Part shown: positions 1 to 64,000 of the stretch, in pieces | Layout of the letters: every line of letters begins with the position of its first letter | Position numbering within the stretch: the stretch's first letter is position 1 | IMG/VR virus record: IMGVR_UViG_3300025030_000041 | Span: 1 to 64,000 of that record | DNA: 64,000 bases | Reading direction: 5' to 3' (one strand) | Translations under genes and position numbers: made by a program | Notes under the pieces: generated by a model | Told to the model about the DNA's origin: nothing | Seen by the model: only the letters and a program-made list of their open reading frames with translations | The model's database searches: none

Positions 1-762
1 ACTTCCGCCTAATTTAGATAATGCTTGCAAATTTTTAGAAGTCTCTTTATCTTTTTTACCAAATCCTAATACTGTACTTAATAATATGTTAACAGTCTTT
101 CCAAACATCCAAGCCCCAGCCATTGCTGTAATAGATAATGGAATAAATGCAGTTAAGCCTAGTGCTAATTTAATAATAGATGAACTTAAAAATGATAATG
201 ACTCTGTTACTTGATGAAATTTTTTAGCATTAGCTGGAGTTATTTTATTTATTAATGAATCTTTTCCACTCATTAATTTATTCAAAAAATCAATAAATTT
301 GTCTGGCCCTGTTGTTTTTGAAGTTATTGAAAATAATAGTAGCCCTTTACTTAAAGACCCAATTCCTCCGGATATTGCCGTAAATGCCGAGGCAAATCCG
401 CTAAATAAATCACCAATATATTTAGTAGATTTAATAGTTCCGCCTAAAGTAATAGCATCAGTTATATCTTTAATAAATTTAATTAATTTTCCGGTTGGGG
501 CTAACTTAAATAAAAATAAATCGGCCGTTAATTTAGGTAAATCTTTAAGAGAAGATATTACTGAACTTACTCCTTCTAATGGGGTTGTAGCAGATTCTGT
601 AGTATCTTTGCTTTTACCTTTATTTTTAACTCCAATCTTAGCTCCAGATGATACTGCAGTTAGTATCTCTTGTAATAATGCAGTATTAACATCAGTTTGA
701 ACAACTGATTGAGCAAGGTAATTATTAATAGAACTTAATAAACTTATTTGTGCAGCAGCCAA
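1..762 (-). CDS. Long late-expressed protein running off the left edge; possibly tape-measure-like
   Basis: Not in the ORF track. TTG at 762 opens a frame (MAAAQISLLSSINNYLAQSVV...) that reads open to position 1 in the stretches translated. Ala/Gly/Leu-rich hydrophobic segments; TATAAATA just upstream. Confidence 0.55.
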   Translation of the reverse strand, partial: MAAAQISLLSSINNYLAQSVVQTDVNTALLQEILTAVSSGAKIGVKNKGKSKDTTESATTPLEGVSSVISSLKDLPKLTADLFLFKLAPTGKLIKFIKDITDAITLGGTIKSTKYIGDLFSGFASAFTAISGGIGSLSKGLLLFSITSKTTGPDKFIDFLNKLMSGKDSLINKITPANAKKFHQVTESLSFLSSSIIKLALGLTAFIPLSITAMAGAWMFGKTVNILLSTVLGFGKKDKETSKNLQALSKLGGS

Positions 763-782
763 ATGCTAATGTGTATTTTTAT

Positions 783-790
783 TATTTATA
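783..790 (-). promoter_or_regulatory. T4-type late promoter TATAAATA
   Basis: Exact TATAAATA on the minus strand about 20 nt upstream of the 762 start; gp55-like sigma is in the window. Confidence 0.65.
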
Positions 791-791
791 C

Positions 792-825
792 AAAAAAGAA
801 AGCCCTTATTTCTAAGGGCTTTCTT
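792..825 (-). terminator. Intrinsic terminator after the SPFH gene
   Basis: aagaaagccctta-tttc-taagggctttctt hairpin followed by a T run on the minus strand. Confidence 0.8.
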
Positions 826-853
826 AAATCATACGCTATACTAAATTTAACGA

Positions 854-2296
854 TTATTTTTTATCTTCATTCTTTTTAGTAAATCGGTCAAGTAAAGCTA
901 AAAGTCCGGCACCTTCTGTTGTTTGTTTTAAGCTTTCAAAAAGTCCATTAGTAGCAGCTCCACCTTTTGAACTAAGAATATCTGAAAATTTACCAAGTCC
1001 TGAATGAACATCTCCGCTATTTACAAGAAGTTTAAGGTCAGCTCCATTTAACGCTGTAGCTAATGACTGGTATTGCACTTTGTTTACTTCTCCTGTAATT
1101 TCAACTTCACGGATTTTAATCAAGTAGTTTTGATAGCTTTCATTTTCACCGATTTCTTTTGCTAGAGTCGTTTGTGCAGTTACATTAGCTAACTCCATTT
1201 GTTTCTTTGCTTCTGCTTCTGATAAACCTTTAGCTTTAATTACTTCAGCTTGAGCCTCTCCAACACTTTTTATAGCTTCTGCTTCTTTCTTTTTTGCCTC
1301 AAGTTGGGCTTTAGCATCAGTTTCAATTTTAAACTTATTCGCCTCTGCCTCAATTTCTGTTTGGCGTTTTTTCTGCTCTGTATTGATGATTGCATTTTCT
1401 TTATCTATCTCAGCTTGGCGAATTTGGTTTACTTTTACTACTTCCATTTTTTGCTCTGCTGTTAGTTTTTCAGCTTTTGCAATTTCAGAAAGTGAGGTTT
1501 GCTCGGCTATTCCTCTATTTTTTACAGATTCAGCTTGTGCAATTCCAATTGCTTGTACTGATTTTGCCTGAGCTTCACCTGAGATTCGTTCAGTTTCAGC
1601 AGCAGTTAAAGCAACTTCTTTTCTTGCTTCTAATTCAGCTTGTTCAGCACTTTTAGTATTCTTAGCGACTTCCGTTCTGCTCTCCATATCAATAGCTGAA
1701 ATGCGTTTAGCCATTATTTGATGAATAACTTCTGAACCTTGTGCATCTCTAACATCCATCAATTCAATACTTTTTATTGGTTCTACTCCCCAACTTTTTA
1801 AATCTTCCTTTACTGCATCTGTAAATAATTGTCCAAACATTGAGCGCTCCTCCATTATTTGTTCTAATTTTGATTTTGCCAAAATAGAACGAACTGCTCC
1901 CTGAACAACATTATTTAGTTGAAGTAAAAGGTCTTGAAAAGATGCAACTTTTTCTGCAGCTTTATTTGTATCTGCTATATGAAAGAACGCTTTTACATCT
2001 ACTTCAAACGGTACTCTGTCTTTGTCATACGCTGAATACTTAGGTAAATCAACCCCAAAGTTTGAAACTGGTAATTCCCTAACTTCTACTCCGTATTTGG
2101 GTAGCCATTTAGGAAATTCGTAATAAACGTTTGATCCTTTACCTACACCATATGAAACCGTTTTAGAACTTCTTTGAACAATATGGACTACGTTTGTAGG
2201 AACAATTCTCCTTAATGAGAATATATAAAAAATGATATAAATACCAAATACTGAAGGTATTCCATAAATTAGGGCTGTTAAAAGGTTTATTTGCAT
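854..2296 (-). CDS. SPFH/band-7 flotillin-like membrane protein
   Basis: N-terminal TM helix, SPFH domain (RRIVPTNVVHIVQ, VPFEVDVKAFF) and a long Ala/Glu/Lys coiled coil. Confidence 0.85.
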   Translation of the reverse strand: MQINLLTALIYGIPSVFGIYIIFYIFSLRRIVPTNVVHIVQRSSKTVSYGVGKGSNVYYEFPKWLPKYGVEVRELPVSNFGVDLPKYSAYDKDRVPFEVDVKAFFHIADTNKAAEKVASFQDLLLQLNNVVQGAVRSILAKSKLEQIMEERSMFGQLFTDAVKEDLKSWGVEPIKSIELMDVRDAQGSEVIHQIMAKRISAIDMESRTEVAKNTKSAEQAELEARKEVALTAAETERISGEAQAKSVQAIGIAQAESVKNRGIAEQTSLSEIAKAEKLTAEQKMEVVKVNQIRQAEIDKENAIINTEQKKRQTEIEAEANKFKIETDAKAQLEAKKKEAEAIKSVGEAQAEVIKAKGLSEAEAKKQMELANVTAQTTLAKEIGENESYQNYLIKIREVEITGEVNKVQYQSLATALNGADLKLLVNSGDVHSGLGKFSDILSSKGGAATNGLFESLKQTTEGAGLLALLDRFTKKNEDKK

Positions 2297-2447
2297 TTTA
2301 TTTGTTTTTAATTGTTAAACTTATTTAATTATTGTTTTTTTGTCTATATGTTTTATTTCATATTTAGTAAATATGTTTTTATTGAATGGAGGTGGGGCTT
2401 TGCCTCGTGGAAATAACCAATTAATTTTAAAAGTCATTTAAGTAGGT

Positions 2448-2475
2448 TTAGTATATAGAAAATAATATGTATTAT
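2448..2475 (-). repeat. 28-bp direct repeat, promoter-like (copy 1; copy 2 at 5081-5108)
   Basis: ttagtatatagaaaataatatgtattat is identical at both sites, each upstream of minus-strand genes. Confidence 0.75.
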
Positions 2476-2514
2476 TGGATGTACAATCTAAAAACAAATA
2501 TTTTAATAAGTGCT

Positions 2515-3048
2515 TTATACTATATTAGTTTTAAATTTTTTATATAAATTATATACGTCGTTAGTATTTTCAGTATTAATATTAATTAATAATGTATTTA
2601 ATTTAGATTTAGTTGCATATTCTGAAAATATGTCTAATTCACTTTGTAGTAAATCTTTATTCATATTAAATAAAGATTTACCATCTTCTCTATTAATTAA
2701 ATCATTTATATTTGGTAATAATATAATGGAGTCTATATTTATATTATTATCTATTAATTTATTTTCAAATGACAATATATCATTTAAAATATTATAATTT
2801 CTATATATTTTACCATAAACATAGCAGTCGATGTGATTTCTTATTGAGGCAAATTGTAGATTTGTATTTTTATGATAAATAATAAAATCATATAAAAAGT
2901 TTAAATATTTTTTTTCGTTTATTATATATGGTATATTAGGTTTAACTGATCTTATTATATTTATATCATAACCTAATTCCTGTATATAATTTTTTACAAA
3001 TGTATCTTTACCTGATCTATTTGGCCCAGTGATAAATAATCCGTCCAT
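2515..3048 (-). CDS. P-loop (d)NMP kinase-like protein
   Basis: N-terminal Walker A GPNRSGKDT and RNHIDCYVYGKIYR, resembling thymidylate-kinase-type enzymes. Confidence 0.7.
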   Translation of the reverse strand: MDGLFITGPNRSGKDTFVKNYIQELGYDINIIRSVKPNIPYIINEKKYLNFLYDFIIYHKNTNLQFASIRNHIDCYVYGKIYRNYNILNDILSFENKLIDNNINIDSIILLPNINDLINREDGKSLFNMNKDLLQSELDIFSEYATKSKLNTLLININTENTNDVYNLYKKFKTNIV

Positions 3049-3117
3049 AATATTATGTTTTGTTTTTTATTAAAATTTATTTAATTCCATCGTTTTTTTT
3101 ATAAAAAAAACTATATA

Positions 3118-3891
3118 CTATAGTAGTGCCTCATGAATCCATGATGAATTATTTAAATCATTTATATTACAATTACTATCAAATTTACCCAATAAAATTA
3201 ATTTTTCATTATTAGATAAATATAATTTGCTATTTTTACTCAAAATATAATATTGTGAATTAGATATAGATATTTTATACTTTGCATTTTTAATAAAAAT
3301 AGTTACTTCATTTAACATACTATCAGTTAAACTTAAATTTATTTCATCATTATTCAAATTCAAATATGGTAATAACCTCCATGTATCAGGCGCAACATTT
3401 AATGTATTAAATATAAAATCATATATCTTATCTAAATATAAATAGTTTTTAGAATTTAACATAGTACTTAATCTATATGGTATGCTTGAGTTTTCTCTAA
3501 TATATTTTATACACTCTATTGTTCTATTAAATTGGTCGTTATTACGTATACTAAATTCAGAATCATAATCGAATCCATCTAATGGCAAACCGATATAATC
3601 AATATTATTTTTTAATTTATCGAATTTCTCAATTAATTTATACCCATTAGTTATTAAATAATTATTAAAACCTAAACTCTTTGAAAATTCTAAAATCTCA
3701 TCCAAATCTTTTCTTAATGTTACTTCACCGCCCAAAAAACCAATTGTATCAAACCCTAATTCTTTAGCTATCTCAAGATTTTTTTTAACTATATTAATGT
3801 CATCACCATAATCTTTATATTCGCGATAACAAAACTTACATTTAGTATTGCACATACCAGTAAACCTGTAATATAAAATATTAGTATTCAT
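3118..3891 (-). CDS. Radical SAM enzyme (viperin/MoaA-like)
   Basis: CNTKCKFC (CxxxCxxC), GGE and ITNG motifs. Confidence 0.85.
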   Translation of the reverse strand: MNTNILYYRFTGMCNTKCKFCYREYKDYGDDINIVKKNLEIAKELGFDTIGFLGGEVTLRKDLDEILEFSKSLGFNNYLITNGYKLIEKFDKLKNNIDYIGLPLDGFDYDSEFSIRNNDQFNRTIECIKYIRENSSIPYRLSTMLNSKNYLYLDKIYDFIFNTLNVAPDTWRLLPYLNLNNDEINLSLTDSMLNEVTIFIKNAKYKISISNSQYYILSKNSKLYLSNNEKLILLGKFDSNCNINDLNNSSWIHEALL

Positions 3892-4133
3892 ATTTAAAAA
3901 ATTAACTACCTATTAATAAATAGTATGAAATAGTTGGTAGGAAACTAAATTATACCTTGAAACATCTTAAAAGGTATACTATTGAAATTAGTGCTCTTGG
4001 TTTATCTGACTAATACGCTTACAATTAAGTTCAACTGACCTATTGTTTTCAGTATACAAATTAGGTATTCCATTTTTTATTATAATAAAAAACTATAAAC
4101 TACCCTATTTGGTTAATACCTAGGTTTTAATAT

Positions 4134-4532
4134 TTATAAGTTTGGTATAGTATAAGCGCTACTAAATTTAGTTGTTAATTCGTGTATTAATGCATTGCCA
4201 GACCAAAAATATGGGTCTTCATCAATACTTACACTATACATTGCACCACCCTCTGGACAATAAAATGTTAAAGGCTTCCATTTATTTTTTGTAAATGCGT
4301 ACCATGTGTCATCTCTCTTTTCATATTTTATAATTTTAGTTGGATCAAACTGTAATTCATGAGTAACGATACTACCCTTAGCATGACACATATATTCATG
4401 CTCACATATTGCATCTATTACAATTCGTTTTTTATACAGAAAATTCTTAAATATGTAGTCGAGTATACGATCACTAAACAGCATTAATGTTAGTAGTATT
4501 AATACAATTGATAAAAATGTAAGTATACACAT
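4134..4532 (-). CDS. Hypothetical membrane-anchored protein
   Basis: ORF track; N-terminal hydrophobic helix. Confidence 0.6.
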   Translation of the reverse strand: MCILTFLSIVLILLTLMLFSDRILDYIFKNFLYKKRIVIDAICEHEYMCHAKGSIVTHELQFDPTKIIKYEKRDDTWYAFTKNKWKPLTFYCPEGGAMYSVSIDEDPYFWSGNALIHELTTKFSSAYTIPNL

Positions 4533-5080
4533 ATCTTTTATTTTTAATATTTTAAAATTATTTTTTTTAATATATTACTATTTTATTTCAATAGTATCTA
4601 TATGGTTAATGCATATTTAATCTATATATTCGTCATAACGAAATATAAATTTTCCATGGAGCCCTTTATATTCACGGGGCATTCTATATTTTTCTACTTC
4701 TTTATGGTCTATTTATTTTTTCTGAGTATAATAGCCTTTACCATTAATATAAAAGTCATAATTAGGATTAGGATTAGAAAATTTACTGCCATAAGCCATT
4801 AATAGTATTAGTATTAACATTATTGAAATACTGAATGCTATAATAAATATAATTTTTGCAGGTATACACATATTTTATATTTTTTAAGTTTTTAATAAAA
4901 ATACTAGGAGGTGTAAAATATAGTAATTGTAATAGACGTACTGTAGTTTGTTCCAGCAGTATGGTGAAACCCTCGTGTTATACTTACGTTAGTAGAATCT
5001 AGCCAATTATTTATTGTATGCTCTAAATCACTAATACTAGACTTTGTATAAAATATTTTTACTTTTTCCATAATTATTTA

Positions 5081-5108
5081 TTAGTATATAGAAAATAATA
5101 TGTATTAT
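5081..5108 (-). repeat. 28-bp direct repeat, promoter-like (copy 2)
   Basis: Identical to 2448-2475. Confidence 0.75.
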
Positions 5109-5195
5109 ATTTGGTGTATAAAAAAGTTTAATATTAAGGGTAAGGGTATTTGAAAGTTTCTACAAGCTACATACGCTTTTAACTATTAGCGACAA

Positions 5196-5450
5196 CTATA
5201 CATGACCTAAAAACTTTAATCCTTTTTTAAGTTTTTCTTTTGCATTACACATATCTAAATATTCTATTTCATCTTTGGATGTTGCTGTTTCTATTTGGTA
5301 TTTAAGTAAACTGGTTGAATAGCTTATCATACTTTCCTTTTCCTCTTCACTACATATATCATTGCAATTTGTGTCTAACGCAAAACATACAAGTCTTAAA
5401 GCAAAGGTTTTATCTTTTACAATTCGACTGTCTTTGATTGGATTTTCCAT
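5196..5450 (-). CDS. Hypothetical protein
   Basis: ORF track; followed by a degenerate cassette-site remnant near 5165-5196. Confidence 0.65.
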   Translation of the reverse strand: MENPIKDSRIVKDKTFALRLVCFALDTNCNDICSEEEKESMISYSTSLLKYQIETATSKDEIEYLDMCNAKEKLKKGLKFLGHV

Positions 5451-5518
5451 AATTATTTAAGTTTAGTTAATTAAAGGGTCTCCGTTATTAAAAAGATTTT
5501 ACTACAATCTTGGAATAG

Positions 5519-5869
5519 CTAATTATAAATTAATTCAGTTTTTACTAAATTGTTATGTGCGTTTTTAAATATAAGAGCTTCATCAACCTCTGAATAATTA
5601 GAGTCTAATGATATAATATCACCCTCTTGTTCTTTTATATAGTAGTTCTTATTACCATTAGATTTATCATAAATACCAGGGCCTTTATACTCCTTAAGTA
5701 TAAATTGATATTCACTTTTAAATTCATCAAACTCAATTTCGTCATTAATATATACTGAATTATTGTAATAACAATAATTACAAATATATTGATAAAACTC
5801 TGAATTATTTGAACTAAATAAATATTGGTTTACTATTCCATCTTTATTTTTTATAATTAAAGCTACCAT
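5519..5869 (-). CDS. Hypothetical early protein
   Basis: ORF track; downstream of the early-type promoter at about 5912-5950. Confidence 0.65.
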   Translation of the reverse strand: MVALIIKNKDGIVNQYLFSSNNSEFYQYICNYCYYNNSVYINDEIEFDEFKSEYQFILKEYKGPGIYDKSNGNKNYYIKEQEGDIISLDSNYSEVDEALIFKNAHNNLVKTELIYN

Positions 5870-5911
5870 GATTTCTAGAGTTTAATTGTTAAACAATAAT
5901 AAAGAACTAAT

Positions 5912-5983
5912 TACAATGTAAAATTAAGCAATAGATTTGATATATAAAAATAAATTTATAATAAAATATATAACTAATTGATA
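5912..5983 (-). promoter_or_regulatory. Early-type promoter with upstream TATCAATTAGTTATAT box
   Basis: Minus strand tcaaatctattgcttaattttacattgta resembles the motif at 14277-14305 and the 46591/49677 repeat; 16-bp box at 5968-5983. Confidence 0.55.
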
Positions 5984-5993
5984 CTCAATTTAC

Positions 5994-6557
5994 TTATTTT
6001 CCAGTGGTACCTTCTCCAGATGCTACTTTAAACTTACCAATTTGTGCAAAATCTCCTTTTTCTTTATTATAATCAAAGTATTTTATACCGGGGTTATTCA
6101 TTACAAAAGTAATCATTTTTTCAGCAATTGCCGGATCTTTTTTTAACCATTCATTGTAATTTTTATGTTGAGTAGAATGACGCATAATAGAATCTAGAGC
6201 GTCTTTACGTTTTTTAGCAGCCCTTGCTTCTTTTTCTTCTTTAGAAAAACCTAAAATTTCATTTACATCTTCTGAATTTTCCACTTCATTTTTACTAGGT
6301 TCTTCATTAGCCCATAACGTTTCAATAAATTTATTTACTTTTTCAAGTTCTTCTTTAGTTAAACCTTCCATAGAAATTTCTTTAGCTTCTTCTTCTGGAT
6401 CGAGTTCTTCTTTTAATTCGTGTTTAACTAATTTAGTAATTAGAGATTTAAATTCATCTTCTGATATTAAATCTTCTGTTTTTACTTCTTCAGTTTCTAC
6501 TGATACTTCAGAAAGAAACTCTTCATATAATTTAACATATCCCATTTTTATATACAA
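5994..6557 (-). CDS. Acidic late protein with N-terminal YVKLYEEF motif (possible internal head protein)
   Basis: ORF track; AATAAATA upstream; N-terminal motif shared with 25687 and 63676. Confidence 0.6.
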   Translation of the reverse strand: MYIKMGYVKLYEEFLSEVSVETEEVKTEDLISEDEFKSLITKLVKHELKEELDPEEEAKEISMEGLTKEELEKVNKFIETLWANEEPSKNEVENSEDVNEILGFSKEEKEARAAKKRKDALDSIMRHSTQHKNYNEWLKKDPAIAEKMITFVMNNPGIKYFDYNKEKGDFAQIGKFKVASGEGTTGK

Positions 6558-6795
6558 TATTTTCTTATTATTTATTCATGATATTTTTTGTAATTCTAGT
6601 GTTATTTTTTCAAATTCTTTAAATAATTTTAAAATTTTATTTTTCTGGATAGGTGTAATGGATTCCCAAGTTAAATTAATGAATATTTTTCCATCAATTG
6701 TATGGTGATTGCGTAGGTAATTGTTATTAAATGGATCTATAAATTTAAGAGCTATGCCATCATTATCAATAATTGTTTCAATTGATTTATAAAAC

Positions 6796-7938
6796 TCATT
6801 TTGAAATATTGAATCCAATTCGGGTTTTTTCTTCTTTAAAGTCTTTTTCATTTAAATTATAAATATCAGTTAATACAAGCGGGTCAGATGAAGTGTATTT
6901 TTTATTAAGTTTATTTAATAATGCATTAGTTTTATTTAATTCTAATTCTTTAAATTCGTATTTAGCAATTAATCTACCCTTACGTAATAGAGCTTTATCT
7001 ATTCTAGATATATCAGCATTAAATGTACAAACAATTTGCATTTTTAGACAATCACTTAATAATCCATCGCTAATATTAAGTAAATTACTTACGGCTTGAT
7101 TATTTGCTCCACTTCGCTCTTCAATTATATTTTCACCATCTTCTATTATTAGAATAGAATTTTGATATTTAATTAAGAACGGTATAAACGACGGACTAGA
7201 TATTTGATGAGCTAAATCAGGAGGTATGAATATTTTTCGTTTTGTCGTTATTGAGCATAAATGTTTTAATAATGTACTTTTTCCTGTACCGGGTTTACCA
7301 TGAAATAATATAATACCTTTATCATTTTGGGTTTCTAGTCTATTAATTGCAATATTATAGATTTCAGCAAAATCGTTATTATAATTATCGTCTATATTAA
7401 AGGATTTATCTAAATTTAAATTAAATTTTTTTAATGATAACCCGTGGGTATTTTGTATTAATAAATTAATATTATTAGTTTGAGTAATTATTTTTTTAAA
7501 TTTAATACATAAATTTAATAATTCTTTTTCTAATTCAATAGCTTTTACAAAAAAACTATTGTTATAATAAATAAGTATTCTATCTATTGATACTAATATA
7601 ATAATATTATATTTTTTTAATTTAATAACTATAGTATATGTAGTTTCTTCAGCTAAAGCGTCGTCTTCATTATCATCAAATTCACTAAACTCACTTAATA
7701 TATTACTAGATTGATAAATATTTTTTTCTATATAATAATCGTCTAGCTGCACTTTATGTTTTTTAATAAAGCATAAAGCTAAATTATAATAGTTTGTATT
7801 TTGAGTAATATTATTTTCTGTAATGAGTTTTGACGGTATTACTCCATATTCTAGAGTAAATAACCTATCTATTACGGATTCAGTTGAAATCTCCGATCCA
7901 ACTAAATTAGATACTGCTATATTATTTGTAATTTTCAT
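6796..7938 (-). CDS. AAA+ ATPase
   Basis: Walker A GKPGTGKS, Walker B LIIEDGE, second region of homology DKALLRKGRL. Confidence 0.9.
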   Translation of the reverse strand: MKITNNIAVSNLVGSEISTESVIDRLFTLEYGVIPSKLITENNITQNTNYYNLALCFIKKHKVQLDDYYIEKNIYQSSNILSEFSEFDDNEDDALAEETTYTIVIKLKKYNIIILVSIDRILIYYNNSFFVKAIELEKELLNLCIKFKKIITQTNNINLLIQNTHGLSLKKFNLNLDKSFNIDDNYNNDFAEIYNIAINRLETQNDKGIILFHGKPGTGKSTLLKHLCSITTKRKIFIPPDLAHQISSPSFIPFLIKYQNSILIIEDGENIIEERSGANNQAVSNLLNISDGLLSDCLKMQIVCTFNADISRIDKALLRKGRLIAKYEFKELELNKTNALLNKLNKKYTSSDPLVLTDIYNLNEKDFKEEKTRIGFNISK

Positions 7939-8282
7939 ATTTTTTTAATAATTTGACCGTCAATTGTCACTACAACTAATGCTTTTTTTATTAAGTCATC
8001 AGGCTTGGCATTTTCATTTTCAAATCGACAATCCATTTCATATAAGATATGTAAATCTTCATTTAATATTTTTGCAACACTTATTAATTTATCAGCATCA
8101 ACGTCTATATCTAGATCACCATACCAGCATTTACCAAGTTTCTTAGTAACAACATTTGCATTAAATATTGCTAAATTATTTGGATGTCGCTCTCTATATA
8201 AGCTCTTAGATCCACATATAAGTCTAGATTGTACTAGCTCATTTTCTAAAAAGATTTTATAAATTTTTTTCATTTGTTTCAT
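7935..8282 (-). CDS. Hypothetical protein
   Basis: ORF track; coupled to its neighbours. Confidence 0.65.
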   Translation of the reverse strand: MKQMKKIYKIFLENELVQSRLICGSKSLYRERHPNNLAIFNANVVTKKLGKCWYGDLDIDVDADKLISVAKILNEDLHILYEMDCRFENENAKPDDLIKKALVVVTIDGQIIKKI

Positions 8283-8793
8283 TATTTTCTATTAAAATAT
8301 TTAATTTGTCTTTTACACTTTTAAAAAATGGAATTGGTAATGATGTGAAACTATTAATAAAACAGTTGTCACTCATGATATTAACTAAACTAGGAATATT
8401 CCTATTATCAATATAATTACCTGAATTTCTAAATAGGGTTGCAAAGCATCCTTGTAATTCATTAACCACATTAATAACAGTATTTAAAGAGTTTAAATTT
8501 ATAGTTAAACCCTCTATATTTTGTTTTAACTGTAAAATCTCATAATTTAGTATTTTAATTTTCAATTCTGGATTAATAATTTGAGATATATCAGTATATA
8601 TATCCCAATTATGTAAGTTTAAATCATCTCTTATCAGTATTTTATATTCGGAGTTGTCATACGCTCCTTTATCAAATGGAGTAGATAATATAATTTCTTT
8701 TCCTGAAATTATATTACTGATTTTACCAATTACCTCTAATTTATTACTAAATATAATTTGTCCGTTAACTAAATTTGTTATAAAAACTGGCAT
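8257..8793 (-). CDS. Hypothetical protein
   Basis: ORF track; operon context. Confidence 0.65.
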   Translation of the reverse strand: MPVFITNLVNGQIIFSNKLEVIGKISNIISGKEIILSTPFDKGAYDNSEYKILIRDDLNLHNWDIYTDISQIINPELKIKILNYEILQLKQNIEGLTINLNSLNTVINVVNELQGCFATLFRNSGNYIDNRNIPSLVNIMSDNCFINSFTSLPIPFFKSVKDKLNILIENNETNEKNL

Positions 8794-9216
8794 TTATTTT
8801 TTTATTTTTTCTTGTTCTTCTTGTTGTTTAAGCAATGCATCCACTGATTCTTTAACTCTGAGATATTCTTTCACGGAATATTTTGAAATAATACCACTAA
8901 ATGTAATAACATCAGGCTTAACTAAATTTATTTTATCATTATCTCCGTCATATACAATATGTGCGATTGCTTCATCAAAAAGCAACTTCTGCTGGTCTCT
9001 ATCTAATTGATCAAATATTAATTCATTAATAATAATAACAAAATCATATCCAGTTAAATGATTTAATACATTATTTGCTTTATTAATTTTATAAATGTAT
9101 TTTTGTTTTTCAGCCGCTAATAATTTAAATTTTATAAATTTAGGTAAAGATGTTGTATCAAGTACCTCATTAAATGATTTTTCATTTTCTTCAGAAATGT
9201 CAAAGAATTTTGTCAT
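8794..9216 (-). CDS. Phage metallopeptidase-like protein (degenerate HExxH)
   Basis: DFVIIINELIFDQL...LLFDEAIAHI...KPDV pattern. Confidence 0.45.
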   Translation of the reverse strand: MTKFFDISEENEKSFNEVLDTTSLPKFIKFKLLAAEKQKYIYKINKANNVLNHLTGYDFVIIINELIFDQLDRDQQKLLFDEAIAHIVYDGDNDKINLVKPDVITFSGIISKYSVKEYLRVKESVDALLKQQEEQEKIKK

Positions 9217-9268
9217 AGCTTTTCAGTTTTAGTTTTAATTAATATTTAAAATTATAGGATTTGTTTTA

Positions 9269-10141
9269 CTAAATTTTATTTTTTATTTTAAAATGATTTA
9301 GCATTAAACAAATATCTTTATAGTGTAATTCACATATTTCATTAATATTATCCCTATATCCACCAAATAGAGATACTGATAAAGGAATAGATTTATTTAA
9401 TTCTTTTTCTAAATTATAAAGCCAATCACAAAATATTTCAGTACATTTAAACCAATTATACTCTGTTAGTTTGCCAGCATGCATATTATCAGTGATTATA
9501 GAGTCTGCGCCATGACAATATACAATATAATGTATTTTATCAGTCTTTATTAACTTTGATAATATATCTAATTTATCTTTAAAATTTTGTATATATTTAG
9601 AGTTTTTACCTGTTGGATTTATATTAGCTAGTTTTGGTATATATGTATTTAAAATTGGAAACATTTTTCTGCTATCTTCAATGGAATTGCCATAGTGAGC
9701 ATCTAAATCTATATATGACCCTGATAATTTATAGTTTTTATATATTAAAGTTGACGCAATAACTTGCCCACTAAATACGCAGAAACCCATTCCTTGGTCA
9801 GGCATAGCATGGTGAAATCCGGCACTCGGAGATACCCCTATTATTTCTGGAGTAGTAATACTTGATTCTATTGAACTATATAAACTGCTACACTGGTATT
9901 CAACTGATTCACTAAACGTATTAGACTGATTAAGTATATTATTTGCATAATCTTTTGTATGAGCTAATAGATATGAGTCTTTTTGTAGTTTATTAAATGC
10001 ATTTAGTTTAAATCTTGAGTCTTTGCTTAAATAGTTATCATATAGAGGCTTACATTTAAACATGCTTTTACTTTCAGAATCAAAATTTAAGTAAGCCATT
10101 TTAGGATGATAAAATAAATTAATCACAGAGGATTTACTCAT
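9269..10141 (-). CDS. Zn-dependent histone deacetylase/acetylpolyamine amidohydrolase family protein
   Basis: AGFHHA...GFC, IDLDAHYGN, GAD and GGY motifs. Confidence 0.9.
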   Translation of the reverse strand: MSKSSVINLFYHPKMAYLNFDSESKSMFKCKPLYDNYLSKDSRFKLNAFNKLQKDSYLLAHTKDYANNILNQSNTFSESVEYQCSSLYSSIESSITTPEIIGVSPSAGFHHAMPDQGMGFCVFSGQVIASTLIYKNYKLSGSYIDLDAHYGNSIEDSRKMFPILNTYIPKLANINPTGKNSKYIQNFKDKLDILSKLIKTDKIHYIVYCHGADSIITDNMHAGKLTEYNWFKCTEIFCDWLYNLEKELNKSIPLSVSLFGGYRDNINEICELHYKDICLMLNHFKIKNKI

Positions 10142-10602
10142 ACGATTTCTAAGTTGTAGTCAAATGAATATTCAGTAATTATATTTTCCGCATGTTTTTT
10201 CTCAAAATAAATTTTTCCATTATATTTTGAGAAAACTGGGTATTTTGTGTTTTGATTAGATTTATCAATATAGTTATACCCAGATAAATATAAATCGTTA
10301 TTAATTAATTTTATTTTAAATATTTTTTTATGAATGGCTTCTCCAATAGTATCTATAATAACTCTATTGTCTATACTCATATTATTTTCTAATTTAAATC
10401 TTTTAATTTCAATACCATTTTCAGGCTTATTCATAAATATTAAATTAAAATTATTAATACGACATGATAAACACCATTTTTCATTATAAATTATTGATGG
10501 GGTTGAAGTATCTCCTATTAGCCGTACTGATAAATTTGCTAAAGAAAAAAATTCTTTTATTAAAAAATTTCTTTTATCTATTAAACTGTCATTATTATTC
10601 AT
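10138..10602 (-). CDS. Hypothetical protein
   Basis: ORF track; operon context. Confidence 0.65.
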   Translation of the reverse strand: MNNNDSLIDKRNFLIKEFFSLANLSVRLIGDTSTPSIIYNEKWCLSCRINNFNLIFMNKPENGIEIKRFKLENNMSIDNRVIIDTIGEAIHKKIFKIKLINNDLYLSGYNYIDKSNQNTKYPVFSKYNGKIYFEKKHAENIITEYSFDYNLEIV

Positions 10603-10613
10603 ATATACTTAAC

Positions 10614-11942
10614 TTATTTTATTTCTTTTAATGTATTTGCTGTGTTTTTATCTACTCTAATTTCTTTTAATCTTGGTAAAAATAAACTCCAATTATTGTC
10701 TTTATCTTGTATTTTAACATTATATGTAATTGATACAATTTTATTTAAATAAGTAATTTTATCATTACTTATTTCCTTTAATAATTCATTCGAAAATCCG
10801 CTTCCAACATTTACTTTTAATAATTTATCTTCTGATTCGCATGATACTCCTCCTATTAATCCTTCTCTAATACCATTTCCATCATAAAAACCAACTATTC
10901 TTAAATCACAGTCATTTACTTCTTTCATTTTTATCCATCCTAAATCTCGGCCTGAAATATATACTTGGTGTGGGTTTTTACATATTAATCCTTCACCTCC
11001 ATTTATAACAACGTCTTTAAATAAGGAATTAACTTCTTCAATTGTTTTTAATTGCCAAGACTCACTTAATTTTAAAAAAATAGAGTCTATATTACTTAAA
11101 TATTTTATTAAATATTCTCTACGCTGTAAATATGGAATATTTCCAGTGCTTGAATTTTCTATAATTGAAAAATCTTCAAAATCAAATATATTAAATACAA
11201 AATCTTTATCTATATCTTGTTCTGCCGTATCACTTAAAATTTTATTTATTTTGCCACTTACACTTTTTCGGTCTTTATCAGTTAATTCACCATCAAAAAA
11301 ATAATTATGTGGTATATCATTAGTTTCCGCAATTTCTAATAATACTTTAGAAATATTTTGTAAGCACATATTATTTAATTCATTAAAATTTCTTGTAATA
11401 AACTTAAAATAATTTTTATTCTTATCATAAATAGCTAGGCATCTAACCCCATCATATTTTATTTCAGCATGGATTTCATCCCATTTAAATAATTCAGATA
11501 CTTTATCTGTAGCAAGCATAACTGATAAGTCTGGCAAAAAGTCATAACCAAATGCTTTATTAATAGTTTTTATTCCAATTCCAATGTTTAAAGATTTAGT
11601 AACAATTTTTTTTAAAATTTCTTTATTTTCGATAGTCGTATTAAGTCCATATACTAAACTACTTAAGTTACTTCTTAAATCATTTGTTGCAGCTTTAGAA
11701 TCAAAAAGAATATTTATCAATTTTTTAAATTCTTCAAAATGATAATCACCGTCATCATACTCTGAACTATGTGAATTATCTAGTTTATTAACTTTAGTAG
11801 ATTTTGTTGGATAATATGCAATTTCTAATAAAAATTTCATAATATCTGTTGCAGAATTATTTAGTAATTCTTGTTTAATTTTATTACTTCCGGAGCCTTT
11901 ACACTCTGAAATTTGTCTTAATGCTTCTAATTCTCTTATCAT
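10614..11942 (-). CDS. lig: ATP-dependent DNA ligase (gp30-like)
   Basis: EIKYDGVR (motif I), FDGEL, EGLICK, WIKMK, VGSGF, FLPR. Confidence 0.95.
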   Translation of the reverse strand: MIRELEALRQISECKGSGSNKIKQELLNNSATDIMKFLLEIAYYPTKSTKVNKLDNSHSSEYDDGDYHFEEFKKLINILFDSKAATNDLRSNLSSLVYGLNTTIENKEILKKIVTKSLNIGIGIKTINKAFGYDFLPDLSVMLATDKVSELFKWDEIHAEIKYDGVRCLAIYDKNKNYFKFITRNFNELNNMCLQNISKVLLEIAETNDIPHNYFFDGELTDKDRKSVSGKINKILSDTAEQDIDKDFVFNIFDFEDFSIIENSSTGNIPYLQRREYLIKYLSNIDSIFLKLSESWQLKTIEEVNSLFKDVVINGGEGLICKNPHQVYISGRDLGWIKMKEVNDCDLRIVGFYDGNGIREGLIGGVSCESEDKLLKVNVGSGFSNELLKEISNDKITYLNKIVSITYNVKIQDKDNNWSLFLPRLKEIRVDKNTANTLKEIK

Positions 11943-12050
11943 TTGGATTAGTCTTAAAATAAAATAATATTAAATTAATAGGTATACGTTTAGGTTGCAC
12001 TTTAAAAATCTGTGAAATTGATGTAAATATTAGTATTGTGTGTTGTATCA

Positions 12051-12100
12051 GCCCCTAACAAAGTATAACTGAAAGAGATGTGCACTTACCGTTATAAGTA
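12051..12100 (-). mobile_element. Degenerate attC-like site
   Basis: gcccctaac...ccgttataagt core pair with the hairpin arms largely deleted. Confidence 0.4.
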
Positions 12101-12122
12101 ACATCAACATTTATGCACAACG

Positions 12123-12335
12123 CTACTTGACTGCTCCGAAATCAAAGTATGGAAGAATACGAAATTCACATTGATTTAGCTTGTAAATAGTATTTAGTTC
12201 TGCATCTTTTCTTTGATCTGCAAATTGCTCAATCACAGCAAGGGGGTCTTGTGTAATAATTAGAGTCTGCTTAGGCGTCTTTGAGTTAGTTGCTAAGTCA
12301 AATGTTTCGCCAATTTGAATTTCGAATTTACTCAT
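12123..12335 (-). CDS. Small cassette-borne hypothetical protein (likely start MSKFEIQ at 12335)
   Basis: ORF track 12123-12377; the upstream extension comes from the gttatgtac core box. Confidence 0.6.
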   Translation of the reverse strand: MSKFEIQIGETFDLATNSKTPKQTLIITQDPLAVIEQFADQRKDAELNTIYKLNQCEFRILPYFDFGAVK

Positions 12336-12371
12336 TGTTTTTAAATTAAATTTAGTGTTGATAAACCCCCA

Positions 12372-12440
12372 GTACATAACACTCTGTATAATAAATAAAA
12401 ATGTCTATTTTTACGAGTATTTTTTACTTCTCATACCCGC
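12372..12440 (-). mobile_element. Degenerate attC-like hairpin
   Basis: gtacataac core; arms gtataataaataaaaa / tttttacttctcatac; distal core lost. Confidence 0.4.
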
Positions 12441-12624
12441 AAAAAAAATATTGCGTCGCACGGGTGTTCGATTCTAAATCGAGATTCAATTTCCAATTTA
12501 GTTCAGTATATAACTTTCTCTATATTTAGTTCATACGCATCTCACTAAACTACACGATATTTATCGTTAACTGCTGTTTTAATTATGAGTAGCTTGTATT
12601 TCGTCTATACTTTTTTTCATATTC

Positions 12625-13026
12625 TTAAATGACGGGTATAGAAAAACCAAATGGAATAGTTTTAACATTGCCTTTTATTTTTAATTTAGCTGAGTCTGAC
12701 GATACTATCTTTTTTATCATGAGTGGATAAATAACCCCTTGTTTTAGACATGTACCTATTAAAGTCGTGGTATAATATGATAAAGGCGACCCACTAACAT
12801 TTCCTAAAAATGTTATAGTTATAGTATCAGAGTCTGTTAAAGTGTTTTTATCTATTAAAATTCCTGAAATAATTTCAGTTCCAGATAATCCACTTGACGG
12901 GTCATGACTATATTCTTTTATAGAATATCCATTTCCAAAATTTGATTGAGTAACTGGAGTTGGCCCATAATCAACATTTTCAACTATATCAATTATTTTA
13001 TAAAATGAATTTACAATATGATCCAT
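12625..13026 (-). CDS. Hypothetical (likely late/virion) protein
   Basis: ORF track; TAATAAATA upstream. Confidence 0.6.
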   Translation of the reverse strand: MDHIVNSFYKIIDIVENVDYGPTPVTQSNFGNGYSIKEYSHDPSSGLSGTEIISGILIDKNTLTDSDTITITFLGNVSGSPLSYYTTTLIGTCLKQGVIYPLMIKKIVSSDSAKLKIKGNVKTIPFGFSIPVI

Positions 13027-13209
13027 TATTTTTTAATTATTATTTTTTTGTTCTTATATTATTTATTAGAATTATCTGTTTAATTAAATTATTTTTTTTA
13101 ATCACTAAACGTATTTTCCGTTTTTCAAAATTTTAAAATGAATCTTTAAATATTTTTAACTAAATATATTAATAATCAATATTTTAAAGTTAATTGAATA
13201 TATATAATA

Positions 13210-13597
13210 GTTAGCAACAATAATTAGAACTGCGGTTCTGGAACAGTATAAGGTAATGTTTTAGAATAGCTTAGTTCCCATTCATCAGTTCCTTTTCCTA
13301 TTAATGTTGGGATGTGTCCAATCATATTAAATATCAACTGTTTTGGTTCAACAAAAACTACATCACTTCCAATGCAAGTGTGTTTTACTTCAACAATAGC
13401 GTCTTCACCCAACATGAGGTTTGTCTGGTTTTTGATTGACCAAAACTTAGTTCCTTTGGGAATTAATCTATTTTCTCCTATTTTAATTTCGTTCATAAAA
13501 TATTATTGTTGCTAACGAGGTATATATGCAATACCCTATTAAAGTTTATACTAAATTTTTATTTTTTGTGCAAGGGTACTGCATATATACCCAACCA
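13210..13597 (-). mobile_element. Integron-like gene cassette carrying ORF 13224-13496
   Basis: Perfect 15-bp inverted ends gttagcaacaataat (13210-13224) / attattgttgctaac (13502-13516), then hairpin ggtatatatgcaataccct...agggtactgcatatatacc. Confidence 0.75.
13224..13496 (-). CDS. Cassette-borne hypothetical protein
   Basis: ORF track; exactly fills the space between the inverted ends. Confidence 0.75.
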   Translation of the reverse strand: MNEIKIGENRLIPKGTKFWSIKNQTNLMLGEDAIVEVKHTCIGSDVVFVEPKQLIFNMIGHIPTLIGKGTDEWELSYSKTLPYTVPEPQF

Positions 13598-13616
13598 TTA
13601 GGTGCAATAAAAATTA

Positions 13617-13844
13617 CTACTTTTGTGCTATTGGATAGTCTGGTTCTCTGAATTTAAATCCTTTTGGTTTAATCAGAAAATCAGATTCGTCAGTTAGCAA
13701 GTGCCACTCACCATCATCAATTTTCATTTCAAATCCCATATCTCTCATACAGATATGTAATTGTTTCCCTTCTATTGTTTCAAGTGTAATTGAGGTATAC
13801 ACCTCTTTCAGAATAATCTGATTTTCTTTAGTTTCTACTTTCAT
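13617..13844 (-). CDS. Cassette-borne hypothetical protein
   Basis: ORF track; flanked by attaggtgcaataaaaattac / gtaatttttacagcttataac (15/21 complementary). Confidence 0.75.
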   Translation of the reverse strand: MKVETKENQIILKEVYTSITLETIEGKQLHICMRDMGFEMKIDDGEWHLLTDESDFLIKPKGFKFREPDYPIAQK

Positions 13845-13861
13845 ATTCCGTAATTTTTACA

Positions 13862-13963
13862 GCTTATAACAGCACCTAACAAAAATGGCTGCTACAAGCA
13901 TTGGTTTATAAATTGAAGTTTTATTTAAGCAGTCACTTCAGTTAGCTGCAAAAACATTATATG
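13862..13963 (-). mobile_element. attC-like hairpin
   Basis: gcttataac, arm gcacctaacaaaaatggctgct ... arm agcagtcacttcagttagctgc, aaaac-attatatg (GTT mutated to ATT). Confidence 0.75.
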
Positions 13964-14037
13964 TAATTTAAAAACTCACCATGTGCCAAATTTTACATTC
14001 TCTATCTAATTTAATTTGTTGCTCTTTAATTTTGCTT

Positions 14038-14232
14038 TTATAATATTTCATTGTTAAACTTAAAACTAAAAAGTCCTTCAAATGCATTTCTACCCGTTCC
14101 ATCGTTTGAAAATACAGTATAGTTAGTAAATTTTATATTACTCATATCTACATCAGAAAATTCTTTTTCTAATACAATTTTTAATTGCATAGGAGTAATT
14201 CTATTATCAAAATGTAATTTAGTTGATACCAT
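14038..14232 (-). CDS. Hypothetical early protein
   Basis: ORF track; first gene after the promoter at about 14277-14305. Confidence 0.55.
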   Translation of the reverse strand: MVSTKLHFDNRITPMQLKIVLEKEFSDVDMSNIKFTNYTVFSNDGTGRNAFEGLFSFKFNNEIL

Positions 14233-14276
14233 AGCATTATATTATATTATTAAATAGTTAAACAATAAAATTAAAT

Positions 14277-14305
14277 ACAATGTAAAATTAAGAAATAGTT
14301 TTGAC
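14277..14305 (-). promoter_or_regulatory. Early-type promoter driving the leftward cassette cluster
   Basis: Minus strand tcaaaactatttcttaattttacattgt shares aaaactatttctta with the 46591/49677 repeat. Confidence 0.55.
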
Positions 14306-14438
14306 ATTTAAAAATAAAATATTTAAATATTTTGTAACATATTGTCTTATAATACATTATTTTTATTAATTATATAAGAGTTTGGAGTTTTTCATATAAT
14401 TAAATTATGGAAATACTTATTAAAATGAGAATAAAAAT

Positions 14439-14465
14439 AAAACAATTTATCTTATTTTTTATAAG
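14439..14465 (+). promoter_or_regulatory. Putative middle promoter AAAACA-N15-TATAAG
   Basis: Same motif recurs upstream of several replication genes. Confidence 0.5.
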
Positions 14466-14494
14466 AGATTAGAAACTTAAAAACATTATTCATT

Positions 14495-15391
14495 ATGGCA
14501 AAAATAACAAATTTATCTGATTTAATTATAAAAAAGTTTGAGAATAGTACTGATGTTAAATTAGTAAACACGTTTGCTGATATTAGTGATTATATATCAA
14601 CGGGTAATTACTTATTAAATGCTCAACTTAGTGGAAGTTTATTAGGTGGAATACCTAATAATAGAATTACGACTTTAGCCGGTGATAGCGGGACAGGTAA
14701 AACATATTTAGCTCTTAATATTTGTAGGGAAGCCCAGAGAAATGGATATTTTATAGTATATGTAGATACTGAAGCTGCAGTATCAAAAGATATTATGATG
14801 GATTTTGGTATAGATACTGACACATCTAAATTATTATATGCTGGAATATCAAATATTGAAGACTTCGGATTACTTGGTAATAATATTATACAAATATCGA
14901 AAGACCAAAGAGCTAAGGGAGAGACTCCTAAGATATTAATTATATTAGATTCCCAAGGTATGCTAAATTCAAAAAAAGAAATAGATGATTTAAATAAAGG
15001 AAAGAATGCATCTGATATGGGAACTAGAGCTAAAGAATTAAGAAAATTATACAGAAATATAACTTATGAATTTAGTAATAACGGAATTACCTTTATTCCA
15101 TTAAACCACACTTACTGTTTAACGAGTGGGCATAATATTCAAATGGGAGATAATTCTTTAAAAGATATTAAAGATATACAAATTGGTGAATATGTAAAAA
15201 CGTTAGAAGGTAATAAAGAAGTAATAAATACATTTAATTTTGAAAATTTAGAGTTAATAGAATTAACTTTGTCAGATAATACAGTTGTTAAATGTACAAA
15301 AGACCATAAATTTTTAGTATCTAGTAATAATGAATTAATTTGGAAAAATGCAGATGAATTAAATGAAAATGATGAAATTTTAAGTATATAG
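14495..15391 (+). CDS. uvsX: UvsX/RecA recombinase N-fragment fused to a split-intein N part
   Basis: Walker A GDSGTGKT, YVDTE, ILDS, NHTY, then CLTSG... intein with block B CTKDH. Confidence 0.92.
   Translation: MAKITNLSDLIIKKFENSTDVKLVNTFADISDYISTGNYLLNAQLSGSLLGGIPNNRITTLAGDSGTGKTYLALNICREAQRNGYFIVYVDTEAAVSKDIMMDFGIDTDTSKLLYAGISNIEDFGLLGNNIIQISKDQRAKGETPKILIILDSQGMLNSKKEIDDLNKGKNASDMGTRAKELRKLYRNITYEFSNNGITFIPLNHTYCLTSGHNIQMGDNSLKDIKDIQIGEYVKTLEGNKEVINTFNFENLELIELTLSDNTVVKCTKDHKFLVSSNNELIWKNADELNENDEILSI
15116..15391 (+). mobile_element. Split intein N-fragment (91 aa)
   Basis: Starts at Cys208 (CLTSGHNI); TxxH block B; ends at the stop codon. Confidence 0.9.
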
Positions 15392-15417
15392 TAAATTATC
15401 TTAACTAATTAAAAAAA

Positions 15418-15543
15418 ATGAAAGACATGAATACAAAAAAAATTATTAAAAAACGTATAATTGAAAAACAAGAAAAAGTTTTTGATATTGAAGTAAAAGA
15501 TAGTCACCATTATTTTTTAGAAAACGGAGTGATTAGCCATAAT
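15418..15543 (+). mobile_element. Split intein C-fragment (42 aa)
   Basis: Basic N-terminus, block F VFDIEV, HN followed by Ser. Confidence 0.9.
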
Positions 15544-16524
15544 TCAGGTGGAATGTATGAAGCAACTAAGCAAGGCGGCGGGTGTTTAATACCAGGGACT
15601 AAGATATATACATTCAATAATGTATTAAAATCAATAGAAGGTGTTGAGTCTGGTGATTATGTTAAAACCTTATGTGGATATAAAGAAGTTTTAGAAACAT
15701 ATACATTTGAAAAATCTACTATAAAAATAGAATTTGAAGACACCACAAATATAATATGTTCAGAAGACCATCGTTTTTTAATTTCAGGAGACTATACAAT
15801 TGAAAGTAATTGGAAAAAAGCTAAAGACTTAGCTAATAATGAAAATATTTTAAAAATTGAAAATAATAATATTTTCAATTTAAAAATTAAAAATATTAAT
15901 CATTTATATACACAAAAAGTTCATGATATTAGTGTTAAAGATGTACATCATTATATATCTGAAACTGGTATAATAAATCATAATTCAGGAAATACCTATT
16001 CTGCATCAACTATTTTATTTTTATCTAAGTCATCTCTTAAAGAGGACGGCCAAACTAAAACGGGAATTGTAGTAAGATCTAAAACACAAAAAAATCGATT
16101 AGCTAAACCAATTGATATAGAATTCCATATTAGTCATATTAGCGGAATGAATCCGTATGTTGGATTACAAGATTATATTAGTTGGGAAAATTGTGGAGTA
16201 GTTAGAGGTACTCTACTTACTAAAAAAGAATTTGAAAAAGATAAGTCAAATAACCAAAAAACATATCATGAATTCGAACACAATAATGAAAAGTATTATG
16301 TAATTCCGTCTGATAAAGCTAGAAATATAGTTATAAGAGACGGATGTAAAGAAGTTCCATTTAAAAAACTATTTACATCAGAAGTATTTACAGAAAATGT
16401 TATTAAAGAATTAGATGAAAAAGTAATACGACCTAAATTTAAATATGATAAAATTAAAGACTTATTATCTAATGAATTAACTGAAGTTTTTGGTGATACT
16501 ACAGACGATGAATCAGACGAATAA
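15418..16524 (+). CDS. uvsX: UvsX C-fragment: intein C part, 13-aa extein, second mini-intein, C-extein
   Basis: VFDIEV...ISHN/S, then SGGMYEATKQGGG, CLIPG...INHN/S, then SGNTYSASTILFL...KNRLAKP. Confidence 0.92.
   Translation: MKDMNTKKIIKKRIIEKQEKVFDIEVKDSHHYFLENGVISHNSGGMYEATKQGGGCLIPGTKIYTFNNVLKSIEGVESGDYVKTLCGYKEVLETYTFEKSTIKIEFEDTTNIICSEDHRFLISGDYTIESNWKKAKDLANNENILKIENNNIFNLKIKNINHLYTQKVHDISVKDVHHYISETGIINHNSGNTYSASTILFLSKSSLKEDGQTKTGIVVRSKTQKNRLAKPIDIEFHISHISGMNPYVGLQDYISWENCGVVRGTLLTKKEFEKDKSNNQKTYHEFEHNNEKYYVIPSDKARNIVIRDGCKEVPFKKLFTSEVFTENVIKELDEKVIRPKFKYDKIKDLLSNELTEVFGDTTDDESDE
15583..15984 (+). mobile_element. Contiguous mini-intein (134 aa)
   Basis: C1 CLIPGTKI, block B CSEDH, block F VHDISV, terminal HN followed by Ser; no endonuclease domain. 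Confidence 0.9.
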
Positions 16525-16576
16525 GCAATTAATTTTATAAAAAACCTTAATGAATACTAAAAAATATTAAAATTAA

Positions 16577-17032
16577 ATGAAAAGAAAAATATTATTAATT
16601 TGTTTATCACTATTTTTAGTTGGAAAAACTTTTTCACGTAATACATTTAAAGATACTACAAACGTATTAAATAATTTAGAAACAATACTTTTTCATGTAA
16701 CTTTTTCTAAATTAAATTCAGAATTTAAAAATGAATTAAAATTTAGAGAAGATTTAGTTGTTGGTAATCTAAGTATAGCCGAATTATATTTTTCTAATAA
16801 AAAATCAAAATACTCTAAAATATCATTTTTATTTAAAAACGATATTTTCATAGGATATACTATATATTTTAGAAAAACAAAAAGCCTAAAATATTATAGA
16901 AAGATATATGGCCCTTGTATAGAAATTAGGAAAAATGATAATCAAATAATATGGGCAAGCTCTAGTGGTAAAATACGAGCTATAGTTTCATTAGAAAAAC
17001 GTAAAGAATTAACAATTTTATTTAAAAAATAG
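16577..17032 (+). CDS. Hypothetical exported protein
   Basis: Signal-peptide-like MKRKILLICLSLFLVG. Confidence 0.6.
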   Translation: MKRKILLICLSLFLVGKTFSRNTFKDTTNVLNNLETILFHVTFSKLNSEFKNELKFREDLVVGNLSIAELYFSNKKSKYSKISFLFKNDIFIGYTIYFRKTKSLKYYRKIYGPCIEIRKNDNQIIWASSSGKIRAIVSLEKRKELTILFKK

Positions 17033-17034
17033 AT

Positions 17035-17331
17035 ATGAGTTTAAGAAAAAGTGTTCCAATAAAATATCATTTAAATTTACATAAATACCTTCCAAATTAT
17101 CCTACTAAAAATGATTTAATATTTGATTTAATAGACAAATTATCTAAAAACGATAAGCTTAAGTTTTCAATATCAACTATAAACCAAATTTATAAAGAAA
17201 AATTAGAAGATGAGTCGTTTAAAACAAAAATAAAAAAATACATAAATGAATTAATTGAAGACAAAAAAATAATTCAAGACGGGAATTTTTTTATTTTAAC
17301 TGAGCCCCTTATAAATTCATTCATAGAGTAA
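17035..17331 (+). CDS. Hypothetical protein (possible winged helix)
   Basis: ORF track; operon context. Confidence 0.6.
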   Translation: MSLRKSVPIKYHLNLHKYLPNYPTKNDLIFDLIDKLSKNDKLKFSISTINQIYKEKLEDESFKTKIKKYINELIEDKKIIQDGNFFILTEPLINSFIE

Positions 17332-17332
17332 A

Positions 17333-17518
17333 ATGAAAAAACTAATAATATTTTTATTTTCGCTTATCCTACTAATGGTAGTAGGAGAAATTCGTTGTAT
17401 TTATAAAGCTATAAATTGCAATTGGGAACCTATTGGCAAAGCTGAAATAATATATACAATGTCGTCATTTACTGGATTAGGAAGTATTGTTGGATGGACG
17501 AATATTAAAGATAATTAA
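17333..17518 (+). CDS. Small membrane protein
   Basis: Two hydrophobic segments. Confidence 0.6.
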   Translation: MKKLIIFLFSLILLMVVGEIRCIYKAINCNWEPIGKAEIIYTMSSFTGLGSIVGWTNIKDN

Positions 17519-17527
17519 AAAATATTT

Positions 17528-18235
17528 ATGTTAGAGTTTAGTCAAAATATAAATTACCTCGAAAAAGTATTCTTCTTTTATATATGTCAAAGTAAAGACT
17601 TAATTAGTATATGTAATCCTACTTTTTTTGATAATGAGAAAATAGGAATTACTTTTAAAATAGTTAAATCATTTACTGAAAAATATGAGAAGCCCCCATC
17701 TTCAAATCAAGTTAAACAAATTATAAAATTAAAGGGGTTTGAAATAACTGACCAAGATATTGATTTATTATATAGTGTAAATTTAGATGAATATGACCCG
17801 TCATGGTTAGAAGAATATACTAATACATTTTTATTACTTCGTAATTTAAATGTAAATATGATAGATCTTCTTACATATTTAAAAACTACTACAATAACTC
17901 CAAGTAATATTCAAGAAGTAGTTGATTATGTAAGGAATTTCGTAAGCAAAAAAATTAATTCTAATGTAGTTATTGGTAAAGAAGATGGACTAGACTTTTC
18001 TAAAGTAGAAGACCATTACCAACTTACAAAAACTAATAAATTTTCTACTGGATATACTTACTTCGACAAAGTCCTCGGAGGAGGTTGGGAGAAGAAAACT
18101 TTTAACGTTACAATGGCGCGTCCAAAATTAGGTAAGTGTTTTTTAGGAAATACTATGATTAAAATAAGAAATAAAAAAACTAATATAATTCAAGAAATAT
18201 CAATAGAAGATTTTTATAAATTAATAAAAAAATAA
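17528..18235 (+). CDS. 41: Replicative helicase (gp41/DnaB) N-fragment plus a 32-aa intein N part
   Basis: STGYTYFDKVLGGG, Walker A ARPKLGK broken by CFLGNTMIKIRN. Confidence 0.9.
   Translation: MLEFSQNINYLEKVFFFYICQSKDLISICNPTFFDNEKIGITFKIVKSFTEKYEKPPSSNQVKQIIKLKGFEITDQDIDLLYSVNLDEYDPSWLEEYTNTFLLLRNLNVNMIDLLTYLKTTTITPSNIQEVVDYVRNFVSKKINSNVVIGKEDGLDFSKVEDHYQLTKTNKFSTGYTYFDKVLGGGWEKKTFNVTMARPKLGKCFLGNTMIKIRNKKTNIIQEISIEDFYKLIKK
18137..18235 (+). mobile_element. Atypically short split-intein N-fragment (32 aa)
   Basis: Block A CFLGNTMIKI directly after the P-loop GK, then a stop codon. Confidence 0.85.
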
Positions 18236-18273
18236 ATTAAATCGTTTTCCAAGTTTTCCTCTTCCAATTTTTA

Positions 18274-18281
18274 TATAAATA
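18274..18281 (+). promoter_or_regulatory. Late promoter TATAAATA of the endonuclease gene
   Basis: Exact T4 late consensus about 20 nt upstream of ATG 18301. Confidence 0.65.
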
Positions 18282-18300
18282 ATAAAAAATAAAAAAAGTT

Positions 18301-19470
18301 ATGAAACTTATAAAGATTGTAGACGATGTGCCAAGAATTAGTAAATTTGGTGTATATGACGAATATGAGTGTCAGTTGTGTGGAAAAAAATGTAAAAAGA
18401 AAAATAGTTTATCTAAGCATTTGTCTACTATTCATGGTTTAAACAATAATGATAAACGTAAAGACTATTATGATAAATACTTAAAAGTTGATGGAGAGGG
18501 AATATGTGTAATATCAGGCAAACCTACTAAATTTATTAATTTTAGTGGTTATAACAAATATATAAATACTCCAGAGGTTAATAAAATAAAATTAAATACT
18601 AAAGGGATAACTTATTTAATGAAAGTTAAAAAACTTTCATACGACGACGCATTAATAGAAAGACAAAATATTGTAAAAAGAAATTCCGAAGGGGTTAAAA
18701 AAGCATTTAGTGAAAAAATAAAGAAAGATCCACTTTGCTGGAATAAGTCTAGCATATATTGTAAAGAATACTGGATTAATAAAGGATATTCTAAAGAAGA
18801 CTCTATTCAATTAGCCAATGATAAGATAACTAAAAATAGAGAAAAACTACAAAAAATTTTAAAAGACGATCCGTCTTATATGAAAAATAAATTAAATACA
18901 TCTTTAGACTATTGGTTAAAAAAGACAAATGGAAATGAAGAAGAAGCTAAAAAATTATTATCTGAACGCCAAACTACTTTTAATTTAGAAAAATGTATAG
19001 AAAAATATGGCGAAGACGACGGAAGAAAAAGATGGGTAGAAAGACAAGAAAAATGGTGTAAAAACTATAAAAAAAGTAATTATTCTAAAATTAGTCAAGA
19101 ATTATTTTGGAGTATTTATGATAAATTAGAGGTTTCTTATAAAAATAATAAATCTATATATTTCGCGGAATTATTAAATAATCGTAAAGACGAAAGCGAA
19201 AAAAATAATGAATACCGATTAAAATTAAAAAATAGGGTTATTATTCCAGATTTTTTCATTTTAGAAAATAAAAAAATAATAGAATTTGATGGAGTGTATT
19301 GGCATAATGAACATAAAATAAAGTATCCAAATCAAAACCGAGATAATGAAAAGTCTAACGACTTAATTAATGAGGGTTATTCTATTTTAAGGATTGTTGA
19401 GGACTTGTATTATAAAAATAAAGAAGAAATAGTTAAACAATGTTTAGAATTTATATATAAGGATTTATGA
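18301..19470 (+). CDS. Free-standing homing endonuclease (C2H2 Zn finger plus Vsr/DUF559-like nuclease)
   Basis: CQLC...HLSTIH; C-terminal PDFFILENKKIIEFDGVYWH; lies between the intein halves. Confidence 0.82.
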   Translation: MKLIKIVDDVPRISKFGVYDEYECQLCGKKCKKKNSLSKHLSTIHGLNNNDKRKDYYDKYLKVDGEGICVISGKPTKFINFSGYNKYINTPEVNKIKLNTKGITYLMKVKKLSYDDALIERQNIVKRNSEGVKKAFSEKIKKDPLCWNKSSIYCKEYWINKGYSKEDSIQLANDKITKNREKLQKILKDDPSYMKNKLNTSLDYWLKKTNGNEEEAKKLLSERQTTFNLEKCIEKYGEDDGRKRWVERQEKWCKNYKKSNYSKISQELFWSIYDKLEVSYKNNKSIYFAELLNNRKDESEKNNEYRLKLKNRVIIPDFFILENKKIIEFDGVYWHNEHKIKYPNQNRDNEKSNDLINEGYSILRIVEDLYYKNKEEIVKQCLEFIYKDL

Positions 19471-19829
19471 GTAAAAATAATAGTGCTATACGTAAATTTA
19501 TAGATTCAATTAATATTGATGAGTACGATGTATTAACTGATACTGGGTGGGAAGATATTAAATCTATTAATAAGACTATAAAATATAGAGCATTTAGAGT
19601 AGAAACTAAATCTTTTTATTTAGAAGGGGCCGACGATCATATTATTTTTGATAAAGATTATAATGAAATATATTTAAAAGAATTAAGTATTGGCGATAGT
19701 GTATTAACTGAAAATGGAATTGAAATAGTTTTAAATATAAAAGATTTAGAATATTCAGATAATATGTATGACTTAGAAATTAATTCTGAAAATCACAGGT
19801 ATTATACGAATGGTATTTTAAGTCATAAT
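19467..19829 (+). mobile_element. Split intein C-fragment (121 aa)
   Basis: Contains blocks B, F and G; ends in HN before Ser, which completes the GK-S P-loop. Confidence 0.88.
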
Positions 19830-20690
19830 AGTACAATTCTTTCAAATTTTGCTGCAAATTCAATACGTAATGGAAAAAATGCAGCCGTTATTACACTAGA
19901 GTTATCTGATAGGAAATATATGAGGCGAGTGGGGGCTAATCTTTTAAATATTACAACTGGCGAATATAAAGATTTTGATGAAACTAGAAAAGATTTAATT
20001 AAACATAAACTTGATAATTTTTATGGAATGTTAGGGTGGCCTGCTGGTAATTTATGGATTAAAGAATTTCCGACTGGAACTGCGTCATTTATTGATATTG
20101 AAAATTCTTTGCTTAGGCGTGAAGATAAAACTGGAATTAAATATGACTTAGTAATAGTTGACTATCTTAATTTGATGAAAAGCGATGGCAATTCTAATCA
20201 AAATATGTATGAAAGAATAAAACGAATATCAGAAGGATTAAGAGCAATAAGCCAAAGAAATGAATGGTGTGTAGTATCAGCAACACAAGTTAGAAAAGAG
20301 TATTTTGATAAAGACGTTTTAGGGATGGATGCTGCAGCAGAAAGTAGTGGATTAATTGCAACAGTCGACTCTTTATTTGCTGCCTCTAGGGATTCTCTTA
20401 GTGATATTGCAAGAATAGAATTAATAGCAAACAGAGATGAAGGATATACCGGTAGTTCTTGTAATTTTAAGATGCAATTTAAAAATGCAAAGATGATTGA
20501 GACAAATGAGTTTCAGTATTATGGCGATGAAGACGGCACTAACTTAGAAAAAGAGATGCTAGAATCTTATAAGAAAAATGAAATTATAAGTGCTATTGCA
20601 GGACAATCAATAGGAACTAATATTGAAATACCTGAAGTTAATAAAAATAATAAAGAAACAGATTACGAATCAATTTTAAATTCTATTTAG
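19467..20690 (+). CDS. 41: Helicase C-fragment preceded by a 121-aa intein C part
   Basis: ADDH block B, MYDL block F, LSHN/S; then ITLELS, VIVDYLNL, SATQ, AAESSG. Confidence 0.9.
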   Translation: MSKNNSAIRKFIDSINIDEYDVLTDTGWEDIKSINKTIKYRAFRVETKSFYLEGADDHIIFDKDYNEIYLKELSIGDSVLTENGIEIVLNIKDLEYSDNMYDLEINSENHRYYTNGILSHNSTILSNFAANSIRNGKNAAVITLELSDRKYMRRVGANLLNITTGEYKDFDETRKDLIKHKLDNFYGMLGWPAGNLWIKEFPTGTASFIDIENSLLRREDKTGIKYDLVIVDYLNLMKSDGNSNQNMYERIKRISEGLRAISQRNEWCVVSATQVRKEYFDKDVLGMDAAAESSGLIATVDSLFAASRDSLSDIARIELIANRDEGYTGSSCNFKMQFKNAKMIETNEFQYYGDEDGTNLEKEMLESYKKNEIISAIAGQSIGTNIEIPEVNKNNKETDYESILNSI

Positions 20691-20691
20691 T

Positions 20692-21186
20692 ATGTGTTTT
20701 TGTTTAGAATATGAACGGCTTATAAATGATAAATATGACTATTGTATAGATCATGCGTTTGATGATTGTGTATGTGGAAACCTAAAACAACGAAACAAAA
20801 ATGTGTGCAGTGAATGCGACTATAATATTACTAAAAAAGAAATTGGTTTTTCTATATGCCCTTTATGTAATGATGAATTCATTTTTAGTAAATTTTTAAA
20901 TACTGCAATTAAAAATGAAAAAACTAGATTAATTGCAAATTTAATAACTCATTATAGACATGTACATCAATCTTCTTGGAATACCTCATGTCATTTTATA
21001 TCAAATAGTTGGGGTCAATTAGCATACGCAAAAGCTAAAGATGAGCATAACAATCGAGCAAAAAGACAAATACTCAGAAAATGTTTTAATTGGGTAAATA
21101 ACAATGGTATTAAAAAAGAAAATTTTCTTGAATTACAAAATAATGATGAAAAAACTATTGAATTAATTAATAAAATATATAAATGA
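20692..21186 (+). CDS. Cys/His-rich zinc-binding hypothetical protein
   Basis: Several CxxC pairs and THYRHVH. Confidence 0.65.
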   Translation: MCFCLEYERLINDKYDYCIDHAFDDCVCGNLKQRNKNVCSECDYNITKKEIGFSICPLCNDEFIFSKFLNTAIKNEKTRLIANLITHYRHVHQSSWNTSCHFISNSWGQLAYAKAKDEHNNRAKRQILRKCFNWVNNNGIKKENFLELQNNDEKTIELINKIYK

Positions 21187-21443
21187 TGAAATACTATAAT
21201 CAAAAATTAGAGCGAGGCCTTATAAAAATAGGGTGCAAAAGAGTCTGGTTTAGTGATAAATCTGGGTATTGGTTAGAGAAAAATTTTAAATTTAAAGATT
21301 TAAATTTAAGGTTATATATTGAACCTGACCAGAAAAAGTTCTATTTTAGTATAAAGCTAGAAACTCCAGAGCAATACGAAACTATTAAAACTTATAAATT
21401 GACTTTATCTAATGTTAAAAAACTTTTGAAAAAGTATTCATAG
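21183..21443 (+). CDS. Hypothetical protein
   Basis: ORF track. Confidence 0.6.
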   Translation: MMKYYNQKLERGLIKIGCKRVWFSDKSGYWLEKNFKFKDLNLRLYIEPDQKKFYFSIKLETPEQYETIKTYKLTLSNVKKLLKKYS

Positions 21444-21498
21444 AGCTAAATCTTTTTAAAGATAAAATAAATAAATAAAGGATTACGTATTTTATCTT

Positions 21499-24400
21499 AT
21501 GGATATATCAAAACTTTTTTTCTTTAATAAAAACGGTGAAAATATAAATTTCACGTTTAATTCGTCTTTAAATAAGTATGAGAGTACTATTTATTTTGAT
21601 AAATTATCAAGTTCTCTATTTGATAATGAAAATCTTTATATTCTAGAAAAGTCCGGTGACTCATATATTTATCCTACTTTTACTGCTACCCAATCCTTAA
21701 AATTTAAATGGAAAACTCTATCTGATAAAGAGAATATCTTTTTATATGATATTGAAACAAGTAATGAAGATAATAACGACTATATTATAACAAAAGACGA
21801 AGTTTTAATATCATATGACCCATCGTTATATGGTGATAAAATTCCATTAAATATTAATATAGCATTTAACCCCTTGGATGAAACTAATTATGAAAGAGTA
21901 TTAGAAATATACTTGCTTGATATAGCTTCACCTGGAACATCCGATTTAATTGGAGAAATAAGTTTTTATGGTGAAGGAATAGACGAAGACGAAAGATATA
22001 GAATATGGTTAGCTAATTTTGGTATTAAATTTAATAGAGAGGATGCTTTAATATTAAAGGATTATGATATAAAAGAGGCTTTACCAAATTGGGAAATTAT
22101 TAATAACAAGCGGAAAGAAGCATTATTAACTAGGCCAGAGGTATACCCATATGTTGGAACATATAAAGGATTGACTAATATTATTAATTTTTTAGGGTTC
22201 AGAGATTTTTTATCAGTAAAAGAGTATTGGCAAAATAAAAACACAGATTCGCCATACTTTAATAAATTTACATTAATTGATATAAGTGATTTATTAGATG
22301 ATGGAAAAATAAATTCTATTGATTTAACTACATATAATAATAACGTTAAATTTACTCCTGAATTTAAAAAAACCGGATTATTAGGATTATATTATAAAAT
22401 AACAGATACAACGGGTGTAGAAGATGCTGACGGAATACCAGAGGTAGTACGAACTACTGAATTCAGCAATGACGAGATTTTATATAAACTTAATAGATTA
22501 AAAGATAAATTAAAAGATGAAATACTTCCAATTAATGTTAAAATTATAGATATAGTTGGTGAGTTTTTATTTTTTCAAAAATTTTCAATTAGAACTTGGA
22601 ATAATAGAGTTGAAATAAAAGATTTTCAAATTAACGAAAATTATGATATATCAGTTTATCCTTTAAATGATACTGAAGCATATTTATATGATCTTAAACC
22701 TCTATTAATAAAAATAAATCAATCTTCTACTAATGTAAATTTCGGAAATTATATATTTAATAATAGCCAGTCAAATCCATATGACTGGTCTCAAAAATAC
22801 CCGCCAACTGATATTCCTTTATTAATTGAATCAATAAAGACTTTTTATAATGAAATACAACAGTCTAAAAAAGATGGATTAAATGAACCATTACCGTGGA
22901 ACTTCGGAGATGAACCTGAAAATATAATTGGATGTCCAGTTATATTTAAAGTTAAGTTTGACGAAATTACATGGGATATATTATCAAATTCAACATGGGA
23001 TAGTCTAGACGATTTTTATACATGGGATACTATAAACTTTAAATCAATTTATGAAATAGAATGGAATATAAGTAAAAAAATCGGAACACCTTACTCTTTT
23101 ACTTATCGAGGATATATAAAAGATTTACATACATTACCTCATTTTTTACCATATGAAGGAGAATATGACGTCTTTGCTAAACTATATGATCTTAACTCTG
23201 GTCATAGCATAAATTATGAAAATAAAATTATAAATGTTAAAAAAATAGAACCTGAAATAATCGCATTATCTAGAATTGAAGATAAATTTGGCGATACTTG
23301 GGATGACTTATCTAATGTAACATGGGATGAAATAGAATCATCATACTGGTATAATCCTATTGTAAACATAGTTAATCAAAATAATAACGAGATAGATTTA
23401 CAAAGAAATTTATACGAGTGGGATTTTTATAAAGATAAAATAAAAGATGCTAAAATATTTAATGACGACACTTTTATATATGAATCCTTAAATACTAGCC
23501 TGCATTCTCTTAAAAATTTATATGGTATACCTAAAAAAGGAGGAAGTGATGTATACGAATGGACATGGGATGATTTTGAAAATGCAACATGGGATGACTT
23601 ATTTCATATGAAATGGTATCATATGGTATATCACTCTGATTTTTTAGCAGGTTTTCTTATTAAGAAACTTCCAAGAAAAGGAGATATTATACAAATGAAT
23701 AAATATTCAGATTTTGTATTTCAAACTACTATGCTAACTTTACAAGATGCAATCGATGAATTGAATTTATCTAGCCATAATGGAATATCGTTATTTAAAT
23801 ATGAGGTTCAAAGTTATCATAAAAAATATAAAGTAACATTAACAAAAAGTACAACTGATTTTACATATGACTTAACGATTAATGAATCTAATATTATATA
23901 TATTGCAACTCCTTTACAAGATATAAATGAAATTAGAGACGCATTGATTAATCTAATTAATAATGAAATTACCCAACATGTTACGGCAATTAGTGCTTCA
24001 AATGATAGTTTTTTAATAATCGGTGATGTGGAAGAAGATGACTATATATTATCAGTAACTAGCCCAAGTTTAATAGATTTTGAATTAATACAAGATCCTG
24101 GTCCATTTATTAGTGCGACTGCAAAAGACTTTGGAAAAGAAAGTTATGTAATTATAAATTATATTTCATCTGGCGATGACGACGACTCTAGTCCATTCTC
24201 ACCAAGAACCTCTAATTTCTTAGAAGGCAACAAATACTCGTATAACGAACCTATTTGGATTTATAATAAATCTCAAATTGAATCTTTAAATAATAAATAT
24301 ATAAGTCTAGATATTGAAAATTTATTTGTTGATGCACCATTTAGCGATATTGCTAATGGAAATACTAATAATATTCAGTATTGGATAGATAATAAATATA

Positions 24401-24804
24401 TTAAGCATAATACTGAAACTGATGAACAGACTGGATTTATACCGTCTATAGTAGATACAAATGTATTTAATTTAATACAGCTTAAAGTATATGAAGATTC
24501 GTTCATTATACCTAAATGGTGTCCGGTATTTTTTGTTATTAATAATGTTCCAGGTAAAACTGAATTTGTATGGACATTATATGATGAGGATAATAATAAA
24601 AAATTAATTCAGATTAAGGATGTTCCATTTTTTATATGGAGATTTAATGAATTAGGGCAGTATAGAATAGACGTACAAATTACAGATAATAAAGGAAATA
24701 TTTATAATAAAAGTTTTTCTAAATTTGTAAATGTTAAATCTAAAAATGATTATATTTCTTTTATAGAACGAGAAATTAATAAGCTTTCCAAATTAATTCT
24801 TTAA
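21499..24804 (+). CDS. Large virion structural protein (baseplate wedge-like) with TWD repeats
   Basis: AATAAATA upstream; GTYKGLTNIINFLG resembles baseplate wedge/tail-I motifs; PKD/Ig-like C-terminus. Confidence 0.6.
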   Translation: MDISKLFFFNKNGENINFTFNSSLNKYESTIYFDKLSSSLFDNENLYILEKSGDSYIYPTFTATQSLKFKWKTLSDKENIFLYDIETSNEDNNDYIITKDEVLISYDPSLYGDKIPLNINIAFNPLDETNYERVLEIYLLDIASPGTSDLIGEISFYGEGIDEDERYRIWLANFGIKFNREDALILKDYDIKEALPNWEIINNKRKEALLTRPEVYPYVGTYKGLTNIINFLGFRDFLSVKEYWQNKNTDSPYFNKFTLIDISDLLDDGKINSIDLTTYNNNVKFTPEFKKTGLLGLYYKITDTTGVEDADGIPEVVRTTEFSNDEILYKLNRLKDKLKDEILPINVKIIDIVGEFLFFQKFSIRTWNNRVEIKDFQINENYDISVYPLNDTEAYLYDLKPLLIKINQSSTNVNFGNYIFNNSQSNPYDWSQKYPPTDIPLLIESIKTFYNEIQQSKKDGLNEPLPWNFGDEPENIIGCPVIFKVKFDEITWDILSNSTWDSLDDFYTWDTINFKSIYEIEWNISKKIGTPYSFTYRGYIKDLHTLPHFLPYEGEYDVFAKLYDLNSGHSINYENKIINVKKIEPEIIALSRIEDKFGDTWDDLSNVTWDEIESSYWYNPIVNIVNQNNNEIDLQRNLYEWDFYKDKIKDAKIFNDDTFIYESLNTSLHSLKNLYGIPKKGGSDVYEWTWDDFENATWDDLFHMKWYHMVYHSDFLAGFLIKKLPRKGDIIQMNKYSDFVFQTTMLTLQDAIDELNLSSHNGISLFKYEVQSYHKKYKVTLTKSTTDFTYDLTINESNIIYIATPLQDINEIRDALINLINNEITQHVTAISASNDSFLIIGDVEEDDYILSVTSPSLIDFELIQDPGPFISATAKDFGKESYVIINYISSGDDDDSSPFSPRTSNFLEGNKYSYNEPIWIYNKSQIESLNNKYISLDIENLFVDAPFSDIANGNTNNIQYWIDNKYIKHNTETDEQTGFIPSIVDTNVFNLIQLKVYEDSFIIPKWCPVFFVINNVPGKTEFVWTLYDEDNNKKLIQIKDVPFFIWRFNELGQYRIDVQITDNKGNIYNKSFSKFVNVKSKNDYISFIEREINKLSKLIL

Positions 24805-24824
24805 GTAGAATTTTTTTAATTTAT

Positions 24825-24832
24825 TATAAATA
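24825..24832 (+). promoter_or_regulatory. Late promoter TATAAATA
   Basis: Exact consensus about 20 nt upstream of 24854. Confidence 0.65.
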
Positions 24833-24853
24833 ATAAAAAAGATTTAATAAAAC

Positions 24854-25687
24854 ATGGCATTTTCTATAAATTTAACAGATATTTTAGGAGCATCTGGCTT
24901 TGGCCAATCTAGAACCAATATTAATAGTAATTTTTTAACTTTAAAAGATACAATTGAAGATTTATTTAATGGATTTTCTGTTGATATTACTGGAAATAAA
25001 TTTGGAACAAGTTCATTAGATATTACAGGAAAAAGCATTAATATTATTAACGGTAAATATAAAGTAACATATACACAAGGTACTACTGATATTACTAGAG
25101 ATATTATTAGTATTACTGGAGTAAATTCTAATGAAATAAAAATAGATAACATTGACCATCTTACTGTTAATATAGACTCGTTTATTAATGTATTAGAAGT
25201 AAATGAATTAGTAATATCTAATAGTGGCGACGGATTAACGAATGATGGAGTTTCTATACTAAATGGTGCAACATCATTTGGTAGTTCATTAACTGAATCA
25301 TTAGTAGATGTTAATATAGAATTGGATAGTGCAGGAGAAGGAACACTTAATATTAATGCTAATACCCAAAACAATTTATTTTTAGTATTAGATGCAACTA
25401 ATGCAACTTTAGCTTCTAATTTTAATATTAATCCTGTAATTGATTCTAATACTCCAGACGGATTAGTATTTACTGTATATTTAAAAGACATTAATGGCTC
25501 AACGACTTTTGAAACTTCTCCAGCAAATTTAGTTAATATCTATTATGATAGAGATAAGACTATTATAACAAGTGCCGGACAATATAAAATACAAGAAACC
25601 CCGTATAATACTGCAATTTCTTGTATGGTTATTAATAACGGAGTTGGAAAAAGACTAATTATAAAATCTGTGCATAACTTAGAATAA
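24854..25687 (+). CDS. Virion structural protein (tail/fibre-associated)
   Basis: Late promoter; SRTNINSNF N-terminal motif; beta-rich composition. Confidence 0.55.
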   Translation: MAFSINLTDILGASGFGQSRTNINSNFLTLKDTIEDLFNGFSVDITGNKFGTSSLDITGKSINIINGKYKVTYTQGTTDITRDIISITGVNSNEIKIDNIDHLTVNIDSFINVLEVNELVISNSGDGLTNDGVSILNGATSFGSSLTESLVDVNIELDSAGEGTLNINANTQNNLFLVLDATNATLASNFNINPVIDSNTPDGLVFTVYLKDINGSTTFETSPANLVNIYYDRDKTIITSAGQYKIQETPYNTAISCMVINNGVGKRLIIKSVHNLE

Positions 25688-26259
25688 TGAAACATATAAA
25701 ACTATTTGAACAATTTATATCTGAGGAAGAATCTCCTAAGCCAAGCGCTAAAGATATATTTATACCTAGAAGGCTTAAAGAAAGATGGGATGATTTGCTC
25801 ATTCCTTACCTAAATAAAGGTTATACTAAAGAACAAATATTTGTAGTGAAACCAATTGATGAAACTTTTATTATAAATATGGGTAATATTGAGAAATTTA
25901 AGAATATTAAAGTTATAATTGGTAATATTGAAATAAAAAGAATAAGTGATTTAAGTATATTGAATATAGAAGAAATATCAGGAGATTTTGATTGTGTTGC
26001 TACTGATCTAATTAATTTAAAAGGGGTACCTAAAATAATAAATGGAAATTTTTATTGCTATCGTAGTCATTTAACTAGTTTAGTTGATGGTCCTAATATA
26101 GTTACTGGAGATTTTGATTGTTCTTATAATAAGTTAACTAGTCTTGAAGGAGGTCCTAGTACAGTAGGAGGAAGTTTTAGTTGTTCTAATAATACTAAAA
26201 AATTTACAGAAGAAGAAGTACGAAAAGTAGTTGATGTAAAAGGAAAAGTTTATGTTTAA
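25687..26259 (+). CDS. LRR-like repeat protein with MKHIKLFEQF leader
   Basis: Repeats of G(D/N/S)FxCxxxxLTSLxGxP. Confidence 0.75.
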   Translation: MKHIKLFEQFISEEESPKPSAKDIFIPRRLKERWDDLLIPYLNKGYTKEQIFVVKPIDETFIINMGNIEKFKNIKVIIGNIEIKRISDLSILNIEEISGDFDCVATDLINLKGVPKIINGNFYCYRSHLTSLVDGPNIVTGDFDCSYNKLTSLEGGPSTVGGSFSCSNNTKKFTEEEVRKVVDVKGKVYV

Positions 26260-26665
26260 AATGAAAAGATATTTAATATTAGAATATAATGAATTTGTTA
26301 CTCAAAAAGTAAATAGACTTTTTCCATATACTTGGACAGGTAATCCAACTGACGCAATTAAGTCTAAATTTCTACAATTAAAAGATTTAGCAAGACCTCA
26401 AGAGTATGAAAGAACAGAGTTTGAGCAAACTATAAATAATTTTAACTTAAATTTTAGAGTTGGAGAAAAAGTAAAAGCTATTAGAATGAATGCTCCATTT
26501 AAAAAAGGGTATAATGAAACTGATTATGTTTATGGAAATATTAAAGAAATAAAAGTGGATTTAGATAATAAAACACTTAGAGTATTTTTAGTTAAACCTT
26601 CTACTTTAGAAAAATTTGAAGTATACCCAGAAACTTTAGAAAAATACAATAAATACTTCGAATAG
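26252..26665 (+). CDS. Hypothetical protein (SH3-like C-terminus)
   Basis: ORF track. Confidence 0.6.
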   Translation: MFKMKRYLILEYNEFVTQKVNRLFPYTWTGNPTDAIKSKFLQLKDLARPQEYERTEFEQTINNFNLNFRVGEKVKAIRMNAPFKKGYNETDYVYGNIKEIKVDLDNKTLRVFLVKPSTLEKFEVYPETLEKYNKYFE

Positions 26666-26726
26666 TTTTCTTTATTGAAAACAATTTTATATTTTTTTTA
26701 TATAAAACAAAAAACCCAATTTATTA

Positions 26727-27752
26727 ATGGATAATACAAAAATTTCTGATGAAGACGCTGCTAAATTTTTGTCTGAAAAAGATAAAGAGTTATCACAAAC
26801 TATTAAATTAAATGATATTGAATCTAAATTTGTAGATAAAACTTCCAATGGTTTAGGAAAAATCAAAGAGTTACAACCACAAACTGGGTCTAATATATCA
26901 AGTGTTGCCGATGCTGGATGGAAAAATATTCCATTAGAAAACTTAGAAACAAAAGGATTATTTTATGAAGATGATATTGAAATTACGATTAAATCAGCGT
27001 CAGTTGGAGAAATACGGCAATGGTCTACTATAGATGAAAACGATTTCGTAGATATTGATGATAAGCTTAATATTATAATGGAAAAGTGTGTTCGTATTCG
27101 TAAAAAAGGAGATACTCCTAAATTCTTATCATGGAAAGATATTAAAGAAATAGATAGGATTGCCTTAGCTTTTTTAATACATGAAATTACATTTCCAAAT
27201 GGCGAGAATAAATTAATGATTACTTTTAAATGTAATCAAAGTTGTGCCGGAGATGGCCAATATTCTGAAAAAGTTAAAATGGAATCGAATATGCTTAGCC
27301 TATTTGATTTTGATAATGCTTTAATGCAATATTATAGTCAAGAGGATAAATGTTTTATATTAAATGATCCTAGAATAGGAAAACCTCAAAAAATATTTAT
27401 TCCATCACTTGGAATATCTCAGAAAATTAAAGCATATGTGAAAAATAAACAAGATAATAATCTTTTTATAGATAAGGCGTTTATTAGGTTATCTCCATTT
27501 ATAATTGATAAATATCAAACACTTAATAATAATGAATTAGATAGGATGCAACAAGAGTCATTACTATGGGGCAAGGATAAATTTCTATTAATCTCTTCAT
27601 TTATTGATAAAATAGAAAAGAGTGCAAGAGGAGTAGTGTCAAAGGAATGTCCTAAGTGCTCAGTTCAATTGGAGACTCCTTTGTTTTTTCGCGGAGGATT
27701 TAAAATCAAAGATCTTTTCTCTCTTTCAATTGGATTTAATGGAGATAATTAA
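26727..27752 (+). CDS. Baseplate hub/assembly protein (T4 gp26-like)
   Basis: LETKGLFY, DRIAL..., Cys pairs and terminal CPKC...FF, typical of the gp26-like family. Confidence 0.55.
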   Translation: MDNTKISDEDAAKFLSEKDKELSQTIKLNDIESKFVDKTSNGLGKIKELQPQTGSNISSVADAGWKNIPLENLETKGLFYEDDIEITIKSASVGEIRQWSTIDENDFVDIDDKLNIIMEKCVRIRKKGDTPKFLSWKDIKEIDRIALAFLIHEITFPNGENKLMITFKCNQSCAGDGQYSEKVKMESNMLSLFDFDNALMQYYSQEDKCFILNDPRIGKPQKIFIPSLGISQKIKAYVKNKQDNNLFIDKAFIRLSPFIIDKYQTLNNNELDRMQQESLLWGKDKFLLISSFIDKIEKSARGVVSKECPKCSVQLETPLFFRGGFKIKDLFSLSIGFNGDN

Positions 27753-28002
27753 ACTTAATAAGATTATAGCCGAACAGCTTAATCAGAACTTTGATTCAAT
27801 ATATTCTTTGCCTTTTTATGAATATGTCTTCCTATTGGAAGTGATAAAAGAGGACGCTGAAAAACAAAAACGAAAAGACGGTGAATATACAAACCAAATG
27901 CCTAATATTAATCAAATGCAAAATCAAGCAATGAAAAATATGCCTAGTATTAGTAATATTAAACCGCCAAGCATGCCATCTCTTCCTAGTAACTTTAAAT
28001 AA
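27730..28002 (+). CDS. Baseplate hub assembly chaperone (gp51-like)
   Basis: Overlaps the gp26-like gene; SIYSLPFYEY motif; Pro/Met-rich tail. Confidence 0.5.
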   Translation: MDLMEIIKLNKIIAEQLNQNFDSIYSLPFYEYVFLLEVIKEDAEKQKRKDGEYTNQMPNINQMQNQAMKNMPSISNIKPPSMPSLPSNFK

Positions 28003-28034
28003 TTTAAAAGCTGGTAAAATTACCAGCTTTTAAA
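28003..28034 (+). terminator. Intrinsic (possibly bidirectional) terminator
   Basis: tttaaaagctggtaa-aa-ttaccagcttttaaa. Confidence 0.75.
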
Positions 28035-28054
28035 GTTTAAATAAATAAAACTAT

Positions 28055-29416
28055 ATGTTTAAAGACATTACTAATCATAAAGTATATGAAAATACTATAG
28101 TTGGACTAGAATTTGAATTCTTTTCGCCGCTATCCCGTAAAGTATTAGCAAGTAAATTAAGTAAATTGCTTAATAAAAAAGTCATTGCGAGTGATGTGTA
28201 TCACTCTAATATTAAAGTTAGTGATTTTATATTTAAGATAGAACCCGACTACTCTGGGGGCAAGAGAATGAACGAGTTAATAACAGGTCCATTAAGTTAT
28301 TTTGAAGCTATTAATATTTTAATTAAGGTTTATAAATTTATAGATGAATACGGATTTACTAATGAAAAAAGCGGGTGTCATATTAATATTTCATTAAATG
28401 ATTTTGGATTAAATTTAAAATATAAAACGGAAAATCTTAATGTATTTAAATTTATACTTAATTATAATGAAGATGAGATACTAAAACTATTTCCTAATAA
28501 GGAATCTATTCAAAAGATTTATAAAAATAGTATTTACTATATTTTTCCAAGGAATAAATTTTTAAGTACTTATGATATTAGTGCTATAAAAAATATGAAT
28601 CATTTAGACTTTATTTTTCCAAGTAGTAAGTATTTTGGAGTTAATTTTAATAAATTAAATAGCGAATCTGGCGGGTATTTAGAGGTACGATATGTAGGTG
28701 GTAAAAACTATCATTTAAAATTAAATGAAACTATTAAAATAATTAATTATACTGCAATTAAATTATATGAAGTTTTAAATAATAATGTAGTATACTCACA
28801 AAAAGAATTAAATGAAATTCAAATTATACTTAAAAAGCAAAAGGACTTTTTGTATAATATTAAAACCTATGAATTATTAAAATTTAATTATAAAGATATA
28901 AAGCTTTATATAGATTTAAAGCAGGATCCTAATACAATTAATTTTTTTTATGATAAAATTAAAAATATAATACTTGAACTTTTAATATATGGTAATATTA
29001 AAAAAGGAGTAATAAATTTTAATTCAGATACTGGTATTTTACAAGTTAAAGACACTACTATTAAAAAAGGTTTTATGTTAAATAATATCGAGTTCTTTGA
29101 TTCACAATTAGATGGAGATTTTGAAAATTGTAAATTTCATAATTGCAAAATAAATTCAAGCCGGATTATTAATTCTAATTTAATTTCGAATAACGAAATT
29201 AAAAACTCATATATAAAAGACTGCATATTTAATACTTATACTAATGATATTATTAATTCATTTATTTCAAATAAAAAGGATTTAGAAATTAGGGCAAATA
29301 TTAAAAAAAGTATTATACGAGCCGGAAATATGGGGTTATATACCATAATTGATGATGATACTGAATTAGTACTTTTTTCAGTAGAAACTATAGATAAAGC
29401 AAAGCCTTCCAAATAA
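28055..29416 (+). CDS. Amidoligase (COOH-NH2 ligase) family protein with beta-helix-like C-terminus
   Basis: VGLEFEF, ELITGPL, SGCHINIS, KYFGVN, YLEVR motifs. Confidence 0.75.
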   Translation: MFKDITNHKVYENTIVGLEFEFFSPLSRKVLASKLSKLLNKKVIASDVYHSNIKVSDFIFKIEPDYSGGKRMNELITGPLSYFEAINILIKVYKFIDEYGFTNEKSGCHINISLNDFGLNLKYKTENLNVFKFILNYNEDEILKLFPNKESIQKIYKNSIYYIFPRNKFLSTYDISAIKNMNHLDFIFPSSKYFGVNFNKLNSESGGYLEVRYVGGKNYHLKLNETIKIINYTAIKLYEVLNNNVVYSQKELNEIQIILKKQKDFLYNIKTYELLKFNYKDIKLYIDLKQDPNTINFFYDKIKNIILELLIYGNIKKGVINFNSDTGILQVKDTTIKKGFMLNNIEFFDSQLDGDFENCKFHNCKINSSRIINSNLISNNEIKNSYIKDCIFNTYTNDIINSFISNKKDLEIRANIKKSIIRAGNMGLYTIIDDDTELVLFSVETIDKAKPSK

Positions 29417-29461
29417 GTTTTACACACTAAAACAATTTTATTTTTTTTAATATAAAAAGGT

Positions 29462-29893
29462 ATGCTAAGCGACTTTATTAATAAATTTTTCAATAAAGAT
29501 TATAATAAATGGAATTCTATATCTTCTAAAGATAAAGATGGTTTTTATATAATATTAAATAGAATGATGAGTATTAAGCATCCTATTTTAGCGAATGACT
29601 TAAACCTAATGTATATAAATAAAAATAGAGCAATAGATTGGTGGCATGATGTAATGAGTAAACAATATTTTAAAGTGCCAGGATGGGTATGGACCAAAAC
29701 TAAATTTAGTAAGACTGATAAAGAAGACATAACTGTAAAAATAGAAAATTATCAAGACGATATTATAAAAAAATATTTAGAATATAATAAAATAAGTAAA
29801 AAAGAATTAAACGATGCATTTAAATTATTTAATACTGACATAATATTAGAGCTAAATAAGTTTGAAGAATTTATGAAAGGAATTAAAAAATGA
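29462..29893 (+). CDS. Probable clamp-loader small subunit (gp62-like)
   Basis: FYIILNRMMS...ANDLN, a basic W-K region and IKKYLEY..SKKE resemble gp62. Confidence 0.45.
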   Translation: MLSDFINKFFNKDYNKWNSISSKDKDGFYIILNRMMSIKHPILANDLNLMYINKNRAIDWWHDVMSKQYFKVPGWVWTKTKFSKTDKEDITVKIENYQDDIIKKYLEYNKISKKELNDAFKLFNTDIILELNKFEEFMKGIKK

Positions 29894-29905
29894 TCTAATA
29901 TTAAT

Positions 29906-30718
29906 ATGAAAACCGCAAAAATAGATAAATCTACATATTCATTAGTATTAGATCCGTTATATTTAATTAATTCAAAATGCTCAACTGATAAAGAATGGTT
30001 AGAATATACTATACTAGGAGCATTACAAAAATATAAAGAAAAACTAGATAATAATAATATACAAGTATTCAGTGAAATATTTTTACATTATTTTAATCTG
30101 TCGTCTTTAATTAACCTTAGTATAATTTTTGATAAAAAACACAAGTCACATGATATTTATACTAATAAAGATTTATCAAAAATAATAGATATTTTAAAAT
30201 ATGATACATCAGAACGAGAATACCTTATTAATATATACAATTGGATAAAGGAAAAGTTAAGAGATGTTTTCATTGAGGCAATAGAAAAACATATTAAAGT
30301 ATATGGTGGGTTAAATCTTCTTGTTAAGAATAAACAAATACATTTAACAGACGACATTTATATATTCTGCAAAAGTAATCCAAATTTATATTCAGAAATA
30401 TGGAGAATAAAAATAGATGAACGGTGTAATTTTATGTCATCTATTAAATTTATAGATGTTATAAAAGAAGATTCTAATTCTAATTATACTAAATTATCGC
30501 AATATGTTAATAAATTAAAGAATATTGAAAATAAAATTAATAATAATAATATAATAATAGTAAATAATGAATCTGCTATTAATTATAATGATATAATCTA
30601 TATAATTAGAGATATTTTATTTTTAAATAGAAATTTAGATGAAATTTTTGAAACAAAAGGTTTCGATAATGACATCCTTTATATATTATTAGAATTTATA
30701 AATAATGGTGGATTTTAA
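29906..30718 (+). CDS. Hypothetical protein
   Basis: ORF track. Confidence 0.65.
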   Translation: MKTAKIDKSTYSLVLDPLYLINSKCSTDKEWLEYTILGALQKYKEKLDNNNIQVFSEIFLHYFNLSSLINLSIIFDKKHKSHDIYTNKDLSKIIDILKYDTSEREYLINIYNWIKEKLRDVFIEAIEKHIKVYGGLNLLVKNKQIHLTDDIYIFCKSNPNLYSEIWRIKIDERCNFMSSIKFIDVIKEDSNSNYTKLSQYVNKLKNIENKINNNNIIIVNNESAINYNDIIYIIRDILFLNRNLDEIFETKGFDNDILYILLEFINNGGF

Positions 30719-30768
30719 AACATTTTATAGTATTTTGAATAAATAAAATAGTAAAAAAAACAAAAACA

Positions 30769-30939
30769 ATGAAAAAACTATTATTTTTAATTACAGTATC
30801 ACTTACTGCATGTAATTCAAATCAAACAACAAATACTGCTGTTAATGGCTCTACTACTACGCCTTGTGTAGATACTTCTATTAAATTAGAAATTCCTTTA
30901 ACTGATAGTATTAAGCTTGATACTTCTGCTATAAAATGA
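30769..30939 (+). CDS. Small lipoprotein (56 aa)
   Basis: Below the ORF-track cutoff: MKKLLFLITVSLTAC-NSNQTT..., lipobox LTAC, AATAAATA upstream. Confidence 0.7.
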   Translation: MKKLLFLITVSLTACNSNQTTNTAVNGSTTTPCVDTSIKLEIPLTDSIKLDTSAIK

Positions 30940-31109
30940 CAAAGAACTAGTATTTTTACTCGTTCTTTTGCCAGCATAATTTGCTATACATTTTAATAAA
31001 ATTCAAAAAATGATAAAAATATTAATAAATGATTTTTTGTGTGATTTCTATTATGGAATAGTTTTTACATGGGTAAAAACGTCTAAAATCATTAGTAAAT
31101 TAAAGAAAC

Positions 31110-32177
31110 TTATTTATTAAATCGATTAAAGTATTGATATGATATTAAATTGTATTTTGCTTTACCAACAAAATCTTTTAAGGTTTTAGCATTACAATAG
31201 CTCATTGCTGATTTTAAATAATCAACAAAGTTATTAGTCCATCCTTCTACTGTATATTCTACTTTATTATATTTTACTATGCCTTCACTTGTAGTTAATT
31301 TAAGTTTACCCCAAGATTGTTGAACCTCTTTAGTAGACATTCCTCTATATTTTTTATATAGAGGAATTTTATTTTTAAATAAAAAATGTTTAATATCTGG
31401 AAATTTATCAATTTTTATTTTTTTAAATAATAAAGTATCTCCGCATGATTCTATTGATTTATTAAAAATAGAACCTACCATAACGTAGTCGGCTCCTAGA
31501 CATATTACTTTTATAATATCACTGAAATTTTTCATGCCGCCATCTGCCACAATTTTAGCAGGTGAGCTTAACGTACAACTTATATCATAGCATTCTTTTA
31601 TTAAAGATCCCATTGGATAACCAATTGAAACGTTAGAGGACGTCGTGCATGCCCCACCGGACCCGATTCCGCACCGTATATAATCAGCACCAGCTTCGCT
31701 TAATATTCTATAAGTTTCAGGATTAGCGATATTTCCAACCATTAGCATAATAGAATTTCCATACATGTCTTTTGCTAATTTAACAATTTCTAATAACTTG
31801 GACATATGCCCATTTGCCATATCTATTAAAATATATTTATGGTCTATCGTTATTTTATTACGAATATATAAAGTAGTAAACTCATCTAATGAATATGACT
31901 TAAAAATTGGCATAGTAGTCATTAGCTTTGATATATCTATATTGCATCCTCTTGGAATACAAACTGGAATTTTATTCTTAATAAATATATCAATATTATT
32001 TTTATCTATTACAGTATCCATTGGAGCAGCTATAATAGGTAAATAATTTTGACATATTAAATTTAAGTGATTATAATATGGATTAACTTGCTTTCTTGAA
32101 TTTATTTTAGAAATGGCATCTGGCATTATTAAAATGTCATTTAAATCAAATTTTATTTTGTCTATATTAAAATCCAT
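31110..32177 (-). CDS. guaC: GMP reductase / IMPDH family
   Basis: AAPMDTV, IDMANGH, GIGSGGACTT, IVADGG, YRGMST, SAMSY. Confidence 0.85.
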   Translation of the reverse strand: MDFNIDKIKFDLNDILIMPDAISKINSRKQVNPYYNHLNLICQNYLPIIAAPMDTVIDKNNIDIFIKNKIPVCIPRGCNIDISKLMTTMPIFKSYSLDEFTTLYIRNKITIDHKYILIDMANGHMSKLLEIVKLAKDMYGNSIMLMVGNIANPETYRILSEAGADYIRCGIGSGGACTTSSNVSIGYPMGSLIKECYDISCTLSSPAKIVADGGMKNFSDIIKVICLGADYVMVGSIFNKSIESCGDTLLFKKIKIDKFPDIKHFLFKNKIPLYKKYRGMSTKEVQQSWGKLKLTTSEGIVKYNKVEYTVEGWTNNFVDYLKSAMSYCNAKTLKDFVGKAKYNLISYQYFNRFNK

Positions 32178-32183
32178 AGTATC

Positions 32184-32681
32184 TTAATTATTTTTTAAAA
32201 TAAATTCTTTAATTTTATTAAAAATAAAAGTAGGGTCTAGATGTTTTAAATTTTTTATAGTATCAACATACTTATTTGAGATACTTACCCAATCTAAATA
32301 CATATCTTCTTCTTTTATAAAAAAATTAGAATTACTAAACAAATTCATATTTTCTGGATACCCATATATTGTTGGATTACTTAATGTCCAAATTACTACT
32401 CCCGGTATATTGTAATATTTAGCAAAATGCTGAAAATATGAATCAACAGAAATCCAACAATTGACTTGTAATAGAATATTGTATTGTTTATCTTCGTCAT
32501 AGTTACATAACATCTCAACATTATTAAAGGTGGGTTCATCTTGTCCAAATACTAATTGATATACTTTAAAATTATCATTTATAAGTAAATTAATTAAATC
32601 TTGCCATTTACTATAATTTTTAGGATTTTCTATTTTATTTGGTAAAGTTCTACTATAAGGAATAATTAAAATAGATTTCAT
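32184..32681 (-). CDS. GT9/heptosyltransferase-like single-domain protein
   Basis: WISVDSYFQHFA...PGVVIW...YGYPEN. Confidence 0.65.
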   Translation of the reverse strand: MKSILIIPYSRTLPNKIENPKNYSKWQDLINLLINDNFKVYQLVFGQDEPTFNNVEMLCNYDEDKQYNILLQVNCWISVDSYFQHFAKYYNIPGVVIWTLSNPTIYGYPENMNLFSNSNFFIKEEDMYLDWVSISNKYVDTIKNLKHLDPTFIFNKIKEFILKNN

Positions 32682-32923
32682 TTAGTTTTAGACTTTTTAA
32701 AAGAATCTGCATAATTATTTATATCATTCGGAGATAAATGTGTAATAATTGATATGGGGTTTAATGCAATCTTTATTATAAATATTACTAATAAAAAATA
32801 AAACGCTTCCAGAATTGATACATCTATTGCCATACTTAATATAAAACTTAGAGGTATTGAACACATAAATAGAATACTTATCCATATTAAAATAATTAGC
32901 AAAAATCCAAATACAGTTTTCAT
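32678..32923 (-). CDS. Small membrane protein
   Basis: Two TM helices. Confidence 0.6.
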   Translation of the reverse strand: MKTVFGFLLIILIWISILFMCSIPLSFILSMAIDVSILEAFYFLLVIFIIKIALNPISIITHLSPNDINNYADSFKKSKTK

Positions 32924-32930
32924 ATTTTTA

Positions 32931-33440
32931 TTAAATTTTTATGTAAATTAATGATATACCTATTTTATTTAAAGTATCTAACCCTTCTAAATCTCTATAA
33001 AAATCTGAAAATATTACAGCAGTTATTCCAGACTGTATAATTAATTTACTGCATTCTTTACATGGTGATGATGTAATATATAAAATAGAGTCATCTGTCC
33101 TATTTCCATTTTTTGCAGCCTTTAAAATACAGTTAGCTTCAGCATGCAAAGTATACCAGTAGGTATTTCCAGTTTCATCTTCTGTAATATTAGGCATCCC
33201 GCTTGGTGTTCCATTATATCCATCTGAGATAATATTGCCATTCTTTACTAATAATGATCCAACTTTTAGCCGTGTAGCGTATGAGTTGTCTGACCATATT
33301 TTACACATTTGCAAATATCTAATATGTTTATTTAATTGCTTTTCCTCAATACAATTTTCGCAAATTATATTATTTTCAGCAATTAACGATTTTATAGTAT
33401 CGTTACTAGACCTACTGTAAAAATTTTTTATAATGTCCAT
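32931..33440 (-). CDS. cd: dCMP deaminase
   Basis: GYNGTPSG, HAEAN, PCKEC. Confidence 0.92.
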   Translation of the reverse strand: MDIIKNFYSRSSNDTIKSLIAENNIICENCIEEKQLNKHIRYLQMCKIWSDNSYATRLKVGSLLVKNGNIISDGYNGTPSGMPNITEDETGNTYWYTLHAEANCILKAAKNGNRTDDSILYITSSPCKECSKLIIQSGITAVIFSDFYRDLEGLDTLNKIGISLIYIKI

Positions 33441-33739
33441 TATTCTGGTAATAATGTTTCTAATTTATCTAATGAATACTTATTAAAAACTTTAGCAAGA
33501 TGCTCGTATTTCATTAAATCATTTAAATTTTCTATTTTTATCTGATACTTAGTACTAGCAACATTCCTAAATAATTCATTTAAACTATTGTTTGCATCTC
33601 GTAATTCTTCTATTAAGGATTTAGAAATATTATTTTTTCTAAAGCGGTCGGCTATTTCTGATACTAAGTCAGTAGTATCAATATCAGCTAGACAGACCTC
33701 TACTTCAGTGTCTACTTCAACTGTAACATATCTTCTCAT
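33440..33739 (-). CDS. Hypothetical protein
   Basis: ORF track. Confidence 0.65.
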   Translation of the reverse strand: MRRYVTVEVDTEVEVCLADIDTTDLVSEIADRFRKNNISKSLIEELRDANNSLNELFRNVASTKYQIKIENLNDLMKYEHLAKVFNKYSLDKLETLLPE

Positions 33740-33756
33740 TGTTTTTAGTTTTTAGT

Positions 33757-35430
33757 TTATAAATTTGTTTCTATTTCAATATCGCTAAAATTTCTTTCGT
33801 ATATTATATTATATTGTTTATTAAAAAGTTCTTTTGGTAAAATATTATGGCTTACTACAAATAAGTTCATATCAGTAGTGTTTATAAAATCTTTTAATAT
33901 TAAACTAACTTTTTCTATACTTCTATGATCTAAACTAGAAAATATTTCATCTAAAAATAATAAATTAATTGATGGTAATTTCATTTTAATAAGTTTCAAA
34001 ATAGATATAATAATAATAATATCCATCTTTTTTCTTTGTCCAGTTGATAATGAGTCTGATGAAATTTCAAATCCAATTTGTCTTATTACTGGATTGAATT
34101 CTTCATCAAAGAAAAAATCAAATTCATATTCTAGATTGTCTATTAGCTCTTTAATATAGGTATTAAACGTTGGAAGTATTTGTGATAACAATATTTTTTT
34201 AATTCCATTTTCACCAAGTATTTCTCCAGTAATAGAGTATATATTATTCTTTTGTTCTATTATTGTTTTTGATTTTTTTAATTCTTTTTGTTTATTTTCT
34301 AAATTAGAAATAATATTATTTAGACTTTTAACTTGTTCATTCGTATTAATCTTAGAATCTATTTCAGCAACTCTATTAATAATTTGTTTTATAGAACTTT
34401 CAGTTTTCCAGTGTTCTTCTTGTTTTATATTTTTATTTTTATTTTCAGTTTCTAATTTTTTTTCATAATCTGTTAAAGATAGTTTTAATTTGGAAATATT
34501 CTTTTTTCTTTCTTCTATAAATTCTTTAATTGACTTGCGTATTTCTTCATGGAAATCGCCATGCAAATCACTTTGGCAATGTGGACACTGTCTTTGCTCT
34601 AGAAATTTTAATTTATTATTATCTGATGTATTTTTATATTCTAATTCATTAATTTCCTTTGTAATTATATTAATATCGCTTTTTATTTTATTAACTTTAT
34701 TATTTAATTCAGTATATTCACTGGCAATTATATTTTTAGTATTAGTTAATTCATTTTTTTTATTTAATAATTCTTCTTTTTCTTTTGCTAATCCATCTTC
34801 AACTTGTTTTATAAGATTTTCTTTTTCTTGTATTGTACTACTAATTTGAGTTGTATTTGAGTCTAATTGAATATCTATTTTATTAATAGACGATTTAACG
34901 TCTTTTACTTTTTCTTTTAAAATATCATTCATTAAATTAATAAGGTCATACCCAAAAATCTTATCAATTATTTTTTTTTTGTCAGTATTATTAAGTTTAA
35001 TAAAACTTTTAAAATCATTAACTGAAAGAGAAATTGTATTTGTAAATATATTAAACGGTAATTTTAATAATTCATTCTCTATATAACTATTAATATTTCT
35101 TTTATCTGGTATATCATAAACTTCTCCATTTATTTTAAGTAATAAAAATCCAGGGTCTAACCCTCTTTCTATTTCTATTACTTGTGAAGATTTAGAAATA
35201 AATTTAGTATAACACCATAAATTTTTATTAATTCGATTTGGTAAATCTTTGTTTTTACGACTAGCACATTTGCCATATAAAACATATGAAATAACATCTA
35301 AAATTGAGCTTTTCCCGCTTCCAGATTGGCCTAATATAACATTAAATTCTTTATCAGTATTGAAATATATTGTCTGTTTTTTATTTCCATATGATGCAAA
35401 ATTTTTCCAAGATACTTCTAATAGTTTCAT
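33757..35430 (-). CDS. 46: Recombination ATPase gp46 (Rad50/SbcC)
   Basis: GQSGSGKS, coiled coil with CPHC hook, LSTGQ, LFLDE. Confidence 0.93.
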   Translation of the reverse strand: MKLLEVSWKNFASYGNKKQTIYFNTDKEFNVILGQSGSGKSSILDVISYVLYGKCASRKNKDLPNRINKNLWCYTKFISKSSQVIEIERGLDPGFLLLKINGEVYDIPDKRNINSYIENELLKLPFNIFTNTISLSVNDFKSFIKLNNTDKKKIIDKIFGYDLINLMNDILKEKVKDVKSSINKIDIQLDSNTTQISSTIQEKENLIKQVEDGLAKEKEELLNKKNELTNTKNIIASEYTELNNKVNKIKSDINIITKEINELEYKNTSDNNKLKFLEQRQCPHCQSDLHGDFHEEIRKSIKEFIEERKKNISKLKLSLTDYEKKLETENKNKNIKQEEHWKTESSIKQIINRVAEIDSKINTNEQVKSLNNIISNLENKQKELKKSKTIIEQKNNIYSITGEILGENGIKKILLSQILPTFNTYIKELIDNLEYEFDFFFDEEFNPVIRQIGFEISSDSLSTGQRKKMDIIIIISILKLIKMKLPSINLLFLDEIFSSLDHRSIEKVSLILKDFINTTDMNLFVVSHNILPKELFNKQYNIIYERNFSDIEIETNL

Positions 35431-36560
35431 TCCTCAGACATTATTAGGTTTTTATTCATTTCGCTAGCCTCTTTATATAACTTTTCAAAATAATTAGATA
35501 CAATTGTTTTAGTATCAGTATCTACTTTAATTGAATCTAAAAATAAATTAACAGCATCAAATGTATTTAAATTTTTTATATCAACGTTTTTTAATGCGTC
35601 ATTAATTTCAATATTTTTTTCACTATCATAAGGAAAAAAATCTATTTTTCTAATTTTAAAATCTTTAATTAATTCTAAAAACTGACTTATTATAAATTTT
35701 CCACTATACTTATTATCTACATAAATATCAACTAAATTATTTTTTAGTAAGGACTCGGATTCTTCTAAAGATAATTCTATTAAATCATGTAAATTCGTTT
35801 TAATAAAAACTGGTGAATACTTATTTTCTATAAATTCTTCTTTAAAATTATTACCAGTAAATTTAAGGGTATACCATCCTTTTTGATTATTACAATCGCT
35901 TCTTTCCATTGCGTATGGAATACCTGTATAAACTACCCAATCTTTTTCTTGTCTATAATGAATATGACCAGAAAATATCTTTTTAAATTTACGTATATTT
36001 TTTAGGTTTAATCCTTGGTCTATTATTCTACTTTTATCAAATTTCATATTTTGAATATCAGCATGACATAATAAATACTCACAATCTTTACTATATTCAT
36101 TAATTATATTTTCAAATTTTTCATAGTCATGTTCGTATGGCATCATGAAAAATTTATTATTGTTAATTTCAAGAATATCATAACTTTCAATAACATGAAT
36201 ATTAGTAGATAATAATTCAAATTGCTTAACTGAATTAATTTCAGTCGTGGACTTATTAAACAAATCATGATTACCTAAAATAATAATTACTTTATTAAAA
36301 TATCCAGATAACTCTTTAAATAATTTTTGAGCTTCGTATAACACCTTAATATTTAAAAATTCTCTTGAATGAAAAATATCGCCCATTAAAAATAAAGTGT
36401 CCTCATCTTTATTATAATCAGATGTTTTTATAATAGTAGGAATAAAATAATTTCTCCAAAAATCCAATTGAATATTTAACCATTCAGATGAGTTACTTCT
36501 AATTCCAAAGTGTAAATCTCCAACTAAATGTAAATTTTTAATTTTATCTAATTTAATCAT
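35427..36560 (-). CDS. 47: Recombination nuclease gp47 (Mre11/SbcD)
   Basis: GDLHFG, GDIFH, GNHD, SGHIH; adjacent to gp46. Confidence 0.93.
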   Translation of the reverse strand: MIKLDKIKNLHLVGDLHFGIRSNSSEWLNIQLDFWRNYFIPTIIKTSDYNKDEDTLFLMGDIFHSREFLNIKVLYEAQKLFKELSGYFNKVIIILGNHDLFNKSTTEINSVKQFELLSTNIHVIESYDILEINNNKFFMMPYEHDYEKFENIINEYSKDCEYLLCHADIQNMKFDKSRIIDQGLNLKNIRKFKKIFSGHIHYRQEKDWVVYTGIPYAMERSDCNNQKGWYTLKFTGNNFKEEFIENKYSPVFIKTNLHDLIELSLEESESLLKNNLVDIYVDNKYSGKFIISQFLELIKDFKIRKIDFFPYDSEKNIEINDALKNVDIKNLNTFDAVNLFLDSIKVDTDTKTIVSNYFEKLYKEASEMNKNLIMSEE

Positions 36561-36735
36561 TATTTTTTATTTAATACATTTAATGTTACACAATGTGTAG
36601 TCTCATCATAAACAAATTTTACTCCATACTCAATTAAAATAATATTAACATCTTTTATAAACTCACGTATGCAGTATGGACATTTCCCATCTATATTTTC
36701 TATGGCTGGAGTTAATCTCCTAAGAATTTCAGTTA

Positions 36736-37320
36736 TCATTGTGTTATTAAATTTTTAATAGAATCTTTTAATGAGTCTTCATTAATTGATTTAATTAATT
36801 TGTTTGTTATTATATTTAAAAATTCGTCTTTGTTTTCACTTGAATTATACATCATTTTTAAAACATCAATTGGAGGTAATTTTGATTTTATTTTAATAGG
36901 AAAGTCAAATTCATTAATTTGAAACATATCAAATATATCAACCTTATTTTCTGTTTTAATTTCAGGTTTAGTCGTGGTATTTTGAATTGTTTTTTTAATA
37001 GCATCATTTAAATTCTTACTCATAACTGGAGTTTCAATAGGCGGATTGTTAATATCATAAACTTCAGTTAAATGGTCGCTTAGTATTTCTAAATTTATTT
37101 TAGAGCCATCCTCAAATATTAATCTAGTCATTCCTTGAGAATTTTTAACATCATTACATTTAACAATAATACCTAATTTTAATGGATCTATTGGTTTAGT
37201 CCATTGAAATGATTTTCCAATATAGTGTTCTCTTAACTCTGTGGTTTTAGTATTAGTTTCTAAATTCATTTTAAATATTTTTTTTAGGAAGTTTATTAAA
37301 AAATCATTATTTTTAATCAT
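36736..37320 (-). CDS. Hypothetical protein
   Basis: ORF track. Confidence 0.65.
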   Translation of the reverse strand: MIKNNDFLINFLKKIFKMNLETNTKTTELREHYIGKSFQWTKPIDPLKLGIIVKCNDVKNSQGMTRLIFEDGSKINLEILSDHLTEVYDINNPPIETPVMSKNLNDAIKKTIQNTTTKPEIKTENKVDIFDMFQINEFDFPIKIKSKLPPIDVLKMMYNSSENKDEFLNIITNKLIKSINEDSLKDSIKNLITQ

Positions 37321-38130
37321 TTAAAGTATTGCACAAATGTTAGTATATCTGTCATTTTCACCTATTACAACTGGATGTAATTCTCCTATTCCAGAATATC
37401 CACACCCACTGTCGGCTAATACTACTGTTTTAGGTACGCCACTGTGTATATAGTTATGAAATCTTGGAAAATTTATTCCTTCGTCTAATCTATTATAATG
37501 TCCGTGTACTGACACCAAATATGGTTCAGGTACTTTAAATATAGTATCTTTCTTTTGATTTCCAAAATCCGAGGATTTTCCCCATAATAAGTCAGAATCA
37601 CCTATATTTTTTATATCACTAAGAGGAGCATGACTAAAAAATATAGTATTAGTAGAATACCTAGTTTTTCCATATTTCTTTAAAAAAGAATAATATTCAC
37701 TATTTAATATTTTTTCTCTCCAATCACTCACTTTACTTGAAATATTATAATGATTATCAAATACTACGCCAAATAAATCTTTGCATGTTATAATTCCATC
37801 ATTATACTCCCATAAATCACTCCATTTTATGAGTTTATTATCTAACAATATTGAAGTATCTTCAGCCGTTCCTATAATAAACATATCATGATTTCCAAGT
37901 AAACATATTGCGTTCCTATTAATAACATAGTCTTCAATCTTTTTTAATACTGCACCTGAATGATTACCTCTATCAATATAGTCACCTAAAAATACATACT
38001 GAATAGTATCATATTTAGATATTATACCAAACTTTCTTTGAAATTTTACCCAGGCATTACATGTTTCTAATGCAAAATTTAATTTGAAAATATCTCCATG
38101 TATATCAGGAATAGCTATATAATAATTCAT
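37321..38130 (-). CDS. Ser/Thr protein phosphatase (PPP-type metallophosphoesterase)
   Basis: DIHG, LGDYIDRG, LGNHD. Confidence 0.85.
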   Translation of the reverse strand: MNYYIAIPDIHGDIFKLNFALETCNAWVKFQRKFGIISKYDTIQYVFLGDYIDRGNHSGAVLKKIEDYVINRNAICLLGNHDMFIIGTAEDTSILLDNKLIKWSDLWEYNDGIITCKDLFGVVFDNHYNISSKVSDWREKILNSEYYSFLKKYGKTRYSTNTIFFSHAPLSDIKNIGDSDLLWGKSSDFGNQKKDTIFKVPEPYLVSVHGHYNRLDEGINFPRFHNYIHSGVPKTVVLADSGCGYSGIGELHPVVIGENDRYTNICAIL

Positions 38131-38191
38131 TTTATCAATTAAAATTTATACAATATCTTATACTAGATTTATAGTAAAATGTTTTATAAAT

Positions 38192-39628
38192 TTATTTATC
38201 TAATTCATTTAGCCTATCAGACAATGCCTTACGCAAAGCTTTATTTTCGAGTCTTTCATTATAAAAATAATTTAATATTTTTCGTGAGACTGAATCAATA
38301 TCCATCCTAAAATATGTATCAAATGCCGTTTTACATATTTTTCTATCTATTAGCTCCTCAATAGATAAATTAAGGCCTTTCCCTAAATATGTATCAGGTG
38401 ATATATTATTGCTACAAATTATGTTCGGATATAGACTAGAAAAGTCCTGACATACTACAGTTTTATAATATCCAGGAATCGGTTCCTTAACGAATGCGCC
38501 TTCATATTTTGGGCCACCTTCATTTTTTTGATACTTTGAGTTATATATTAGTTGTTTTTCTTCTTCTGTTTTTTCAGGTACTTTTAAATTTTGTTCTATG
38601 TATTTTCTAAATATTAGAATTTCACTTATAAATACTGGGCTATTATATTTATTAATATCACATATACTTAAGTTTACCATTTCAAATACAACATCAAGAA
38701 GAAATTTAGAGTCTTCTATTTCTTTTACTAAAATAGAGTCGATAGCATTGTATATTGCAAATTTGCGATAATTTGTTTTATACATTTCTAGTATATTTTC
38801 ATTATCATTTTTAAATTTTTTAACTCCAAGTACTTCTTTTGAAATATAGTCTAATGTATAATTCTCTACAATTTTTAATGGCGACCTGCTTCTAAATAGT
38901 TCAAGGTAGTCTATAACAGCAGTATGAGCTGGAACTAAATATTTTGTTACTCTTTTATTTGTTGCTATATTTTTTGTTGGATTTATTTTTAAATTTTCAC
39001 AGCGTTTCATTAGATATTGCCAGTCAAAATTTAAGAAATTCCATCCAGTTAATAGCGGTATTTTTGGTAGAAATTTATGAAAGAAATACTCTAACATTTC
39101 TATTTCAGTTTTGAACCAAAGATATTTTAAAGTATAGGTTTTTAAATTTGGATTACTTTTTTTAAGATATGTATTCATTTCATTTTCCATATCTTGTTCT
39201 TGACTTCTCAAGTCTTCTCGACACGACAATATATATGCAATATTAGATTCGTTTACTACTGATATTAGAAGAACTTGGTATTTTGCTTCTGATGGTTCTG
39301 GGAATTCATTATTTTCTCCAGTTTCAGTCTCAATATCACAATAATATTTTTTAGGAGTATTAAATTCTGACATTTTATTTTTTTCATCTAGTGTGAGATT
39401 ATTATATAAGAATTCTTCTTGTCTAAAACGTCCTAAATACTCTGTAGGTTTTTTTCTTACATTTTTATTATCCCAACTTTTTAATCCAGTATTTTCTTCA
39501 CAATATTCGTAGTTATATAAATCAGAACTTGGTATATTTTTAATAATAAAGTCTATTTCTTTATTTTTATTAATGTATGATATATACATTTTACTTTTAT
39601 ACTTATTAAATTCAACTCCTACTACCAT
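38192..39628 (-). CDS. 43: Family B DNA polymerase, N-terminal half (exonuclease plus motif A; gp43A-like)
   Basis: DIET (ExoI), GWNFLNFD (ExoII), YNAID (ExoIII), DFSSLYP (motif A); ends before motif B. Confidence 0.9.
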   Translation of the reverse strand: MVVGVEFNKYKSKMYISYINKNKEIDFIIKNIPSSDLYNYEYCEENTGLKSWDNKNVRKKPTEYLGRFRQEEFLYNNLTLDEKNKMSEFNTPKKYYCDIETETGENNEFPEPSEAKYQVLLISVVNESNIAYILSCREDLRSQEQDMENEMNTYLKKSNPNLKTYTLKYLWFKTEIEMLEYFFHKFLPKIPLLTGWNFLNFDWQYLMKRCENLKINPTKNIATNKRVTKYLVPAHTAVIDYLELFRSRSPLKIVENYTLDYISKEVLGVKKFKNDNENILEMYKTNYRKFAIYNAIDSILVKEIEDSKFLLDVVFEMVNLSICDINKYNSPVFISEILIFRKYIEQNLKVPEKTEEEKQLIYNSKYQKNEGGPKYEGAFVKEPIPGYYKTVVCQDFSSLYPNIICSNNISPDTYLGKGLNLSIEELIDRKICKTAFDTYFRMDIDSVSRKILNYFYNERLENKALRKALSDRLNELDK

Positions 39629-39821
39629 TATTTTCTAAATTAATTAAGGTTTTTAATTTTTCTTTTAATATTATTTTATTTTTTATTTCTTCTATACGAT
39701 TATTAAAATCTGTAGTAACGTCATCTCCATCAAATACTTTATAGTTTTTAGTACTTTTATCAAAAAAAATTTTGCCAATTATATAATTAGGTTCGTCAGT
39801 ATCACCAAAAATAACTTCCAT
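39612..39821 (-). CDS. Small hypothetical protein
   Basis: ORF track; C-terminal KEKLKTLI. Confidence 0.6.
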   Translation of the reverse strand: MEVIFGDTDEPNYIIGKIFFDKSTKNYKVFDGDDVTTDFNNRIEEIKNKIILKEKLKTLINLENNGSRS

Positions 39822-40002
39822 GGATTATTTTAGTATTTTTTAATTTAAGCTTTAATTTTTTATTTGGGCATATTGGTTCAGCCAATATTTTACCGTTAGA
39901 ATTTATTGTAATTTTCCAAGTACTACCCGTTTCATCTCTCATTATAATGCCAGATTTTTCACTTAGTATATGGACATTTCTGTCATTATCTACTGAAAAC
40001 AC
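39802..40002 (-). CDS. Small hypothetical protein, paralog of 40059
   Basis: DETGSTWKITINSNGKILAEP versus DEDGDAWSLKISRDGTLKVKP. Confidence 0.6.
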   Translation of the reverse strand: MFSVDNDRNVHILSEKSGIIMRDETGSTWKITINSNGKILAEPICPNKKLKLKLKNTKIIHGSYFW

Positions 40003-40058
40003 AGGGGGTCTGATAAATTCATTATTTTAAAGAAATGATTATCCATTTTTAATTATTT

Positions 40059-40406
40059 TTAAAAATCCAATAATATCTTTACTTTAAGTTTAGTCTTTTT
40101 AGATTCATTTAATGGTTTAACTTTAAGAGTTCCATCTCTTGAAATTTTTAAACTCCAGGCATCTCCGTCTTCGTCAGCTAAAAGCATTTCACTAGCCGGG
40201 TTATAATGATAGGTTCCTATAGAACTAGGTGTATGACTGGATGTGCTGATTACACTACCTATTGAAGTATTATAAGTAGGAATAACTCTATTGTTATCAC
40301 TTATATAAGTATGGGTACGAGTATCTCCTGAAATTAAAGCACTATCATTTCTAATATGCATATTTGAATTATTATTAGATGAGTCTTTTTTTATTTTTTT
40401 AGCCAT
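40059..40406 (-). CDS. Small hypothetical protein
   Basis: ORF track; paralogous C-terminal domain. Confidence 0.6.
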   Translation of the reverse strand: MAKKIKKDSSNNNSNMHIRNDSALISGDTRTHTYISDNNRVIPTYNTSIGSVISTSSHTPSSIGTYHYNPASEMLLADEDGDAWSLKISRDGTLKVKPLNESKKTKLKVKILLDF

Positions 40407-40420
40407 TTTTTATCTTATTT

Positions 40421-40873
40421 TTAAATATGATTTGTACTTCCAAAACCGCCAGTTCTTGTTGTTTTTTGAAATGCAAAACATTCATCATCATTTTTACATT
40501 TAATTAAACTAGGTTTAATATATGGTAAATACATAAACTGAATTATCTTTTCTCCCGGATTAATATCAATACTATATTTACTCGTATTATATAAATGCAA
40601 GTGTACTTCTAAATGATAATCTGGATCAATTAAACACGCTCCGACTTGCAGTCGTTTTTTAGTAGCAACTCCACTTTTATTTACTGCTAATAGACATGTT
40701 CCAATTGGTATATTAAATTTAATTCCAGACGGTATTAGTACGTCTTCTCCTGGTAATAAACTTTTTTGTTGAAAATCGTTTGGAACATACATATCAATTC
40801 CAACAGAGTCTGATGTTCCTATTGATGGGTCTTTCACATCTCTGGTTTTTACATATTTTAATTTCTGATTCAT
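40421..40873 (-). CDS. dut: Trimeric dUTPase
   Basis: GIDM, KSG, IDPDY, RTGGFGST. Confidence 0.93.
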   Translation of the reverse strand: MNQKLKYVKTRDVKDPSIGTSDSVGIDMYVPNDFQQKSLLPGEDVLIPSGIKFNIPIGTCLLAVNKSGVATKKRLQVGACLIDPDYHLEVHLHLYNTSKYSIDINPGEKIIQFMYLPYIKPSLIKCKNDDECFAFQKTTRTGGFGSTNHI

Positions 40874-40884
40874 AAGTAGTGCTA

Positions 40885-41322
40885 TTATTTTTTATTTTTA
40901 CATTTTTTACATAAAATAGATACCCAGCGACTGTTTACTACTTCTACGTCAGTCATACTTCCACATTCCATACAAGTAGTATCACAAAGATTTTCGGCCA
41001 TTTCTATAATTGCATTTATTTTTTCATTACCGTATGTATATATCCTTAGTGTTGCATATTTTTCTTTAATATCAGAAATCATGCAACTATCAGTTAACTT
41101 AGATCTTAATTTATAAGCCCATTGATACTTTATTTGAACCACTGAATTTCCAGTAGCTAAATAATGTATAGCTTTTTTTATAAAAAACGGAATCCATCTT
41201 GGCCACATTTCTTTTTCTATTTCTACTATTGCATTTTTTACAATAGGCTTCCATCCCTTGGGAACACTTGGATATGAATACCCTACATGCCTATATTTTT
41301 TATAAAAATTAGAGTCGTTCAT
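40885..41322 (-). CDS. Conserved phage hypothetical protein with Zn ribbon
   Basis: GW...IKEKYATLRIY...CMECG...LCKKC. Confidence 0.7.
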   Translation of the reverse strand: MNDSNFYKKYRHVGYSYPSVPKGWKPIVKNAIVEIEKEMWPRWIPFFIKKAIHYLATGNSVVQIKYQWAYKLRSKLTDSCMISDIKEKYATLRIYTYGNEKINAIIEMAENLCDTTCMECGSMTDVEVVNSRWVSILCKKCKNKK

Positions 41323-41962
41323 TTAAATTAAAATGTTTTTTATAAATATGTAAATTTACTATAAAATGGTAATACCATCCAACTTCTATACTTAATTTAT
41401 TAGAGACTAATTCTTGTAATTTAGAGAAACAATACTGGTCATTACAAAAGCCATAGACTAAATCACACGACCTCATTAATACTGACATACATAATTTATT
41501 ATCGATTATAGTAAAATTAATAGAATATGTGCATGGAGTATCTTTACTATATAATTCTATTTCTTTAGCATCATAAATTGATATGGATGCTTTGCGAGTA
41601 TCCTTTTTGTTTTTTAATATATCTACTATTTTATCTAACTGGCTATTCCTGGACCATTGATACCCATAATTTGAGTTTACGTTTCCAGCATCATCCATCA
41701 TATTATACCAAATTTTCGCTTTTTTAGCAATTTCTATGGCCGACGGATCTCCTGATAAATACCATTGCCATTCATATTCAGCGTAATCTTTTTTCCATTT
41801 TCTCCATGGAACTTCTATTAGATTATCTAATGGATTTAATAAATAAAAGCCAGTATTAAATAGGGCCTTTGTATTATCAAAAGATATTCCTTGTGCCATT
41901 ATAGTATTATATAATGTTAAGAACGCGTCAGATGAATTTTTAAATGTATTAGTTTTTATCAT
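41309..41962 (-). CDS. Thymidylate synthase-fold enzyme, probably acting on dCMP (gp42-like)
   Basis: NSNYG, DTRKA, catalytic PC, RSCDLVYGFCND with Asp at the specificity position, NLHIY. Confidence 0.75.
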   Translation of the reverse strand: MIKTNTFKNSSDAFLTLYNTIMAQGISFDNTKALFNTGFYLLNPLDNLIEVPWRKWKKDYAEYEWQWYLSGDPSAIEIAKKAKIWYNMMDDAGNVNSNYGYQWSRNSQLDKIVDILKNKKDTRKASISIYDAKEIELYSKDTPCTYSINFTIIDNKLCMSVLMRSCDLVYGFCNDQYCFSKLQELVSNKLSIEVGWYYHFIVNLHIYKKHFNLNERL

Positions 41963-42527
41963 TATTTAATAAAATAAGTATTTCATCAATATTAAATGGC
42001 CGATATTCTCCTAAAATATTTTTAGCATTATCTATACCTACGTCCATTGATTTTCCTATTCCTTGCAATGCTCCATGGCTATGCCCAAATAAATGAATGC
42101 TTCCTTTATGTGAAGTAGGCCATACTCTATGTGAATAATGACTTAAAAATATATTAATATTATTATGAGTAATTGATAAAGTGTTTTGTACTGAAGAAAA
42201 TAAGTCTTTAGCATAAATAATTCCAGTTTCTATTATGAATTTTTTATTAGTTCGTATGTATGAATCATGATTGCCTAAAATAAAATGTATAGTTTTACAG
42301 TTAATTTGGTCTCTAAATCTTTTAATATTATATGGATGGCCAAATGACCAATCACCTAAAAAATATAAAATATCATTATCTTTTACATTTTCATTTATTT
42401 TTTCTATAAAGAAATTAGTCATTTGAATCTCATCAACGAAATCTCTATATCCAGTTTTCCATTCAGATATAGTCGGGCCAGAAATATTCTTATGATAAGC
42501 GTGTAAGTCGGAAGTAAACCAAATCAT
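41949..42527 (-). CDS. Calcineurin-like phosphoesterase
   Basis: SDLH, LGD, GNHD, SHY, GHSH, DVGID. Confidence 0.85.
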   Translation of the reverse strand: MIWFTSDLHAYHKNISGPTISEWKTGYRDFVDEIQMTNFFIEKINENVKDNDILYFLGDWSFGHPYNIKRFRDQINCKTIHFILGNHDSYIRTNKKFIIETGIIYAKDLFSSVQNTLSITHNNINIFLSHYSHRVWPTSHKGSIHLFGHSHGALQGIGKSMDVGIDNAKNILGEYRPFNIDEILILLNNDKN

Positions 42528-43033
42528 AGATTGTTTATTATAAAAGTAAGTTGTTCATTTAAATTTTCGGATTCAGTATTTACCTTTAAATATTTACAAT
42601 TAGTTTTTGTTAAATATTCTTCATAAAATGAATTTATGTCTTTTATTTTATTTAAAGGTATTATCTCATCATTATACTCTTTATAATTATCTTTATAACA
42701 AAAAACAATTATTGTTTTATATTCTGCGTATAATTTGTCTAATTCAAAAATAAGGGGTTCATTTATATTTCGGTTAAAACATTTTCCATATACATATTCA
42801 CATATATTATGCCTATCAAATATAATATTTTTAGTTTGAGTTTGTTTAATAAAATCAAACAAAAAAGGAGCATGATTTTCAAAATGGGTTTTATGATTTT
42901 CTATTTTAAATAAAGAGTGTTCTAATGTATTTTTATAATATTTCCAACCTAAAATATTGGATAATTTCTTTGATATTGTGGTTTTTCCAGTATTATCAGC
43001 TCCACAAAAAATTATTAAGTTATAATTTAGCAT
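42524..43033 (-). CDS. dNMP (thymidylate-type) kinase
   Basis: GADNTGKTT, IFDRH..EYVYG. Confidence 0.8.
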   Translation of the reverse strand: MLNYNLIIFCGADNTGKTTISKKLSNILGWKYYKNTLEHSLFKIENHKTHFENHAPFLFDFIKQTQTKNIIFDRHNICEYVYGKCFNRNINEPLIFELDKLYAEYKTIIVFCYKDNYKEYNDEIIPLNKIKDINSFYEEYLTKTNCKYLKVNTESENLNEQLTFIINNL

Positions 43034-43344
43034 TCTATATTGTATACTCCTGAGTTTAAATCAATAGTTGTTTTAATTGATGACGACGCTATTCCAGTTG
43101 AAGTAGAAGATGTTCCACACGTAATATTAGGAGTATTCCACCATGGATAAACTGGAGTTGGATTATAAGGGTAATCTCTAATTACAATAGGATTAGCCCA
43201 GTTAATAGTATTATTAGTTTCTATTTTAAAGTTTTTCCATTCATTATCAGGAAGAAGTTTTTTTATAGTATTATAAAATTCTCCTAGATTTATAGATTCT
43301 TCAATTCTTATAATTTTTTCTATTGTATCTAATTGTATTTTCAT
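43027..43344 (-). CDS. Hypothetical protein
   Basis: ORF track. Confidence 0.65.
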   Translation of the reverse strand: MKIQLDTIEKIIRIEESINLGEFYNTIKKLLPDNEWKNFKIETNNTINWANPIVIRDYPYNPTPVYPWWNTPNITCGTSSTSTGIASSSIKTTIDLNSGVYNIEC

Positions 43345-43931
43345 GAATTTATTATTTTTTTTAATTCTATTGATTGCTTAATATTTTTATCCTTATCATT
43401 AAATCTTTTTACGTATGATGGATGATAAAGCTTATAAAATTCATAATCTATATTATTTATAGATTTTATAGTTTTTTCAAAAAACTTTATATTTTTATTT
43501 AAAATGTGATTAGTTGTTTCATTTCCTAATAAAAATATTTTTTTAGGATTTACTAACTGTATTTGTTCATATAAAAAGTTACAGCAATTATAAATTTCAG
43601 TTGAATTTAAATTTGAATTATTTGGAGAAGAACATTTACATAAATTTGTAAAAAATACTTTTGTCATTATAGTTTCTATTCCTAATTCACTTATTAGGTA
43701 TTTTCCTAATTTGCAATTAAGCCAATCTAATTTATACTTTTCATAAAATTCATTACTATTTGTAATGGCGGTATAATCGTGTTCTATTCCTGGGTTTTGA
43801 ACAATTATAAAAATTTCTATTTCATTTAAATTGTCATTAAAATAAACATGCGGAAATGAAAAAATACTATTTTGGTTTAGCCTAGGACATTTCTTACATT
43901 TTAATATTTTATTTTGTAAAGTCTTAAGCAT
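43341..43931 (-). CDS. Uracil-DNA glycosylase superfamily (family 4/5-like, Fe-S)
   Basis: CKKCPRL, QNPG, TNLCKC, LLG, HPSY. Confidence 0.8.
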   Translation of the reverse strand: MLKTLQNKILKCKKCPRLNQNSIFSFPHVYFNDNLNEIEIFIIVQNPGIEHDYTAITNSNEFYEKYKLDWLNCKLGKYLISELGIETIMTKVFFTNLCKCSSPNNSNLNSTEIYNCCNFLYEQIQLVNPKKIFLLGNETTNHILNKNIKFFEKTIKSINNIDYEFYKLYHPSYVKRFNDKDKNIKQSIELKKIINS

Positions 43932-45015
43932 TAATCATAGTTCTATTGTGTTGGGCTTCTAAAATTTGTTTTATAGTTTCATGTAATGAAATAGTAATTT
44001 TCCAATTTGGATAATCTTTTTGAAATTTAGAATAGTCAGTTACATAAAAAATATGGTCGCCTATTCTAGGGTCATCTAAAAAAGTGTAGTTATTCCATTC
44101 TTTTACATATTTAAATGAATTCATTATATTTATAGCTTCTATAATTGAGCATTCATTTCCGCGCCCGCCACCTGCATTATATACTTCGCCTTGTTTAGGA
44201 TTTTGATAAAAATTCCAAAACATATTTATTAAATCATAACTATGTATATTATCTCTAACTCTTTTTCCTCTATCTCCGAAAATATTATAATGATTTCCTG
44301 TTATTACACATTTAGCCAAATATGATAAAAATCCATGTAATTCAGTTCCAGAATGGGCCGGGCCAGTCAAACACCCGCCTCTAAATATACCAATATTCAT
44401 TCCAAAATATTTACCATATTCTTGACACATTATATCGGCTGAAACTTTAGATGCACCAAATACAGAGTGCTTACTGTTATCAATAGACATAGATTCGTCT
44501 ATTCCATTTTTATAAAATTTATGTGATTGGTCTATTTCAAATCTATTTTCTTTCTCGATTAATGGAAGATAATTTGGAGTATCCCCGTATACTTTATTTG
44601 TACTTGTAAATATAAACACTGCATCTTTACTATAAGTTCTAGTTGCCTCTAATAAATATAAAGTTCCTAGTGCATTAACACTAAAATCTTTAATAGGGTC
44701 CGTCGCTGCCCAATCATGTGACGGTTGTGCTGCCGTGTGAACCACTAAATGTATATCTGAATTATATAATTCAAATATCTTATTTAATTGTTCAACATTT
44801 CTAATATCAATATTATAGTGAATAAATTTTTCTGGATATTTCGTTTTTAATTTATTCGTATTCCATAAGGTAGAAGCCGTTTTACCAAAAAATTCTTCAC
44901 GCATATTATTGTCTATTCCAATAATAATATCAAATTTATTAATAAAAAAATCAACAGCCTCTGACCCAATTAATCCGCCTGATCCAGTTACTATACATAC
45001 TTTATTCTTTTTCAT
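43924..45015 (-). CDS. NAD-dependent NDP-sugar epimerase (CDP-paratose 2-epimerase/RfbE-like)
   Basis: TGSGGLIG, HTAAQPSHD, TSTNKVYG, FGASK, FRGGCLTG. Confidence 0.88.
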   Translation of the reverse strand: MKKNKVCIVTGSGGLIGSEAVDFFINKFDIIIGIDNNMREEFFGKTASTLWNTNKLKTKYPEKFIHYNIDIRNVEQLNKIFELYNSDIHLVVHTAAQPSHDWAATDPIKDFSVNALGTLYLLEATRTYSKDAVFIFTSTNKVYGDTPNYLPLIEKENRFEIDQSHKFYKNGIDESMSIDNSKHSVFGASKVSADIMCQEYGKYFGMNIGIFRGGCLTGPAHSGTELHGFLSYLAKCVITGNHYNIFGDRGKRVRDNIHSYDLINMFWNFYQNPKQGEVYNAGGGRGNECSIIEAINIMNSFKYVKEWNNYTFLDDPRIGDHIFYVTDYSKFQKDYPNWKITISLHETIKQILEAQHNRTMINA

Positions 45016-45183
45016 ATTTTTTATTTTTGTTTTTCAGATGAATACGCTATGAGTGTTGTCGAAATGATAACTAACATTTCGTAATTAGTTGGCTGAACTC
45101 CATACATTAAAAGATTTAGAGTTACATAAATGTCTAGTAGTACTACTAAACTTAAAATAATAGTATTTAATAAATTTTTCATG

Positions 45184-46446
45184 TTATTTGTTTTTAATTA
45201 ATTCTTTTAAATCATTAATAATTATATGAGCTGACTTTTCATATGACTCGTAATCATATCCTATTTTTTTACAAAGACTACTATAGTTAGTATACTCGGT
45301 ATTATTTGTATTTATTATTTCAACTGCTTTTATAATACATTCTGATAATGAGTTAACCTCAATTTCATTAGATTCATTTACTTCACAAAAGAATGGGTAA
45401 TTTGTATTATTTGAATGTTTAAATTTATACCAATAATTATTAACTTTTGGCATAATTGTAATATTTCCTGCTATTAGGGCTTCACAATGAGTTACTCCGC
45501 CATGAACCTCATTTGTAAATAAATTACAACTCACACGTGCTCTATTTATAAAAGTTAAATAATCTTCTCTTGACCAATTTAAATTATTAGGTAGTACCTC
45601 TACTGTATTATTAGATAAAGTATTAATTAAACTTAATTGTTCTTCTGTTACCTTTCTAGTTGGATTAAGCATTATTGCTTTAAATGGTATATTAGTTTTA
45701 GATTTTGCAAGTCCTACTGCTTCAGCGAACTTATGATAATTATTATATCTATTCGCTGAATCTGATATTCTATTACCAAAATAGATAGTTGTTTCATCAA
45801 ATTTCGAAACACTAGAATATTTTAATACTTCTTTAGCCCATACCCCAATATTCCAGCTTGTTGTTTTTTTAATTAAATTTCTATTTTTATAAAATGTATC
45901 ATACGCGTCTAACGATTCTCTTTCATTTTCTTTAGATTGAAATGCTGTTAAATTTGAATTATTAAAGCTTTCCATTTGTCTTTCAAAATATGTAATCTGT
46001 TCTGACACTTTTTTAGATACAGGAGTATCCATAAAATAATTAGTACTAACAATTGGAATATTTAATTTTAATTCATAAAATAAAGTATTCCAGTTTTTAG
46101 TTAATGTATTTTGGTCATTAATCATTACGTCACATTCTTTTAATAAATTATATTGTTTTTTCCAAAATATATAATCAAAATGGTATCTAGTATTAGACGG
46201 CCCAACTGGAGAATCAAATTCTATAAAAGTTATTCTAGAGTGATATTTTTGTTCAAACATACTATAGTATGTCCAATACTCTTTGGATAATCTAATGTCT
46301 GGAATAGCAATTAAAAAAGATATATTACTATCATTTTCTAAAATTTCTGATATTATTCCAATACATATATTCATACATGCGTCTGTACTTAGTATAAAGT
46401 TCTTTCCATCATTATTACTTATTTGAGTAGCATAAAATACTTTCAT
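45184..46446 (-). CDS. GT-B glycosyltransferase-like protein (probable start MKVFY)
   Basis: YFGNR, SREDYL...EVHGGVTHCEAL; the promoter at 46464-46492 favours the 46446 start. Confidence 0.6.
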   Translation of the reverse strand: MKVFYATQISNNDGKNFILSTDACMNICIGIISEILENDSNISFLIAIPDIRLSKEYWTYYSMFEQKYHSRITFIEFDSPVGPSNTRYHFDYIFWKKQYNLLKECDVMINDQNTLTKNWNTLFYELKLNIPIVSTNYFMDTPVSKKVSEQITYFERQMESFNNSNLTAFQSKENERESLDAYDTFYKNRNLIKKTTSWNIGVWAKEVLKYSSVSKFDETTIYFGNRISDSANRYNNYHKFAEAVGLAKSKTNIPFKAIMLNPTRKVTEEQLSLINTLSNNTVEVLPNNLNWSREDYLTFINRARVSCNLFTNEVHGGVTHCEALIAGNITIMPKVNNYWYKFKHSNNTNYPFFCEVNESNEIEVNSLSECIIKAVEIINTNNTEYTNYSSLCKKIGYDYESYEKSAHIIINDLKELIKNK

Positions 46447-46590
46447 AACACTTTTTTTGAAACAATATATTTGAAAACTCATACAATGTTTTATAAAATT
46501 TTAGCGTTTTTAGAAATAATGTGTATAATTAAATAATATAATGTATTAAATGCCAATCATTTATAGTATACTATTATATTTAATTTGGGA

Positions 46591-46641
46591 AAATATTTTA
46601 ATATATTAAAACTATTTCTTATTTTTGTATTAAATATAACG
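46591..46641 (+). promoter_or_regulatory. 51-bp promoter platform (copy 1) ending in the cassette core TAAC
   Basis: 49/51 identical to 49677-49727; contains TAttTTTG (Bacteroidota -7 element). Confidence 0.8.
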
Positions 46642-46730
46642 GCCGGTACTTTATGCCCAGTTTGCCATACGGACACTTAACATTTAGCAGTAGAGTTGAT
46701 GACAAACTTGTATAAAGTAATTGTTATAAA
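46633..46730 (+). mobile_element. attC-like hairpin
   Basis: aatataac-ggccgg-tactttatgcccagtttgccat ... atgacaaacttgtataaagta-att-gttataaa. Confidence 0.75.
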
Positions 46731-46798
46731 ATCGGTGTGGTTAGTTTAGTAGAATGTTAATTAAAAATTTAAACAAAACTATTTAAAACAAAAAAAAG

Positions 46799-47212
46799 AT
46801 GACGACAAATAATTTAAGAGAAAAAACAGTTTTACAAATTACAGAAATTGTAAAAGAATATTGTAAAACTGCAGAACCAACAAATGTGTATTTGGCTTTC
46901 AAAAAAGAGGTGGACAAACCATTGATGATTGAAACAAAATACCCAATACCTAATGAAAATATTACAGTAATGATTTCGGATATTAGAAAAGATTGGCAAT
47001 TACCATTAGCAGGAACAAAGGATATTGGAAACCCAAAATTAAAAGAGATGAGCCGAGAAGATTTTGAAAAAACATTTGATATATTATCATATACTGTACA
47101 GGAAGAAAGCCAAATAATTATGAAAGTAATTGATAAATTGGGATTACATAAATGGGAACATGAAGGAAAATTAAAACAGTTTCATTACTATCAAGGAAGT
47201 TATAACAAATAG
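46799..47212 (+). CDS. Cassette-borne hypothetical protein
   Basis: ORF track; follows the hairpin. Confidence 0.7.
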   Translation: MTTNNLREKTVLQITEIVKEYCKTAEPTNVYLAFKKEVDKPLMIETKYPIPNENITVMISDIRKDWQLPLAGTKDIGNPKLKEMSREDFEKTFDILSYTVQEESQIIMKVIDKLGLHKWEHEGKLKQFHYYQGSYNK

Positions 47213-47276
47213 GGTGTAGGCTTTTTATTTATTAAATTTTTTAAAAGAAATGATAATACGACGTGATAAAGTAAGC

Positions 47277-47340
47277 CTTTTTGCCGAGCCTGTGTTATAA
47301 GGCGAAGCGAACAGTTGGTTTTTCGCCAATGGCTTATAAT
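47277..47340 (+). mobile_element. Half attC-like site plus 47-bp empty mini-cassette
   Basis: tttttgccgagcctgt-gttataag...cttataat; no ORF between the inverted cores. Confidence 0.55.
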
Positions 47341-47460
47341 GGTGTCAGGCTTGGCGAAGTGATTAAACCTGAAGCTAAATAGAATAACTAAACTTTAAAA
47401 TTAAGAACAAATGACAAATAGAATTACTGAACATTCATTTTGCCAAACACATGTTAGTGG
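47333..47460 (+). mobile_element. attC-like hairpin containing the start codon of ORF 47411
   Basis: cttataat-ggtgtca-ggcttggcgaagtg ... cattttgccaaacac-at-gttagtgg. Confidence 0.7.
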
Positions 47461-47746
47461 CAGTTTATCTTTGGAAACGATTGCTGATTATGTTACAAAA
47501 AAAGATTTATCTGTGCATAAAAAAATATGTAATTTGTGGTTAAAATCAGGAAACAAAGCAGAAGATTTTCCTAAACTACCGCCTTGTTGGATGGATGTTG
47601 AAATAACATTAAAAAATGGTAAAAAATATAAATCTTTTTTAGTGAGTATAAATAATTGTGGTGATACTCAATTCGTGATTAATAGAATGTTTAAAGAAAG
47701 GATTTATTTAGATATGGATGAAGTTGTTAGTTGGGAGTTCGTTTAA
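47411..47746 (+). CDS. Cassette-borne hypothetical protein
   Basis: Ends gttagtggcagttta / taaattgcaactagc are near-complementary. Confidence 0.7.
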   Translation: MTNRITEHSFCQTHVSGSLSLETIADYVTKKDLSVHKKICNLWLKSGNKAEDFPKLPPCWMDVEITLKNGKKYKSFLVSINNCGDTQFVINRMFKERIYLDMDEVVSWEFV

Positions 47747-47808
47747 ATTGCAACTAGCAGTTTTGCGTATAAAAAATCGTTTTAATGTTTTTTATACGAT
47801 GTTAGCAG
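47744..47808 (+). mobile_element. Short attC-like hairpin
   Basis: caactagc-agttttg-cgtataaaaaa ... ttttttatacg-at-gttagcag; perfect 11-bp stem. Confidence 0.7.
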
Positions 47809-47873
47809 TATGTATTATTTTTGTTTTTACCTTATTAAAAAAATAACTATGGAAGTATTTATCAAAAAAACAT

Positions 47874-48215
47874 ATGACTATAAGTGATATACCTGAAAAA
47901 TGGGTAATTATAAAAATAGATGGCCCTATTGGAACATTTTATAAAGTATTTAGTACTTGGGCAGGTGGGTATTTAGGTACAGATAAGTGGAAGCTCAATT
48001 CTGGAATTGATAAAGTTAATACGGATGATGAGTATTATTATTTTATTGGGTTTAGTGGAAGCTGCTATAAGTGTCACAAAAAAACATATGGATTAGCTAC
48101 TCAATTTGGGTTTAGAGTTTTAAATAATATTGTAGAAAAAAGCGATAGGAAGATTAGCGTATTAGAAGATAAGCCAGATTGGGAGTCTTTTTTTAATTTA
48201 ATAAATAATTTTTAA
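47874..48215 (+). CDS. Conserved phage hypothetical protein
   Basis: PEKWVIIK...W.GGYL..D.WKLNSGI...G.SGSCYKC, a family common in large phages. Confidence 0.7.
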   Translation: MTISDIPEKWVIIKIDGPIGTFYKVFSTWAGGYLGTDKWKLNSGIDKVNTDDEYYYFIGFSGSCYKCHKKTYGLATQFGFRVLNNIVEKSDRKISVLEDKPDWESFFNLINNF

Positions 48216-48217
48216 AT

Positions 48218-48787
48218 ATGAAATTTAACGACTGGTTTACTACTAGATTAATTGTTAATAAGTTTCCATTACCTTCTGAAATTTTAAAAGCACACTATGA
48301 CTACATTATTAATGTTAGTGATGAATACTCAGGTGAGTGCCATGACACTGCAATGGAAAGAGGTATTAAATATTTTTGGTTTCCAATGAATGAGCGAGTA
48401 GGTGATATGGGTTTAAACAGTTTATATGCAGCATTAAAAATAATATGGCAAGTCGAACAAGAGGGAGCTTCTGTATTACTTCATTGTCATGCTGGAGTTA
48501 ATAGAAGTCCAACAGTGAGAGATGCGTACTATTTTTTACGTACAAAAAAACATAGAGAAGAAATTGTGTTTGATGAAGAAATTGAAGAACGATTAACTGA
48601 ATGGTTAAATTTGGGTAAATCAATTAATGGAAAAAATAACATGCTACTTGAAAACATTAGAAAAGGACACTTACCCTCTATTAATAAAATGGAATCTTTT
48701 TTGAGACATTGTGAAGTTCAATTTAAAAAAGAAGAAACTGATAACAGCGGCGGACTTGACAAGTGTAAAGGTAATGCTGGGATTTAG
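48218..48787 (+). CDS. Dual-specificity/tyrosine phosphatase
   Basis: HCHAGVNRS (CX5R). Confidence 0.88.
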   Translation: MKFNDWFTTRLIVNKFPLPSEILKAHYDYIINVSDEYSGECHDTAMERGIKYFWFPMNERVGDMGLNSLYAALKIIWQVEQEGASVLLHCHAGVNRSPTVRDAYYFLRTKKHREEIVFDEEIEERLTEWLNLGKSINGKNNMLLENIRKGHLPSINKMESFLRHCEVQFKKEETDNSGGLDKCKGNAGI

Positions 48788-48847
48788 CAATTAAAAGAAT
48801 CAGTAAGTATTTTGAAATAAATAAATTTATAAAAAATATTTTTTTGT

Positions 48848-49597
48848 GTGAAACCTAAAAAAAAGAAATTAACCCGAGAAGATGAACAAGAATTATTAGA
48901 AATAACTAATAAAACATTTAATCCAGACATTTTATCAAGTATACATATTGAAATAAAATGTAAATCAGAAAATCAAAAGAAATTATTAAATTCAATAAAA
49001 GAAAATGATGTTACTATATGTATAGGACCAGCTGGATGTGGTAAAACTATATTATCATGTGCGGAAGCTTTAATTTTATTAAAAACACATAGAGACATAT
49101 ACTCAAAAATTGTTTTAACTAAATCTATAACTCAACTTCGTAATGAAGATATAGGAATATTACCAGGGGATGAGAAAGATAAATTAAAATTATATATGGC
49201 ATCATATATGGATTCATTTAATAAATTAATTGGTGAGTACTTAACTAATAAATTAATTGAGTTAGGCCTAATTAAATTTGAAGCTCTAGGTACATTAAGA
49301 GGACGGTCTTTTGATAATGTTATTCTAATAAGTGATGAATTTCAAAATGTTAATCATGATAACGCTAAAACTCTATTAACTAGAATGTCACAAAATAGTA
49401 AATTTATTATTTTAGGGGATACTGACCAAATAGATATTAAAAATAAAAAAGATAGTTCTTTAGAGTTTATTCATAAAAAAATAAATGAAAATCCAATGGA
49501 TGGGGTTGGAGCAGTCGAATTAACAAATAGTGATATTGTAAGACATAAATTAACTTCATATTTTATAAATTTATTTAACGAACTTAAAACTTTATAG
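48848..49597 (+). CDS. phoH: PhoH-like ATPase
   Basis: GPAGCGKT, GILPG, LRGRSF, DEFQN, LTR, GDTDQID. Confidence 0.93.
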   Translation: MKPKKKKLTREDEQELLEITNKTFNPDILSSIHIEIKCKSENQKKLLNSIKENDVTICIGPAGCGKTILSCAEALILLKTHRDIYSKIVLTKSITQLRNEDIGILPGDEKDKLKLYMASYMDSFNKLIGEYLTNKLIELGLIKFEALGTLRGRSFDNVILISDEFQNVNHDNAKTLLTRMSQNSKFIILGDTDQIDIKNKKDSSLEFIHKKINENPMDGVGAVELTNSDIVRHKLTSYFINLFNELKTL

Positions 49598-49676
49598 CGT
49601 AATCATTTATTATTTAGTAGATTGATTATCAATTAATTATATTTACTTGTTATATTTAGTTCAAAAATAAAGTACT

Positions 49677-49727
49677 AAATATTTTAATATATCAAAACTA
49701 TTTCTTATTTTTGTATTGAATATAACG
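49677..49727 (+). promoter_or_regulatory. 51-bp promoter platform (copy 2) with upstream TATCAATTAATTATAT box
   Basis: 49/51 identical to 46591-46641; box at 49627-49642. Confidence 0.8.
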
Positions 49728-49818
49728 TTTTGCAGGTAGGCGATAGTGAGGCTTACCACAAAGTTTAAATCAAAGCACTCAGGCTCATAACGGCAATATC
49801 GCCTACCTGATGTTAGGT
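49720..49818 (+). mobile_element. attC-like hairpin
   Basis: atataac-gttttg-caggtaggcgata ... tatcgcctacctg-at-gttaggt; perfect 13-bp stem. Confidence 0.8.
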
Positions 49819-49864
49819 GTCTGTAAAAAAATAAATTTAGTGTGGCAATTAAACAATTTACAAA

Positions 49865-50092
49865 ATGAAAATTAAGAAACTTATCAGCCAACACCGCAGG
49901 GATTTCACCGCCTTAATGGAATGTGAATTTTGCCAACATCAAGAAATGGATAATTCAGGTTATGATGACCGATATTATCACGACAATGTAATACCAAATA
50001 TGAAGTGTAAAAAATGCGGTGAATCAACGATAAGTAAAGGCGGTGAAATTGAAAGGACCCCAACTAAATATCCAGAGGGATTCCAAATTTGA
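49865..50092 (+). CDS. Cassette-borne Zn-ribbon protein
   Basis: CEFC...CKKC. Confidence 0.75.
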   Translation: MKIKKLISQHRRDFTALMECEFCQHQEMDNSGYDDRYYHDNVIPNMKCKKCGESTISKGGEIERTPTKYPEGFQI

Positions 50093-50125
50093 GTGTTGGG
50101 TGCAGTTGGAAAATAAAATAAAAAT

Positions 50126-50677
50126 ATGATTGATTACAAAATAATATCAGATTCAATTAATTACTATGAAAGTAAAGGGTTTATTAGGATTGAAACCCCT
50201 TGGACTGTTTCAGAGTATATTGATAATTTAACTAAGCCAAAAGACATGTTATCTTTTCAATTAAAACATAACAGTAAGTGCTTAGTAGCTTCTGGCGAAC
50301 AGAGTTTTTTATACCTATATTTAAAAGACTTCTTACCAAAGGGACAATTTCAAACAACAACACCATGTTTTAGATTTGAAAGTTTTGACTATTCACACAC
50401 TAAGTATTTTATTAAAAATGAACTAATAAAAACCGATGTTGTAAATAATGCTGAACTTGATAAAGTAGTAGAATATTGTTTTAATTTTTTGAAAGGATGT
50501 ATACCTGAAATAGAAATAATTCAAACTAGCATAGGGTTTGATATTGAGTATAAAGGTAATGAATTAGGTTCATACGGAATAAGAGAAAATGAGTTTTTGA
50601 AATGGATATATGCAACTGGTTGTGCTGAACCAAGATTGAGTAAAATAATTAATTTGTATAAAAATGGGTTATCATAA
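50126..50677 (+). CDS. Stand-alone class II aminoacyl-tRNA-synthetase-like catalytic domain
   Basis: ASGEQSF, motif 2 PCFRFE, ELGSYG, motif 3 ATGCAEPRL; only 183 aa. Confidence 0.7.
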   Translation: MIDYKIISDSINYYESKGFIRIETPWTVSEYIDNLTKPKDMLSFQLKHNSKCLVASGEQSFLYLYLKDFLPKGQFQTTTPCFRFESFDYSHTKYFIKNELIKTDVVNNAELDKVVEYCFNFLKGCIPEIEIIQTSIGFDIEYKGNELGSYGIRENEFLKWIYATGCAEPRLSKIINLYKNGLS

Positions 50678-50909
50678 AAGAAAAATAACAAAAGGAGTTT
50701 TAGGTGAGTATTCTAAAATACAAGAAGAAATGGAAGAACTAAAAGATGCGGTTGAATAAGAAGATAAAGTTCTTCAAATATGCGAATTGACCGATTTAAT
50801 TGGGGCTATTGAAAGTTTTTCTGAACTAAAATTTGGATTAAATTTAGAGGATTTGAAGAAATTTTCTGATAAAACAAAATCCGCATTTAAAGAAAAAAAG
50901 AGAGGGTAG
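50664..50909 (+). pseudogene. MazG-like NTP pyrophosphatase interrupted by an in-frame TAA
   Basis: MGYHKRKITKGVLGEYSKIQEEMEELKDAVE*EDKVLQICELTDLIGAIE...; TAA at 50757-50759. Confidence 0.65.
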
Positions 50910-51163
50910 AAAAAAAAAAGAAAAAGATTCACAGGCAGGAACTCTATTTGGGAACGAAATGTAGCACTTGTTTATAATGGCTGACGATATGTTTAAACTA
51001 TAATAAAATCAGTATTATGAACGAAAAAATTATAAAGATTTGTAAACAAAACTTATATACACTATGATTTACACCTTTTTTATGAAGCGCTAATTAAATT
51101 TAAAATAATGAAACAAATATTATTTTTTTTAATATAATAATTTTTAAAATTATTCAAATGTAG

Positions 51164-51850
51164 TTGTCATCTATTTTCATAGGCATTGATTATTCAATAA
51201 AAAACTCTTCTTTTTGCTGCACTGACTTTACTACTTTTAAGTGGGGTTCAATAGTATCTGATTATAAATTCACAAAAAATAAAACTAGATTATTAGAAGA
51301 GTTAGATTCATTATCTGATACTTCTATAAAAATATGTGAGGAAACTAAGCCTCACTTTGTTACATATTCAGCTGAACAAAGGTTTAAATTAGATAGATAT
51401 TCAAAGAATATTACACATTTTATAAATTTAATTAAATCTAATTTAAATGGTAAACTTCCTATTGTAGCAATTGAAGGAATTTCATTTGCGTCTAAAGGTA
51501 ATATTTTAATTGATTTATCTATTTCTACTGGTATTTTGCGGTATAAAGTCTTGACTGAATTATTAAATAATGATTCATCAAGACTTTTTATTTTTTCACC
51601 AGGTGAAATGAAAAATGCTATGACATGCAAAGGTAATGCTGATAAATTTGCAATTTTTAATAAATTTAAAGTTGACCCAGAATTAGATACTGTAAAAAAG
51701 TCAGAGCTTTATAAATTTATTATAGAAAATGAAGACCGAATTAATAATGGTAAATTAATAGAAAGCCCAATAAATGACTTAATTGACTCATATTTAGGAG
51801 TATTGACTCTTTTTAAGAGCATTAAAAATAATATAAAAAATAATGGTTAA
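51164..51850 (+). CDS. RuvC-like Holliday junction resolvase
   Basis: IGIDYS, VAIEG, KGNADK, DLIDSY. Confidence 0.8.
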   Translation: MSSIFIGIDYSIKNSSFCCTDFTTFKWGSIVSDYKFTKNKTRLLEELDSLSDTSIKICEETKPHFVTYSAEQRFKLDRYSKNITHFINLIKSNLNGKLPIVAIEGISFASKGNILIDLSISTGILRYKVLTELLNNDSSRLFIFSPGEMKNAMTCKGNADKFAIFNKFKVDPELDTVKKSELYKFIIENEDRINNGKLIESPINDLIDSYLGVLTLFKSIKNNIKNNG

Positions 51851-52253
51851 AAGAAAACGGCTAGTTAAAACTGATAAATATTATATTTCAAATAAAGAAT
51901 TTAGCGATGAGATTATTTTATGTAAAGAGAAAAATGAATTGACACCTGCTGCTGTTAATTTTTTTATAAAATTAGCAAATCGTACAATACGAACAAAAAG
52001 GCTTCATCATAAAAATCAAGAAGATATGGAAGATTGTATACAAACTGCTCTTGAAAATTGTTTAAAGTATTGGAGAAATTTTGATCCAACTGTTTCTCAA
52101 TATGGGCCTAATGCTTTTTCATATTTTACAACTGTTGTAAATAATGCATTTGCTTTATCATATAATAAAATGTATAAACTAAAGGGATCAGACGGTCCAG
52201 TTAAGCATATCTCACTAAATTTATCAGGTGATGATGAAATATACTCAATTTAA
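51843..52253 (+). CDS. 55: Late-transcription sigma factor (gp55-like)
   Basis: YISNKEF, EDCIQ..LENCLKYWRNFDP, NAFSYFT. Confidence 0.85.
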   Translation: MVKRKRLVKTDKYYISNKEFSDEIILCKEKNELTPAAVNFFIKLANRTIRTKRLHHKNQEDMEDCIQTALENCLKYWRNFDPTVSQYGPNAFSYFTTVVNNAFALSYNKMYKLKGSDGPVKHISLNLSGDDEIYSI

Positions 52254-52264
52254 AAATTTGAATA

Positions 52265-52804
52265 ATGAGAAATATTAAAGACTTAAAGCCAAATAAAAAT
52301 GGTAGATTTAATCAAGGATTTTTTAATCCAGTAAATAAAGAAAAATATAGTGGGGACTTGTCTAGCCTCCCGATATATAGGTCATCCTGGGAATATAAGT
52401 TTATGCATTTTTGTGATATGAATCCTAATATTGTAAAATGGAGTAGTGAAAAAATTGCAATACCTTATATTTCGCCTATAGATATAATAAAAGAAAATTT
52501 AACTCCAACATACAAAGATATTAAATACCGAAATTATTATGTAGACTTTATAATAAAAGTAAAAACTCCAAATGATACCAATGTTACATGGTTAGTTGAA
52601 ATAAAACCTCTTAAACAAACTAAAAAACCTGAAAATATAAAAGGAAATACTACTACCAAAAAAATCAATAATTATAATAAAGATATGATTACATATTTAG
52701 TAAACAAAGCTAAATTTGAAGCTGCTCTTAAATACGCTAAATCAAAAAATATGAAATTTGGAGTTTTAACAGAAGATAAAACGGGTAATTTCACAATAGG
52801 ATAA
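52265..52804 (+). CDS. 4: Head completion nuclease (gp4-like)
   Basis: YRSSWE, WSSE, YYVDF, VEIKP, NKAKFEAA. Confidence 0.88.
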   Translation: MRNIKDLKPNKNGRFNQGFFNPVNKEKYSGDLSSLPIYRSSWEYKFMHFCDMNPNIVKWSSEKIAIPYISPIDIIKENLTPTYKDIKYRNYYVDFIIKVKTPNDTNVTWLVEIKPLKQTKKPENIKGNTTTKKINNYNKDMITYLVNKAKFEAALKYAKSKNMKFGVLTEDKTGNFTIG

Positions 52805-53418
52805 TGGAAAGATTTGATGATTTTTTTAAAGAGTTTATAGATGCGTCAGGATCCATTGGAGCGGCAAAAAACGAATCTGAAAAAATATATAACGAAAAAT
52901 ACGTAAATAACGGAAAAAACTATATAAAAACTTTACCTTCTAAACTTATAAGTAACATGTTTTATACTTTTTATTATAATGAAAAAATTGATTCAATAGC
53001 CCTTGCTCAAACTGAAAACAAGTATATAGACAAAAGACCAATTATATTAAGTTTAGGAAAAGACCAATCAGGTAAAGAGATAGGATTAAACTTTAATGTT
53101 ATTCCATATCCTCTTAAACTAAAATTATTAACAATATACTGGAAAACTATGTATAAAGGATATATTTCATATAATATAGACGAAGAATTATCTAACTGGA
53201 AAATTGTACCTATAAATAAAAAAACAATTTTAGATTTATTTAATATTAATTTAGGACCTGCTATAAACTCATATGATAAAAAGAAAATGGTTAAACTTAA
53301 AATATTAGAATGGGAAGATTTAACTATATTACCGCTATTATATACTAAAAGTATAGTCACACATAAAAACATTGGAATTAACCAAATTTATGACATGATT
53401 TTAAAGAATGCCAGTTAA
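52804..53418 (+). CDS. 2: DNA end protector (gp2-like)
   Basis: FYTFYY, DKRPII, GLNFNVIP; follows gp4. Confidence 0.6.
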   Translation: MERFDDFFKEFIDASGSIGAAKNESEKIYNEKYVNNGKNYIKTLPSKLISNMFYTFYYNEKIDSIALAQTENKYIDKRPIILSLGKDQSGKEIGLNFNVIPYPLKLKLLTIYWKTMYKGYISYNIDEELSNWKIVPINKKTILDLFNINLGPAINSYDKKKMVKLKILEWEDLTILPLLYTKSIVTHKNIGINQIYDMILKNAS

Positions 53419-54473
53419 TGAAAAATCCAAAAAAACTAGTAGAACTAGGAATATCCCACTACCATACTGGAAATTATAAAGAAGCTTTAAATTTTTATAA
53501 AAAAGCAATACCCTATCTATACTATAATGATTTAGGAATACTATATTATAACATGGGACTTTGCTATTTATCATTATATTCTTATGATAATGCAGAACGC
53601 TTATTTAAAAAATCTTTTTATGAATATGACTATAAATCGTCTGGATATGAACTTGCCTTGTCTTATTTGTTTAATAATAAATTAAATGAAGGTTTATCAT
53701 TATACCAGTATAGATATTACGGAGATAGATTTAAATTTCCAAGATTACCGATTACCCAATTTACAAATATTGAACAACTAAAAAATAAAAACGTTTTAGT
53801 ATTAAATGAACAAGGATTTGGTGATGAAATATTATTTTCTAGAGTATTACCAACATTAGATACAATAGTAAATAACTGTCATTATCAGATTTATCCAGAA
53901 ATGTTTACATTATTTCAAAATAATTTTAAATTAAATAATATAACTCTTTTTCAAGAACGACAATTTGATTTAAAATTTATTCAACAGTTTGATGGATGGA
54001 TAGCATCAGGAGATCTTTTTAGCTCATATACATTAAACTATGGTACACGACATTATACTTTTAATAATACAACAAACAAGTCTAATATTAAAAAGATAGG
54101 TATTGTTTGGAAAACTAATGCAATATCTCCTAATTCAAATTTAAGGTCAATCTCTTTAGAAAAAATAAAAAAACAATTATCATTTAATACTATAGAATAT
54201 CATAATCTACAAAAAGATGAAAATATAGATTGGATGATTAAACATACGATTAATAATTTTCAAGATACAACATCTATAATAAATGAAATGGATTTAATAA
54301 TATCAGTTGATACCTCTACTGTACATTTAAGTGCAAGTATGAATAAACCTACACTTTTAATATACGATACATATTTAGATTGGAGATGGAAATATAATTT
54401 TTATTCTACAATTACTCCAGTTCAAATTGATAATTTAATAAATGAAATAAATAAAATAATAAAAAATAATTAA
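53418..54473 (+). CDS. TPR-repeat glycosyltransferase (GT9-like)
   Basis: N-terminal TPRs; EQGFGDEILF, GIVW, DLIISVDTSTVHLSA, DWRW. Confidence 0.85.
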   Translation: MKNPKKLVELGISHYHTGNYKEALNFYKKAIPYLYYNDLGILYYNMGLCYLSLYSYDNAERLFKKSFYEYDYKSSGYELALSYLFNNKLNEGLSLYQYRYYGDRFKFPRLPITQFTNIEQLKNKNVLVLNEQGFGDEILFSRVLPTLDTIVNNCHYQIYPEMFTLFQNNFKLNNITLFQERQFDLKFIQQFDGWIASGDLFSSYTLNYGTRHYTFNNTTNKSNIKKIGIVWKTNAISPNSNLRSISLEKIKKQLSFNTIEYHNLQKDENIDWMIKHTINNFQDTTSIINEMDLIISVDTSTVHLSASMNKPTLLIYDTYLDWRWKYNFYSTITPVQIDNLINEINKIIKNN

Positions 54474-54474
54474 C

Positions 54475-56304
54475 ATGGCAGGATTCTTTGATTCGTTTAG
54501 CAGTACATCCTTTGGCAATGCATTAGATAAATTATCTAGATTTGGAATGAAATATGACGACCTTCTACTAACTAATTCAAAATCAATTGGTTACATACAG
54601 GGAGAATTAAAGGCCAAGATGTCAGGTCAGTATGTTGGTAATGATTTATTGAAGTATACTTTGGCATTAAGTGATACGACTAGTGCTTTAAAGAATAAGG
54701 CTATTGCATTTTTTCAATTAGATTATAAGAGTAGAATAGAAAGATTAAGAGAGGTTGCATCAAATTCTGAGATTGAGTTTGCGATAGAGACTATTGCTAA
54801 TGATTTAGTTGTATATGATGATAATAATAGGTTTTGTTATCCAATCGATTTAACAGGTGGATTTGATGAAAAATTGGATAAAGGAGAAAAACCTAAAACT
54901 CATAAGGTTGGTAAAGAGAAAGAAATAGATAAAAAGAAAATTAAATTTTCTGATAAAGTATTAGAAGGATATGAGAGGGCATTTGATAAAATATATAATG
55001 CATGGGGATTTAATATTGGCGACAGCGCATGGATGTATGCGTATCAATATTTAATAGATGGTTTTTTAACATTTGAGATAATTTATGATAATCCGTCTAA
55101 TCCAAAGGAGATAATTGGATTTAAAGAAATTGATCCTAGTACAGTATCACCGAGAGTAGAGAAGGGGTCTAATGGAAAACTACATTTAGAGTGGATACAG
55201 TTAGACAAATCAACAGGAAAACAGATAATATTAAAAGATAGTCAAATTATATATATATCATTTTCTAATGCATTTAAAACTAGAAGAATTAGTTATGTTG
55301 AACGGCTAATTAGATCTTTCAATTTAGTTAGGGTAGTAGAAAATAGTAAAATTATTTGGCATACGATGAATGCCCCAATACGATTAAAAACTACTGTTCC
55401 TATTGGAAGTAAGTCAATTCAAAAAGCGTGGCAAGATGTTGTTGAATACAAAAATTTATATAAAGAAGATATTTTCTTTAATCAAGATAGCGGAGAAGTT
55501 ACAGTAGACGGAGAGGCTAAACTTTTATATTATAAAAACTATGTAATACCTCAAAATGATCAAGGGCAGAATATTAATATAGAAGCTTTAGAATATCCTG
55601 GACCAAATTTAAGTGATTCTCAGTTATTAAATTATTTTAGTAATAAATTAAAAATGGATACTAAAATACCGTTTAGCCGATTTGATTCTAAAAGCGGTAT
55701 GGGAGAATGGAAAATTGGAGCTGATGGCATTAGTCGAGATGAAATACGGTATGGCAAATTTATAAGAAGGCTTAGGACAGTATTTCAAGAGATAATACTA
55801 AAGCCTGTATATTTACAGATGTGCATTGATATACCCGCTTTACAAAATGATGCTGAATTTAAAAATAGTATAGGCGTTAGATTTAATAATGATAACTTAT
55901 TTGAAGAAATGAAAGACGCTGAAGTAAATAAATTAAGAGTTGCTACAGTTAATGATTTATCGGCTGTTAAAAATGATATTGGCCAGCCATATTTTTCAAC
56001 AGAATATTTATTAAGAAAATTTGGTAAGCTAACTGATGATGATATAAAACAAAATGATGCATATAAACGACGTTTTTTAAGGCCTGATGAAGAACTAAAA
56101 GGTTCTGAAGAATTAGGCGGAGAATTTGGCGGCGGATTTCCAGAAACTACAGCTGGAGGAGAAGGCCTAGCTGGGCCTGATTTAGGAGGAGAGCCTACTC
56201 CAACTGGAACAGCTGAGGTATCAGCTCCTGGAACAGAAACTGCTGGAGCGGGTGGTGGATCTGAAACAGCTGAAGCTGGATCTGAAACAACCGGAGCTTT
56301 TTAA
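54475..56304 (+). CDS. 20: Portal protein (gp20-like)
   Basis: EIEFAIETI, YLIDG, ISYVERL, KIPFSRF, RDEIRYGKFIRRLR..F; acidic Gly-rich tail. Confidence 0.9.
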   Translation: MAGFFDSFSSTSFGNALDKLSRFGMKYDDLLLTNSKSIGYIQGELKAKMSGQYVGNDLLKYTLALSDTTSALKNKAIAFFQLDYKSRIERLREVASNSEIEFAIETIANDLVVYDDNNRFCYPIDLTGGFDEKLDKGEKPKTHKVGKEKEIDKKKIKFSDKVLEGYERAFDKIYNAWGFNIGDSAWMYAYQYLIDGFLTFEIIYDNPSNPKEIIGFKEIDPSTVSPRVEKGSNGKLHLEWIQLDKSTGKQIILKDSQIIYISFSNAFKTRRISYVERLIRSFNLVRVVENSKIIWHTMNAPIRLKTTVPIGSKSIQKAWQDVVEYKNLYKEDIFFNQDSGEVTVDGEAKLLYYKNYVIPQNDQGQNINIEALEYPGPNLSDSQLLNYFSNKLKMDTKIPFSRFDSKSGMGEWKIGADGISRDEIRYGKFIRRLRTVFQEIILKPVYLQMCIDIPALQNDAEFKNSIGVRFNNDNLFEEMKDAEVNKLRVATVNDLSAVKNDIGQPYFSTEYLLRKFGKLTDDDIKQNDAYKRRFLRPDEELKGSEELGGEFGGGFPETTAGGEGLAGPDLGGEPTPTGTAEVSAPGTETAGAGGGSETAEAGSETTGAF

Positions 56305-56350
56305 TTAATTATTTTTAAAACATTAATCTTATTATCTACTATAAGAGTAA

Positions 56351-57523
56351 ATGGATATTAATTTTGTTAAAGTAATAACTAAGGAAATTTTAAAGAGAAA
56401 ATTTCCTAATGACTCTAAAAAACAGCAATTAGACGAAGCAACCTCACATAAAAGAATTGACATAGCGTGTCCAATTTGTGGAGATTCTAAAAATAATTCA
56501 ACTAAAAAACGAGGAAATATTTATATTAAAAGTAAAACATATAAATGTTGGAATTGTGGGCATTTTAGTTCTCTTAATAAATTTTTATTAAATACTTCCA
56601 AAAAATTAAGCATAAATTTATCTTCATATTTTTCATTAGATCAAATTAATACATTTATATCTGAGGCCGATGAAGAAATTAAGTCTGAGTCTGATAACTT
56701 TTTTAAAGAAACTGATTTTTATTCTAGTGATAATCCAGTAATTCGGCAACTACAAAATAAAAAAATATTTGAAAGACTTTTTACTATAGATGATTTTAAA
56801 GCAAAATTAAATTTAATTTCACTTATTGAATTAAATAAAGAAAGTAAAGCTTATAAATTTTTGGAATCTAGGTGCCTTACTGAAATACCCATTGAATTTA
56901 CCTCTAATTTTATATACGCCGATTCCAGTGATTCAAAAATATACTCATTTAATATTGATATTAACACTAAAAAAGTTATTGGAGTAACAATTAGGCCAAT
57001 TACATATAAGAAATATATAATATGTAATTATGATAAAATAATAGAAGATTGGTTTAAGGAATCAAAGGATTTATTTAATGAAGATGAGTTAGTATTAATT
57101 GGTAATATAAATCAATATTGGAATATTTTAAATGTTAATTTTAAAGAAAGGGTATATGTAGCAGAAGGGACATTTGATTATCCGTTCGTATATAACTCAT
57201 TATGTATAACTGGAGTAAATAAGGGGCATGAATTATTAAATAAAATAAGTAATTATTATTTATTATTAGATAATGATAAAGAAGGTATTTTAGCTAGTAT
57301 AGAATATCTTAAAAATGGGAAACATGTTTTTTTATGGAAAAAACTACTGTCTAAATATAAAAATGTTTCTAGCCCTACTGCTAAATTAGAATTAAATAAA
57401 ATAAAAGATATTAATGATGCATTTAAATGGTTATTTAAATGGAATAAAACAAATTACGTAGAATTTAATAAAATTATACAGGAGTTTTTCAGTAATAATA
57501 AATTTGACTTATTATTTTTATAA
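56351..57523 (+). CDS. 61: DNA primase (gp61-like)
   Basis: CPICGDS...KKRG...YKCWNC; TOPRIM EGTFD, DND, KDIND. Confidence 0.9.
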   Translation: MDINFVKVITKEILKRKFPNDSKKQQLDEATSHKRIDIACPICGDSKNNSTKKRGNIYIKSKTYKCWNCGHFSSLNKFLLNTSKKLSINLSSYFSLDQINTFISEADEEIKSESDNFFKETDFYSSDNPVIRQLQNKKIFERLFTIDDFKAKLNLISLIELNKESKAYKFLESRCLTEIPIEFTSNFIYADSSDSKIYSFNIDINTKKVIGVTIRPITYKKYIICNYDKIIEDWFKESKDLFNEDELVLIGNINQYWNILNVNFKERVYVAEGTFDYPFVYNSLCITGVNKGHELLNKISNYYLLLDNDKEGILASIEYLKNGKHVFLWKKLLSKYKNVSSPTAKLELNKIKDINDAFKWLFKWNKTNYVEFNKIIQEFFSNNKFDLLFL

Positions 57524-57543
57524 AAATAAGATAAACCGTTTAA

Positions 57544-58014
57544 ATGTCAGTACGTATTTATAATTGTAGATATTGTTCTTTAAAAAATTGTGATATTAAA
57601 AATAAATTAAAATCATATAAAATAAAAGAGCAAGTTTCATATAAATGTAAAGATGTTAAATCTAAATATGAAGTCGGAGATGTTGTACAATTTAATTATG
57701 GGTATTATGAAAGTACTTTTAAATTTAATATACAAGAAGACGACGACATTACTCTTACTGGAGAAATAATTGGGGATTTCAAGAAAAAAATGTATTTACT
57801 TAAAATATCATTAGCTGAATATAATAAAATTAAACACATTTATTATATAAAAGGTAAGTGTAACGCATACCACGAAACTATTTTTAATAAAGATGGCAGT
57901 GTTGAAATTATTGAAACTTCATTTTTTCAAATACCAGTTAAAGAATCAAATTTTATAAGCGTTAGTACAGCTAAGCGCAAATTAAATACTCTAATAAATA
58001 AAATTGATGAATGA
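57544..58014 (+). CDS. Hypothetical protein
   Basis: ORF track. Confidence 0.6.
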   Translation: MSVRIYNCRYCSLKNCDIKNKLKSYKIKEQVSYKCKDVKSKYEVGDVVQFNYGYYESTFKFNIQEDDDITLTGEIIGDFKKKMYLLKISLAEYNKIKHIYYIKGKCNAYHETIFNKDGSVEIIETSFFQIPVKESNFISVSTAKRKLNTLINKIDE

Positions 58015-58145
58015 TGTTAAAATAACAGAAATATTAGAGGAACTATCTGAATTAAAATCTAAATTAAAAATATCAGAAGACCTAGGCTTTAAAATAAAAA
58101 TTGATGATAACTTAAATTTATTAAATAATTTTAAAATACAAAAAG

Positions 58146-58601
58146 ATGGAAGACGAAGTAAAAAATAATAAAGACTCACTAGAAAATAAATTAAAGAAGA
58201 AACATAAAGAAATAAATGAAGAAATTAATATTAATATATCATCATTAAAAGATATTAAGAACTTAGTTAATATACAAATTAATCTATTATCACTTAGACA
58301 ACGCTTAATAGAAGAAAACCATGAATTATATGACATATATAATTTATTACAAAAGAAATTTAGAGAAGAGAAACAAAAAGAATTTAAAAAATTAGGAGAG
58401 TCTTTTCAATATAGGTATCAGCAAAATGAAAAAAATGCAATTATAGAAGGAACTCATTCTGAACTTAAACATAAATTAGATTTATTTGAAAATCAAATAA
58501 ATTTTTATGAAGGAACTATAAAAACTCTAGACTCAGCGTTATTTGGACTAAAAATGAGATTAGATATTGAATCAATGTTTGGGGCCGTTCCTGGAAGATA
58601 G
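58146..58601 (+). CDS. UvsY-like recombination mediator
   Basis: All-helical 151 aa upstream of UvsW; IKTLDSALFGLKMRLDI tail. Confidence 0.55.
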   Translation: MEDEVKNNKDSLENKLKKKHKEINEEININISSLKDIKNLVNIQINLLSLRQRLIEENHELYDIYNLLQKKFREEKQKEFKKLGESFQYRYQQNEKNAIIEGTHSELKHKLDLFENQINFYEGTIKTLDSALFGLKMRLDIESMFGAVPGR

Positions 58602-58655
58602 TCATTAAGTATATACCTTATAACAACTACTCAAATAATACCTATATAAAAATAA

Positions 58656-60198
58656 ATGATAAAACTTAGAGTTTCAGATTGTAAGTCATACTTACAATTA
58701 ATACATTACGAGTTTAAACAAGAGCTAAACGCTTTTAAACTTCATTTTAAAAAGAGAGCCCCAGGATATTTTTTCGACTGGCGGTTCAAAAAAAAAAATA
58801 TGGGACGGCTATGACAATTTTTATGAAGATGGAAAAGTGTCTATTGGTTTTTGGGCTGAAGTAATTCGTTTTTCAGAATCTAATAATATAGAAGTACAAA
58901 TAGAAGGTTTAGAAGATATATTCGATAATAACGTTATTGAAGATGATATTAATAAGTTTAGTGATGTATTTTTTAAAAATTCTAAAATAAACCCGTCAGA
59001 TAGGCCATACCAAATTCAAGCAGCATATAAAATGCTTAAATATAAGTATTGTATAGGAGAGCTTGCAACGTCTGCTGGAAAAACTTTAATTGCATTTATA
59101 ATATATGCATACTTACATCATAAAAGAGAAATAACAAAAGATAAAAAACTATTAATAATAGTACCCAATAAAACTTTAATTGGCCAAATTGAAAATGAGT
59201 GGATAGAATATAATAATGAAATTTTGCCATTAAATGTAGTAAAAATTGGAGGCGGCCATAAAAAGCCAAGTCAAGATGAATTAGATAATTCAAATATTAT
59301 AATAGCGACATATCAAACCCTTATTAATTTAGAAGAAGGTTTTTATGAAAAAATTAATAATATTATAATTGATGAATGCCATAGAAGTAAATCAGATAGT
59401 ATTCCTAAAATATTAGAAAAGATTAAATCTCCTAATATACTGTTAGGTTTATCCGGAACAGTCGATTTAAAAACAGATGATTCTACATATTTTAAAATAC
59501 AAAAAACAATTGGACCAATTGTATATATAGTTAAAACTGATTATTTAATACAGCAAAAAATAAGTCCAAATGTTAATATACATCAAATGTTTCTCGAGTA
59601 CGACAAAACTGATCCGGTAATTGCTAATTATTTAAATATAAAAGATAATGGACATACTATGTTCAAAGATAAAAACAAATTTGGTCAATTTTTATATAAA
59701 ACTGAGAAAGACTTAGTAATACAGAATGACAGTAGATTTAAATGGGTAACTGATTTCTTAAAAAAGACAACTAAAAATACATTAGTATTATTTAGTAATA
59801 TTAAGGATGGTTATGGATTACAAATTAAAGATGAATTAATAAAACATAAAACGTGCAGATATATTGACGGCTCAGTTTCAAAAGATGATAGAGATTTATA
59901 TATAAAAGAAATGGAGAACGGAGATAATATAGTTATTGTTGCAAGTTTTCCAACGTTTTCTACTGGTATTAATATTAAAAATTTATTTAATATAATTTTC
60001 GCGGAATCTTATAAAAGTGAAGTACTAATTCGTCAAAGCATAGGTAGAGGACTTAGAAATTACACAGGAAAAACTGAAATTAAAATTATTGATATAATAG
60101 ATGATTTAGACGGATATTCAAATAAGCATTCTAAAGAAAGAGAAAAAATTTATAAAGAACAAAATTTCAAAATTTTTAAACATAAAATAAAACTATAA
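58656..60198 (+). CDS. uvsW: UvsW SF2 helicase with an apparent +1 frameshift at an A11 run
   Basis: RPYQ, ATSAGKT, DECH, GLSGT, QSIGRGLR; the N-terminal 44 codons from ATG 58656 join the WDG frame only if one A is removed. Confidence 0.88.
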
Positions 60199-60200
60199 CT

Positions 60201-60848
60201 ATGAAAATATGGTGTATAAGTGATACTCATAATGAGCATAATGAATTAGAAATTCCAAATAATGTTGATATGGTAATTTGCGCAGGAGATGCTGGAACCT
60301 GCCGAAACCCAGCATTAAATGAAGCTCCATTAAAAGACTTTTTTAATTGGTATAAAAATTTACCTATTAAATATAAAGTATATTCTGCTGGAAATCATGA
60401 TACTAGTATAGACACTGGCTTAATTTTAAGAGGAGATATTCCAGAAGAAATTATTTATTTAGAACATGAGTTAAAAGAAATTAGTGGGTTAAATGTATTT
60501 GGTAGTCCATATACTCCATCATTTGGACATGGCTGGGGGTTTAATGTACCAAGAAATAAGCTTAAACCGTATTGGGATGAAATACCTAGTAATACTGATA
60601 TATTAATAACTCATGGACCGCCTAAAGGTATATTAGATTTTACTATTACGACTAATGAGTCAGTCGGGTGTGAATTTTTATATGAAAAGATAATGGAAAT
60701 ACAACCAAAATACCATATATTTGGTCATATTCACGAAGACGGTGGCAAAACTAAAAAAATAGACAATTGTAATACTGAATTTATTAATGCCTCAGTGTTA
60801 AATTTATATTATAGAAAATCAAATAATGGAGTAATTATCGAAATATGA
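60201..60848 (+). CDS. Metallophosphoesterase
   Basis: SDTH, AGD, GNHD, THGPP, GHIHE. Confidence 0.88.
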   Translation: MKIWCISDTHNEHNELEIPNNVDMVICAGDAGTCRNPALNEAPLKDFFNWYKNLPIKYKVYSAGNHDTSIDTGLILRGDIPEEIIYLEHELKEISGLNVFGSPYTPSFGHGWGFNVPRNKLKPYWDEIPSNTDILITHGPPKGILDFTITTNESVGCEFLYEKIMEIQPKYHIFGHIHEDGGKTKKIDNCNTEFINASVLNLYYRKSNNGVIIEI

Positions 60849-61717
60849 AACAGAAAATAATTCAGTTTGACCAAAAACAATTATCTAATTTAATTTCATG
60901 TATAGAATCGTTTAATAAATTAGGTGAAACTACTAAGTTTACATTAAGCCTGGATAAAGATAATGATTATTTAATATTACTATCTGGTACAGGAAAAAAT
61001 TGTGTTAGAACCATTAAATTTAATCTTAATAATTATTCAAGTAACTATATTAAAGACACTAATACTGGATTATTTTCTTCTACTTTAAATCTTAATAAAG
61101 AATCTATAAAGATACTAAACTTTATTAAGAAAACTATGAAAAAGGAATTATTAAATTTTATACTTAATTATGATTCTGATAGTAATGAGCTTAGATTTAT
61201 TTCATTAATATTAGATAGTTCTACTCATAAATTTAATTATAATATTAGTTTAGGATATTCTGAATATTTTCCAATTGATAATCAAAAAATGTTAAATTTT
61301 TTAAATTGGGAAAACCTAAATATAAAAGATTTATATGCCGAACTATTATTAAATGCCGAACATATAAATGATTTAATAGACTCAATAGATATTATAAAAA
61401 CAACAAGAGCCGGAGATGATGATAACGTGATAATTTTATCTATTGACAATAAATTATTATCAGTAAAAGATGAAAAAATTAAATCTGATATAATATTTAA
61501 AAATTTTGATATAAAAACATTTAAGAATGAATCGTTTTCTATTAAAATAAAAATTGATGACTTTATTAAAATTACGGATTGTATTAATAAGTTTAAACTA
61601 CTTGATAAAAACTATATAAAAATAAATATATACAGAAACACTCTTCTTTTAACTTATCAAGATTTATATGACTATAATAATATAGATAATACAATACTAA
61701 GTTCAGTTATTGCATAA
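60845..61717 (+). CDS. Hypothetical protein, possibly sliding-clamp-like
   Basis: Two-fold alpha/beta pattern over 290 aa; weak. Confidence 0.35.
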   Translation: MKQKIIQFDQKQLSNLISCIESFNKLGETTKFTLSLDKDNDYLILLSGTGKNCVRTIKFNLNNYSSNYIKDTNTGLFSSTLNLNKESIKILNFIKKTMKKELLNFILNYDSDSNELRFISLILDSSTHKFNYNISLGYSEYFPIDNQKMLNFLNWENLNIKDLYAELLLNAEHINDLIDSIDIIKTTRAGDDDNVIILSIDNKLLSVKDEKIKSDIIFKNFDIKTFKNESFSIKIKIDDFIKITDCINKFKLLDKNYIKINIYRNTLLLTYQDLYDYNNIDNTILSSVIA

Positions 61718-61719
61718 CT

Positions 61720-62124
61720 ATGAAATTTATAAAAAGTATAAATGATTTTACAAAAAATAAAATTTATTATACATCAAAAAACTTTGTTACATTAAACGGA
61801 TGTACCAATGCTATGACGCAATACCCACTGGGTCTTGGATTCAGCTCTTTTTTTAAAATAGTTAGTGTTAAAGGTAATTCTATTTTTATAACTACCCCAA
61901 CATATTTTTATAATAATGCTATATTTGGTAAATTACATGATTCACCAATTATATTAGACTTCACTCTACTAGAATCTTTAAATATAAAAATAATTGAAAT
62001 TAATAATATCAAGTCTTTTCCTTTTAAATACACAGACCCTGATGGATTTTATATGGCAATTGAATATAACGAACATGAAATGACTAAATTTAAATTAAAA
62101 ACCTTAATTAAATATAAAAAATAA
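61720..62124 (+). CDS. Hypothetical protein
   Basis: ORF track. Confidence 0.6.
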   Translation: MKFIKSINDFTKNKIYYTSKNFVTLNGCTNAMTQYPLGLGFSSFFKIVSVKGNSIFITTPTYFYNNAIFGKLHDSPIILDFTLLESLNIKIIEINNIKSFPFKYTDPDGFYMAIEYNEHEMTKFKLKTLIKYKK

Positions 62125-62133
62125 TTAATTTAA

Positions 62134-62201
62134 TATCAATTAGTTATATTTTTATTTAAAAATAGGTGAAACAAATTAAAGATAAATTAATATATTTGCA
62201 G
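62134..62201 (+). promoter_or_regulatory. Bacteroidota-type promoter with upstream TATCAATTAGTTATAT box
   Basis: TAtaTTTG at 62191-62198; box at 62134-62149. Confidence 0.6.
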
Positions 62202-62236
62202 TATAACAATCATTATTAACTTAAAACAATTAAAAA

Positions 62237-62458
62237 ATGAAAACAAACAAACTGAAAACTGCTGTTAAAGCCGTTGCAAAAGTAACAAAAGGAAGTAGTG
62301 ACGTAGTTCGTAAGATTAAAGTAGGTGATTATACTAAGATTGCTAGAGCGACTGGGTATGACTACAGCCATGTATGGAGAGTTATTAATGGAGAGTCTAG
62401 TAATCCATCAGGAGAAATTATGAAATACACCGCTACGGTTATTAAAAACAGAAAATAG
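62237..62458 (+). CDS. Small HTH DNA-binding protein
   Basis: YTKIARATGYDYSHVWRVING helix-turn-helix. Confidence 0.7.
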   Translation: MKTNKLKTAVKAVAKVTKGSSDVVRKIKVGDYTKIARATGYDYSHVWRVINGESSNPSGEIMKYTATVIKNRK

Positions 62459-62478
62459 TGAGTATTTTTTAAATTTAT

Positions 62479-62511
62479 AAAAATAGCCTAATTTTTAATT
62501 AGGCTATTTTT
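62479..62511 (+). terminator. Intrinsic terminator
   Basis: aaaaatagcctaat...attaggctattttt. Confidence 0.8.
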
Positions 62512-62873
62512 ATTTTAATGCTTATACGTATACCAATAGTTAAATTCAAATGATTATAGAACTAATAATTTTCTTTTTAAAAGTTTGGTCTATTTTATGG
62601 ACTATACTTTTAGTTTTAATAATATATTCTAGTGCTGTGTTAAACTTAAAAAGACTAGAATTTAACCTTAATTTGAAAACCTGTGCGGAATTATCGCTGT
62701 ATATTACTTCAATATACACATGGTTTTTATAAAAAAGATAAAAATACCAACTATTGATTATAAATAGCAAGTTGCAACGGAAACTTAATGGTGTCAAAAA
62801 TGTCATTTCAGAGTATTATCATAGATATTTTCTTTACTACGTTATATATAGGGGTGATTTAAAACTATAAAAA

Positions 62874-63116
62874 ATGATAACAGAAAAAGAATACTTAAAA
62901 GCAAAAATGATTGTTGAAGCATATGAATGTGAGCAATTGAATAAACCTGCTAGTATAAGCCATATGAAGTGCTGCGACAACCAAGATATAGAAATATTTT
63001 ATAAAAACACCAGTAATAAGGATGGGAGTGGAAGAATGGGTGTTACTCATAAGATATTTAAATGCAAGAATTGTGTTATGCAATCGGCTTTTATTTGTCA
63101 AATGTTTAATAATTAA
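62874..63116 (+). CDS. Hypothetical protein, probably cassette-derived
   Basis: EQLNKPASISH resembles the hairpin-encoded QLNISEVSH of the next gene. Confidence 0.55.
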   Translation: MITEKEYLKAKMIVEAYECEQLNKPASISHMKCCDNQDIEIFYKNTSNKDGSGRMGVTHKIFKCKNCVMQSAFICQMFNN

Positions 63117-63141
63117 ATACTTAAAAAATAAAAACAGAATT

Positions 63142-63429
63142 ATGTTAGAAAACGAAAACTTGAATGAACCACAAAAAACGCAATTGAATATAAGTGAGGT
63201 TAGCCACAATTGTATTTGTTGCGGAAAAGAAATAAAGAAACTTGATGGACTGCCAAAAGATAAGGATTGGGAAGGTATGTGGAATGGTGGAATAGTTGAA
63301 AAGATAAGTGCTGGGTATGGCAGTTTACTTGATGGAGATATGTATGTTTTGGCTATATGCGATGACTGTGTAAAGTTGAAACAGCTAAAATACGTTGGTA
63401 ACTATATGTTCCCAGACAATTGTGACTAA
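63142..63429 (+). CDS. Cassette-borne Zn-finger protein (start MLENENL)
   Basis: CICC...CDDC; bounded by gttagccacaattgt (63199) / acaattgtgactaac (63416), 14/15 complementary. Confidence 0.7.
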   Translation: MLENENLNEPQKTQLNISEVSHNCICCGKEIKKLDGLPKDKDWEGMWNGGIVEKISAGYGSLLDGDMYVLAICDDCVKLKQLKYVGNYMFPDNCD

Positions 63430-63554
63430 CTGATGACACTAACAGTCAGGTGGGGATTAAATGCACCGTACTTTCACTTGACGATAAGCTTCATTAGACA
63501 CAAGATAGCTTCAATGTGACACAAGCCCCCACTTGCTGTTATTGTATGTTATGG
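63424..63554 (+). mobile_element. attC-like hairpin
   Basis: gactaac-tgatg-acactaacagtcaggtgggg ... ccccacttgctgttattgt-at-gttatgg. Confidence 0.78.
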
Positions 63555-63675
63555 AGCGTTTATTGCCATCACAAATAATTATAAAAGATAATATGATTTA
63601 ACATTTAAGAATCCTAAAAAGTTAAGCAAAATAAAAATAGTAATCTAAATAAATAAAAAGAAAGGGATTAATTTA

Positions 63676-63996
63676 ATGAAAAAATATGTTAAAATCTTTG
63701 AAGATTTTATAAAAGACTCCGCCAATAATATTTATAATGAAGATTTAACTGAAATTATAGGCTGGCTATTAAAATACGGAAAATCTAAATCTGGAGAATC
63801 TGTAGAAGATGAATTAATTAAATTTAAAAAAGAGTTAAATACTAAAGGCATTGGCCAAGAGACTACTGATTTTTATGAATTAGAACAATACATTAGCAAA
63901 GATGAAAAAATAGTAATTATAGACAGCCTATTTAATATATTTTTAAATTTAAATGATTATTATAGAATTAATATGATAGGTAAAAACATCAGTTAG
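63676..63996 (+). CDS. Late protein with MKKYVKIFEDF leader
   Basis: AATAAATA upstream; shared N-terminal motif. Confidence 0.6.
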   Translation: MKKYVKIFEDFIKDSANNIYNEDLTEIIGWLLKYGKSKSGESVEDELIKFKKELNTKGIGQETTDFYELEQYISKDEKIVIIDSLFNIFLNLNDYYRINMIGKNIS

Positions 63997-64000
63997 CATT

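Follow-up and report, generated by a model that had tools for sequence, protein, structure and literature searches.

Why should a giant T4-like phage carry hairpins of differing sequence but shared architecture, each heading a small accessory gene? The initial annotation of the 64,000-nucleotide stretch analyzed here (the window; positions 1 to 64,000 of IMG/VR record IMGVR_UViG_3300025030_000041) proposed that such genes are acquired and shuffled as integron-like cassettes by an IntI-like tyrosine recombinase encoded outside the window. To test this, we modeled the hairpins, walked the contig beyond the window, and compared the locus with other phages and bacteria. The integron-like reading is supported, though recombination itself is inferred rather than demonstrated. 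A recombinase gene of the same phage probably shuffles the cassettes, which would give it an integron-like gene-swapping system of a kind not yet described.

A structured family of hairpin sites

All seven hairpins described as clear in the initial annotation exist and match covariance models of one family, with the architecture TAAC-G, spacer, stem, loop, stem', T-GTTA and lengths of about 88 nt or about 125 nt. Model R1 was built from 15 elements of three phages and recovered five of the window hairpins when searched with filters off. Model R2 was built without any window sequence and recovered the remaining two. Neither model matched about 190-200 kb of related T4-like control loci at E<=1. 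In contrast, R1 gave 48 matches across the window and the loci designated L053, L058, L059 and L060, a few of them duplicates in overlapping loci or weaker opposite-strand echoes, and 38 more in loci L062-L064. The family fills arrays of small ORFs in at least four other phage contigs. Apart from a few weaker opposite-strand echoes of the same sites, every match is on the coding strand and every one is upstream of the recombinase.

The conserved structure is supported by covariation. Alignment of 15 sites from three phages with MAFFT, followed by RNAalifold, gives 22 pairs, of which 15 show compensatory double changes. On 72 sites, 94.2% of cells are paired compared to 66.4% in shuffles, and the covariation score is 0.649 compared to 0.166, with slid controls reaching at most 0.114. 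While alignment A3 was fitted to the model, which inflates its pair counts, alignment A1 is independent of that. There are 165 G.T pairs on the coding strand against 27 A.C, and two G.T pairs are conserved, in 65/72 and 58/64 sites.

Some details of the initial annotation required refinement. The 5' core is TAAC-G (TAAT or TAGC in three window copies) and the 3' spacer is 1-2 nt, usually T. In the long class, the start codon of the ORF lies in the loop. Plain TAAC and GTTA are not enriched in intergenic DNA, whereas TAACG is, with 19 observed against 8 expected, and with 21 sense against 4 antisense occurrences in a wider set that also counts sites within 12 nt of a gene end. The proposed remnants near 5185, 12051, 50970 and 63199 receive only weak model support (13.7-20.3 bits) and those near 12372 and 12566 receive none, while the one at 47277 is a different hairpin that overlaps H4'. 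The features are summarized in Table 1.

Table 1. Hairpin sites, cassettes and associated elements in the window. Positions marked "contig" are those of the phage contig, including the part beyond the window.
Position	Strand	Feature	Description	Support
13513..13600	-	H1, short-class site (88 nt)	TAAT-GGTTG-stem-loop-stem'-C-GTTA; heads the cassette carrying ORF 13224-13496	R1 95.6 bits (13503-13610); DNA fold z-score -4.5; homologous to H8 at contig 68122-68245 and to sites in L059/L060
13867..13959	-	H2, short-class site	True cores are the outer TAAT/GTTA; inner CTAAC/GTTAG pair inside the stem; heads the cassette with ORF 13617-13844	R1 77.3 bits (13857-13969); loop homologous to that of L060 7276-7365; inner GTTAGGTGC complementary to the GCACCTAAT preceding H1
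13210..13596	-	Cassette A2, intact	H1, then GTTA-GCAACAATAAT, a 90-aa ORF (13224-13496), then ATTATTGTTGC-TAAC	Ends 15/15 complementary (13210-13224 versus 13502-13516); no Pfam or PHROG match
13597..13955	-	Cassette A1	H2 plus the 75-aa ORF 13617-13844, ending at the TAAT core of H1	Inner R' against the R'' of H1: run of 5, 7/10
13198..13213	-	Array-end site	TAAC-TATTATATATAT with no hairpin; same sequence as the site directly upstream of the recombinase gene	The same junction of TAAC and TATTATATAT marks the start of homology in L062/L063
46571..46640	+	Promoter module	TAnnTTTG -7 motif, ending in TATAAC; one of five copies in the phage	51-nt repeat, 96% identical to 49677-49727, identity ending at TATAAC-G; further copies at contig 66.7, 75.2 and 76.7 kb
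46637..46726	+	H3, short-class site	Directly after the promoter module; followed by ORF 46799-47212	R1 61.7-61.8 bits (46627-46736)
47337..47456	+	H4', long-class site (120 nt)	TAAT core; start codon of ORF 47411-47746 in the loop; 3' arm and GTTA translated (Val-Ser)	R2 66.4 bits (47327-47466)
47341..47758	+	Cassette B2	H4' plus a 111-aa ORF, ending in AAATTGCAAC-TAGC (decayed core)	Ends 8/10 complementary, or 12/15 (47453 versus 47744) as in the initial annotation
47755..47804	+	H5, very short site	TAGC core, GTTTTG spacer, AT-GTTA; followed by a TAnnTTTG motif and ORF 47874-48215	R1 36.6 bits (47745-47814), R2 36.7 bits; same spacer family as H6, W76280, L059 4388 and L060 7276
49649..49726	+	Promoter module	Flanked by GTTATATTTA ... 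TGAATATAAC; cassette-like ends but no ORF	Inverted repeat of 22 nt, 86% complementary; also the repeat shared with 46571..46640
49723..49815	+	H6, short-class site	After the promoter module; followed by ORF 49865-50092 (phrog_14808)	R1 74.8 bits (49713-49825); DNA fold z-score -3.1
63068..63205	+	Decayed long-class site	3' arm and GTTA in codons 14-21 of ORF 63142-63429	R2 20.3 bits
63142..63429	+	Cassette ORF	95 aa, zinc-ribbon-like; bracketed by GTTAGCCACAATTG and CAATTGTGACTAAC	13/14 complementary (63199-63212 versus 63417-63430)
63427..63551	+	H7, long-class site (125 nt)	Nested TAAC/GTTA pairs	R2 56.6 bits (63417-63561)
12046..12104	-	Possible remnant site	TATAAC-GG ... T-GTTAGG, between ORF 12123-12377 and the ligase gene	R1 16.8 bits, E about 1.2; weak
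5119..5198	-	Possible remnant site		R1 16.8 bits, E about 1.3; weak
50965..51027	+	Possible remnant site	TTATAATGG..., next to a 75-nt repeat shared with contig 68.6 kb	R1 13.7 bits, E about 5; very weak

A phage-encoded recombinase and the cassette arrays

The initial annotation predicted that cassettes are bounded at TAAC/GTTA cores, that end complementarity is a footprint of circular cassettes, and that an IntI-like tyrosine recombinase lies outside the window. All three predictions hold. A 271-aa XerA/IntI-like tyrosine recombinase is encoded in the same phage 13 kb beyond the window, at the 3' end of the main array (contig 77341-78156). It matches PF00589 (3e-38) and PF13495, and its best NCBIfam matches are XerA_Arch 'tyrosine recombinase/integron integrase' (194.6 bits) and TIGR02249 integron integrase (170.7 bits). 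As read from the translation, the motifs GLRVSE, GKGRKDR, HTLRHS, GHSS and EIYTH appear to fit the usual Arg, Lys, His-x-x-Arg, His and Tyr catalytic positions. However, the protein is XerA-like and lacks the IntI-specific insertion.

The ends of each unit are complementary (GTTA-N6-GT ... ATT-N6'-TAAC). The flank of R'(n) compared with the flank of R''(n+1) averages 7.2/10 matches, and a perfect run of at least 5 occurs in 64% of 61 adjacent pairs, 1.9% of 781 non-adjacent pairs, and 0% within one hairpin. In the window itself, only four units have clearly complementary ends; H3, H5, H6 and H7 have no good partner, so several window copies may be fixed or decaying. Comparison of near-identical phages provides further support, though this rests on one pair of metagenome assemblies. 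L062 and L063 share an identical recombinase and 97% identity over 6.85 kb, but have otherwise unrelated arrays. Homology starts exactly at TAAC, 56 nt upstream of the recombinase ATG. Cassettes of 512 bp (99.4% identical) and 246 bp (98.8%) are bounded by TAAC on both sides and sit at different array positions.

Homologous recombinases in Bacteroidota chromosomes are adjacent to sites of the same family. Of 46 R1 matches in 80 bacterial loci, 45 lie on the minus strand downstream of the recombinase. In L125 (Chitinophaga), the one locus where positions were compared, each match directly follows a plus-strand ORF, in line with canonical integron polarity. The phages show the reverse: the boundaries of each unit lie at the TAAC on the 5' side of its hairpin in the direction of transcription. 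The hairpin therefore belongs to the ORF downstream of it, and the folded strand is the coding strand. In addition, while the initial annotation invoked the RYYYAAC/GTTRRRY consensus of attC sites, by visual inspection of a few sites the consensus beyond the TAAC/GTTA cores is only sometimes present, and there are no conserved extrahelical bases.

On the basis of these findings, we consider it probable that the hairpins are the recombination sites of an integron-like cassette system encoded by the phage itself. Read on the coding strand, a cassette comprises G plus a 3-5 nt spacer, a 5' arm of about 20 nt, a loop (holding the start codon in the 125-nt class), the 3' arm followed by T-GTTA-N6-GT, the ORF, and ATT-N6'-TAAC. 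We propose that this strand folds when single-stranded. TAAC(G)/(T)GTTA would form an R box of 5-6 bp in the array and about 14 bp in an excised circle, because N6 and N6' belong to the same cassette; an asymmetric internal loop would act as the central spacer and the conserved stem base (GSGTATAT) as the L box. The recombinase would cut within TAAC and exchange strands between two sites, excising cassettes as circles and inserting them at the array-end site TAAC-TATTATATAT or at secondary TAAC sites in the hyperplastic regions. That would explain why elements are dispersed at 12-14, 46.6-47.8, 49.7 and 63.4 kb in the window and at 66.7-68.2 and 75.3-77.3 kb beyond it. The action of this recombinase on these sites, the single-stranded coding-strand substrate, the exact cut within TAAC, and resolution by replication are all inferred. 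The phage is uncultured and there is no experimental or read-level evidence of circles or junctions. The recombinase lacks the IntI-specific domain that contacts extrahelical bases in integrons and the hairpins have no conserved bulged bases; recognition must therefore differ or may not use single-stranded DNA at all. It is also unusual for a recombination site to overlap coding sequence, as occurs in the long class.

Alternative explanations

Two alternatives are very unlikely. The first is that these are PeSL-type regulatory cassettes, as described in T4-like phages, in which conserved intergenic stem-loops and early promoters serve as patches of homology for general homologous recombination without a site-specific enzyme. 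In line with this, the phage is T4-like, the elements sit in hyperplastic regions, a promoter module is repeated five times, some hairpin cores are 90-95% identical between loci and could support homologous exchange, and PeSL mini-circles are documented in RB49 and phi1 (PMC2839356, PMC4122927). However, breakpoints fall on a 4-nt core with unrelated sequence on one side and no shared tract across the junction, and cassette-specific complementary N6 ends are not expected from homologous exchange. The sites lie next to a tyrosine recombinase in every phage array examined, and also in bacteria. Furthermore, only 2 of 7 window sites follow a promoter motif, and ordinary terminators with short loops exist separately in the window.

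The second is that these are ordinary cassettes captured from a host integron and moved only by a host IntI. Clusters of attC sites occur in virulent phages, including a Polaribacter phage, and recombine with IntI1 (PMC9892861), and related sites occur in Bacteroidota chromosomes. Against this, the phages encode their own recombinase at the array end in at least five independent contigs, and their cassette ORFs have the opposite polarity to L125, the one bacterial array examined in detail. Likewise, phage promoter modules carry cassette-like ends, and the arrays differ between phages whose flanks are 97% identical.

It is slightly less likely still that the hairpins are RNA elements in 5' untranslated regions or between cistrons, such as processing sites of the RNase III type, stabilizers or translational operators, with only an incidental link to gene shuffling. 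The coding strand is the better-folding strand and carries conserved G.U pairs, two sites start near the predicted transcription start, and the start codon lies in the loop in the long class; the lower stem, internal loop and upper stem may also resemble phage T7 RNase III sites. However, in L125, the one bacterial array where ORF and site positions were compared, the conserved strand is antisense to the ORFs, and all but one match in the other bacterial loci are on the same minus strand; the conserved feature is therefore probably not a sense-RNA structure. An RNA role does not explain breakpoints at TAAC, cassette relocation or linkage to a recombinase, and there is no Rfam match, though a secondary RNA role in the phages is not excluded. 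Finally, although TAAC, GTTA and AT-rich palindromes are common in a genome with 25% G+C and three of the seven hairpins have unremarkable DNA folding z-scores, chance hairpins without common origin or function are refuted by model scores reaching 95 bits, the absence of matches in control loci, strong covariation, and conservation across phages that extends to loop sequences.

Comparison with known systems

The phage arrays most closely resemble integrons (IntI, attC, attI), especially sedentary chromosomal integrons and the group with intI co-oriented with the cassettes. In both, arrays of single-ORF cassettes are separated by imperfect hairpins of variable sequence and conserved architecture, with AAC/GTT triplets invariant at the base of the hairpin (TAAT or TAGC cores in three window copies aside), an unpaired central spacer, and site lengths in discrete classes. 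Unit boundaries lie at the core, cassette ends become fully complementary once the cassette is circularized, and a Xer/IntI-clade tyrosine recombinase is encoded at one end next to a hairpin-less site. The phage system differs in that its recombinase is 265-271 aa and lacks the IntI-specific insertion. Instead of conserved extrahelical bases, there are two conserved G.T pairs and a 5-6 nt versus 1-2 nt internal loop, and the conserved TAAC/GTTA core is flanked by ATT-N6 and N6-GT. In the phages, the ORFs lie on the folded strand, so the site precedes its ORF and can hold its start codon; promoter-only modules exist, and elements are also dispersed outside the main array. The system falls outside strict IntI/attC membership.

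Three other systems share particular features. Clusters of attC sites lacking an integrase (CALINs) place attC-like sites with small cassettes in the genomes of lytic phages, including phages of Bacteroidota (Qi et al. 2023, PMC9892861). Those clusters have 2-4 sites, no phage recombinase and canonical polarity, whereas here arrays reach more than 20 sites and the phages encode the recombinase. The PeSL cassettes occur in the same phage type, likewise in hyperplastic regions, with small ORFans flanked by conserved stem-loop motifs, repeated promoter modules and proposed mini-circles (PMC2839356, PMC4122927). PeSLs, however, are sigma-70 promoter plus terminator composites exchanged by homologous recombination between the -10 element and the ATG, while here the breakpoints lie at a 4-nt core, the ends are complementary, the hairpins have large loops and a dedicated recombinase is present. 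XerA, the archaeal single Xer recombinase acting on dif (PDB 4a8e, 5hxy), is the best sequence match to the phage recombinase over its full length, with the same domain pair and no insertion, but it resolves chromosome dimers at a single 28-bp duplex dif site and has no arrays and no hairpins.

Hairpin sites and genomic context of the window phage

The viral contig IMGVR_UViG_3300025030_000041 is 246,115 bp long, and window coordinates equal contig coordinates. It represents a T4-like myovirus with about 25% G+C. Recognizable genes include a T4-type portal, a split family-B DNA polymerase, a Rad50-like ATPase, a DNA ligase, a DnaB-like helicase, PhoH, and a late sigma factor. A -7 promoter motif, probably of the TAnnTTTG type, points to a host in Bacteroidota, as do bacterial relatives of the recombinase described below. 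A megablast search of 32 kb of the window against GenBank phages found nothing. Relatives found through the ligase, PhoH, and portal are either identical copies, which are uninformative, or only 45-57% identical proteins in phages of 33-40% G+C with no such hairpins.

The seven hairpins located by the initial annotation (H1-H7) are present where it placed them, and the complementarity it noted between the ends of gene units is correct. Of the further positions it listed as remnants, four have weak support and three have none. Ordinary intrinsic terminators with short loops occur elsewhere in the window, so the long-loop hairpins are a separate class. The plain words TAAC and GTTA are not enriched in intergenic DNA. 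In contrast, TAACG is enriched, with 19 observed against 8 expected, and is strongly biased to the coding strand, 21 against 4, in a wider count that also takes in sites within 12 nt of a gene end. A raw list of inverted repeats was swamped by AT-rich noise, while searches with Rfam at gathering threshold and with ARAGORN found nothing.

We built a covariance model (R1) from 15 sites of three phages. R1 scores H1, H2, H6, H3, and H5 at 95.6, 77.3, 74.8, 61.7, and 36.6 bits. A second model (R2), built without any window sequence, scores the hairpin sites H4' and H7 at 66.4 and 56.6 bits. Model E-values are rough and several window copies look decayed. About 190-200 kb of related T4-like loci gave no match at E<=1. 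A strong G+C-rich hairpin (DNA fold z-score -2.9) overlaps the 5' arm of H4' and would exclude it; within this hairpin, GTTATAAGG ... GGCTTATAAT looks like an almost empty unit with complementary ends.

The cassette ORFs yielded no matches to Pfam or PHROGs, apart from phrog_14808 and a histidyl-tRNA-synthetase-like family for one ORF each. A second assembly (Ga0209727_1000206, 73.9 kb) is 99.9-100% identical to the window in every stretch compared, which together cover 25694 to contig position 75505; by coordinate arithmetic, the shared block should run to about 84.2 kb. Left of a start codon in the window, however, this assembly is completely unrelated and has gp32, an ExoX-like gene, and a different 277-aa gene. 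This is a strain-level mosaic junction at a plain gene boundary, and it is unrelated to the hairpins. The RecA/UvsX-like gene appears as two adjacent ORFs that both carry intein-splicing matches and share internal repeats, and seems to be invaded or split by an intein. The family-B DNA polymerase is encoded in two pieces about 33 kb apart on opposite strands, the second of which has a faint intein match.

Coordinates of features in the window contig and related loci. L055 (ENA contig), L056 (compared at the mosaic junction), L058 (a stretch of the window contig), L059, and L063 (other array-bearing contigs) are loci used for comparison.
Feature	Coordinates	Strand	Remarks
Tyrosine recombinase gene	contig 77341-78156		271 aa; directly downstream of six small co-oriented ORFs
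Hairpin-less array-end site TAAC-TATTATATAT	window 13198-13213	-	Identical copy of the site directly upstream of the recombinase gene
ORF of unit with complementary ends	window 13224-13496		Ends 15/15 complementary
ORF of unit with complementary ends	window 13617-13844
ORF of unit with complementary ends	window 47411-47746
ORF of unit with complementary ends	window 63142-63429
ORF with phrog_14808 match	window 49865-50092
ORF with histidyl-tRNA-synthetase-like match	window 50126-50677
Strain-level mosaic junction	window 25687 (compare L056 1-5788)		No hairpin site
RecA/UvsX-like gene in two ORFs	window 14495-16524
Family-B DNA polymerase, two pieces	window 38192-39628; contig 72816-74519 (L058 7913-9616)	-; +
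G+C-rich hairpin overlapping H4'	window 47282-47356
Two short ORFs of 31 and 49 codons	window 50664-50909		In one frame, separated by a single TAA; by eye, they read like one small helical protein (possibly MazG-like) interrupted by a stop; searched separately, neither piece matched Pfam
Stretch resembling a tRNA T-arm (GGTGTTCGATTC...)	window 12440-12485	+	In the spacer between two minus-strand ORFs; ARAGORN calls no tRNA, so it may be a tRNA remnant
Intergenic repeat of 75 nt	window 50990-51065; contig 68620-68690		Contains a conserved 16-17-codon mini-ORF (MNEKIIKICKQ...) of unknown function
Repeat at contig start	window 1-126; L055 20193-20318		An ENA contig extends past the window start into a 1024-aa ORF and repeats the first 126 nt of the window at 99% identity about 50 nt further on, so the contig start lies inside a repeat
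Gad2-family (anti-Gabija) gene	contig 71074-71652 (L058 6171-6749)		A few kb from the main array of the window phage
ART-PolyVal ADP-ribosyltransferase-like cassette	L063 3195-3773		Weak match
Two halves of one hairpin site	L059 7450-7480 and 7730-7755		Separated by a 69-aa ORF; either a gene sits inside the loop or an insertion has split the site

A recombinase linked to arrays of hairpin sites

Walking along the contig by exact-protein look-ups identified a tyrosine recombinase outside the window. It has the integrase catalytic domain and the SAM-like N-terminal domain. Its best curated family matches are the XerA 'tyrosine recombinase/integron integrase' model and the integron integrase model (TIGR02249), both below their cut-offs. 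The protein aligns end to end with archaeal XerA structures. In contrast, its residues 180-203 (24 aa) face residues 180-249 (70 aa) of the Vibrio integron integrase VchIntIA, and the TIGR02249 match is split in two. The IntI-specific domain, which spans about 35-50 aa between the conserved patches of the catalytic domain, is therefore missing. The motifs GLRVSE, GKGRKDR, HTLRHS, GHSS, and EIYTH, read in the translation, appear to fit the usual catalytic positions.

Thousands of proteins of 265-271 aa are at least 54% identical to this recombinase, but no phage genome in GenBank has one closer than 36.5%. In contigs of 296 kb, 219 kb, 83 kb, and 29 kb, the homologue sits at the 3' end of a co-oriented array of about 10 to more than 20 small ORFs. 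In a 42-kb contig (L064), it follows a few small ORFs with one site. In total, the recombinase lies next to an array in six loci (L058, L059, L060, L062, L063, L064). Intergenic spacers are 60-400 nt and hold the same hairpins, with the same spacer families (GGTTG, GTTTTG, GGCCG) and even homologous loops. Site lengths fall into two classes of about 87-93 nt and about 124-129 nt. BLASTP of array ORFs between three phages found almost no shared cassettes.

The structure of the sites is supported by covariation. An alignment that is independent of the models gives 22 consensus pairs by RNAalifold, 15 of them with compensatory double changes, and TAAC and GTTA are invariant. On 72 model-aligned sites, 94.2% of cells are paired against 66.4% in shuffles, and the covariation score is 0.649 against 0.166 in shuffles, with slid controls reaching at most 0.114. 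This larger alignment is fitted to the model and hence leans towards the structure. The consensus has no conserved bulge; instead, there is an asymmetric internal loop and two conserved G.T pairs. Apart from a few weaker opposite-strand echoes of the same sites, all phage matches are on the coding strand, and all are upstream of the recombinase gene.

Cassette ends, boundaries, and polarity

We compared the ten bases after GTTA of one site with the ten bases before TAAC of the next. They are complementary, with a mean of 7.2 of 10 matches. A perfect run of at least five occurs in 64% of 61 adjacent pairs, compared to 1.9% of non-adjacent pairs and none for the two sides of the same hairpin. 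The pattern is GTTA-N6-GT ... ATT-N6'-TAAC, with a conserved T.G pair at the seventh position. Each ORF-bearing unit therefore carries its own private pair of complementary ends, which would close into a 14-bp helix if the unit were circular. In the window, this holds for the four units listed in the table, whereas H3, H5, H6, and H7 have no good partner.

The initial annotation proposed comparing related phages for breakpoints at the core. Two contigs from different samples, L062 and L063, encode the identical recombinase and are 97% identical from 56 nt upstream of its start codon through 6.85 kb downstream, yet their arrays are otherwise unrelated. The homology begins exactly at a TAAC, and the six bases to its left differ. 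Two cassettes are shared, one of 512 bp at 99.4% identity and the other of 246 bp at 98.8%. Both are bounded by TAAC on both sides and lie at different positions; the first is second from the recombinase in one phage and about 9 kb away in the other. While this evidence comes from one pair of contigs, and all sequences are metagenome assemblies, it indicates that the mobile unit runs from the G after one TAAC to the next TAAC, with the hairpin at the 5' end of its cassette. Two further observations fit this. In the long class, the start codon lies in the loop, and GTT-AGY is read as Val-Ser in several units. In addition, the five copies of the promoter module end at TATAAC and then diverge; a scan for the module sequence found only the two window copies. 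For these reasons, crossover at G|TTA, the integron convention in the direction of transcription, was rejected. A second recombinase represented by several contigs (P0045) showed no array variation. Ten isolates of one phage, Polaribacter phage Freya_1 to Freya_10 (MT732463-MT732472), differ in length from 43,978 to 48,920 bp; the integrase gene (35% identical to ours) shifts from position 65 to position 4162, so there is variable DNA next to a related recombinase.

Homologues at 41-48% identity occur in Flavobacterium, Algoriphagus, Chitinophaga, Pseudopedobacter, and other genomes, and they too lack the IntI insertion. The phage-trained model finds sites in about a third of these loci. Of 46 matches, 45 are on the strand opposite the recombinase and downstream of it. 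In L125, the Chitinophaga locus in which positions were compared, each match directly follows a plus-strand ORF. That is the canonical integron arrangement, with the modelled strand corresponding to the attC bottom strand. In the phages, the ORFs and the recombinase gene are on the modelled strand instead. This argues against a sense-RNA structure as the conserved feature, and also ties the site family to the recombinase family in two different geometries. The excess of G.T over A.C pairs (165 against 27), and the two G.T pairs conserved in about 90% of sites, mark the modelled strand as the one that folds.

Inferred mechanism and relationship to known systems

By analogy with integrons, the recombinase would bind the R box (TAAC/GTTA) and the conserved stem base of the folded strand. 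It would cut within TAAC and exchange one strand between two sites, and replication would resolve the product. The site directly upstream of the recombinase gene has the form TAAC, four to six bases, then ATATAT, and has no hairpin. It is conserved in four phages and is where homology begins in L062 and L063. We read it as the counterpart of attI. These steps are inferred; nothing here shows catalysis, single-stranded substrates, or circles.

It seems somewhat more likely than not that these loci represent a previously unrecognized branch of integrons in Bacteroidota and their phages. Its integrase would be a short XerA-like enzyme without the IntI domain, and its sites would use TAAC/GTTA cores with conserved G.T pairs in place of extrahelical bases. 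On this reading, virulent jumbo phages have adopted the system with the cassette ORFs flipped onto the folded strand, such that each recombination site doubles as the 5' leader, and sometimes the first codons, of its gene. This would give lytic phages an autonomous device for acquiring and reordering early or counter-defence genes. The cassettes are almost all ORFans, so the arrays are a catalogue of candidate phage accessory and counter-defence genes. The Gad2-family gene and the weak ADP-ribosyltransferase-like match in one L063 cassette both hint that these regions hold counter-defence genes.

Such a system, with arrays of 5-25 cassettes, would be a dedicated mechanism for the plasticity of hyperplastic regions in large lytic phages, which has until now been ascribed to homologous or illegitimate recombination. 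It would also show that cassette recombination at folded sites does not need the IntI-specific domain, which bears on how integrases evolved from Xer recombinases. The compact site and the recombinase may also be useful as a recombination tool.

Other known systems fit the observations less well. The PeSL cassettes of T4-like phages (PMC2839356, PMC4122927) are composites of a strong early promoter and a terminator stem-loop, exchanged by homology between the -10 element and the ATG. Here, a promoter motif lies upstream of only H3 and H6 and downstream of H5, loops are 25-75 nt, no run of T was seen after the stems read, and breakpoints lie at TAAC. Xer/dif modules (pdif-type) are flanked by 28-bp duplex sites with two 11-bp arms and a 6-bp spacer. 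No such conserved site was seen in the sequences read or among the repeats found, and the conserved units are instead 88- and 125-nt hairpins. IS200/IS605-type elements have a Y1 HUH transposase (TnpA) and subterminal hairpins at both ends. Each unit here has a single hairpin, and no such transposase family appears in the precomputed Pfam lists covering nearly all of the 85 kb read. Terminators, invertons, and CRISPR-repeat mimics were rejected on anatomy.

In the full-text literature searched, no paper describing this system was found. Integrons are regarded as bacterial devices, and the phage examples known so far are captured fragments or small attC clusters without an integrase. The present system is inferred to work like an integron. 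It has a tyrosine recombinase of the Xer/IntI clade encoded next to the array, imperfect hairpins with conserved structure, variable sequence, and AAC/GTT at the base, and cassettes bounded at the core with complementary ends. However, it departs from integrons in three defining features, namely the IntI domain, the extrahelical bases, and the ORF polarity. In integrons, the ORF lies upstream of its own attC on the strand opposite the recombined strand, and cassettes are promoterless and read from Pc. In these phages, sites and ORFs share a strand, the site precedes or overlaps the ORF start, and promoter modules are interspersed. The system likewise differs from the attC clusters reported in virulent phages, which lack a phage integrase (PMC9892861).

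Follow-up and report, generated by a model that had tools for sequence, protein, structure and literature searches.

The uvsX gene of this phage raises the question of how a recombinase could be made from it at all. The gene is divided between two ORFs in different frames, and intein sequences interrupt it on both sides of a single short segment. Our analysis indicates that it is probably a working uvsX of a T4-like groundwater phage, which would harbor a pair of selfish class-1 mini-inteins from a single family flanking the loop L2, the intein at the first site (site a) being split and that at the second (site b) contiguous. UvsX maturation would then need one trans-splicing and one cis-splicing event.

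The locus lies in the window (the whole 64-kb stretch of DNA analysed) and consists of ORF1 (14495-15391, +, 298 aa), coding for the UvsX N-extein followed by an intein N-terminal part (IntN), and ORF2 (15418-16524, +, 368 aa), which has its own ATG in another frame and encodes an intein C-terminal part (IntC), a middle extein, a mini-intein and the C-extein, in this order (Table 1). A preliminary description of this DNA had given the same anatomy (91-aa IntN, 26-bp gap, change of frame, 42-aa IntC, 134-aa mini-intein), and the ORFs and boundaries obtained here agree with it to the residue.

Table 1. Coding segments of the split uvsX gene and of its two inteins, in window positions.
Feature	Position	Strand	Remarks
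UvsX N-extein, 207 aa, ending NHTY	14495..15115	+	RecA-type ATPase core, Walker A GDSGTGKT; Pfam RecA E = 5.9e-14
Site-a IntN, 91 aa	15116..15388	+	Cys1, block B TKDH, net charge -9
Intergenic break	15389..15417	+	ORF1 TAG, then the 26-nt gap opening with in-frame TAA; A-rich leader before the ORF2 ATG
Site-a IntC, 42 aa	15418..15543	+	Basic N-terminal tail, block F VFDIEV, end SHN, Ser+1 next
Middle extein SGGMYEATKQGGG, 13 aa, RecA/UvsX L2 loop	15544..15582	+	Mapped to E. coli RecA via an intein-less relative
Site-b contiguous mini-intein, 134 aa	15583..15984	+	Cys1, block B SEDH, block F VHDISV, end NHN, Ser+1 next
UvsX C-extein, 179 aa + stop, start SGNTYSAS	15985..16524 (coding to 16521)	+	Matches UvsX 9gbg

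ORF1 ends with two stop codons in tandem (TAG TAA). Because all three frames of the 26-nt gap hold stops, ORF1 and ORF2 cannot be joined by a single frameshift or by read-through of the TAG; read-through, frameshifting and recoding were ruled out on these grounds. The leader ahead of the ORF2 ATG resembles the leaders of other genes in the same genome, where a Shine-Dalgarno-like motif precedes only 5 of 65 ORFs. A scan of positions 14200-16800 revealed no terminator-like site, and 20 promoter-like sites against 24.5 in shuffled sequences, i.e. no excess; with neither a promoter excess nor a terminator to go by, we only infer that the two ORFs are co-transcribed. Neither an RNA family nor a group I/II intron was detected with Rfam between positions 13000 and 21500.

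The whole locus (2030 nt, with the gap) matches an ENA assembly and the Logan assembly of SRR1658462 (groundwater, PRJNA268031) at 100% identity; these records may share reads. Its first 1465 nt, again with the gap, recur unchanged in a 1660-nt contig of the ENA assembly ERZ27254728, which may also share reads with the others. An artefactual split is unlikely, as other assembly records contain an identical sequence and the split recurs in diverged phages. An assembly or sequencing error in a true gene with a contiguous first intein might be suspected from the source (a genome with 25% GC assembled from a metagenome) and from the homopolymer-like A run at the end of the gap. Such an error appears extremely improbable given the tandem in-frame stops, the stops in the other two frames, the same sequence in the IMG, ENA and Logan records, and the orthologous splits in unrelated samples.

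With both inteins removed, the exteins (207 + 13 + 179 aa) add up to a UvsX of 399 aa, which is colinear with an intein-less relative of 395 aa and, more broadly, with 57 intein-less relatives (about 395 aa) and with the solved UvsX and RecA structures. The N-extein matches residues 24-203 of the phage UvsX structure 9gbg (E = 1.3e-28) and the C-extein residues 219-282 (E = 1.5e-6); the latter is also 45-55% identical to the C-terminal parts of intein-less relatives. These relatives exhibit 14 codons between the two extein blocks, compared with 13 residues here. Aligned via one of them (L005), site a (after NHTY) falls near E. coli RecA R196/M197, site b (after GGG) near N213/A214, and the segment NHTY-SGGMYEATKQGGG-SGNTYSAS onto E. 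coli RecA 193-220. The loop L2 itself we take to be residues 195-209 of the E. coli protein. Only once both inteins have been conceptually removed is it flanked by the NQ/NH and GG-x-x-(K/x)-(F/Y)-(Y/S)-A-S motifs. The predicted insertion points of both inteins bracket RecA loop L2. That splicing restores this segment as the L2 region had already been proposed, and the spacing in relatives and the RecA alignment bear this out at the sequence level.

Against a profile of 28 contiguous relatives, the site-a IntN covers positions 1-90 of 133 (E = 6.8e-33) and IntC positions 96-133 (E = 4e-14). The two parts would thus represent one complete intein, broken at profile positions 91-95 in the loop where endonucleases are usually inserted. 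Pfam assigns RecA and Intein_splicing domains to ORF1; the Intein_splicing score (33.6 bits) falls short of the curated threshold (35.8), which is expected of half a domain. IntN starts with CLTSG, providing Cys1. At site a, the HINT fold is predicted from profile coverage only. The halves are oppositely charged, with a net +5 in the first 22 aa of IntC facing the acidic IntN. Within the family, split members show a stronger charge polarity than contiguous ones, in both IntN (-8.9 versus -5.9, p = 0.011) and IntC (+0.45 versus -1.7, p = 0.008), p-values that ignore kinship. We predict that the site-a intein is a naturally split intein of the "fractured gene" type of Dassa et al. 2009.

The break could also be read as disabling, uvsX being a decaying pseudogene from which functional UvsX is not made. 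An element without an endonuclease to maintain it, and a very short intergenic gap, would fit such decay. Yet both halves retain all invariant intein residues and carry complementary charges, the break falls exactly at the canonical split position, the ORF2 ATG stands in a leader context normal for the genome, and the exteins, 45-55% identical to relatives, are free of other defects. In addition, the two-gene form with a short gap is found in phages only about 45% identical (L003, L073). We therefore regard decay as quite improbable.

The contiguous intein at site b scores 42.4 bits against Pfam Intein_splicing, over the 35.8 cut-off, and starts with CLIPG. It retains each of the seven residues that are invariant among the 28 aligned inteins, Cys1, the block B histidine, D115 and N134 being among them; H133 is conserved in at least 90% of these inteins. 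The predicted catalytic residues are all intact in both inteins. The AlphaFold model of the site-b intein has a pLDDT of 97.8, and its best Foldseek match is the gp41-1 intein (6QAZ, TM 0.83/0.87); the NpuDnaB and Mtu RecA inteins were matched as well (TM about 0.8). By sequence, too, gp41-1 is the nearest solved intein (E = 1e-7), with an identity of only about 28%. A HINT fold, closest to that of gp41-1, is predicted for site b with high confidence. As the preliminary description had stated, no endonuclease is left: the site-b mini-intein contains no endonuclease domain, and with a gap of just 26 nt a free-standing homing endonuclease gene is absent between the site-a halves.

An HMM scan of the 64-kb window in six frames, with N- and C-part profiles, found no further copy of the family beyond an intein in the helicase gene. 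This neighbouring gene carries a split intein with a short IntN (32 aa).

The combination of a split intein at site a and a cis intein at site b recurs in 6 other protein clusters (50% identity) and also at loci L064-L067, L073 and L076-L078. A gene for a DUF7487 endonuclease lies between the site-a halves at L002 and L064-L067, and DUF7487 proteins or endonuclease-sized gaps separate intein halves at L002, L062-L067 and L075-L079. At L003 and L073, the site-a halves are separated by a short gap only, which at L073 measures 22 nt between called genes. Every cis/trans combination was found among the relatives. Some have both inteins split; in some (L075, L079 and L062/L063), uvsX consists of three genes, the 13-aa loop being carried by an IntC-loop-IntN protein of ~146 aa. 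Uncommon as it is, the two-intein uvsX does not stand alone but belongs to a series that is widespread in environmental phages. In the open-access literature, which our search covered, we found no account of UvsX split inteins at these sites, of double inteins around L2 or of natural three-piece genes.

We propose the following route to UvsX. ORF1 and ORF2 would probably be co-transcribed and separately translated. The contiguous site-b intein would fold and splice itself out of the ORF2 product in cis. The ORF1 product, by its acidic IntN tail, would associate with the basic IntC head on the ORF2 product, and the two would splice in trans; the outcome would be the UvsX of 399 aa, its L2 loop intact. 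The free-standing endonuclease gene kept between the halves in relatives would have gone missing here, giving way to the 26-nt spacer.

How the two inteins are related bears on their origin and on whether their parts might be exchanged. The site-a IntN is 42% identical to the site-b intein (E = 1e-20), and IntC is 60% identical to the C-terminal end of the latter over 25 aa (E = 5e-9). The two are homologous far past chance, as the preliminary description had claimed. It had also ascribed them to local duplication rather than independent homing, which our results do not bear out. The best match of the site-a intein (Int1) is a site-a intein in another phage (53%), and that of the site-b intein (Int2) is a site-b intein in another phage (52%). 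In a tree of 93 intein sequences (92 columns, most deep branches without support), Int1 and Int2 are not sisters, and the site labels change 10 times, compared with 24.9 times in shuffled data (0/500 shuffles as low). Many phages carry site a alone or site b alone. As each intein is closer to same-site inteins elsewhere and the lineages cluster by site, a recent local duplication is disfavoured. The AU test does not reject Int1 and Int2 as sisters (delta lnL 13.8, p = 0.345), so that an ancient duplication or a site switch inside the family is possible. We favour the interpretation that Int1 and Int2 would be old paralogues, each belonging to a site-specific lineage spread among phages, with no recent duplication in this genome.

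The preliminary description had gone further: with the site-b intein arising from local duplication of the first, IntN would pair also with the C-part of the second intein, producing a UvsX without the 13-aa L2. The homology of the inteins and the AU result are compatible with this model. Related naturally split DnaE inteins cross-react (bioRxiv 10.1101/546465), and alternative protein splicing (iPAS, by domain swapping) has a precedent in engineered inteins only (Aranko 2013, cited in PMC8175363). We nevertheless consider the model highly doubtful. Beyond the same-site kinship and the clustering by site described above, the DNA of Int1 and Int2 is only 62-71% identical, and the a-b identity of C-parts is no higher within genomes (0.43) than between genomes (0.40; n = 7, ungapped). 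The second intein, being contiguous, has its C-part tethered in cis and should fold by itself. A product without L2 would be without the ssDNA-binding loop, and the relatives with both inteins split would need orthogonal pairs. Loop-skipping by cross-splicing is pure speculation.

A different proposal makes the intein pair a conditional switch, UvsX becoming active only when both splicings are permitted, for example by redox conditions acting via the two Cys1 residues, by the presence of ssDNA or by the relative amounts of the two halves. Splicing of the Pho RadA intein is stimulated by ssDNA (PMC5238726), and temperature control of recombinase inteins has been discussed (PMC4760082). The present inteins bracket the ssDNA-binding loop, and the arrangement persists across several lineages. 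Persistence is equally explained by selfish elements occupying sites at which imprecise loss would be lethal (PMC2988022), and most close relatives do without an intein; we regard a switch as unlikely. Quite improbable as well is a broader conjecture, in which the L2 loop would be a separately handled module. The order of splicing, or an occasional cross-pairing of IntN with the second intein, might then generate L2-less or conditionally activated UvsX, and in related phages the dedicated IntC-loop-IntN protein would deliver the same loop, perhaps as the first example from nature of tandem trans-splicing of three fragments by orthogonal intein pairs. If true, such UvsX forms would represent natural alternative or conditional splicing at the protein level.

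The locus may also be of practical use. Split inteins from fractured phage genes (gp41-1, NrdJ-1) are among the fastest tools for protein ligation, and joining several fragments calls for pairs free of cross-reaction. Related intein pairs that have to function next to each other in one protein, at a distance of 8-15 residues, may be available from this locus and its relatives, and in some phages the pairs would constitute a natural three-piece system. It is reasonable to regard the site-a intein as a candidate split-intein tool. The series may also shed light on how inteins evolve: one host gene exhibits contiguous inteins, fractured forms with and without an endonuclease, and dispersed halves, and its two to four insertion points lie close together about a single functional loop.

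Several known systems resemble the present one in part. In the DnaE of Trichodesmium erythraeum (Liu and Yang 2003), contiguous inteins and a split intein reportedly coexist in one protein, for which both cis- and trans-splicing are said to be needed, as proposed here; that host is a cellular polymerase and its inteins are far apart, in contrast to the one-family pair around a single loop. Atypically split inteins from the Lake Vida and Ace Lake metagenomes (Thiel et al. 2014) reportedly include some in UvsX hosts. The VidaL-type inteins (PDB 6VGV) are also naturally split and come from environmental phage-like sequences, but have a very short IntN, unlike the canonical 91 + 42 aa split here; VidaL is a distant structural match to the site-b intein (Foldseek rank 47).

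The RecA/RadA inteins (Mtu RecA 2IMZ/3IFJ, Pho RadA 4E2T; PMC4760082) share with the uvsX inteins a RecA-superfamily host, insertion at conserved functional sites and the HINT fold, but are single contiguous inteins of cellular genes, some with LAGLIDADG endonuclease domains. A closely comparable split uvsX is found in cultured Straboviridae, among them Proteus phage vB_PmiM_Pm5461 (NC_028762), Escherichia phage HY03 and Salmonella phage pSe_SNUABM_01. There an intein of the same family is split at site b (TGG/C ... THN/TGVMYSAD) with an endonuclease gene between the halves; it differs in occupying site b only and in having an endonuclease of the NUMOD3 type. The database records do not annotate an intein and label the pieces only as "DNA repair protein / homing endonuclease / recombinase". 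Since the Straboviridae with this unannotated site-b split intein include cultured phages of E. coli, Salmonella and Proteus, laboratory phages could serve for a direct test of UvsX trans-splicing.

The IntC-loop-IntN protein of some relatives has the layout employed in the engineered one-pot ligation of three fragments with two split inteins, for which the pairs have to be orthogonal. Engineered tandem trans-splicing and iPAS are laboratory constructs, whereas the putative pairs here are natural, and at the present locus only one of the two inteins is split. The fractured genes of Dassa et al. 2009 (PMC2677866) likewise consist of a T4-like replication or recombination gene in two ORFs, each with half a class-1 mini-intein that is interrupted in the loop for endonuclease insertion, and the PD-(D/E)xK-type endonuclease (DUF7487) of our relatives lies between the halves in the same manner. 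Their gp41-7 locus is an endonuclease-less case, the state in which the present locus is found. The acidic IntN and basic IntC reverse the polarity reported for gp41-1. The present locus departs from the Dassa et al. systems in being without an endonuclease, in its host, UvsX, which is mentioned there just as a neighbouring gene, and in the second, contiguous intein located 13 residues downstream of the first.

Two adjacent ORFs in different frames together encode UvsX with two related inteins. The N-terminal half (IntN) of the first intein (Int1), at the end of ORF1, starts with a cysteine and carries a TKDH block-B motif. ORF1 ends with TAG TAA, and the 26-nt gap that follows is closed by stops in every frame. 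In ORF2, the C-terminal half (IntC) is followed by a 13-aa stretch that begins at its downstream serine (SGGMYEATKQGGG), and then by the contiguous second intein (Int2), with Cys first and NHN last; UvsX resumes at SGNTYSAS. Pfam assigns RecA and Intein_splicing to ORF1, and Intein_splicing to ORF2. The layout proposed in the preliminary description (91-aa IntN, 26-bp gap, 42-aa IntC, 134-aa mini-intein) is borne out.

Coordinates of the uvsX ORFs and of other genes described in the text (positions in the window unless another sequence is named)
Feature	Position	Strand	Content
ORF1	14495-15391	+	RecA/UvsX N-terminal core, 207 aa ending NHTY; IntN, 91 aa
ORF2	15418-16524	+	IntC, 42 aa ending SHN; 13-aa stretch from Ser; intein, 134 aa; UvsX remainder, 179 aa
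Helicase, N piece	17528-18235	+	stops inside Walker A (ARPKLGK/C...); intein part 32 aa
Helicase, middle gene	18301-19470	+	free-standing endonuclease, 389 aa
Helicase, last piece	19467-20690	+	IntC, about 122 aa ending SHN/S; DnaB_C domain
Family-B DNA polymerase ORF	38192-39628	-	exonuclease domain, start of polymerase domain only
P0018, on relative L074	3501-4688		IntC, loop, contiguous intein, C-extein
Locus L068, Proteus phage vB_PmiM_Pm5461 (NC_028762)	19207-21534		site-b split

The N-extein matches the solved phage UvsX 9gbg as far as residue 203 and the C-extein matches it from residue 219 on; 14 codons separate the two extein blocks in intein-less IMG/VR relatives (n = 57). When one intein-less relative (L005, 395 aa) is aligned with E. 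coli RecA, its NH corresponds to N193-Q194 and its GG to G211-G212. With loop L2 taken to be RecA 195-209, this alignment would place the first insertion site (site a, after NHTY) about two residues inside the loop and the second (site b, after GGG) a few residues beyond it. The predicted mature UvsX, after intein removal, is 399 aa long.

An alignment of 28 contiguous relatives exhibits as invariant Cys1, the block-B His, the block-F Asp, the terminal Asn and three structural positions, all of which Int2 carries. The corresponding profile covers positions 1-90 with IntN (E = 7e-33) and 96-133 with IntC (E = 4e-14), showing that the two halves make up one complete mini-intein, cut at the usual endonuclease-domain loop. 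The AlphaFold model of Int2 (pLDDT 97.8) retrieves first the gp41-1 split intein in Foldseek (6QAZ, TM 0.83/0.87, rmsd 2.0), followed by the NpuDnaB and Mtu RecA inteins; gp41-1 is also the top PDB sequence match (E = 1e-7). Net charge is -9 for IntN and +5 for the first 22 IntC residues, and across the family charge polarisation is greater in split than in contiguous members (p about 0.01 per half, by a statistic that ignores relatedness).

An ENA assembly and a Logan assembly of SRR1658462 contain the whole 2030-nt region, gap included, without a single difference, and a contig from ENA assembly ERZ27254728 likewise matches its first 1465 nt, again with the gap, although some of the agreeing records (IMG/VR, ENA, Logan) may share underlying reads. 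The uvsX region is found in groundwater metagenome assemblies of PRJNA268031. The same site-a split is present in phages with exteins only about 45-50% identical: locus L002 has the order IntN, 350-aa DUF7487 endonuclease gene, IntC, while in L003 the halves are separated by a short gap only and in L073, a window-like arrangement without endonuclease, by 22 nt. The conservation of intein residues and the recurrence of the split elsewhere contradict a pseudogene or an assembly artefact. A genuine split is further supported by the leader of ORF2, which is A-rich like the leaders of the genome's other genes; only 5 of 65 ORFs have a Shine-Dalgarno-like motif upstream. The opposite strand holds short ORFs only, and no Rfam-type RNA family was found in the uvsX region.

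Genes for a T4-type portal, gp46-like SMC ATPase, family-B polymerase and DnaB-type helicase identify the window (25% GC; from the 246-kb IMG/VR contig IMGVR_UViG_3300025030_000041) as DNA of a T4-like phage. Among database phages, those closest to its UvsX C-extein are Prevotella Lak megaphages, where identity is just 37%. The gp41/DnaB-type helicase is a second fractured gene, with an atypically short IntN and a middle gene that combines a C2H2 zinc finger with a DUF559/Vsr-like domain. The polymerase ORF ends without any intein and is followed by ORFs for Metallophos proteins; the polymerase is thus apparently divided between two genes, the second half not being located.

A HMMER search with Int2 against 1.84 billion representative proteins gave 230 matches, of which the best 150 include about 110 in a UvsX context. 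The family uses several UvsX sites: the P-loop, site a (NHTY/C), a site about four residues after it, and site b (GG/C). All combinations occur among the matches listed. Counted there as 50%-identity protein clusters, 8 are split at a only, 16 split at b only, 9 contiguous at b, 7 (including the window) split at a and contiguous at b, and 2 contiguous at a, or just after it, and split at b; in 14, IntC, 8-15 aa and IntN lie on a single small protein, which implies a uvsX spread over three genes. At site a, the window-like loci L064-L067 and L076-L078 have an endonuclease-sized gap. In L074, P0018 directly follows thyX and ribonucleotide reductase genes with no uvsX N-half upstream, so that the halves appear dispersed in that genome. 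Five non-UvsX matches (P0105, P0015, P0147, P0077, P0143) carry several tandem HINT domains with just 0-10 residues between them; the +1 Cys of a P0105 unit appears to double as Cys1 of the next.

The three-gene order was confirmed in L062/L063 (N-extein and IntN, DUF7487 endonuclease, the 146-aa P0004, IntC and C-extein). The same feature order is found on the IMG/VR contigs L075 (68.6 kb) and L079, where each of the two breaks holds an endonuclease-sized gap, and in L093 (a 60-kb contig), with short gaps and the C-extein undetected. DUF7487 genes, or gaps of equal size, lie between the uvsX pieces in all but L093. In all these loci, L093 included, the 13-aa L2 loop sits on an IntC-loop-IntN protein of about 146 aa, which looks like natural three-fragment trans-splicing.

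The preliminary description had suggested local duplication as the origin of the two window inteins. They are indeed related, with 42% identity in the N-part, 60% in the C-part and 62-71% at the DNA level, but their closest matches are at their own sites in other phages: a site-a intein for Int1 (53%) and a site-b intein for Int2 (52%). In a maximum-likelihood tree built on 92 columns from 93 UvsX intein N-parts, site labels group strongly (10 changes for site b versus 24.9 when shuffled; 0/500 shuffles as low). Int2 lies amid site-b inteins and Int1 amid mainly site-a ones, with no well-supported clade holding either; constraining the two to be sisters lowers the log-likelihood by 13.8 units, and sisterhood is not rejected by the AU test (p = 0.345). 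No excess of within-genome a-b identity over between-genome identity was found. We conclude that the two are old paralogues within a single family and unlikely to stem from a recent local duplication; an ancient switch between sites has probably taken place somewhere in that family.

The contiguity of the second intein speaks against its cross-pairing with IntN to skip the loop; the sequence offers no argument for such pairing, whose only known precedent is in engineered inteins (iPAS, PMC8175363). A conditional switch on UvsX could be imagined on the model of the RadA intein, which ssDNA stimulates (PMC5238726), but has no support. The most economical reading is that UvsX would be restored through one cis- and one trans-splicing event, the two selfish elements persisting at sites from which they could not be lost imprecisely without destroying an essential loop.

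Trichodesmium DnaE is a protein requiring both cis- and trans-splicing, and atypically split inteins with UvsX hosts have reportedly been found in Lake Vida; the VidaL structure (6VGV) is only a distant Foldseek match to Int2. Apparently undescribed in the literature searched are a canonical split at the UvsX L2 flanks, two family members 13 residues apart, and three-gene uvsX variants; the family-level series of arrangements is of more interest than the window locus by itself. The split intein belongs to the same kind as the fractured-gene inteins of Dassa et al. 2009 (PMC2677866) and is endonuclease-less, as is gp41-7 of that study. Cultured Straboviridae (Proteus phage Pm5461, Escherichia phage HY03, Salmonella phage pSe_SNUABM_01 and others) have an intein of the same family that is split at site b, its halves separated by a NUMOD3 endonuclease; in their GenBank records the pieces are simply called repair protein, endonuclease and recombinase, with no intein annotated. 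The site-b split of Pm5461 is shared with about 30 other cultured T4-like phages.

Follow-up and report, generated by a model that had tools for sequence, protein, structure and literature searches.

The naturally atypically split intein VidaL (PDB 6VGV/6VGW), obtained from a metagenome, is split directly after strand b2 and has an N-terminal half (IntN) of 16 aa (PMC13014065). In atypically split inteins of the S2 type, the break follows the first helix, IntN measures about 15-37 aa and IntC exceeds 100 aa (PMC13014065). Among replicative helicases, the genes gp41-1 to gp41-7 are fractured at a position matching residue 356 of P-SSM2 gp41 (Dassa et al. 2009, PMC2677866). A short IntN can be synthesised as a peptide, which makes natural split inteins of this kind desirable for protein semisynthesis and for editing proteins in living cells.

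Here, we analysed a window of 64,000 nucleotides (positions 1 to 64,000 of IMG/VR record IMGVR_UViG_3300025030_000041) from an uncultured groundwater phage whose sole replicative helicase gene is in two pieces, broken within the ATP-binding loop. The locus is very probably a fractured replicative-helicase gene in which a free-standing gene for an EDxHD endonuclease divides a P-loop class-1 intein into halves of 32 aa (IntN) and 121 aa (IntC), with splicing and homing as predicted activities. The helicase halves are adjacent on one strand, with the split intein at the break and the endonuclease ORF between them, and the features of the locus are as follows.

17528-18235, + strand: N-fragment ORF, 235 aa, consisting of a 203-aa helicase extein ending ..ARPKLGK and the 32-aa IntN, then TAA
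17528-18136, + strand: N-extein of the DnaB/gp41-like replicative helicase, 203 aa, ending at the Walker A residues ..RPKLGK
18137-18235 including the TAA stop (coding 18137-18232), + strand: IntN, 32 aa, with Cys1, block A, strands b1-b2 and helix a1
18236-18300, + strand: spacer of 65 nt between the IntN stop and the endonuclease ATG
18274-18281, + strand: TATAAATA, inside the 65-nt spacer
18274-18282, + strand: TATAAATAA, possible late-type promoter, 19 nt upstream of the endonuclease ATG
18301-19470, + strand: ORF of a putative free-standing homing endonuclease, 389 aa, with an N-terminal C2H2-type Zn finger, helical repeats and a C-terminal nuclease domain
18370-18435, + strand: C2H2-type Zn finger of the endonuclease (aa 24-45; zf-C2H2 below the Pfam cut-off)
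19156-19467, + strand: Vsr-like / EDxHD nuclease domain of the endonuclease (aa about 286-389)
19276-19305, + strand: motif IIEFDGVYWH of the nuclease domain
19467-20690, + strand: C-fragment ORF, 407 aa, consisting of the 121-aa IntC and a 286-aa helicase extein
19467-19829, + strand: IntC, 121 aa, with block B (..GADDH..), block F (..NMYDLE..) and block G (..GILSHN)
19830-20690, + strand: C-extein of the helicase, 286 aa plus stop, beginning STILS, with the Walker A Ser as +1 nucleophile

The two exteins abut exactly in the profile of the DnaB-like helicase family PHROG 19, where aa 23-203 of the N-fragment cover positions 179-366 and aa 122-393 of the C-fragment cover positions 367-607, so that removal of the element leaves an uninterrupted helicase. 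Pfam DnaB_C matches the C-extein (E 1e-11). Intact homologous helicases are 491-495 aa long and carry the Walker A sequence ..K(I/L)GK-S.. (the last hyphen marking the insertion point here and below); three of them (P0002-P0004) are 63-69% identical to the N-extein and 78-79% identical to the C-extein.

The element itself is a class-1 intein inserted between the Walker A Lys and Ser (GK-S), the 'classic' P-loop intein site. Its position 1 is a Cys (aa 204 of the N-fragment) right behind ..KLGK, and blocks B, F and G are present and end with ..GILSHN followed by Ser. The intein-family profile matches 19473-19832 far beyond chance (E 6e-53). In a 63-sequence intein alignment (A2), from which the invariant columns were taken, G68, T78, A96, H99, G125, M141, D143, L159, H161 and N162 are invariant, and all are kept in this phage. 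A Gly stands before ADxH in block B where most relatives have Cys, in a column that is not invariant, and IntC is without any cysteine. At the same GK-S site, the relative P0039 carries a contiguous mini-intein of 162 aa, and it is for P0039, not for this phage's two pieces, that an AF2 model (pLDDT 93.2) gave a HINT fold. The top Foldseek match of this model was VidaL 6VGV (E 6e-11, TMt 0.83), and the PDB matches listed were inteins, except one related BIL domain.

The position of the break could be placed by means of the same model. IntN can be aligned gap-free with the N-terminal end of contiguous inteins at this site (16-17 of 32 residues identical) and corresponds to residues 1-32 of the P0039 model, which comprise strands within residues 2-22 and a helix from residue 23; the break falls in the low-confidence linker at residues 33-41. 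A PDB search with IntN returned a single match, CatN (6DSL_A), aligned end to end, while the solved sequences nearest to IntC were VidaL 6VGV (E 6e-8), CatC and, third, gp41-1 (E 0.009). The split thus lies after the first alpha helix, as judged from the P0039 mapping and the CatN alignment, and its two separate ORFs with halves of 32 and 121 aa have the sizes of the S2 type (AceL/GOS/Cat TerL). A VidaL-type (S1) split does not describe the locus, as IntN is 32 aa long and includes the helix (30-47 aa in all six helicase loci examined), nor does the canonical gp41-1-type split at the endonuclease-domain position, which combines a long IntN with an IntC of about 35-50 aa. A VidaL-like split before the helix was also considered for the long-IntC relatives P0066 and P0070 and was rejected, their contigs showing 35-aa IntNs that include the helix.

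The ORF at 18301-19470 is predicted from sequence and fold matches to encode a Vsr-like / EDxHD homing endonuclease. Pfam returned DUF559 above the cut-off (E 3e-5) and zf-C2H2 below it (E 0.0018), and several of its 739 homologs are named very-short-patch-repair endonuclease by JGI. The family profile matched the catalytic domain of I-Bth0305I (3R3P) with E 1.6e-4, and in a Foldseek search with the AF2 model (pLDDT 90) 3R3P came first (probability 1.0, TMt 0.72) and Vsr (1VSR) fourth. D317, H335 and E367 are invariant across 50 endonuclease homologs, in which E328 and D330 each reach at least 90% conservation. Its TGA overlaps the IntC ATG as ATGA at 19467-19470. The preliminary description had read this locus as a Walker A motif interrupted by a split intein. 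It gave IntN as 32 aa long and IntC as 121 aa long with blocks B, F and G, and it placed a 389-aa Zn-finger/Vsr-like endonuclease between the halves, overlapping the IntC start; the extein boundaries, lengths, coordinates, blocks and nuclease matches given above bear out all of these points.

The same description had also assigned the endonuclease its own TATAAATA late promoter. This part stood to the extent that the site fits a genome-wide upstream motif, the shorter ATAAATAA, which occurs upstream of 42 of 222 long ORFs where 3.5 are expected (12-fold enrichment) with a spacing that peaks at 20-24 nt. TATAAATA itself is not enriched in the genome (73 and 66 copies on the two strands vs 83 expected), and the local fold upstream of the endonuclease, where an RBS-masking hairpin was sought, was not significant (z -1.2 vs shuffles). 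A motif resembling TATAAATAA is found upstream of the endonuclease in the related loci L001 and L004, and not in L003. By its motif match, the site is a possible late promoter of the endonuclease.

The endonuclease gene lies in the variable linker behind the first helix of the intein. We propose that the two helicase polypeptides are made separately and that the short IntN docks on a partly formed IntC and completes the HINT fold. Trans-splicing would proceed through a Cys1 thioester, transfer to Ser+1 and cyclisation of Asn121, and would yield a joined helicase of 489 aa whose P-loop is intact. An ATAAATA-type promoter of its own may drive late production of the endonuclease. When related phages co-infect the cell, the endonuclease may cut those of their helicase alleles that lack the intein, close to the P-loop codons, and repair would copy the entire IntN-endonuclease-IntC cassette into the cut alleles.

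As the sequence is a metagenomic contig, one might suspect that the intein is in truth contiguous and carries an endonuclease domain, and that misassembly or faulty gene calling produced the split. We consider this scarcely credible, since the N-fragment ends in TAA followed by 65 nt containing stops and the endonuclease and IntC are read in different frames, as their overlap shows. Moreover, identical proteins occur on 5-8 contigs, all sampled words of the locus are present in Logan contigs of two samples, and independent assemblies of other studies show the same layout. Another arrangement would be a contiguous intein gene with a self-splicing intron in it that contains the endonuclease ORF; removal of the intron from the RNA would restore a single ORF, and the intein would then splice in cis. 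The family member I-Bth0305I is indeed encoded in a group I intron (PMC3239194), and a contiguous version of the intein exists in P0039. Against it, a permissive Rfam scan (E up to 1) found no family, hence no group I intron, in 14000-21500, and only 65 nt are non-coding, in a region of 22-26% G+C where the single local fold tested was no better than shuffles. In five of the six helicase loci, and likewise in the terminase locus L008, the IntC ATG either adjoins the stop codon of the endonuclease or overlaps with it. Of 150 related clusters, 126 begin with IntC, which leaves an intron very improbable. No RNA run contains the locus sequence.

It is somewhat less improbable, and still unlikely in our judgement, that the gene is decaying, its halves no longer splicing and helicase function being lost or supplied by the host. 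Splicing of the halves is a prediction, and the residue neighbouring block B departs from the family majority. Decay is opposed by the retention of every invariant intein residue and every conserved nuclease residue and by exteins that are full length and 63-79% identical to intact homologs. The genome, roughly 92% complete, contains no second DnaB-like gene, and the split helicase must therefore work. The whole C-fragments of the other helicase loci are 41-47% identical to that of this phage, and conservation of the layout in other phages at this protein identity requires purifying selection. We therefore retain the fractured gene with a split P-loop intein as the best explanation of the locus.

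To trace its distribution, the N-fragments of relatives were read from contigs; a protein search with the N-fragment, over a length range without intact helicases, returned the query alone. Five other helicase loci have the same layout of three ORFs, with an IntN of 30-47 aa (34, 30, 47 and 35 aa in L001, L003, L004/L005 and L009, respectively). A blastn search of the locus against 50,697 phage records gave a sole match of 98 nt inside the nuclease motif region, and a viral contig scan with the C-fragment gave no confirmed relative. IntC matches 988 protein clusters; the top ones are mostly split, and their insertion point follows the Walker A GK in terminases, helicases and further phage ATPases. 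The element is not unusual and belongs to a large family with kinship to elements described before. Its earlier designation as an atypically split helicase P-loop allele holds for the split and the site, but the allele is not rare: it is the majority state in the nearest helicase homologs, 83 of 120 of which begin with IntC. The accompanying remark that terminases are the main known source of short-IntN inteins is in line with published work (PMC13014065) and extends here to direct homology, seen in the CatN match and in the terminase exteins carried by 80 of the 145 nearest IntC clusters scanned.

Other states of the site also occur. The L006 helicase has an empty (intein-less) site, and endonuclease remnants are present in L010 and in L008, the latter of the same family and at the same position as the endonuclease of this phage. 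Such empty, contiguous and endonuclease-remnant alleles are consistent with a homing cycle, in which the contiguous form could be ancestral or derived through endonuclease loss. With respect to the host gene, the IntC of this phage is 60-61% identical to the terminase-hosted P0246 and is placed among terminase-hosted inteins with moderate support in the IntC tree. As one clade of all helicase-hosted inteins is still compatible with the AU test (p 0.25), we do not claim a recent host-gene switch from this tree. It is a tentative possibility that the IntN-endonuclease-IntC cassette is a generalist mobile unit among Walker A GK-S/T sites of unrelated phage ATPases and that the helicase copy came rather recently from a terminase-hosted one. 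The ATPases concerned are terminase, replicative helicase, clamp loader, Rad50-like, ClpX-like, ABC and PIF1-like proteins.

The value of the locus is moderate and lies chiefly in its use as a protein-engineering tool and as a family resource. It supplies a natural pair of a 32-aa IntN and a 121-aa cysteine-free IntC with Cys1/Ser+1 chemistry, for which splicing is predicted, and the 988 clusters, mostly split and on at least seven kinds of ATPase, form a pool that can be mined for fast or mutually orthogonal pairs. For the phage itself, the sole replicative helicase relies on the predicted trans-splicing. The empty, occupied, endonuclease-decayed and contiguous alleles can be compared with each other, which makes them a good system for studying endonuclease-intein co-operation and the attraction of the P-loop for inteins.

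Among the known systems, VidaL shares with this intein the Cys1, the Ser behind the terminal Asn position, the short IntN and the lack of an endonuclease domain. It differs in its break after b2 and IntN of 16 aa, as opposed to a break after helix a1 and an IntN of 32 aa here, and in the first aligned strand, which is preceded by about 10 more residues in this phage (32 + 23 vs 45). The full name of VidaL is 'T4Lh-1', and its host gene may also be a T4-like helicase. AceL-TerL, GOS-TerL and the consensus Cat (PDB 6DSL) are likewise split behind the first helix, at the S2 site (PMC13014065), and their IntN lengths of 25, 37 and 30 aa are comparable with the 32 aa found here. Their host is a terminase and they use Cys+1 (PMC11766414), whereas the present intein has Cys1/Ser+1 in a replicative helicase; this Cys+1 suggests that the published terminase inteins may occupy a terminase site other than the GK-T site of the relatives described here. 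The fractured genes gp41-1 to gp41-9 resemble the locus in presenting a phage gp41-like helicase as two adjacent ORFs with a split intein. Between these ORFs they have a free-standing endonuclease gene, of GIY-YIG or Vsr-like type, which is preceded by an element resembling a T4 late promoter (PMC2677866). In gp41-1 to gp41-7, however, the break is outside the P-loop and is a canonical endonuclease-domain split whose IntN is long. The hairpin reported as conserved upstream in the gp41 genes (PMC2677866) has no significant counterpart here. The inteins of DnaB site b, MCM site a, RFC site a and TerL1 site a (PMC4760082, PMC5050341) also lie between the Walker A Lys and the nucleophilic Ser/Thr, but they are contiguous, either as mini-inteins or with an internal endonuclease, whereas here the intein is split and the endonuclease is free-standing. 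I-Bth0305I (3R3P, PMC3239194) has in common with the endonuclease of this phage the C-terminal nuclease fold, the conserved residues and a modular N-terminal DNA-binding region; it resides in a group I intron in recA and carries NUMOD/HTH modules, whereas the present endonuclease lies inside a split intein and carries a C2H2-type Zn finger.

The helicase gene of this phage was found to be broken inside its P-loop by a split intein, with an endonuclease gene lodged between the intein halves. The stretch 17528-20690 is occupied by three ORFs, all on the same strand:

17528-18235, N-fragment: 203 helicase residues to ..ARPKLGK, then 32 residues from Cys and TAA
18301-19470, endonuclease ORF of 389 aa after a 65-nt spacer, its TGA overlapping the next ATG (ATGA)
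19467-20690, C-fragment: 121 residues to ..GILSHN, then 286 helicase residues from STILS

On the profile of PHROG 19 (DnaB-like replicative helicase), residues 23-203 of the N-fragment correspond to positions 179-366 and residues 122-393 of the C-fragment to positions 367-607. As positions 366 and 367 are adjacent, the exteins abut exactly, between the Lys and Ser of Walker A, and the interruption of this motif claimed in the preliminary description is thereby borne out. The claimed arrangement of a 32-aa IntN and a 121-aa IntC, with an endonuclease ORF between them that overlaps the IntC start, likewise agrees with the coordinates and the ATGA overlap; the finding is real and was read correctly. 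The closest homologs (P0002-P0004) are intact helicases of 491-495 aa with ..K(I/L)GK|S.. at the break point, and their identity is 63-69% to the N-extein and 78-79% to the C-extein. No second DnaB-like gene was found in the genome, a viral contig of 246,115 bp (25% G+C, estimated completeness 92%) from a groundwater metagenome, so the phage needs the split helicase gene to work. The window covers the initial 64 kb of this contig. The locus is present in the assemblies of two samples from one study.

The pieces intervening in the helicase are the two halves of one intein. The contiguous insert of 162 aa that a relative, P0039 (615 aa), carries at the same GK|S site matches the window IntN ungapped over its first 32 residues (16 of 32 identical), and over its last ~114 residues it shares 54% identity with the IntC. 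Blocks B, F and G had been assigned to the IntC, and the invariant residues of the 63-member family alignment in block B (A96, H99), block F (M141, D143) and block G (L159, H161, N162) are all retained. In the AF2 model of P0039 (pLDDT 93.2, pTM 0.87), strands extend over residues 2-22, residues 23-38 form a helix and residues 39-51 a linker of low confidence, after which the HINT barrel is completed. Among PDB structures the VidaL intein ranked first, and the further hits listed were all inteins but for one related BIL domain. On this model the window IntN reaches residue 32 and the IntC sets in near residue 42, which puts the break into the variable linker that follows the first helix, and it is exactly in this linker that contiguous relatives vary in length by tens of residues.

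Through an exhaustive search of all representative clusters with the 121-aa IntC, we identified 988 matching clusters at an E threshold of 1e-3, of which 538 also passed 1e-10. The IntC was N-terminal in 126 of the best 150 of these clusters, which signifies a split intein, and internal in 24. Among the C-exteins of 145 clusters, terminase large subunits (80) and DnaB-like helicases (16) were recorded, and the remainder include AAA/ClpX-like, Rad50-like (AAA_23), ABC, clamp-loader and PIF1-type ATPases. Among the sequences listed, the extein directly after ..SHN begins with Ser or Thr, and in contiguous members the intein comes after GK; K|S/T is the 'classic' P-loop intein site, site b of DnaB (PMC5050341, PMC4760082). 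The best 120 helicase homologs comprised 83 that begin with a family IntC, one contiguous and 36 without it. We also read the contigs of five divergent helicase C-fragments, three of them 41-47% identical to that of the window, and the three-ORF layout was present in four loci with IntNs of 34 (L001), 30 (L003), 47 (L004) and 35 aa (L009). The fifth, L010, has a 35-aa IntN and a remnant of the endonuclease C-terminus of ~40 codons in a 133-nt gap (L010:1658-1790), and the terminase locus L008 has a 34-aa IntN, an overlapping IntC and a remnant of 50 aa from the C-terminus of the same Vsr-like endonuclease (L008:2425-2577). In both, the endonuclease has decayed and the split intein persists. 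Cluster counts, host proteins and layouts together place the window element in a large P-loop intein family that is mostly split after the first helix. Two relatives, P0021 and P0053, are helicase C-fragments with an N-terminal IntC and a second, contiguous intein downstream, which begins after ..ATQ.. and ends ..THN|S.

The endonuclease had been described as a Zn-finger/Vsr-like protein. Pfam assigned DUF559 to residues 315-384 (E 3e-5, above cut-off) and a C2H2 zinc finger to residues 22-45 below cut-off, and several of its 739 homologs carry the source name very-short-patch-repair endonuclease. A profile from 50 homologs matched the catalytic domain of the homing endonuclease I-Bth0305I in the PDB (3R3P, E 1.6e-4), and the fold of the AF2 model (pLDDT 90) matched 3R3P first and Vsr (1VSR) fourth. 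Three residues are invariant (D317, H335, E367) and two more, E328 and D330, are kept in at least 90% of sequences; these residues correspond to the EDxHD motif of the I-Bth0305I family (PMC3239194). Together, these lines of evidence make it a member of the Vsr-like family, originally reported from fractured genes (PMC2677866). The homodimeric I-Bth0305I cuts the uninterrupted allele beside the insertion site, leaving two-base 5' overhangs, and its specificity, centred on 14 bp, is relaxed (PMC3239194); by analogy, the window endonuclease would be expected to behave likewise in these respects. At the nucleotide level, the phage collection gave a single match (19210-19307, 98 nt, 75.5% identity to LR756500.1, a 462-kb uncultured phage), which coincides with the conserved nuclease motif of this endonuclease.

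The neighbourhood is T4-like, with the UvsX recombinase upstream of the helicase, and related contigs have the order UvsX, helicase and gp47/gp46-like nuclease genes. Further inteins were located as follows:

14495-16524, UvsX recombinase gene with two inteins, 13 residues between them
15116-15388, first UvsX intein, canonically split, 91-aa IntN
15418-15543, first UvsX intein, 42-aa IntC
15583-15984, second UvsX intein, contiguous 134-aa mini-intein
G000:C1:73209-73688 (+) and G000:C1:195943-196326 (-), intein-splicing-domain matches outside the window

The halves of the UvsX split intein are separated by a gap of 26 nt without an endonuclease. The open frames around the two outer matches span 576 and 986 aa. 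With two inteins in UvsX, one in the helicase and these two matches, the phage carries at least five inteins.

On the related phage contig L006, both UvsX (403 aa) and the helicase are intact; its intein site is therefore empty, and 57 of 90 nt around it are identical to the window flanks. Sites were seen empty, occupied by cassettes whose endonuclease is either full or reduced to a remnant, and occupied by contiguous mini-inteins, and the terminase of the window's own genome is unoccupied, a spread compatible with a homing cycle. In the IntC tree, the window copy falls with moderate support among terminase-hosted inteins (60-61% identity to the related protein P0246), and a single helicase-hosted clade was not rejected by the AU test (p 0.25). 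Homology common to the family implies that, across the family as a whole, the intein has moved from one host gene to another; a recent host-gene switch of the window's own copy is only possible.

The endonuclease had also been credited with its own late promoter, which is supported only in part. TATAAATAA lies 19 nt 5' of its ATG. Of 222 long ORFs, 42 have ATAAATAA within the 55 nt before the ATG, where 3.5 would be expected (~12-fold enrichment), with preferred spacings to the ATG of 5-9 and 20-24 nt; TATAAATA itself occurs at chance frequency in the genome. The enrichment points to a promoter of T4-late-like type in which the first base is relaxed. Examples of ATAAATAA upstream of long ORFs are:

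window 21499
window 24854
window 54475
window 63676

The 1101-aa ORF at 21499-24804 is preceded, at a distance of 21-25 nt, by two ATAAATA motifs, and its sole match is a PHROG with unknown function, phrog_28177. A motif similar to TATAAATAA precedes the endonuclease in L001 and L004 and is absent in L003. Local folding gave no significant hairpin in the spacer upstream of the endonuclease, and an Rfam scan of the region returned no family matches, hence no group I intron was detected. Shine-Dalgarno-like sequences are scarce (13 of 222 ORFs), which suggests that the host does not depend on Shine-Dalgarno pairing; TAAGGAT lies just 5' of the C-fragment start, within the 3' end of the endonuclease.

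The element is of moderate interest: its IntN of 32 aa is natural and has Cys1/Ser+1 chemistry, its IntC is free of cysteine, and it opens a way into a very large, mostly uncharacterised intein family. Atypically split inteins that occur, together with a Vsr-like endonuclease, in fractured phage genes are a known kind, to which this element belongs. Natural atypical splits occur after strand b2, with IntNs of 15-16 aa (VidaL, PolB16), or after the first helix, with IntNs of 25-37 aa (AceL and GOS TerL) (PMC13014065), and the window element, rightly called atypical, is of the latter type. The nearest solved sequence to its IntC is VidaL (6VGV, E 6e-8), followed by CatC (6DSL_B, E 0.003), from the consensus of atypically split terminase inteins, and gp41-1 (E 0.009). 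The IntN with four extein residues matched CatN (6DSL_A) alone in the PDB, end to end, at an E of 0.05 for this short query. The element is thus closest to VidaL by sequence and to the terminase inteins by split position.

What the first reader, a model, noticed from the sequence alone, without database searches (positions are those of the whole stretch)
40421..46492. Candidate sugar-hypermodified-cytosine pathway
Seen: one leftward operon holds a GT-B-like transferase, an RfbE-like NDP-sugar epimerase, a UDG-family protein, a dNMP kinase, a phosphoesterase, a short TS-fold enzyme and dUTPase. The TS-fold enzyme has RSCDLVYGFCND, with Asp where dUMP-specific ThyA has Asn (RSCDVFLGLPFN). Known: that Asp confers dCMP specificity in T4 gp42. 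Inference: modified dCMP is made, phosphorylated and glycosylated with an unusual, phage-made sugar. The UDG-like protein may edit or discriminate modified from unmodified DNA.
Basis: partly seen in the sequence, partly recalled or inferred. Interest (0 to 1): 0.68.

Follow-up and report, generated by a model that had tools for sequence, protein, structure and literature searches.

The report
Phage gene set for sugar-coated cytosine
A 246-kb groundwater phage carries a tightly packed operon that most likely replaces cytosine with 5-hydroxymethylcytosine and then attaches a sugar to it in DNA. It uses a virus-only glycosyltransferase family that, in most related environmental phages, is paired with a 5-hydroxycytosine-making enzyme instead.

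Summary
In detail: all seven gene types are at the stated coordinates, in one overlapping leftward operon. The TS-fold enzyme has the T4 gp42 signature in E. coli ThyA numbering (E58, L143D, C146, D169 kept, N177D, Y209). This predicts 5-hydroxymethyl-dCMP, not dTMP and not 5-hydroxy-dCMP.

The 432-aa protein has no Pfam hit but folds as a GT4-like GT-B (Z 31.6 to MshA). It belongs to a family found only in viral or metagenomic contigs. In 22 of 23 well-flanked loci it lies within 6 kb of a TS homolog, a YorR/Tmk-like kinase (homologous to RB69 gp45) and the same SDR.

About 49 of these loci carry the RB69-type 5-hydroxycytosine signature. Only the window's clade (five loci) carries the hydroxymethylase type. 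That clade's GT-Bs are monophyletic, and a UDG-like gene is present in 4 of 4 loci with enough flank.

Two cautions. The "RfbE-like" SDR has Phe in place of the catalytic Tyr in all 46 phage copies and in its bacterial homologs, so 2-epimerase chemistry cannot be assumed. The UDG-like protein keeps its uracil-reading Asn and its His but has a changed motif A.

Verdict: a new variant of a known kind. The sugar and the UDG role remain open.

The parts
45184..46482 (-). GT4-like GT-B glycosyltransferase of a virus-only family without a Pfam model. Probable true start is at 46446 (420 aa). Predicted DNA 5-hydroxymethylcytosine glycosyltransferase.
   Evidence: No family hit. AF2 pLDDT 90.3. Z 31.6 to MshA, 31.4 to BshA, 30.8 to SPS; Foldseek E about 1e-11. 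More than 150 metagenomic homologs. Nearest ESM Atlas clusters are 100% viral. No relative found in 50,697 phage records or in 185,579 species genomes. Linked to TS, kinase and SDR in 22 of 23 loci.
45021..45182 (-). 53-aa hydrophobic ORF between the GT-B and the SDR. Uncertain gene, not seen in other modules.
   Evidence: ORF list. Matched only in the window's own phage.
43924..45015 (-). Extended SDR of the CDP-tyvelose-2-epimerase-like branch, with the catalytic Tyr replaced by Phe. Predicted sugar-nucleotide tailoring enzyme of unknown chemistry.
   Evidence: 9rl0 2e-33 and 1orr 1e-31. Phe at TyvE Tyr164 in all 46 module copies and in 5 of 5 bacterial homologs. TNK segment kept; VAM segment replaced by PSH (PMC13098431). 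The bacterial homolog (63% identity) lies in a polysaccharide locus.
43341..43931 (-). Family-4-like UDG-superfamily protein with the Fe-S cysteines kept and an altered motif A (QNPG).
   Evidence: PF03167 2e-12. Aligned to 4zbx, 1l9g and 1ui0. Motifs compared in 7 module copies. Present in 4 of 4 hydroxymethylase-type loci with enough flank.
43027..43344 (-). 105-aa ORF of unknown function, overlapping both neighbours.
   Evidence: No family hit. Not found in related loci.
42524..43033 (-). YorR/thymidylate-kinase-like P-loop nucleotide kinase. Predicted 5hm-dCMP kinase.
   Evidence: AAA_28 and phrog_761. AF2 pLDDT 90.8; top Foldseek hits 3kb2/2axp YorR, then thymidylate kinases. Profile versus RB69 gp45: probability 96%, E 2.9e-9. 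Only such gene in the genome.
41949..42527 (-). Calcineurin-like metallophosphoesterase. Lineage-specific addition, role unknown.
   Evidence: PF00149 and phrog_547. Absent from all related modules.
41309..41962 (-). Thymidylate-synthase-fold enzyme with the dCMP hydroxymethylase signature.
   Evidence: PF00303 7e-25. PDB: MilA 2.6e-17, T4 gp42 4.7e-13. Residues E58, Y94, D143, C146, R166, D169, D177, H207, Y209 are identical to T4 gp42. 48% identical to a Bacteroides fragilis phage gene annotated as dCMP hydroxymethyltransferase. Only TS homolog in the genome; no ThyX.
40885..41322 (-). 145-aa ORF with a C-terminal CxxC...CxxC pair, function unknown.
   Evidence: Translation. Only a sub-threshold zinc-finger hit. 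Not found in related loci.
40421..40873 (-). Trimeric-type dUTPase.
   Evidence: PF00692 6e-14, phrog_135 1e-28; NCBIfam dut 9e-21, below cut-off.
   Evidence: PF00383 1.6e-22. A dCMP deaminase lies next to the TS homolog in relatives L022 and L098.

Best explanation
The operon is a cytosine hypermodification pathway with a step before replication and a step after it.

1. The TS-fold enzyme uses methylene-tetrahydrofolate and water to turn dCMP into 5-hydroxymethyl-dCMP. This is inferred from its residue signature.
2. The YorR/Tmk-like kinase, the phage's only nucleotide kinase, makes the diphosphate. A host NDP kinase makes the triphosphate, and the phage's T4-like family B polymerase puts 5hmC into DNA. 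This step is inferred.
3. The GT4-like GT-B then moves a sugar from an NDP-sugar onto the hydroxyl of 5hmC in DNA. If the GT4 retaining mechanism holds, the linkage is alpha. This is inferred from fold plus conserved gene linkage.
4. The TyvE-like SDR most likely alters a host-made NDP-hexose before transfer, or alters the sugar after transfer. Its chemistry is open because the catalytic Tyr is Phe.
5. The UDG-like protein most likely removes uracil-type bases that a 5hmC genome and a dCMP deaminase would generate (U, or 5-hydroxymethyluracil from deaminated 5hmC or 5hm-dCMP). This is the weakest step.

The dUTPase and the dCMP deaminase manage the pyrimidine pool. The product would shield the DNA from restriction and CRISPR nucleases, as in T-even phages.
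For: TS enzyme:
- Signature identical to T4 gp42 at nine diagnostic positions and different from RB69 gp48. The meaning of N177D, L143D/E and D169N comes from PMC13326640.
- Best solved relatives are the hydroxymethylases MilA and T4 gp42.

GT-B:
- Fold Z 31.6, aligned over the full length to GT4 retaining enzymes.
- Invariant columns include FGNR, NPT.K and E-x8-E in the C-terminal domain.

Module linkage:
- Of 23 unique loci with enough flank, 22 have a TS homolog, 22 the kinase and 22 the SDR within 6 kb of the GT-B.
- The order TS, GT, kinase is the same as RB69 gp48, gp47:46, gp45; DLP3 gp80, gp79, gp78; and RL38J1 gp216, gp215, gp214. Products of those clusters were determined experimentally.
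- The kinase is homologous to RB69 gp45 (probability 96%) and shares its top structural hit, YorR 3kb2, with DLP3 gp78.

Co-variation of GT-B with TS type:
- The GT-Bs next to hydroxymethylase-type TS genes form one clade (SH-aLRT 100).
- Two further members of that group have the same TS type.

Other:
- The kinase is the only candidate nucleotide kinase in the genome.
- The operon sits among T4-like replication genes.
Against: - No chemical or read-level evidence of modified DNA is available here.
- The GT-B shows no sequence similarity to any proven DNA glycosyltransferase: RB69-type AraT1 probability is below 1%, and there is no tblastn hit in phage records.
- The SDR lacks the canonical catalytic Tyr, and the phage has no nucleotidyltransferase. 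An unusual sugar is therefore not assured.
- No dCTPase (MazG-type) was found, so complete replacement of C is not assured.
- The phage has a dCMP deaminase and a dUTPase but no other thymidylate synthase. This leaves some room for a dUMP-directed role.
- Motif A of the UDG-like protein lacks the family-4 Glu, so even its glycosylase activity is unproven.
Confidence: 0.68

Rival explanations
1. The base is made as proposed, but the sugar is ordinary (for example glucose from host UDP-glucose). The Tyr-less SDR is then not a donor-making epimerase. It is inactive, a binding subunit, or it acts elsewhere.
For: Catalytic Tyr164 is replaced by Phe and the VAM segment is changed. No nucleotidyltransferase in the genome. 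One hydroxymethylase-type relative (L098) shows no SDR within 5 kb, and another (L099) uses a different SDR with a canonical Tyr.
Against: The SDR is the best-conserved module member (53-60% identity) and is present in 22 of 23 loci. The Phe is invariant in bacterial homologs too, and those sit in polysaccharide loci. This argues for an active enzyme with an alternative catalytic base, as precedents with altered SDR triads suggest (the precedents are from my own knowledge).
Confidence: 0.2
2. The GT-B and SDR glycosylate something other than DNA, such as virion proteins or the host envelope. They lie near the TS homolog only because all are early genes.
For: The best viral structural matches include actinophage glycosyltransferases of unknown acceptor. 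The fold is shared with many small-molecule and lipid glycosyltransferases. The SDR's bacterial homologs serve polysaccharide synthesis.
Against: Linkage to the TS homolog and kinase holds in 22 of 23 loci across phages whose GT-Bs are only 38-50% identical. The GT-B phylogeny follows the TS chemistry. The gene order is the same as in clusters with proven DNA glycosylation. The family is absent from bacterial genomes.
Confidence: 0.07
3. The TS-fold enzyme makes a different product: 5-hydroxy-dCMP as in most relatives, 5-methyl-dCMP, or plain dTMP.
For: About 49 related modules use the 5-hydroxycytosine type. It is the phage's only TS homolog, although the phage encodes a dCMP deaminase and a dUTPase that feed dUMP. 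Residue rules are correlative.
Against: D169 is kept, whereas D169N marked all tested 5hodCMP synthases. E58 and Y209 are kept, as in folate-using enzymes. D at position 143 replaces the water-excluding Leu. D at position 177 replaces the dUMP-reading Asn.
Confidence: 0.08

Closest known systems
T4 glucosyl-hydroxymethylcytosine pathway (gp42 dCMP hydroxymethylase, gp1 dNMP kinase, alpha- and beta-glucosyltransferases)
   Same: The TS-fold enzyme has the identical nine-residue signature. The logic is the same: base made as a mononucleotide, then kinase, polymerase and a DNA GT-B. It sits in a T4-like replication gene neighbourhood.
   Different: The kinase is YorR/Tmk-like, not gp1-like. The GT-B has no sequence similarity to T4 glucosyltransferases; it is GT4-like by fold. 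No MazG-type dCTPase. The SDR and the UDG-like gene are extra.
Arabinosyl-5-hydroxycytosine clusters of RB69 and DLP3, and the hexosyl-5-hydroxycytosine cluster of RL38J1 (PMC13326640)
   Same: Same triad of TS homolog, first glycosyltransferase and Tmk-like nucleotide kinase, side by side. The kinase is homologous. The first GT has the same best structural matches, MshA and SPS. Most metagenomic relatives of the window's module carry the same 5hodCMP-synthase signature.
   Different: The window's TS homolog is the hydroxymethylase type (D169 kept). The GT-B is a different sequence family. Donor supply is a TyvE-like SDR, not the arabinose-5-P isomerase, kinase-uridylyltransferase and phosphatase set, and not a UDP-Galp mutase. 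A UDG-like gene is added.
Methyltransferase/TET-dependent 5hmC glycosylation gene clusters of phage metaviromes (bioRxiv 10.1101/2023.12.21.572611)
   Same: Phage glycosyltransferases related to cell-envelope enzymes put varied sugars on 5hmC.
   Different: There, 5hmC is made on DNA after replication by a methyltransferase plus a dioxygenase. Here it is made as a nucleotide by a TS homolog.
CDP-tyvelose 2-epimerase (TyvE/RfbE; 1orr, 9rl0)
   Same: Closest solved relatives. NAD-binding glycine motif, Thr124, Lys168 and the TNK segment are kept.
   Different: Tyr164 is Phe and the VAM segment is PSH, in all phage and sampled bacterial members. It is not a demonstrated 2-epimerase.
Family 4 uracil-DNA glycosylases (TM0511 1l9g, Tth 1ui0, Sto 4zbx)
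   Same: Same fold family. Four Fe-S cysteines, the Asn of the TN..KC segment and the His of motif B are kept.
   Different: Motif A is [QR][NS][PA]G instead of GE[AG]PG in all seven module copies. It is embedded in a DNA hypermodification module.

Membership tests
[quoted passage not shown] | TS fold with catalytic Cys146 and the phosphate-binding R166/S167 | tested here: met
   PF00303 7e-25; C146, R166 and S167 aligned.
[quoted passage not shown] | Asp at ThyA N177 (dCMP rather than dUMP) | tested here: met
   D in the window, T4 gp42 and MilA; the rule is from PMC13326640.
[quoted passage not shown] | Acidic residue at ThyA L143 (water admitted, hydroxymethyl rather than methyl) | tested here: met
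   D in three of four alignments and in the HMMER pairings with MilA and a TS. The 57-sequence alignment placed a gap there.
[quoted passage not shown] | Product is 5hm-dCMP | not testable with these tools
   Needs an enzyme assay or nucleoside LC-MS.
5-hydroxy-dCMP synthase (RB69 gp48 type) | Asn at ThyA D169 (with F58 and F209 in all examples seen here) | tested here: not met
   The window has D169, E58 and Y209. About 49 related loci have N169, F58 and F209.
GT-B glycosyltransferase, GT4-like | Two Rossmann-like domains aligned over the full length to GT4 enzymes | tested here: met
   Z 31.6 with 363 residues aligned to MshA, and similar values to BshA, SPS and PimA.
GT-B glycosyltransferase, GT4-like | Match to a GT1/GT4 sequence model (PF00534, PF13439, PF13692) | tested here: not met
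   No Pfam hit at E<=1; PF00534 finds nothing in the genome.
GT-B glycosyltransferase, GT4-like | E-x7-E donor-binding motif | tested here: inconclusive
   The invariant pair E313...E322 has one extra residue of spacing (E-x8-E).
Known phage DNA glycosyltransferases (T4 AGT/BGT, RB69-type arabinosyltransferase 1) | Detectable sequence or profile similarity | tested here: not met
   hhalign probability below 1% against RB69 gp46, RB69 gp47 and the intact Mosigvirus ortholog. No tblastn match in 50,697 phage records. Only a language-model resemblance to the AGT family.
Known phage DNA glycosylation systems (T4, RB69/DLP3/RL38J1 types) | DNA 5hmC or 5hoC as the acceptor | not testable with these tools
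   Inferred from gene linkage only.
CDP-tyvelose 2-epimerase (TyvE) | SDR catalytic triad Thr124, Tyr164, Lys168 | tested here: not met
   Thr and Lys are present; Tyr164 is Phe in the window and in all 46 module copies. The triad is defined in PMC13098431.
CDP-tyvelose 2-epimerase (TyvE) | TNK and VAM substrate-positioning segments | tested here: inconclusive
   TNK is kept; VAM is replaced by PSH.
Family 4 uracil-DNA glycosylase | Motif A GE[AG]PG | tested here: not met
   QNPG in the window; [QR][NS][PA]G in seven module copies.
Family 4 uracil-DNA glycosylase | Fe-S cysteines, base-reading Asn, motif B His | tested here: met
   All are aligned with TM0511 and Tth UDG. The cysteines are lost in one relative, L023.
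Cluster-linked Tmk-like nucleotide kinase (RB69 gp45 / DLP3 gp78 type) | Homology to RB69 gp45 and a YorR/Tmk-like fold | tested here: met
   hhalign probability 96%, E 2.9e-9; Foldseek top hits 3kb2/2axp.
T4 gp1 dNMP kinase | Similarity beyond the P-loop | tested here: not met
   Only 22 P-loop columns align, probability 13%; no gp1 homolog in the genome.

The most novel reading that the evidence does not exclude
The virion DNA carries a base not yet described: 5-(glycosyloxymethyl)cytosine whose sugar is shaped by a Tyr-less TyvE-like SDR with non-canonical chemistry. A virus-only GT-B family installs it, and that family has switched acceptor between 5-hydroxycytosine and 5-hydroxymethylcytosine. 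The UDG-family protein, found in every hydroxymethylase-type module with enough flank, is a dedicated proofreader (or base-flipping helper) for the hypermodified genome rather than a general uracil repair enzyme.
Probability: 0.25. Interest if true: 0.8.

Novelty: new variant of a known kind. Interest (0 to 1): 0.6.

Why it matters
Sugar-modified cytosines decide whether a phage survives restriction enzymes, CRISPR nucleases, type IV restriction enzymes and defence glycosylases.

This locus points to an unstudied DNA glycosyltransferase family that is common in freshwater, marine and groundwater T4-like phages. The family appears to work with two different cytosine chemistries.

It also adds two partner enzymes not seen in the characterised clusters: an atypical SDR and a UDG-family protein. 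It gives a ready set of natural pairs (hydroxylase-type versus hydroxymethylase-type modules) for asking how a DNA glycosyltransferase picks its acceptor, and which new sugars decorate environmental phage DNA.

Tried and rejected
- Sequence links from the GT-B to known DNA glycosyltransferases: tblastn against 50,697 phage records found nothing. hhalign against RB69 gp46, RB69 gp47 and the intact Mosigvirus ortholog gave probability below 1%. A pattern plus tblastn scan of 185,579 species genomes found nothing.
- The kinase has no tblastn hit in phage records.
- The word search for the UDG-like protein found only two relatives, so its family was studied from module loci only.
- The uncultured 634-kb phage LR745206 has the SDR (56% identity) but no TS homolog or GT-B nearby. 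It was not informative for the module.
- The 424-aa protein that follows the SDR in many relatives has no Pfam hit, no similarity to the GT-B and no homolog in this genome.
- The promoter and terminator scan was no better than shuffles in this AT-rich DNA, so operon boundaries rest on gene packing only.
- No paper on DNA modification in the Bacteroides fragilis phages with the closest TS homolog was found. The supplements of PMC13326640 are not held, so I could not check whether its tested IMG/VR enzymes come from this module.
- Complex prediction (UDG-like with GT-B) was not run, because gene neighbourhood was the only reason for it.
- Read laying was not run. All holders are Logan contigs of groundwater metagenomes, with no RNA runs, and contigs cannot show base modification.
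- The large HMMER representative search was not used, because the word search and family scans sufficed.

Full report
**Setting.** The window is the first 64 kb of a 246,115-bp viral contig, about 25% G+C, with CheckV completeness 92%. It was assembled from groundwater metagenomes. The phage is distantly T4-like: homologs of gp43, UvsX, gp41, gp44, gp46/47 and gp4 show 23-33% identity. The finding lies in a long leftward block (about 31.1-46.5 kb) of replication and nucleotide-metabolism genes. That block also holds the N-terminal part of a family B polymerase, SbcCD-like nuclease genes, a dCMP deaminase and an IMPDH/GMP-reductase-like gene.

**Observation.** Ten ORFs fill 40421-46482 on the minus strand. 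Neighbours overlap by 4-14 nt or are separated by 1-11 nt, so co-transcription is plausible. The promoter and terminator scan was no better than shuffled sequence. Family scans confirm the dUTPase, TS-fold protein, metallophosphoesterase, P-loop kinase, UDG-superfamily protein and extended SDR.

The 432-aa protein matches no Pfam, PHROG or NCBIfam model, even at E<=1. A confident AlphaFold2 model (pLDDT 90.3) aligns over its full length with GT4-type retaining GT-B enzymes: MshA Z 31.6, BshA 31.4, sucrose-phosphate synthase 30.8 (Foldseek).

**The TS-fold enzyme.** Its best solved relatives are the CMP hydroxymethylase MilA (2.6e-17), a thymidylate synthase (6auj, 2.6e-15) and T4 dCMP hydroxymethylase (4.7e-13). 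A 2026 study (PMC13326640) gives residue rules in E. coli ThyA numbering:
- N177D marks dCMP use.
- An acidic residue at L143 marks a non-methyl product.
- D169N marks the flavin-dependent 5-hydroxy-dCMP synthases. All nine tested natural D169N enzymes made 5-hydroxycytosine.

In my alignments the window enzyme reads E58, Y94, D143, C146, R166, D169, D177, H207, Y209. This is identical to T4 gp42 and unlike RB69 gp48, which reads F58, E143, N169, F209. The prediction is 5-hydroxymethyl-dCMP.

It is the only TS homolog in the genome, and there is no ThyX. The closest gene in an isolated phage is in Bacteroides fragilis phages (48% identity, annotated dCMP hydroxymethyltransferase).

**A conserved module.** The GT-B has more than 150 metagenomic homologs. 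Its nearest ESM Atlas clusters are all viral. It has no relative in 50,697 phage records or in 185,579 species genomes.

I fetched 12 viral and 69 metagenomic loci, plus several contigs by exact protein look-up. Among 46 unique complete GT-B loci, 23 have at least 3 kb upstream and 4.5 kb downstream. Of these 23:
- 22 carry a TS homolog, 22 a Tmk-like kinase and 22 the same SDR within 6 kb, usually in the order TS, GT-B, kinase, SDR.
- 11 add a 424-aa unknown protein.
- 5 add a UDG-like gene.

The order TS, glycosyltransferase, kinase is the same as in RB69 (gp48, gp47:46, gp45), DLP3 (gp80, gp79, gp78) and RL38J1 (gp216, gp215, gp214). The glycosylated 5-hydroxycytosines of those phages were determined chemically.

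The module kinase is homologous to RB69 gp45 (hhalign probability 96%, E 2.9e-9). Its model (pLDDT 90.8) hits YorR 3kb2 first and then thymidylate kinases, which is the same top hit reported for DLP3 gp78. The GT-B is not detectably similar in sequence to the RB69-type first arabinosyltransferase. It is a different family in the same position, with the same best structural matches.

**Two chemistries, one glycosyltransferase family.** Of the TS homologs next to this GT-B, about 49 have exactly the RB69 gp48 signature. Only the window, L022, L023 and L098 have the T4 gp42 signature. L099's partial upstream ORF resembles a TS C-terminus and keeps H..Y there.

These are also the GT-Bs most similar to the window's (56-60% identity). 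In a quick maximum-likelihood tree, the three included in it form one clade with SH-aLRT 100 on a long stem. That was a quick search with long branches, so it should be treated as provisional.

The window is therefore a rarer hydroxymethylase-type variant of a module that is mostly hydroxylase-type. The glycosyltransferase lineage tracks the base chemistry. This is what one expects if the modified base in DNA is its acceptor.

**The kinase as the nucleotide kinase.** The genome has no homolog of T4 gp1, guanylate kinase, thymidylate kinase (Pfam) or NDP kinase. The module kinase is the only ORF under 300 aa with an N-terminal Walker A motif. It is therefore the only phage candidate for 5hm-dCMP phosphorylation. 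RB69 and DLP3 use a gp1-type kinase for that step and still keep the Tmk-like gene, so its exact substrate remains inferred.

**The SDR.** By homology it is TyvE/RfbE-like (9rl0 2e-33, 1orr 1e-31). The TyvE triad is Thr124, Tyr164, Lys168, with TNK and VAM segments (PMC13098431). Here Tyr164 is Phe and VAM is PSH, while Thr, Lys, TNK and the NAD-binding glycine motif are kept.

The Phe is present in all 46 module SDRs. It is also present in 5 of 5 sampled bacterial homologs at 62-67% identity, from Flavobacterium, Sporocytophaga and a Sphingomonadales MAG. One of these bacterial homologs sits in a polysaccharide locus with rml genes, GT2/GT4, Wzx and Wzy.

This is a conserved and presumably active subfamily working on sugar nucleotides, but a 2-epimerase activity cannot be assumed. 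The phage has no NTP_transferase gene, so any donor must start from a host NDP-sugar.

**The UDG-like protein.** It aligns with family 4 UDGs and keeps the four Fe-S cysteines, the Asn of the TN..KC segment and the motif B His. Motif A is QNPG, and [QR][NS][PA]G across seven module copies, instead of GE[AG]PG. From my own knowledge, this resembles the NPG of MUG and SMUG enzymes.

It occurs in 4 of 4 hydroxymethylase-type loci with enough flank, usually overlapping or abutting the GT-B. It occurs in few hydroxylase-type loci. The retained uracil-reading residues favour removal of U or 5-hydroxymethyluracil. This is sensible for a 5hmC genome made in the presence of a dCMP deaminase. They do not favour discrimination of C from modified C. 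This remains the least secure step.

**What is not part of the conserved module.** The metallophosphoesterase and the 145-aa, 105-aa and 53-aa ORFs are found only in this phage. No MazG-type dCTPase was found, so complete replacement of cytosine is not assured.

The system works like the T4 and RB69 pathways. Its glycosyltransferase, SDR and UDG-like components fail membership tests for the known families. I rate it a new variant of a known kind, with moderately high interest. No step needed referral.

Noticed in passing
window 38192-39628 (-), and G000 about 72852-73193 (+), outside the window: The family B DNA polymerase appears split. The exonuclease domain and the start of the polymerase domain are in a 478-aa ORF here. 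The next part of the polymerase domain matches a 576-aa ORF about 33 kb away on the other strand.
   Followed up: partly
window 43924-45015 (-); bacterial homologs P0122, P0195, P0204, P0212, P0233; locus L095: A large subfamily of TyvE-like SDRs, in phages and in Bacteroidota and other bacteria, has Phe in place of the catalytic Tyr and PSH in place of the VAM segment. In Flavobacterium it lies in a polysaccharide locus directly after a 631-aa protein with no Pfam hit. Its chemistry appears uncharacterised.
   Followed up: partly
L004:13051-14325 and equivalents in 11 of 23 related loci: A conserved 424-aa protein follows the SDR in many hydroxylase-type modules. It has no Pfam hit and no similarity to the GT-B, and it is absent from this genome. 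Some relatives also carry a second SDR between the GT-B and the kinase. It is only 22-30% identical to the window's SDR and lacks the [FY]GxSK motif spacing found in the main SDRs.
   Followed up: partly
window 40059-40406 (-) and 39802-40002 (-): Two small adjacent ORFs share a short C-terminal motif (BLASTP E 4e-5 over 28 residues). They may be paralogs of unknown function, just downstream of the dUTPase.
   Followed up: partly
window 31110-32177 (-), 33757-36560 (-), 37321-38130 (-): An IMPDH/GMP-reductase-like gene, an SbcC/SbcD-like pair and a further metallophosphoesterase lie in the same leftward block. There is no tRNA gene in the window.
   Followed up: no
L002 (Bacteroides phage BF503P4), 5154-5915 and 7989-8669: These isolated Bacteroides fragilis phages carry two TS homologs, both with D143, D169 and D177, but one has Leu at the E58 position. 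A dUTPase 40% identical to the window's lies between them. No paper on their DNA modification was found.
   Followed up: no
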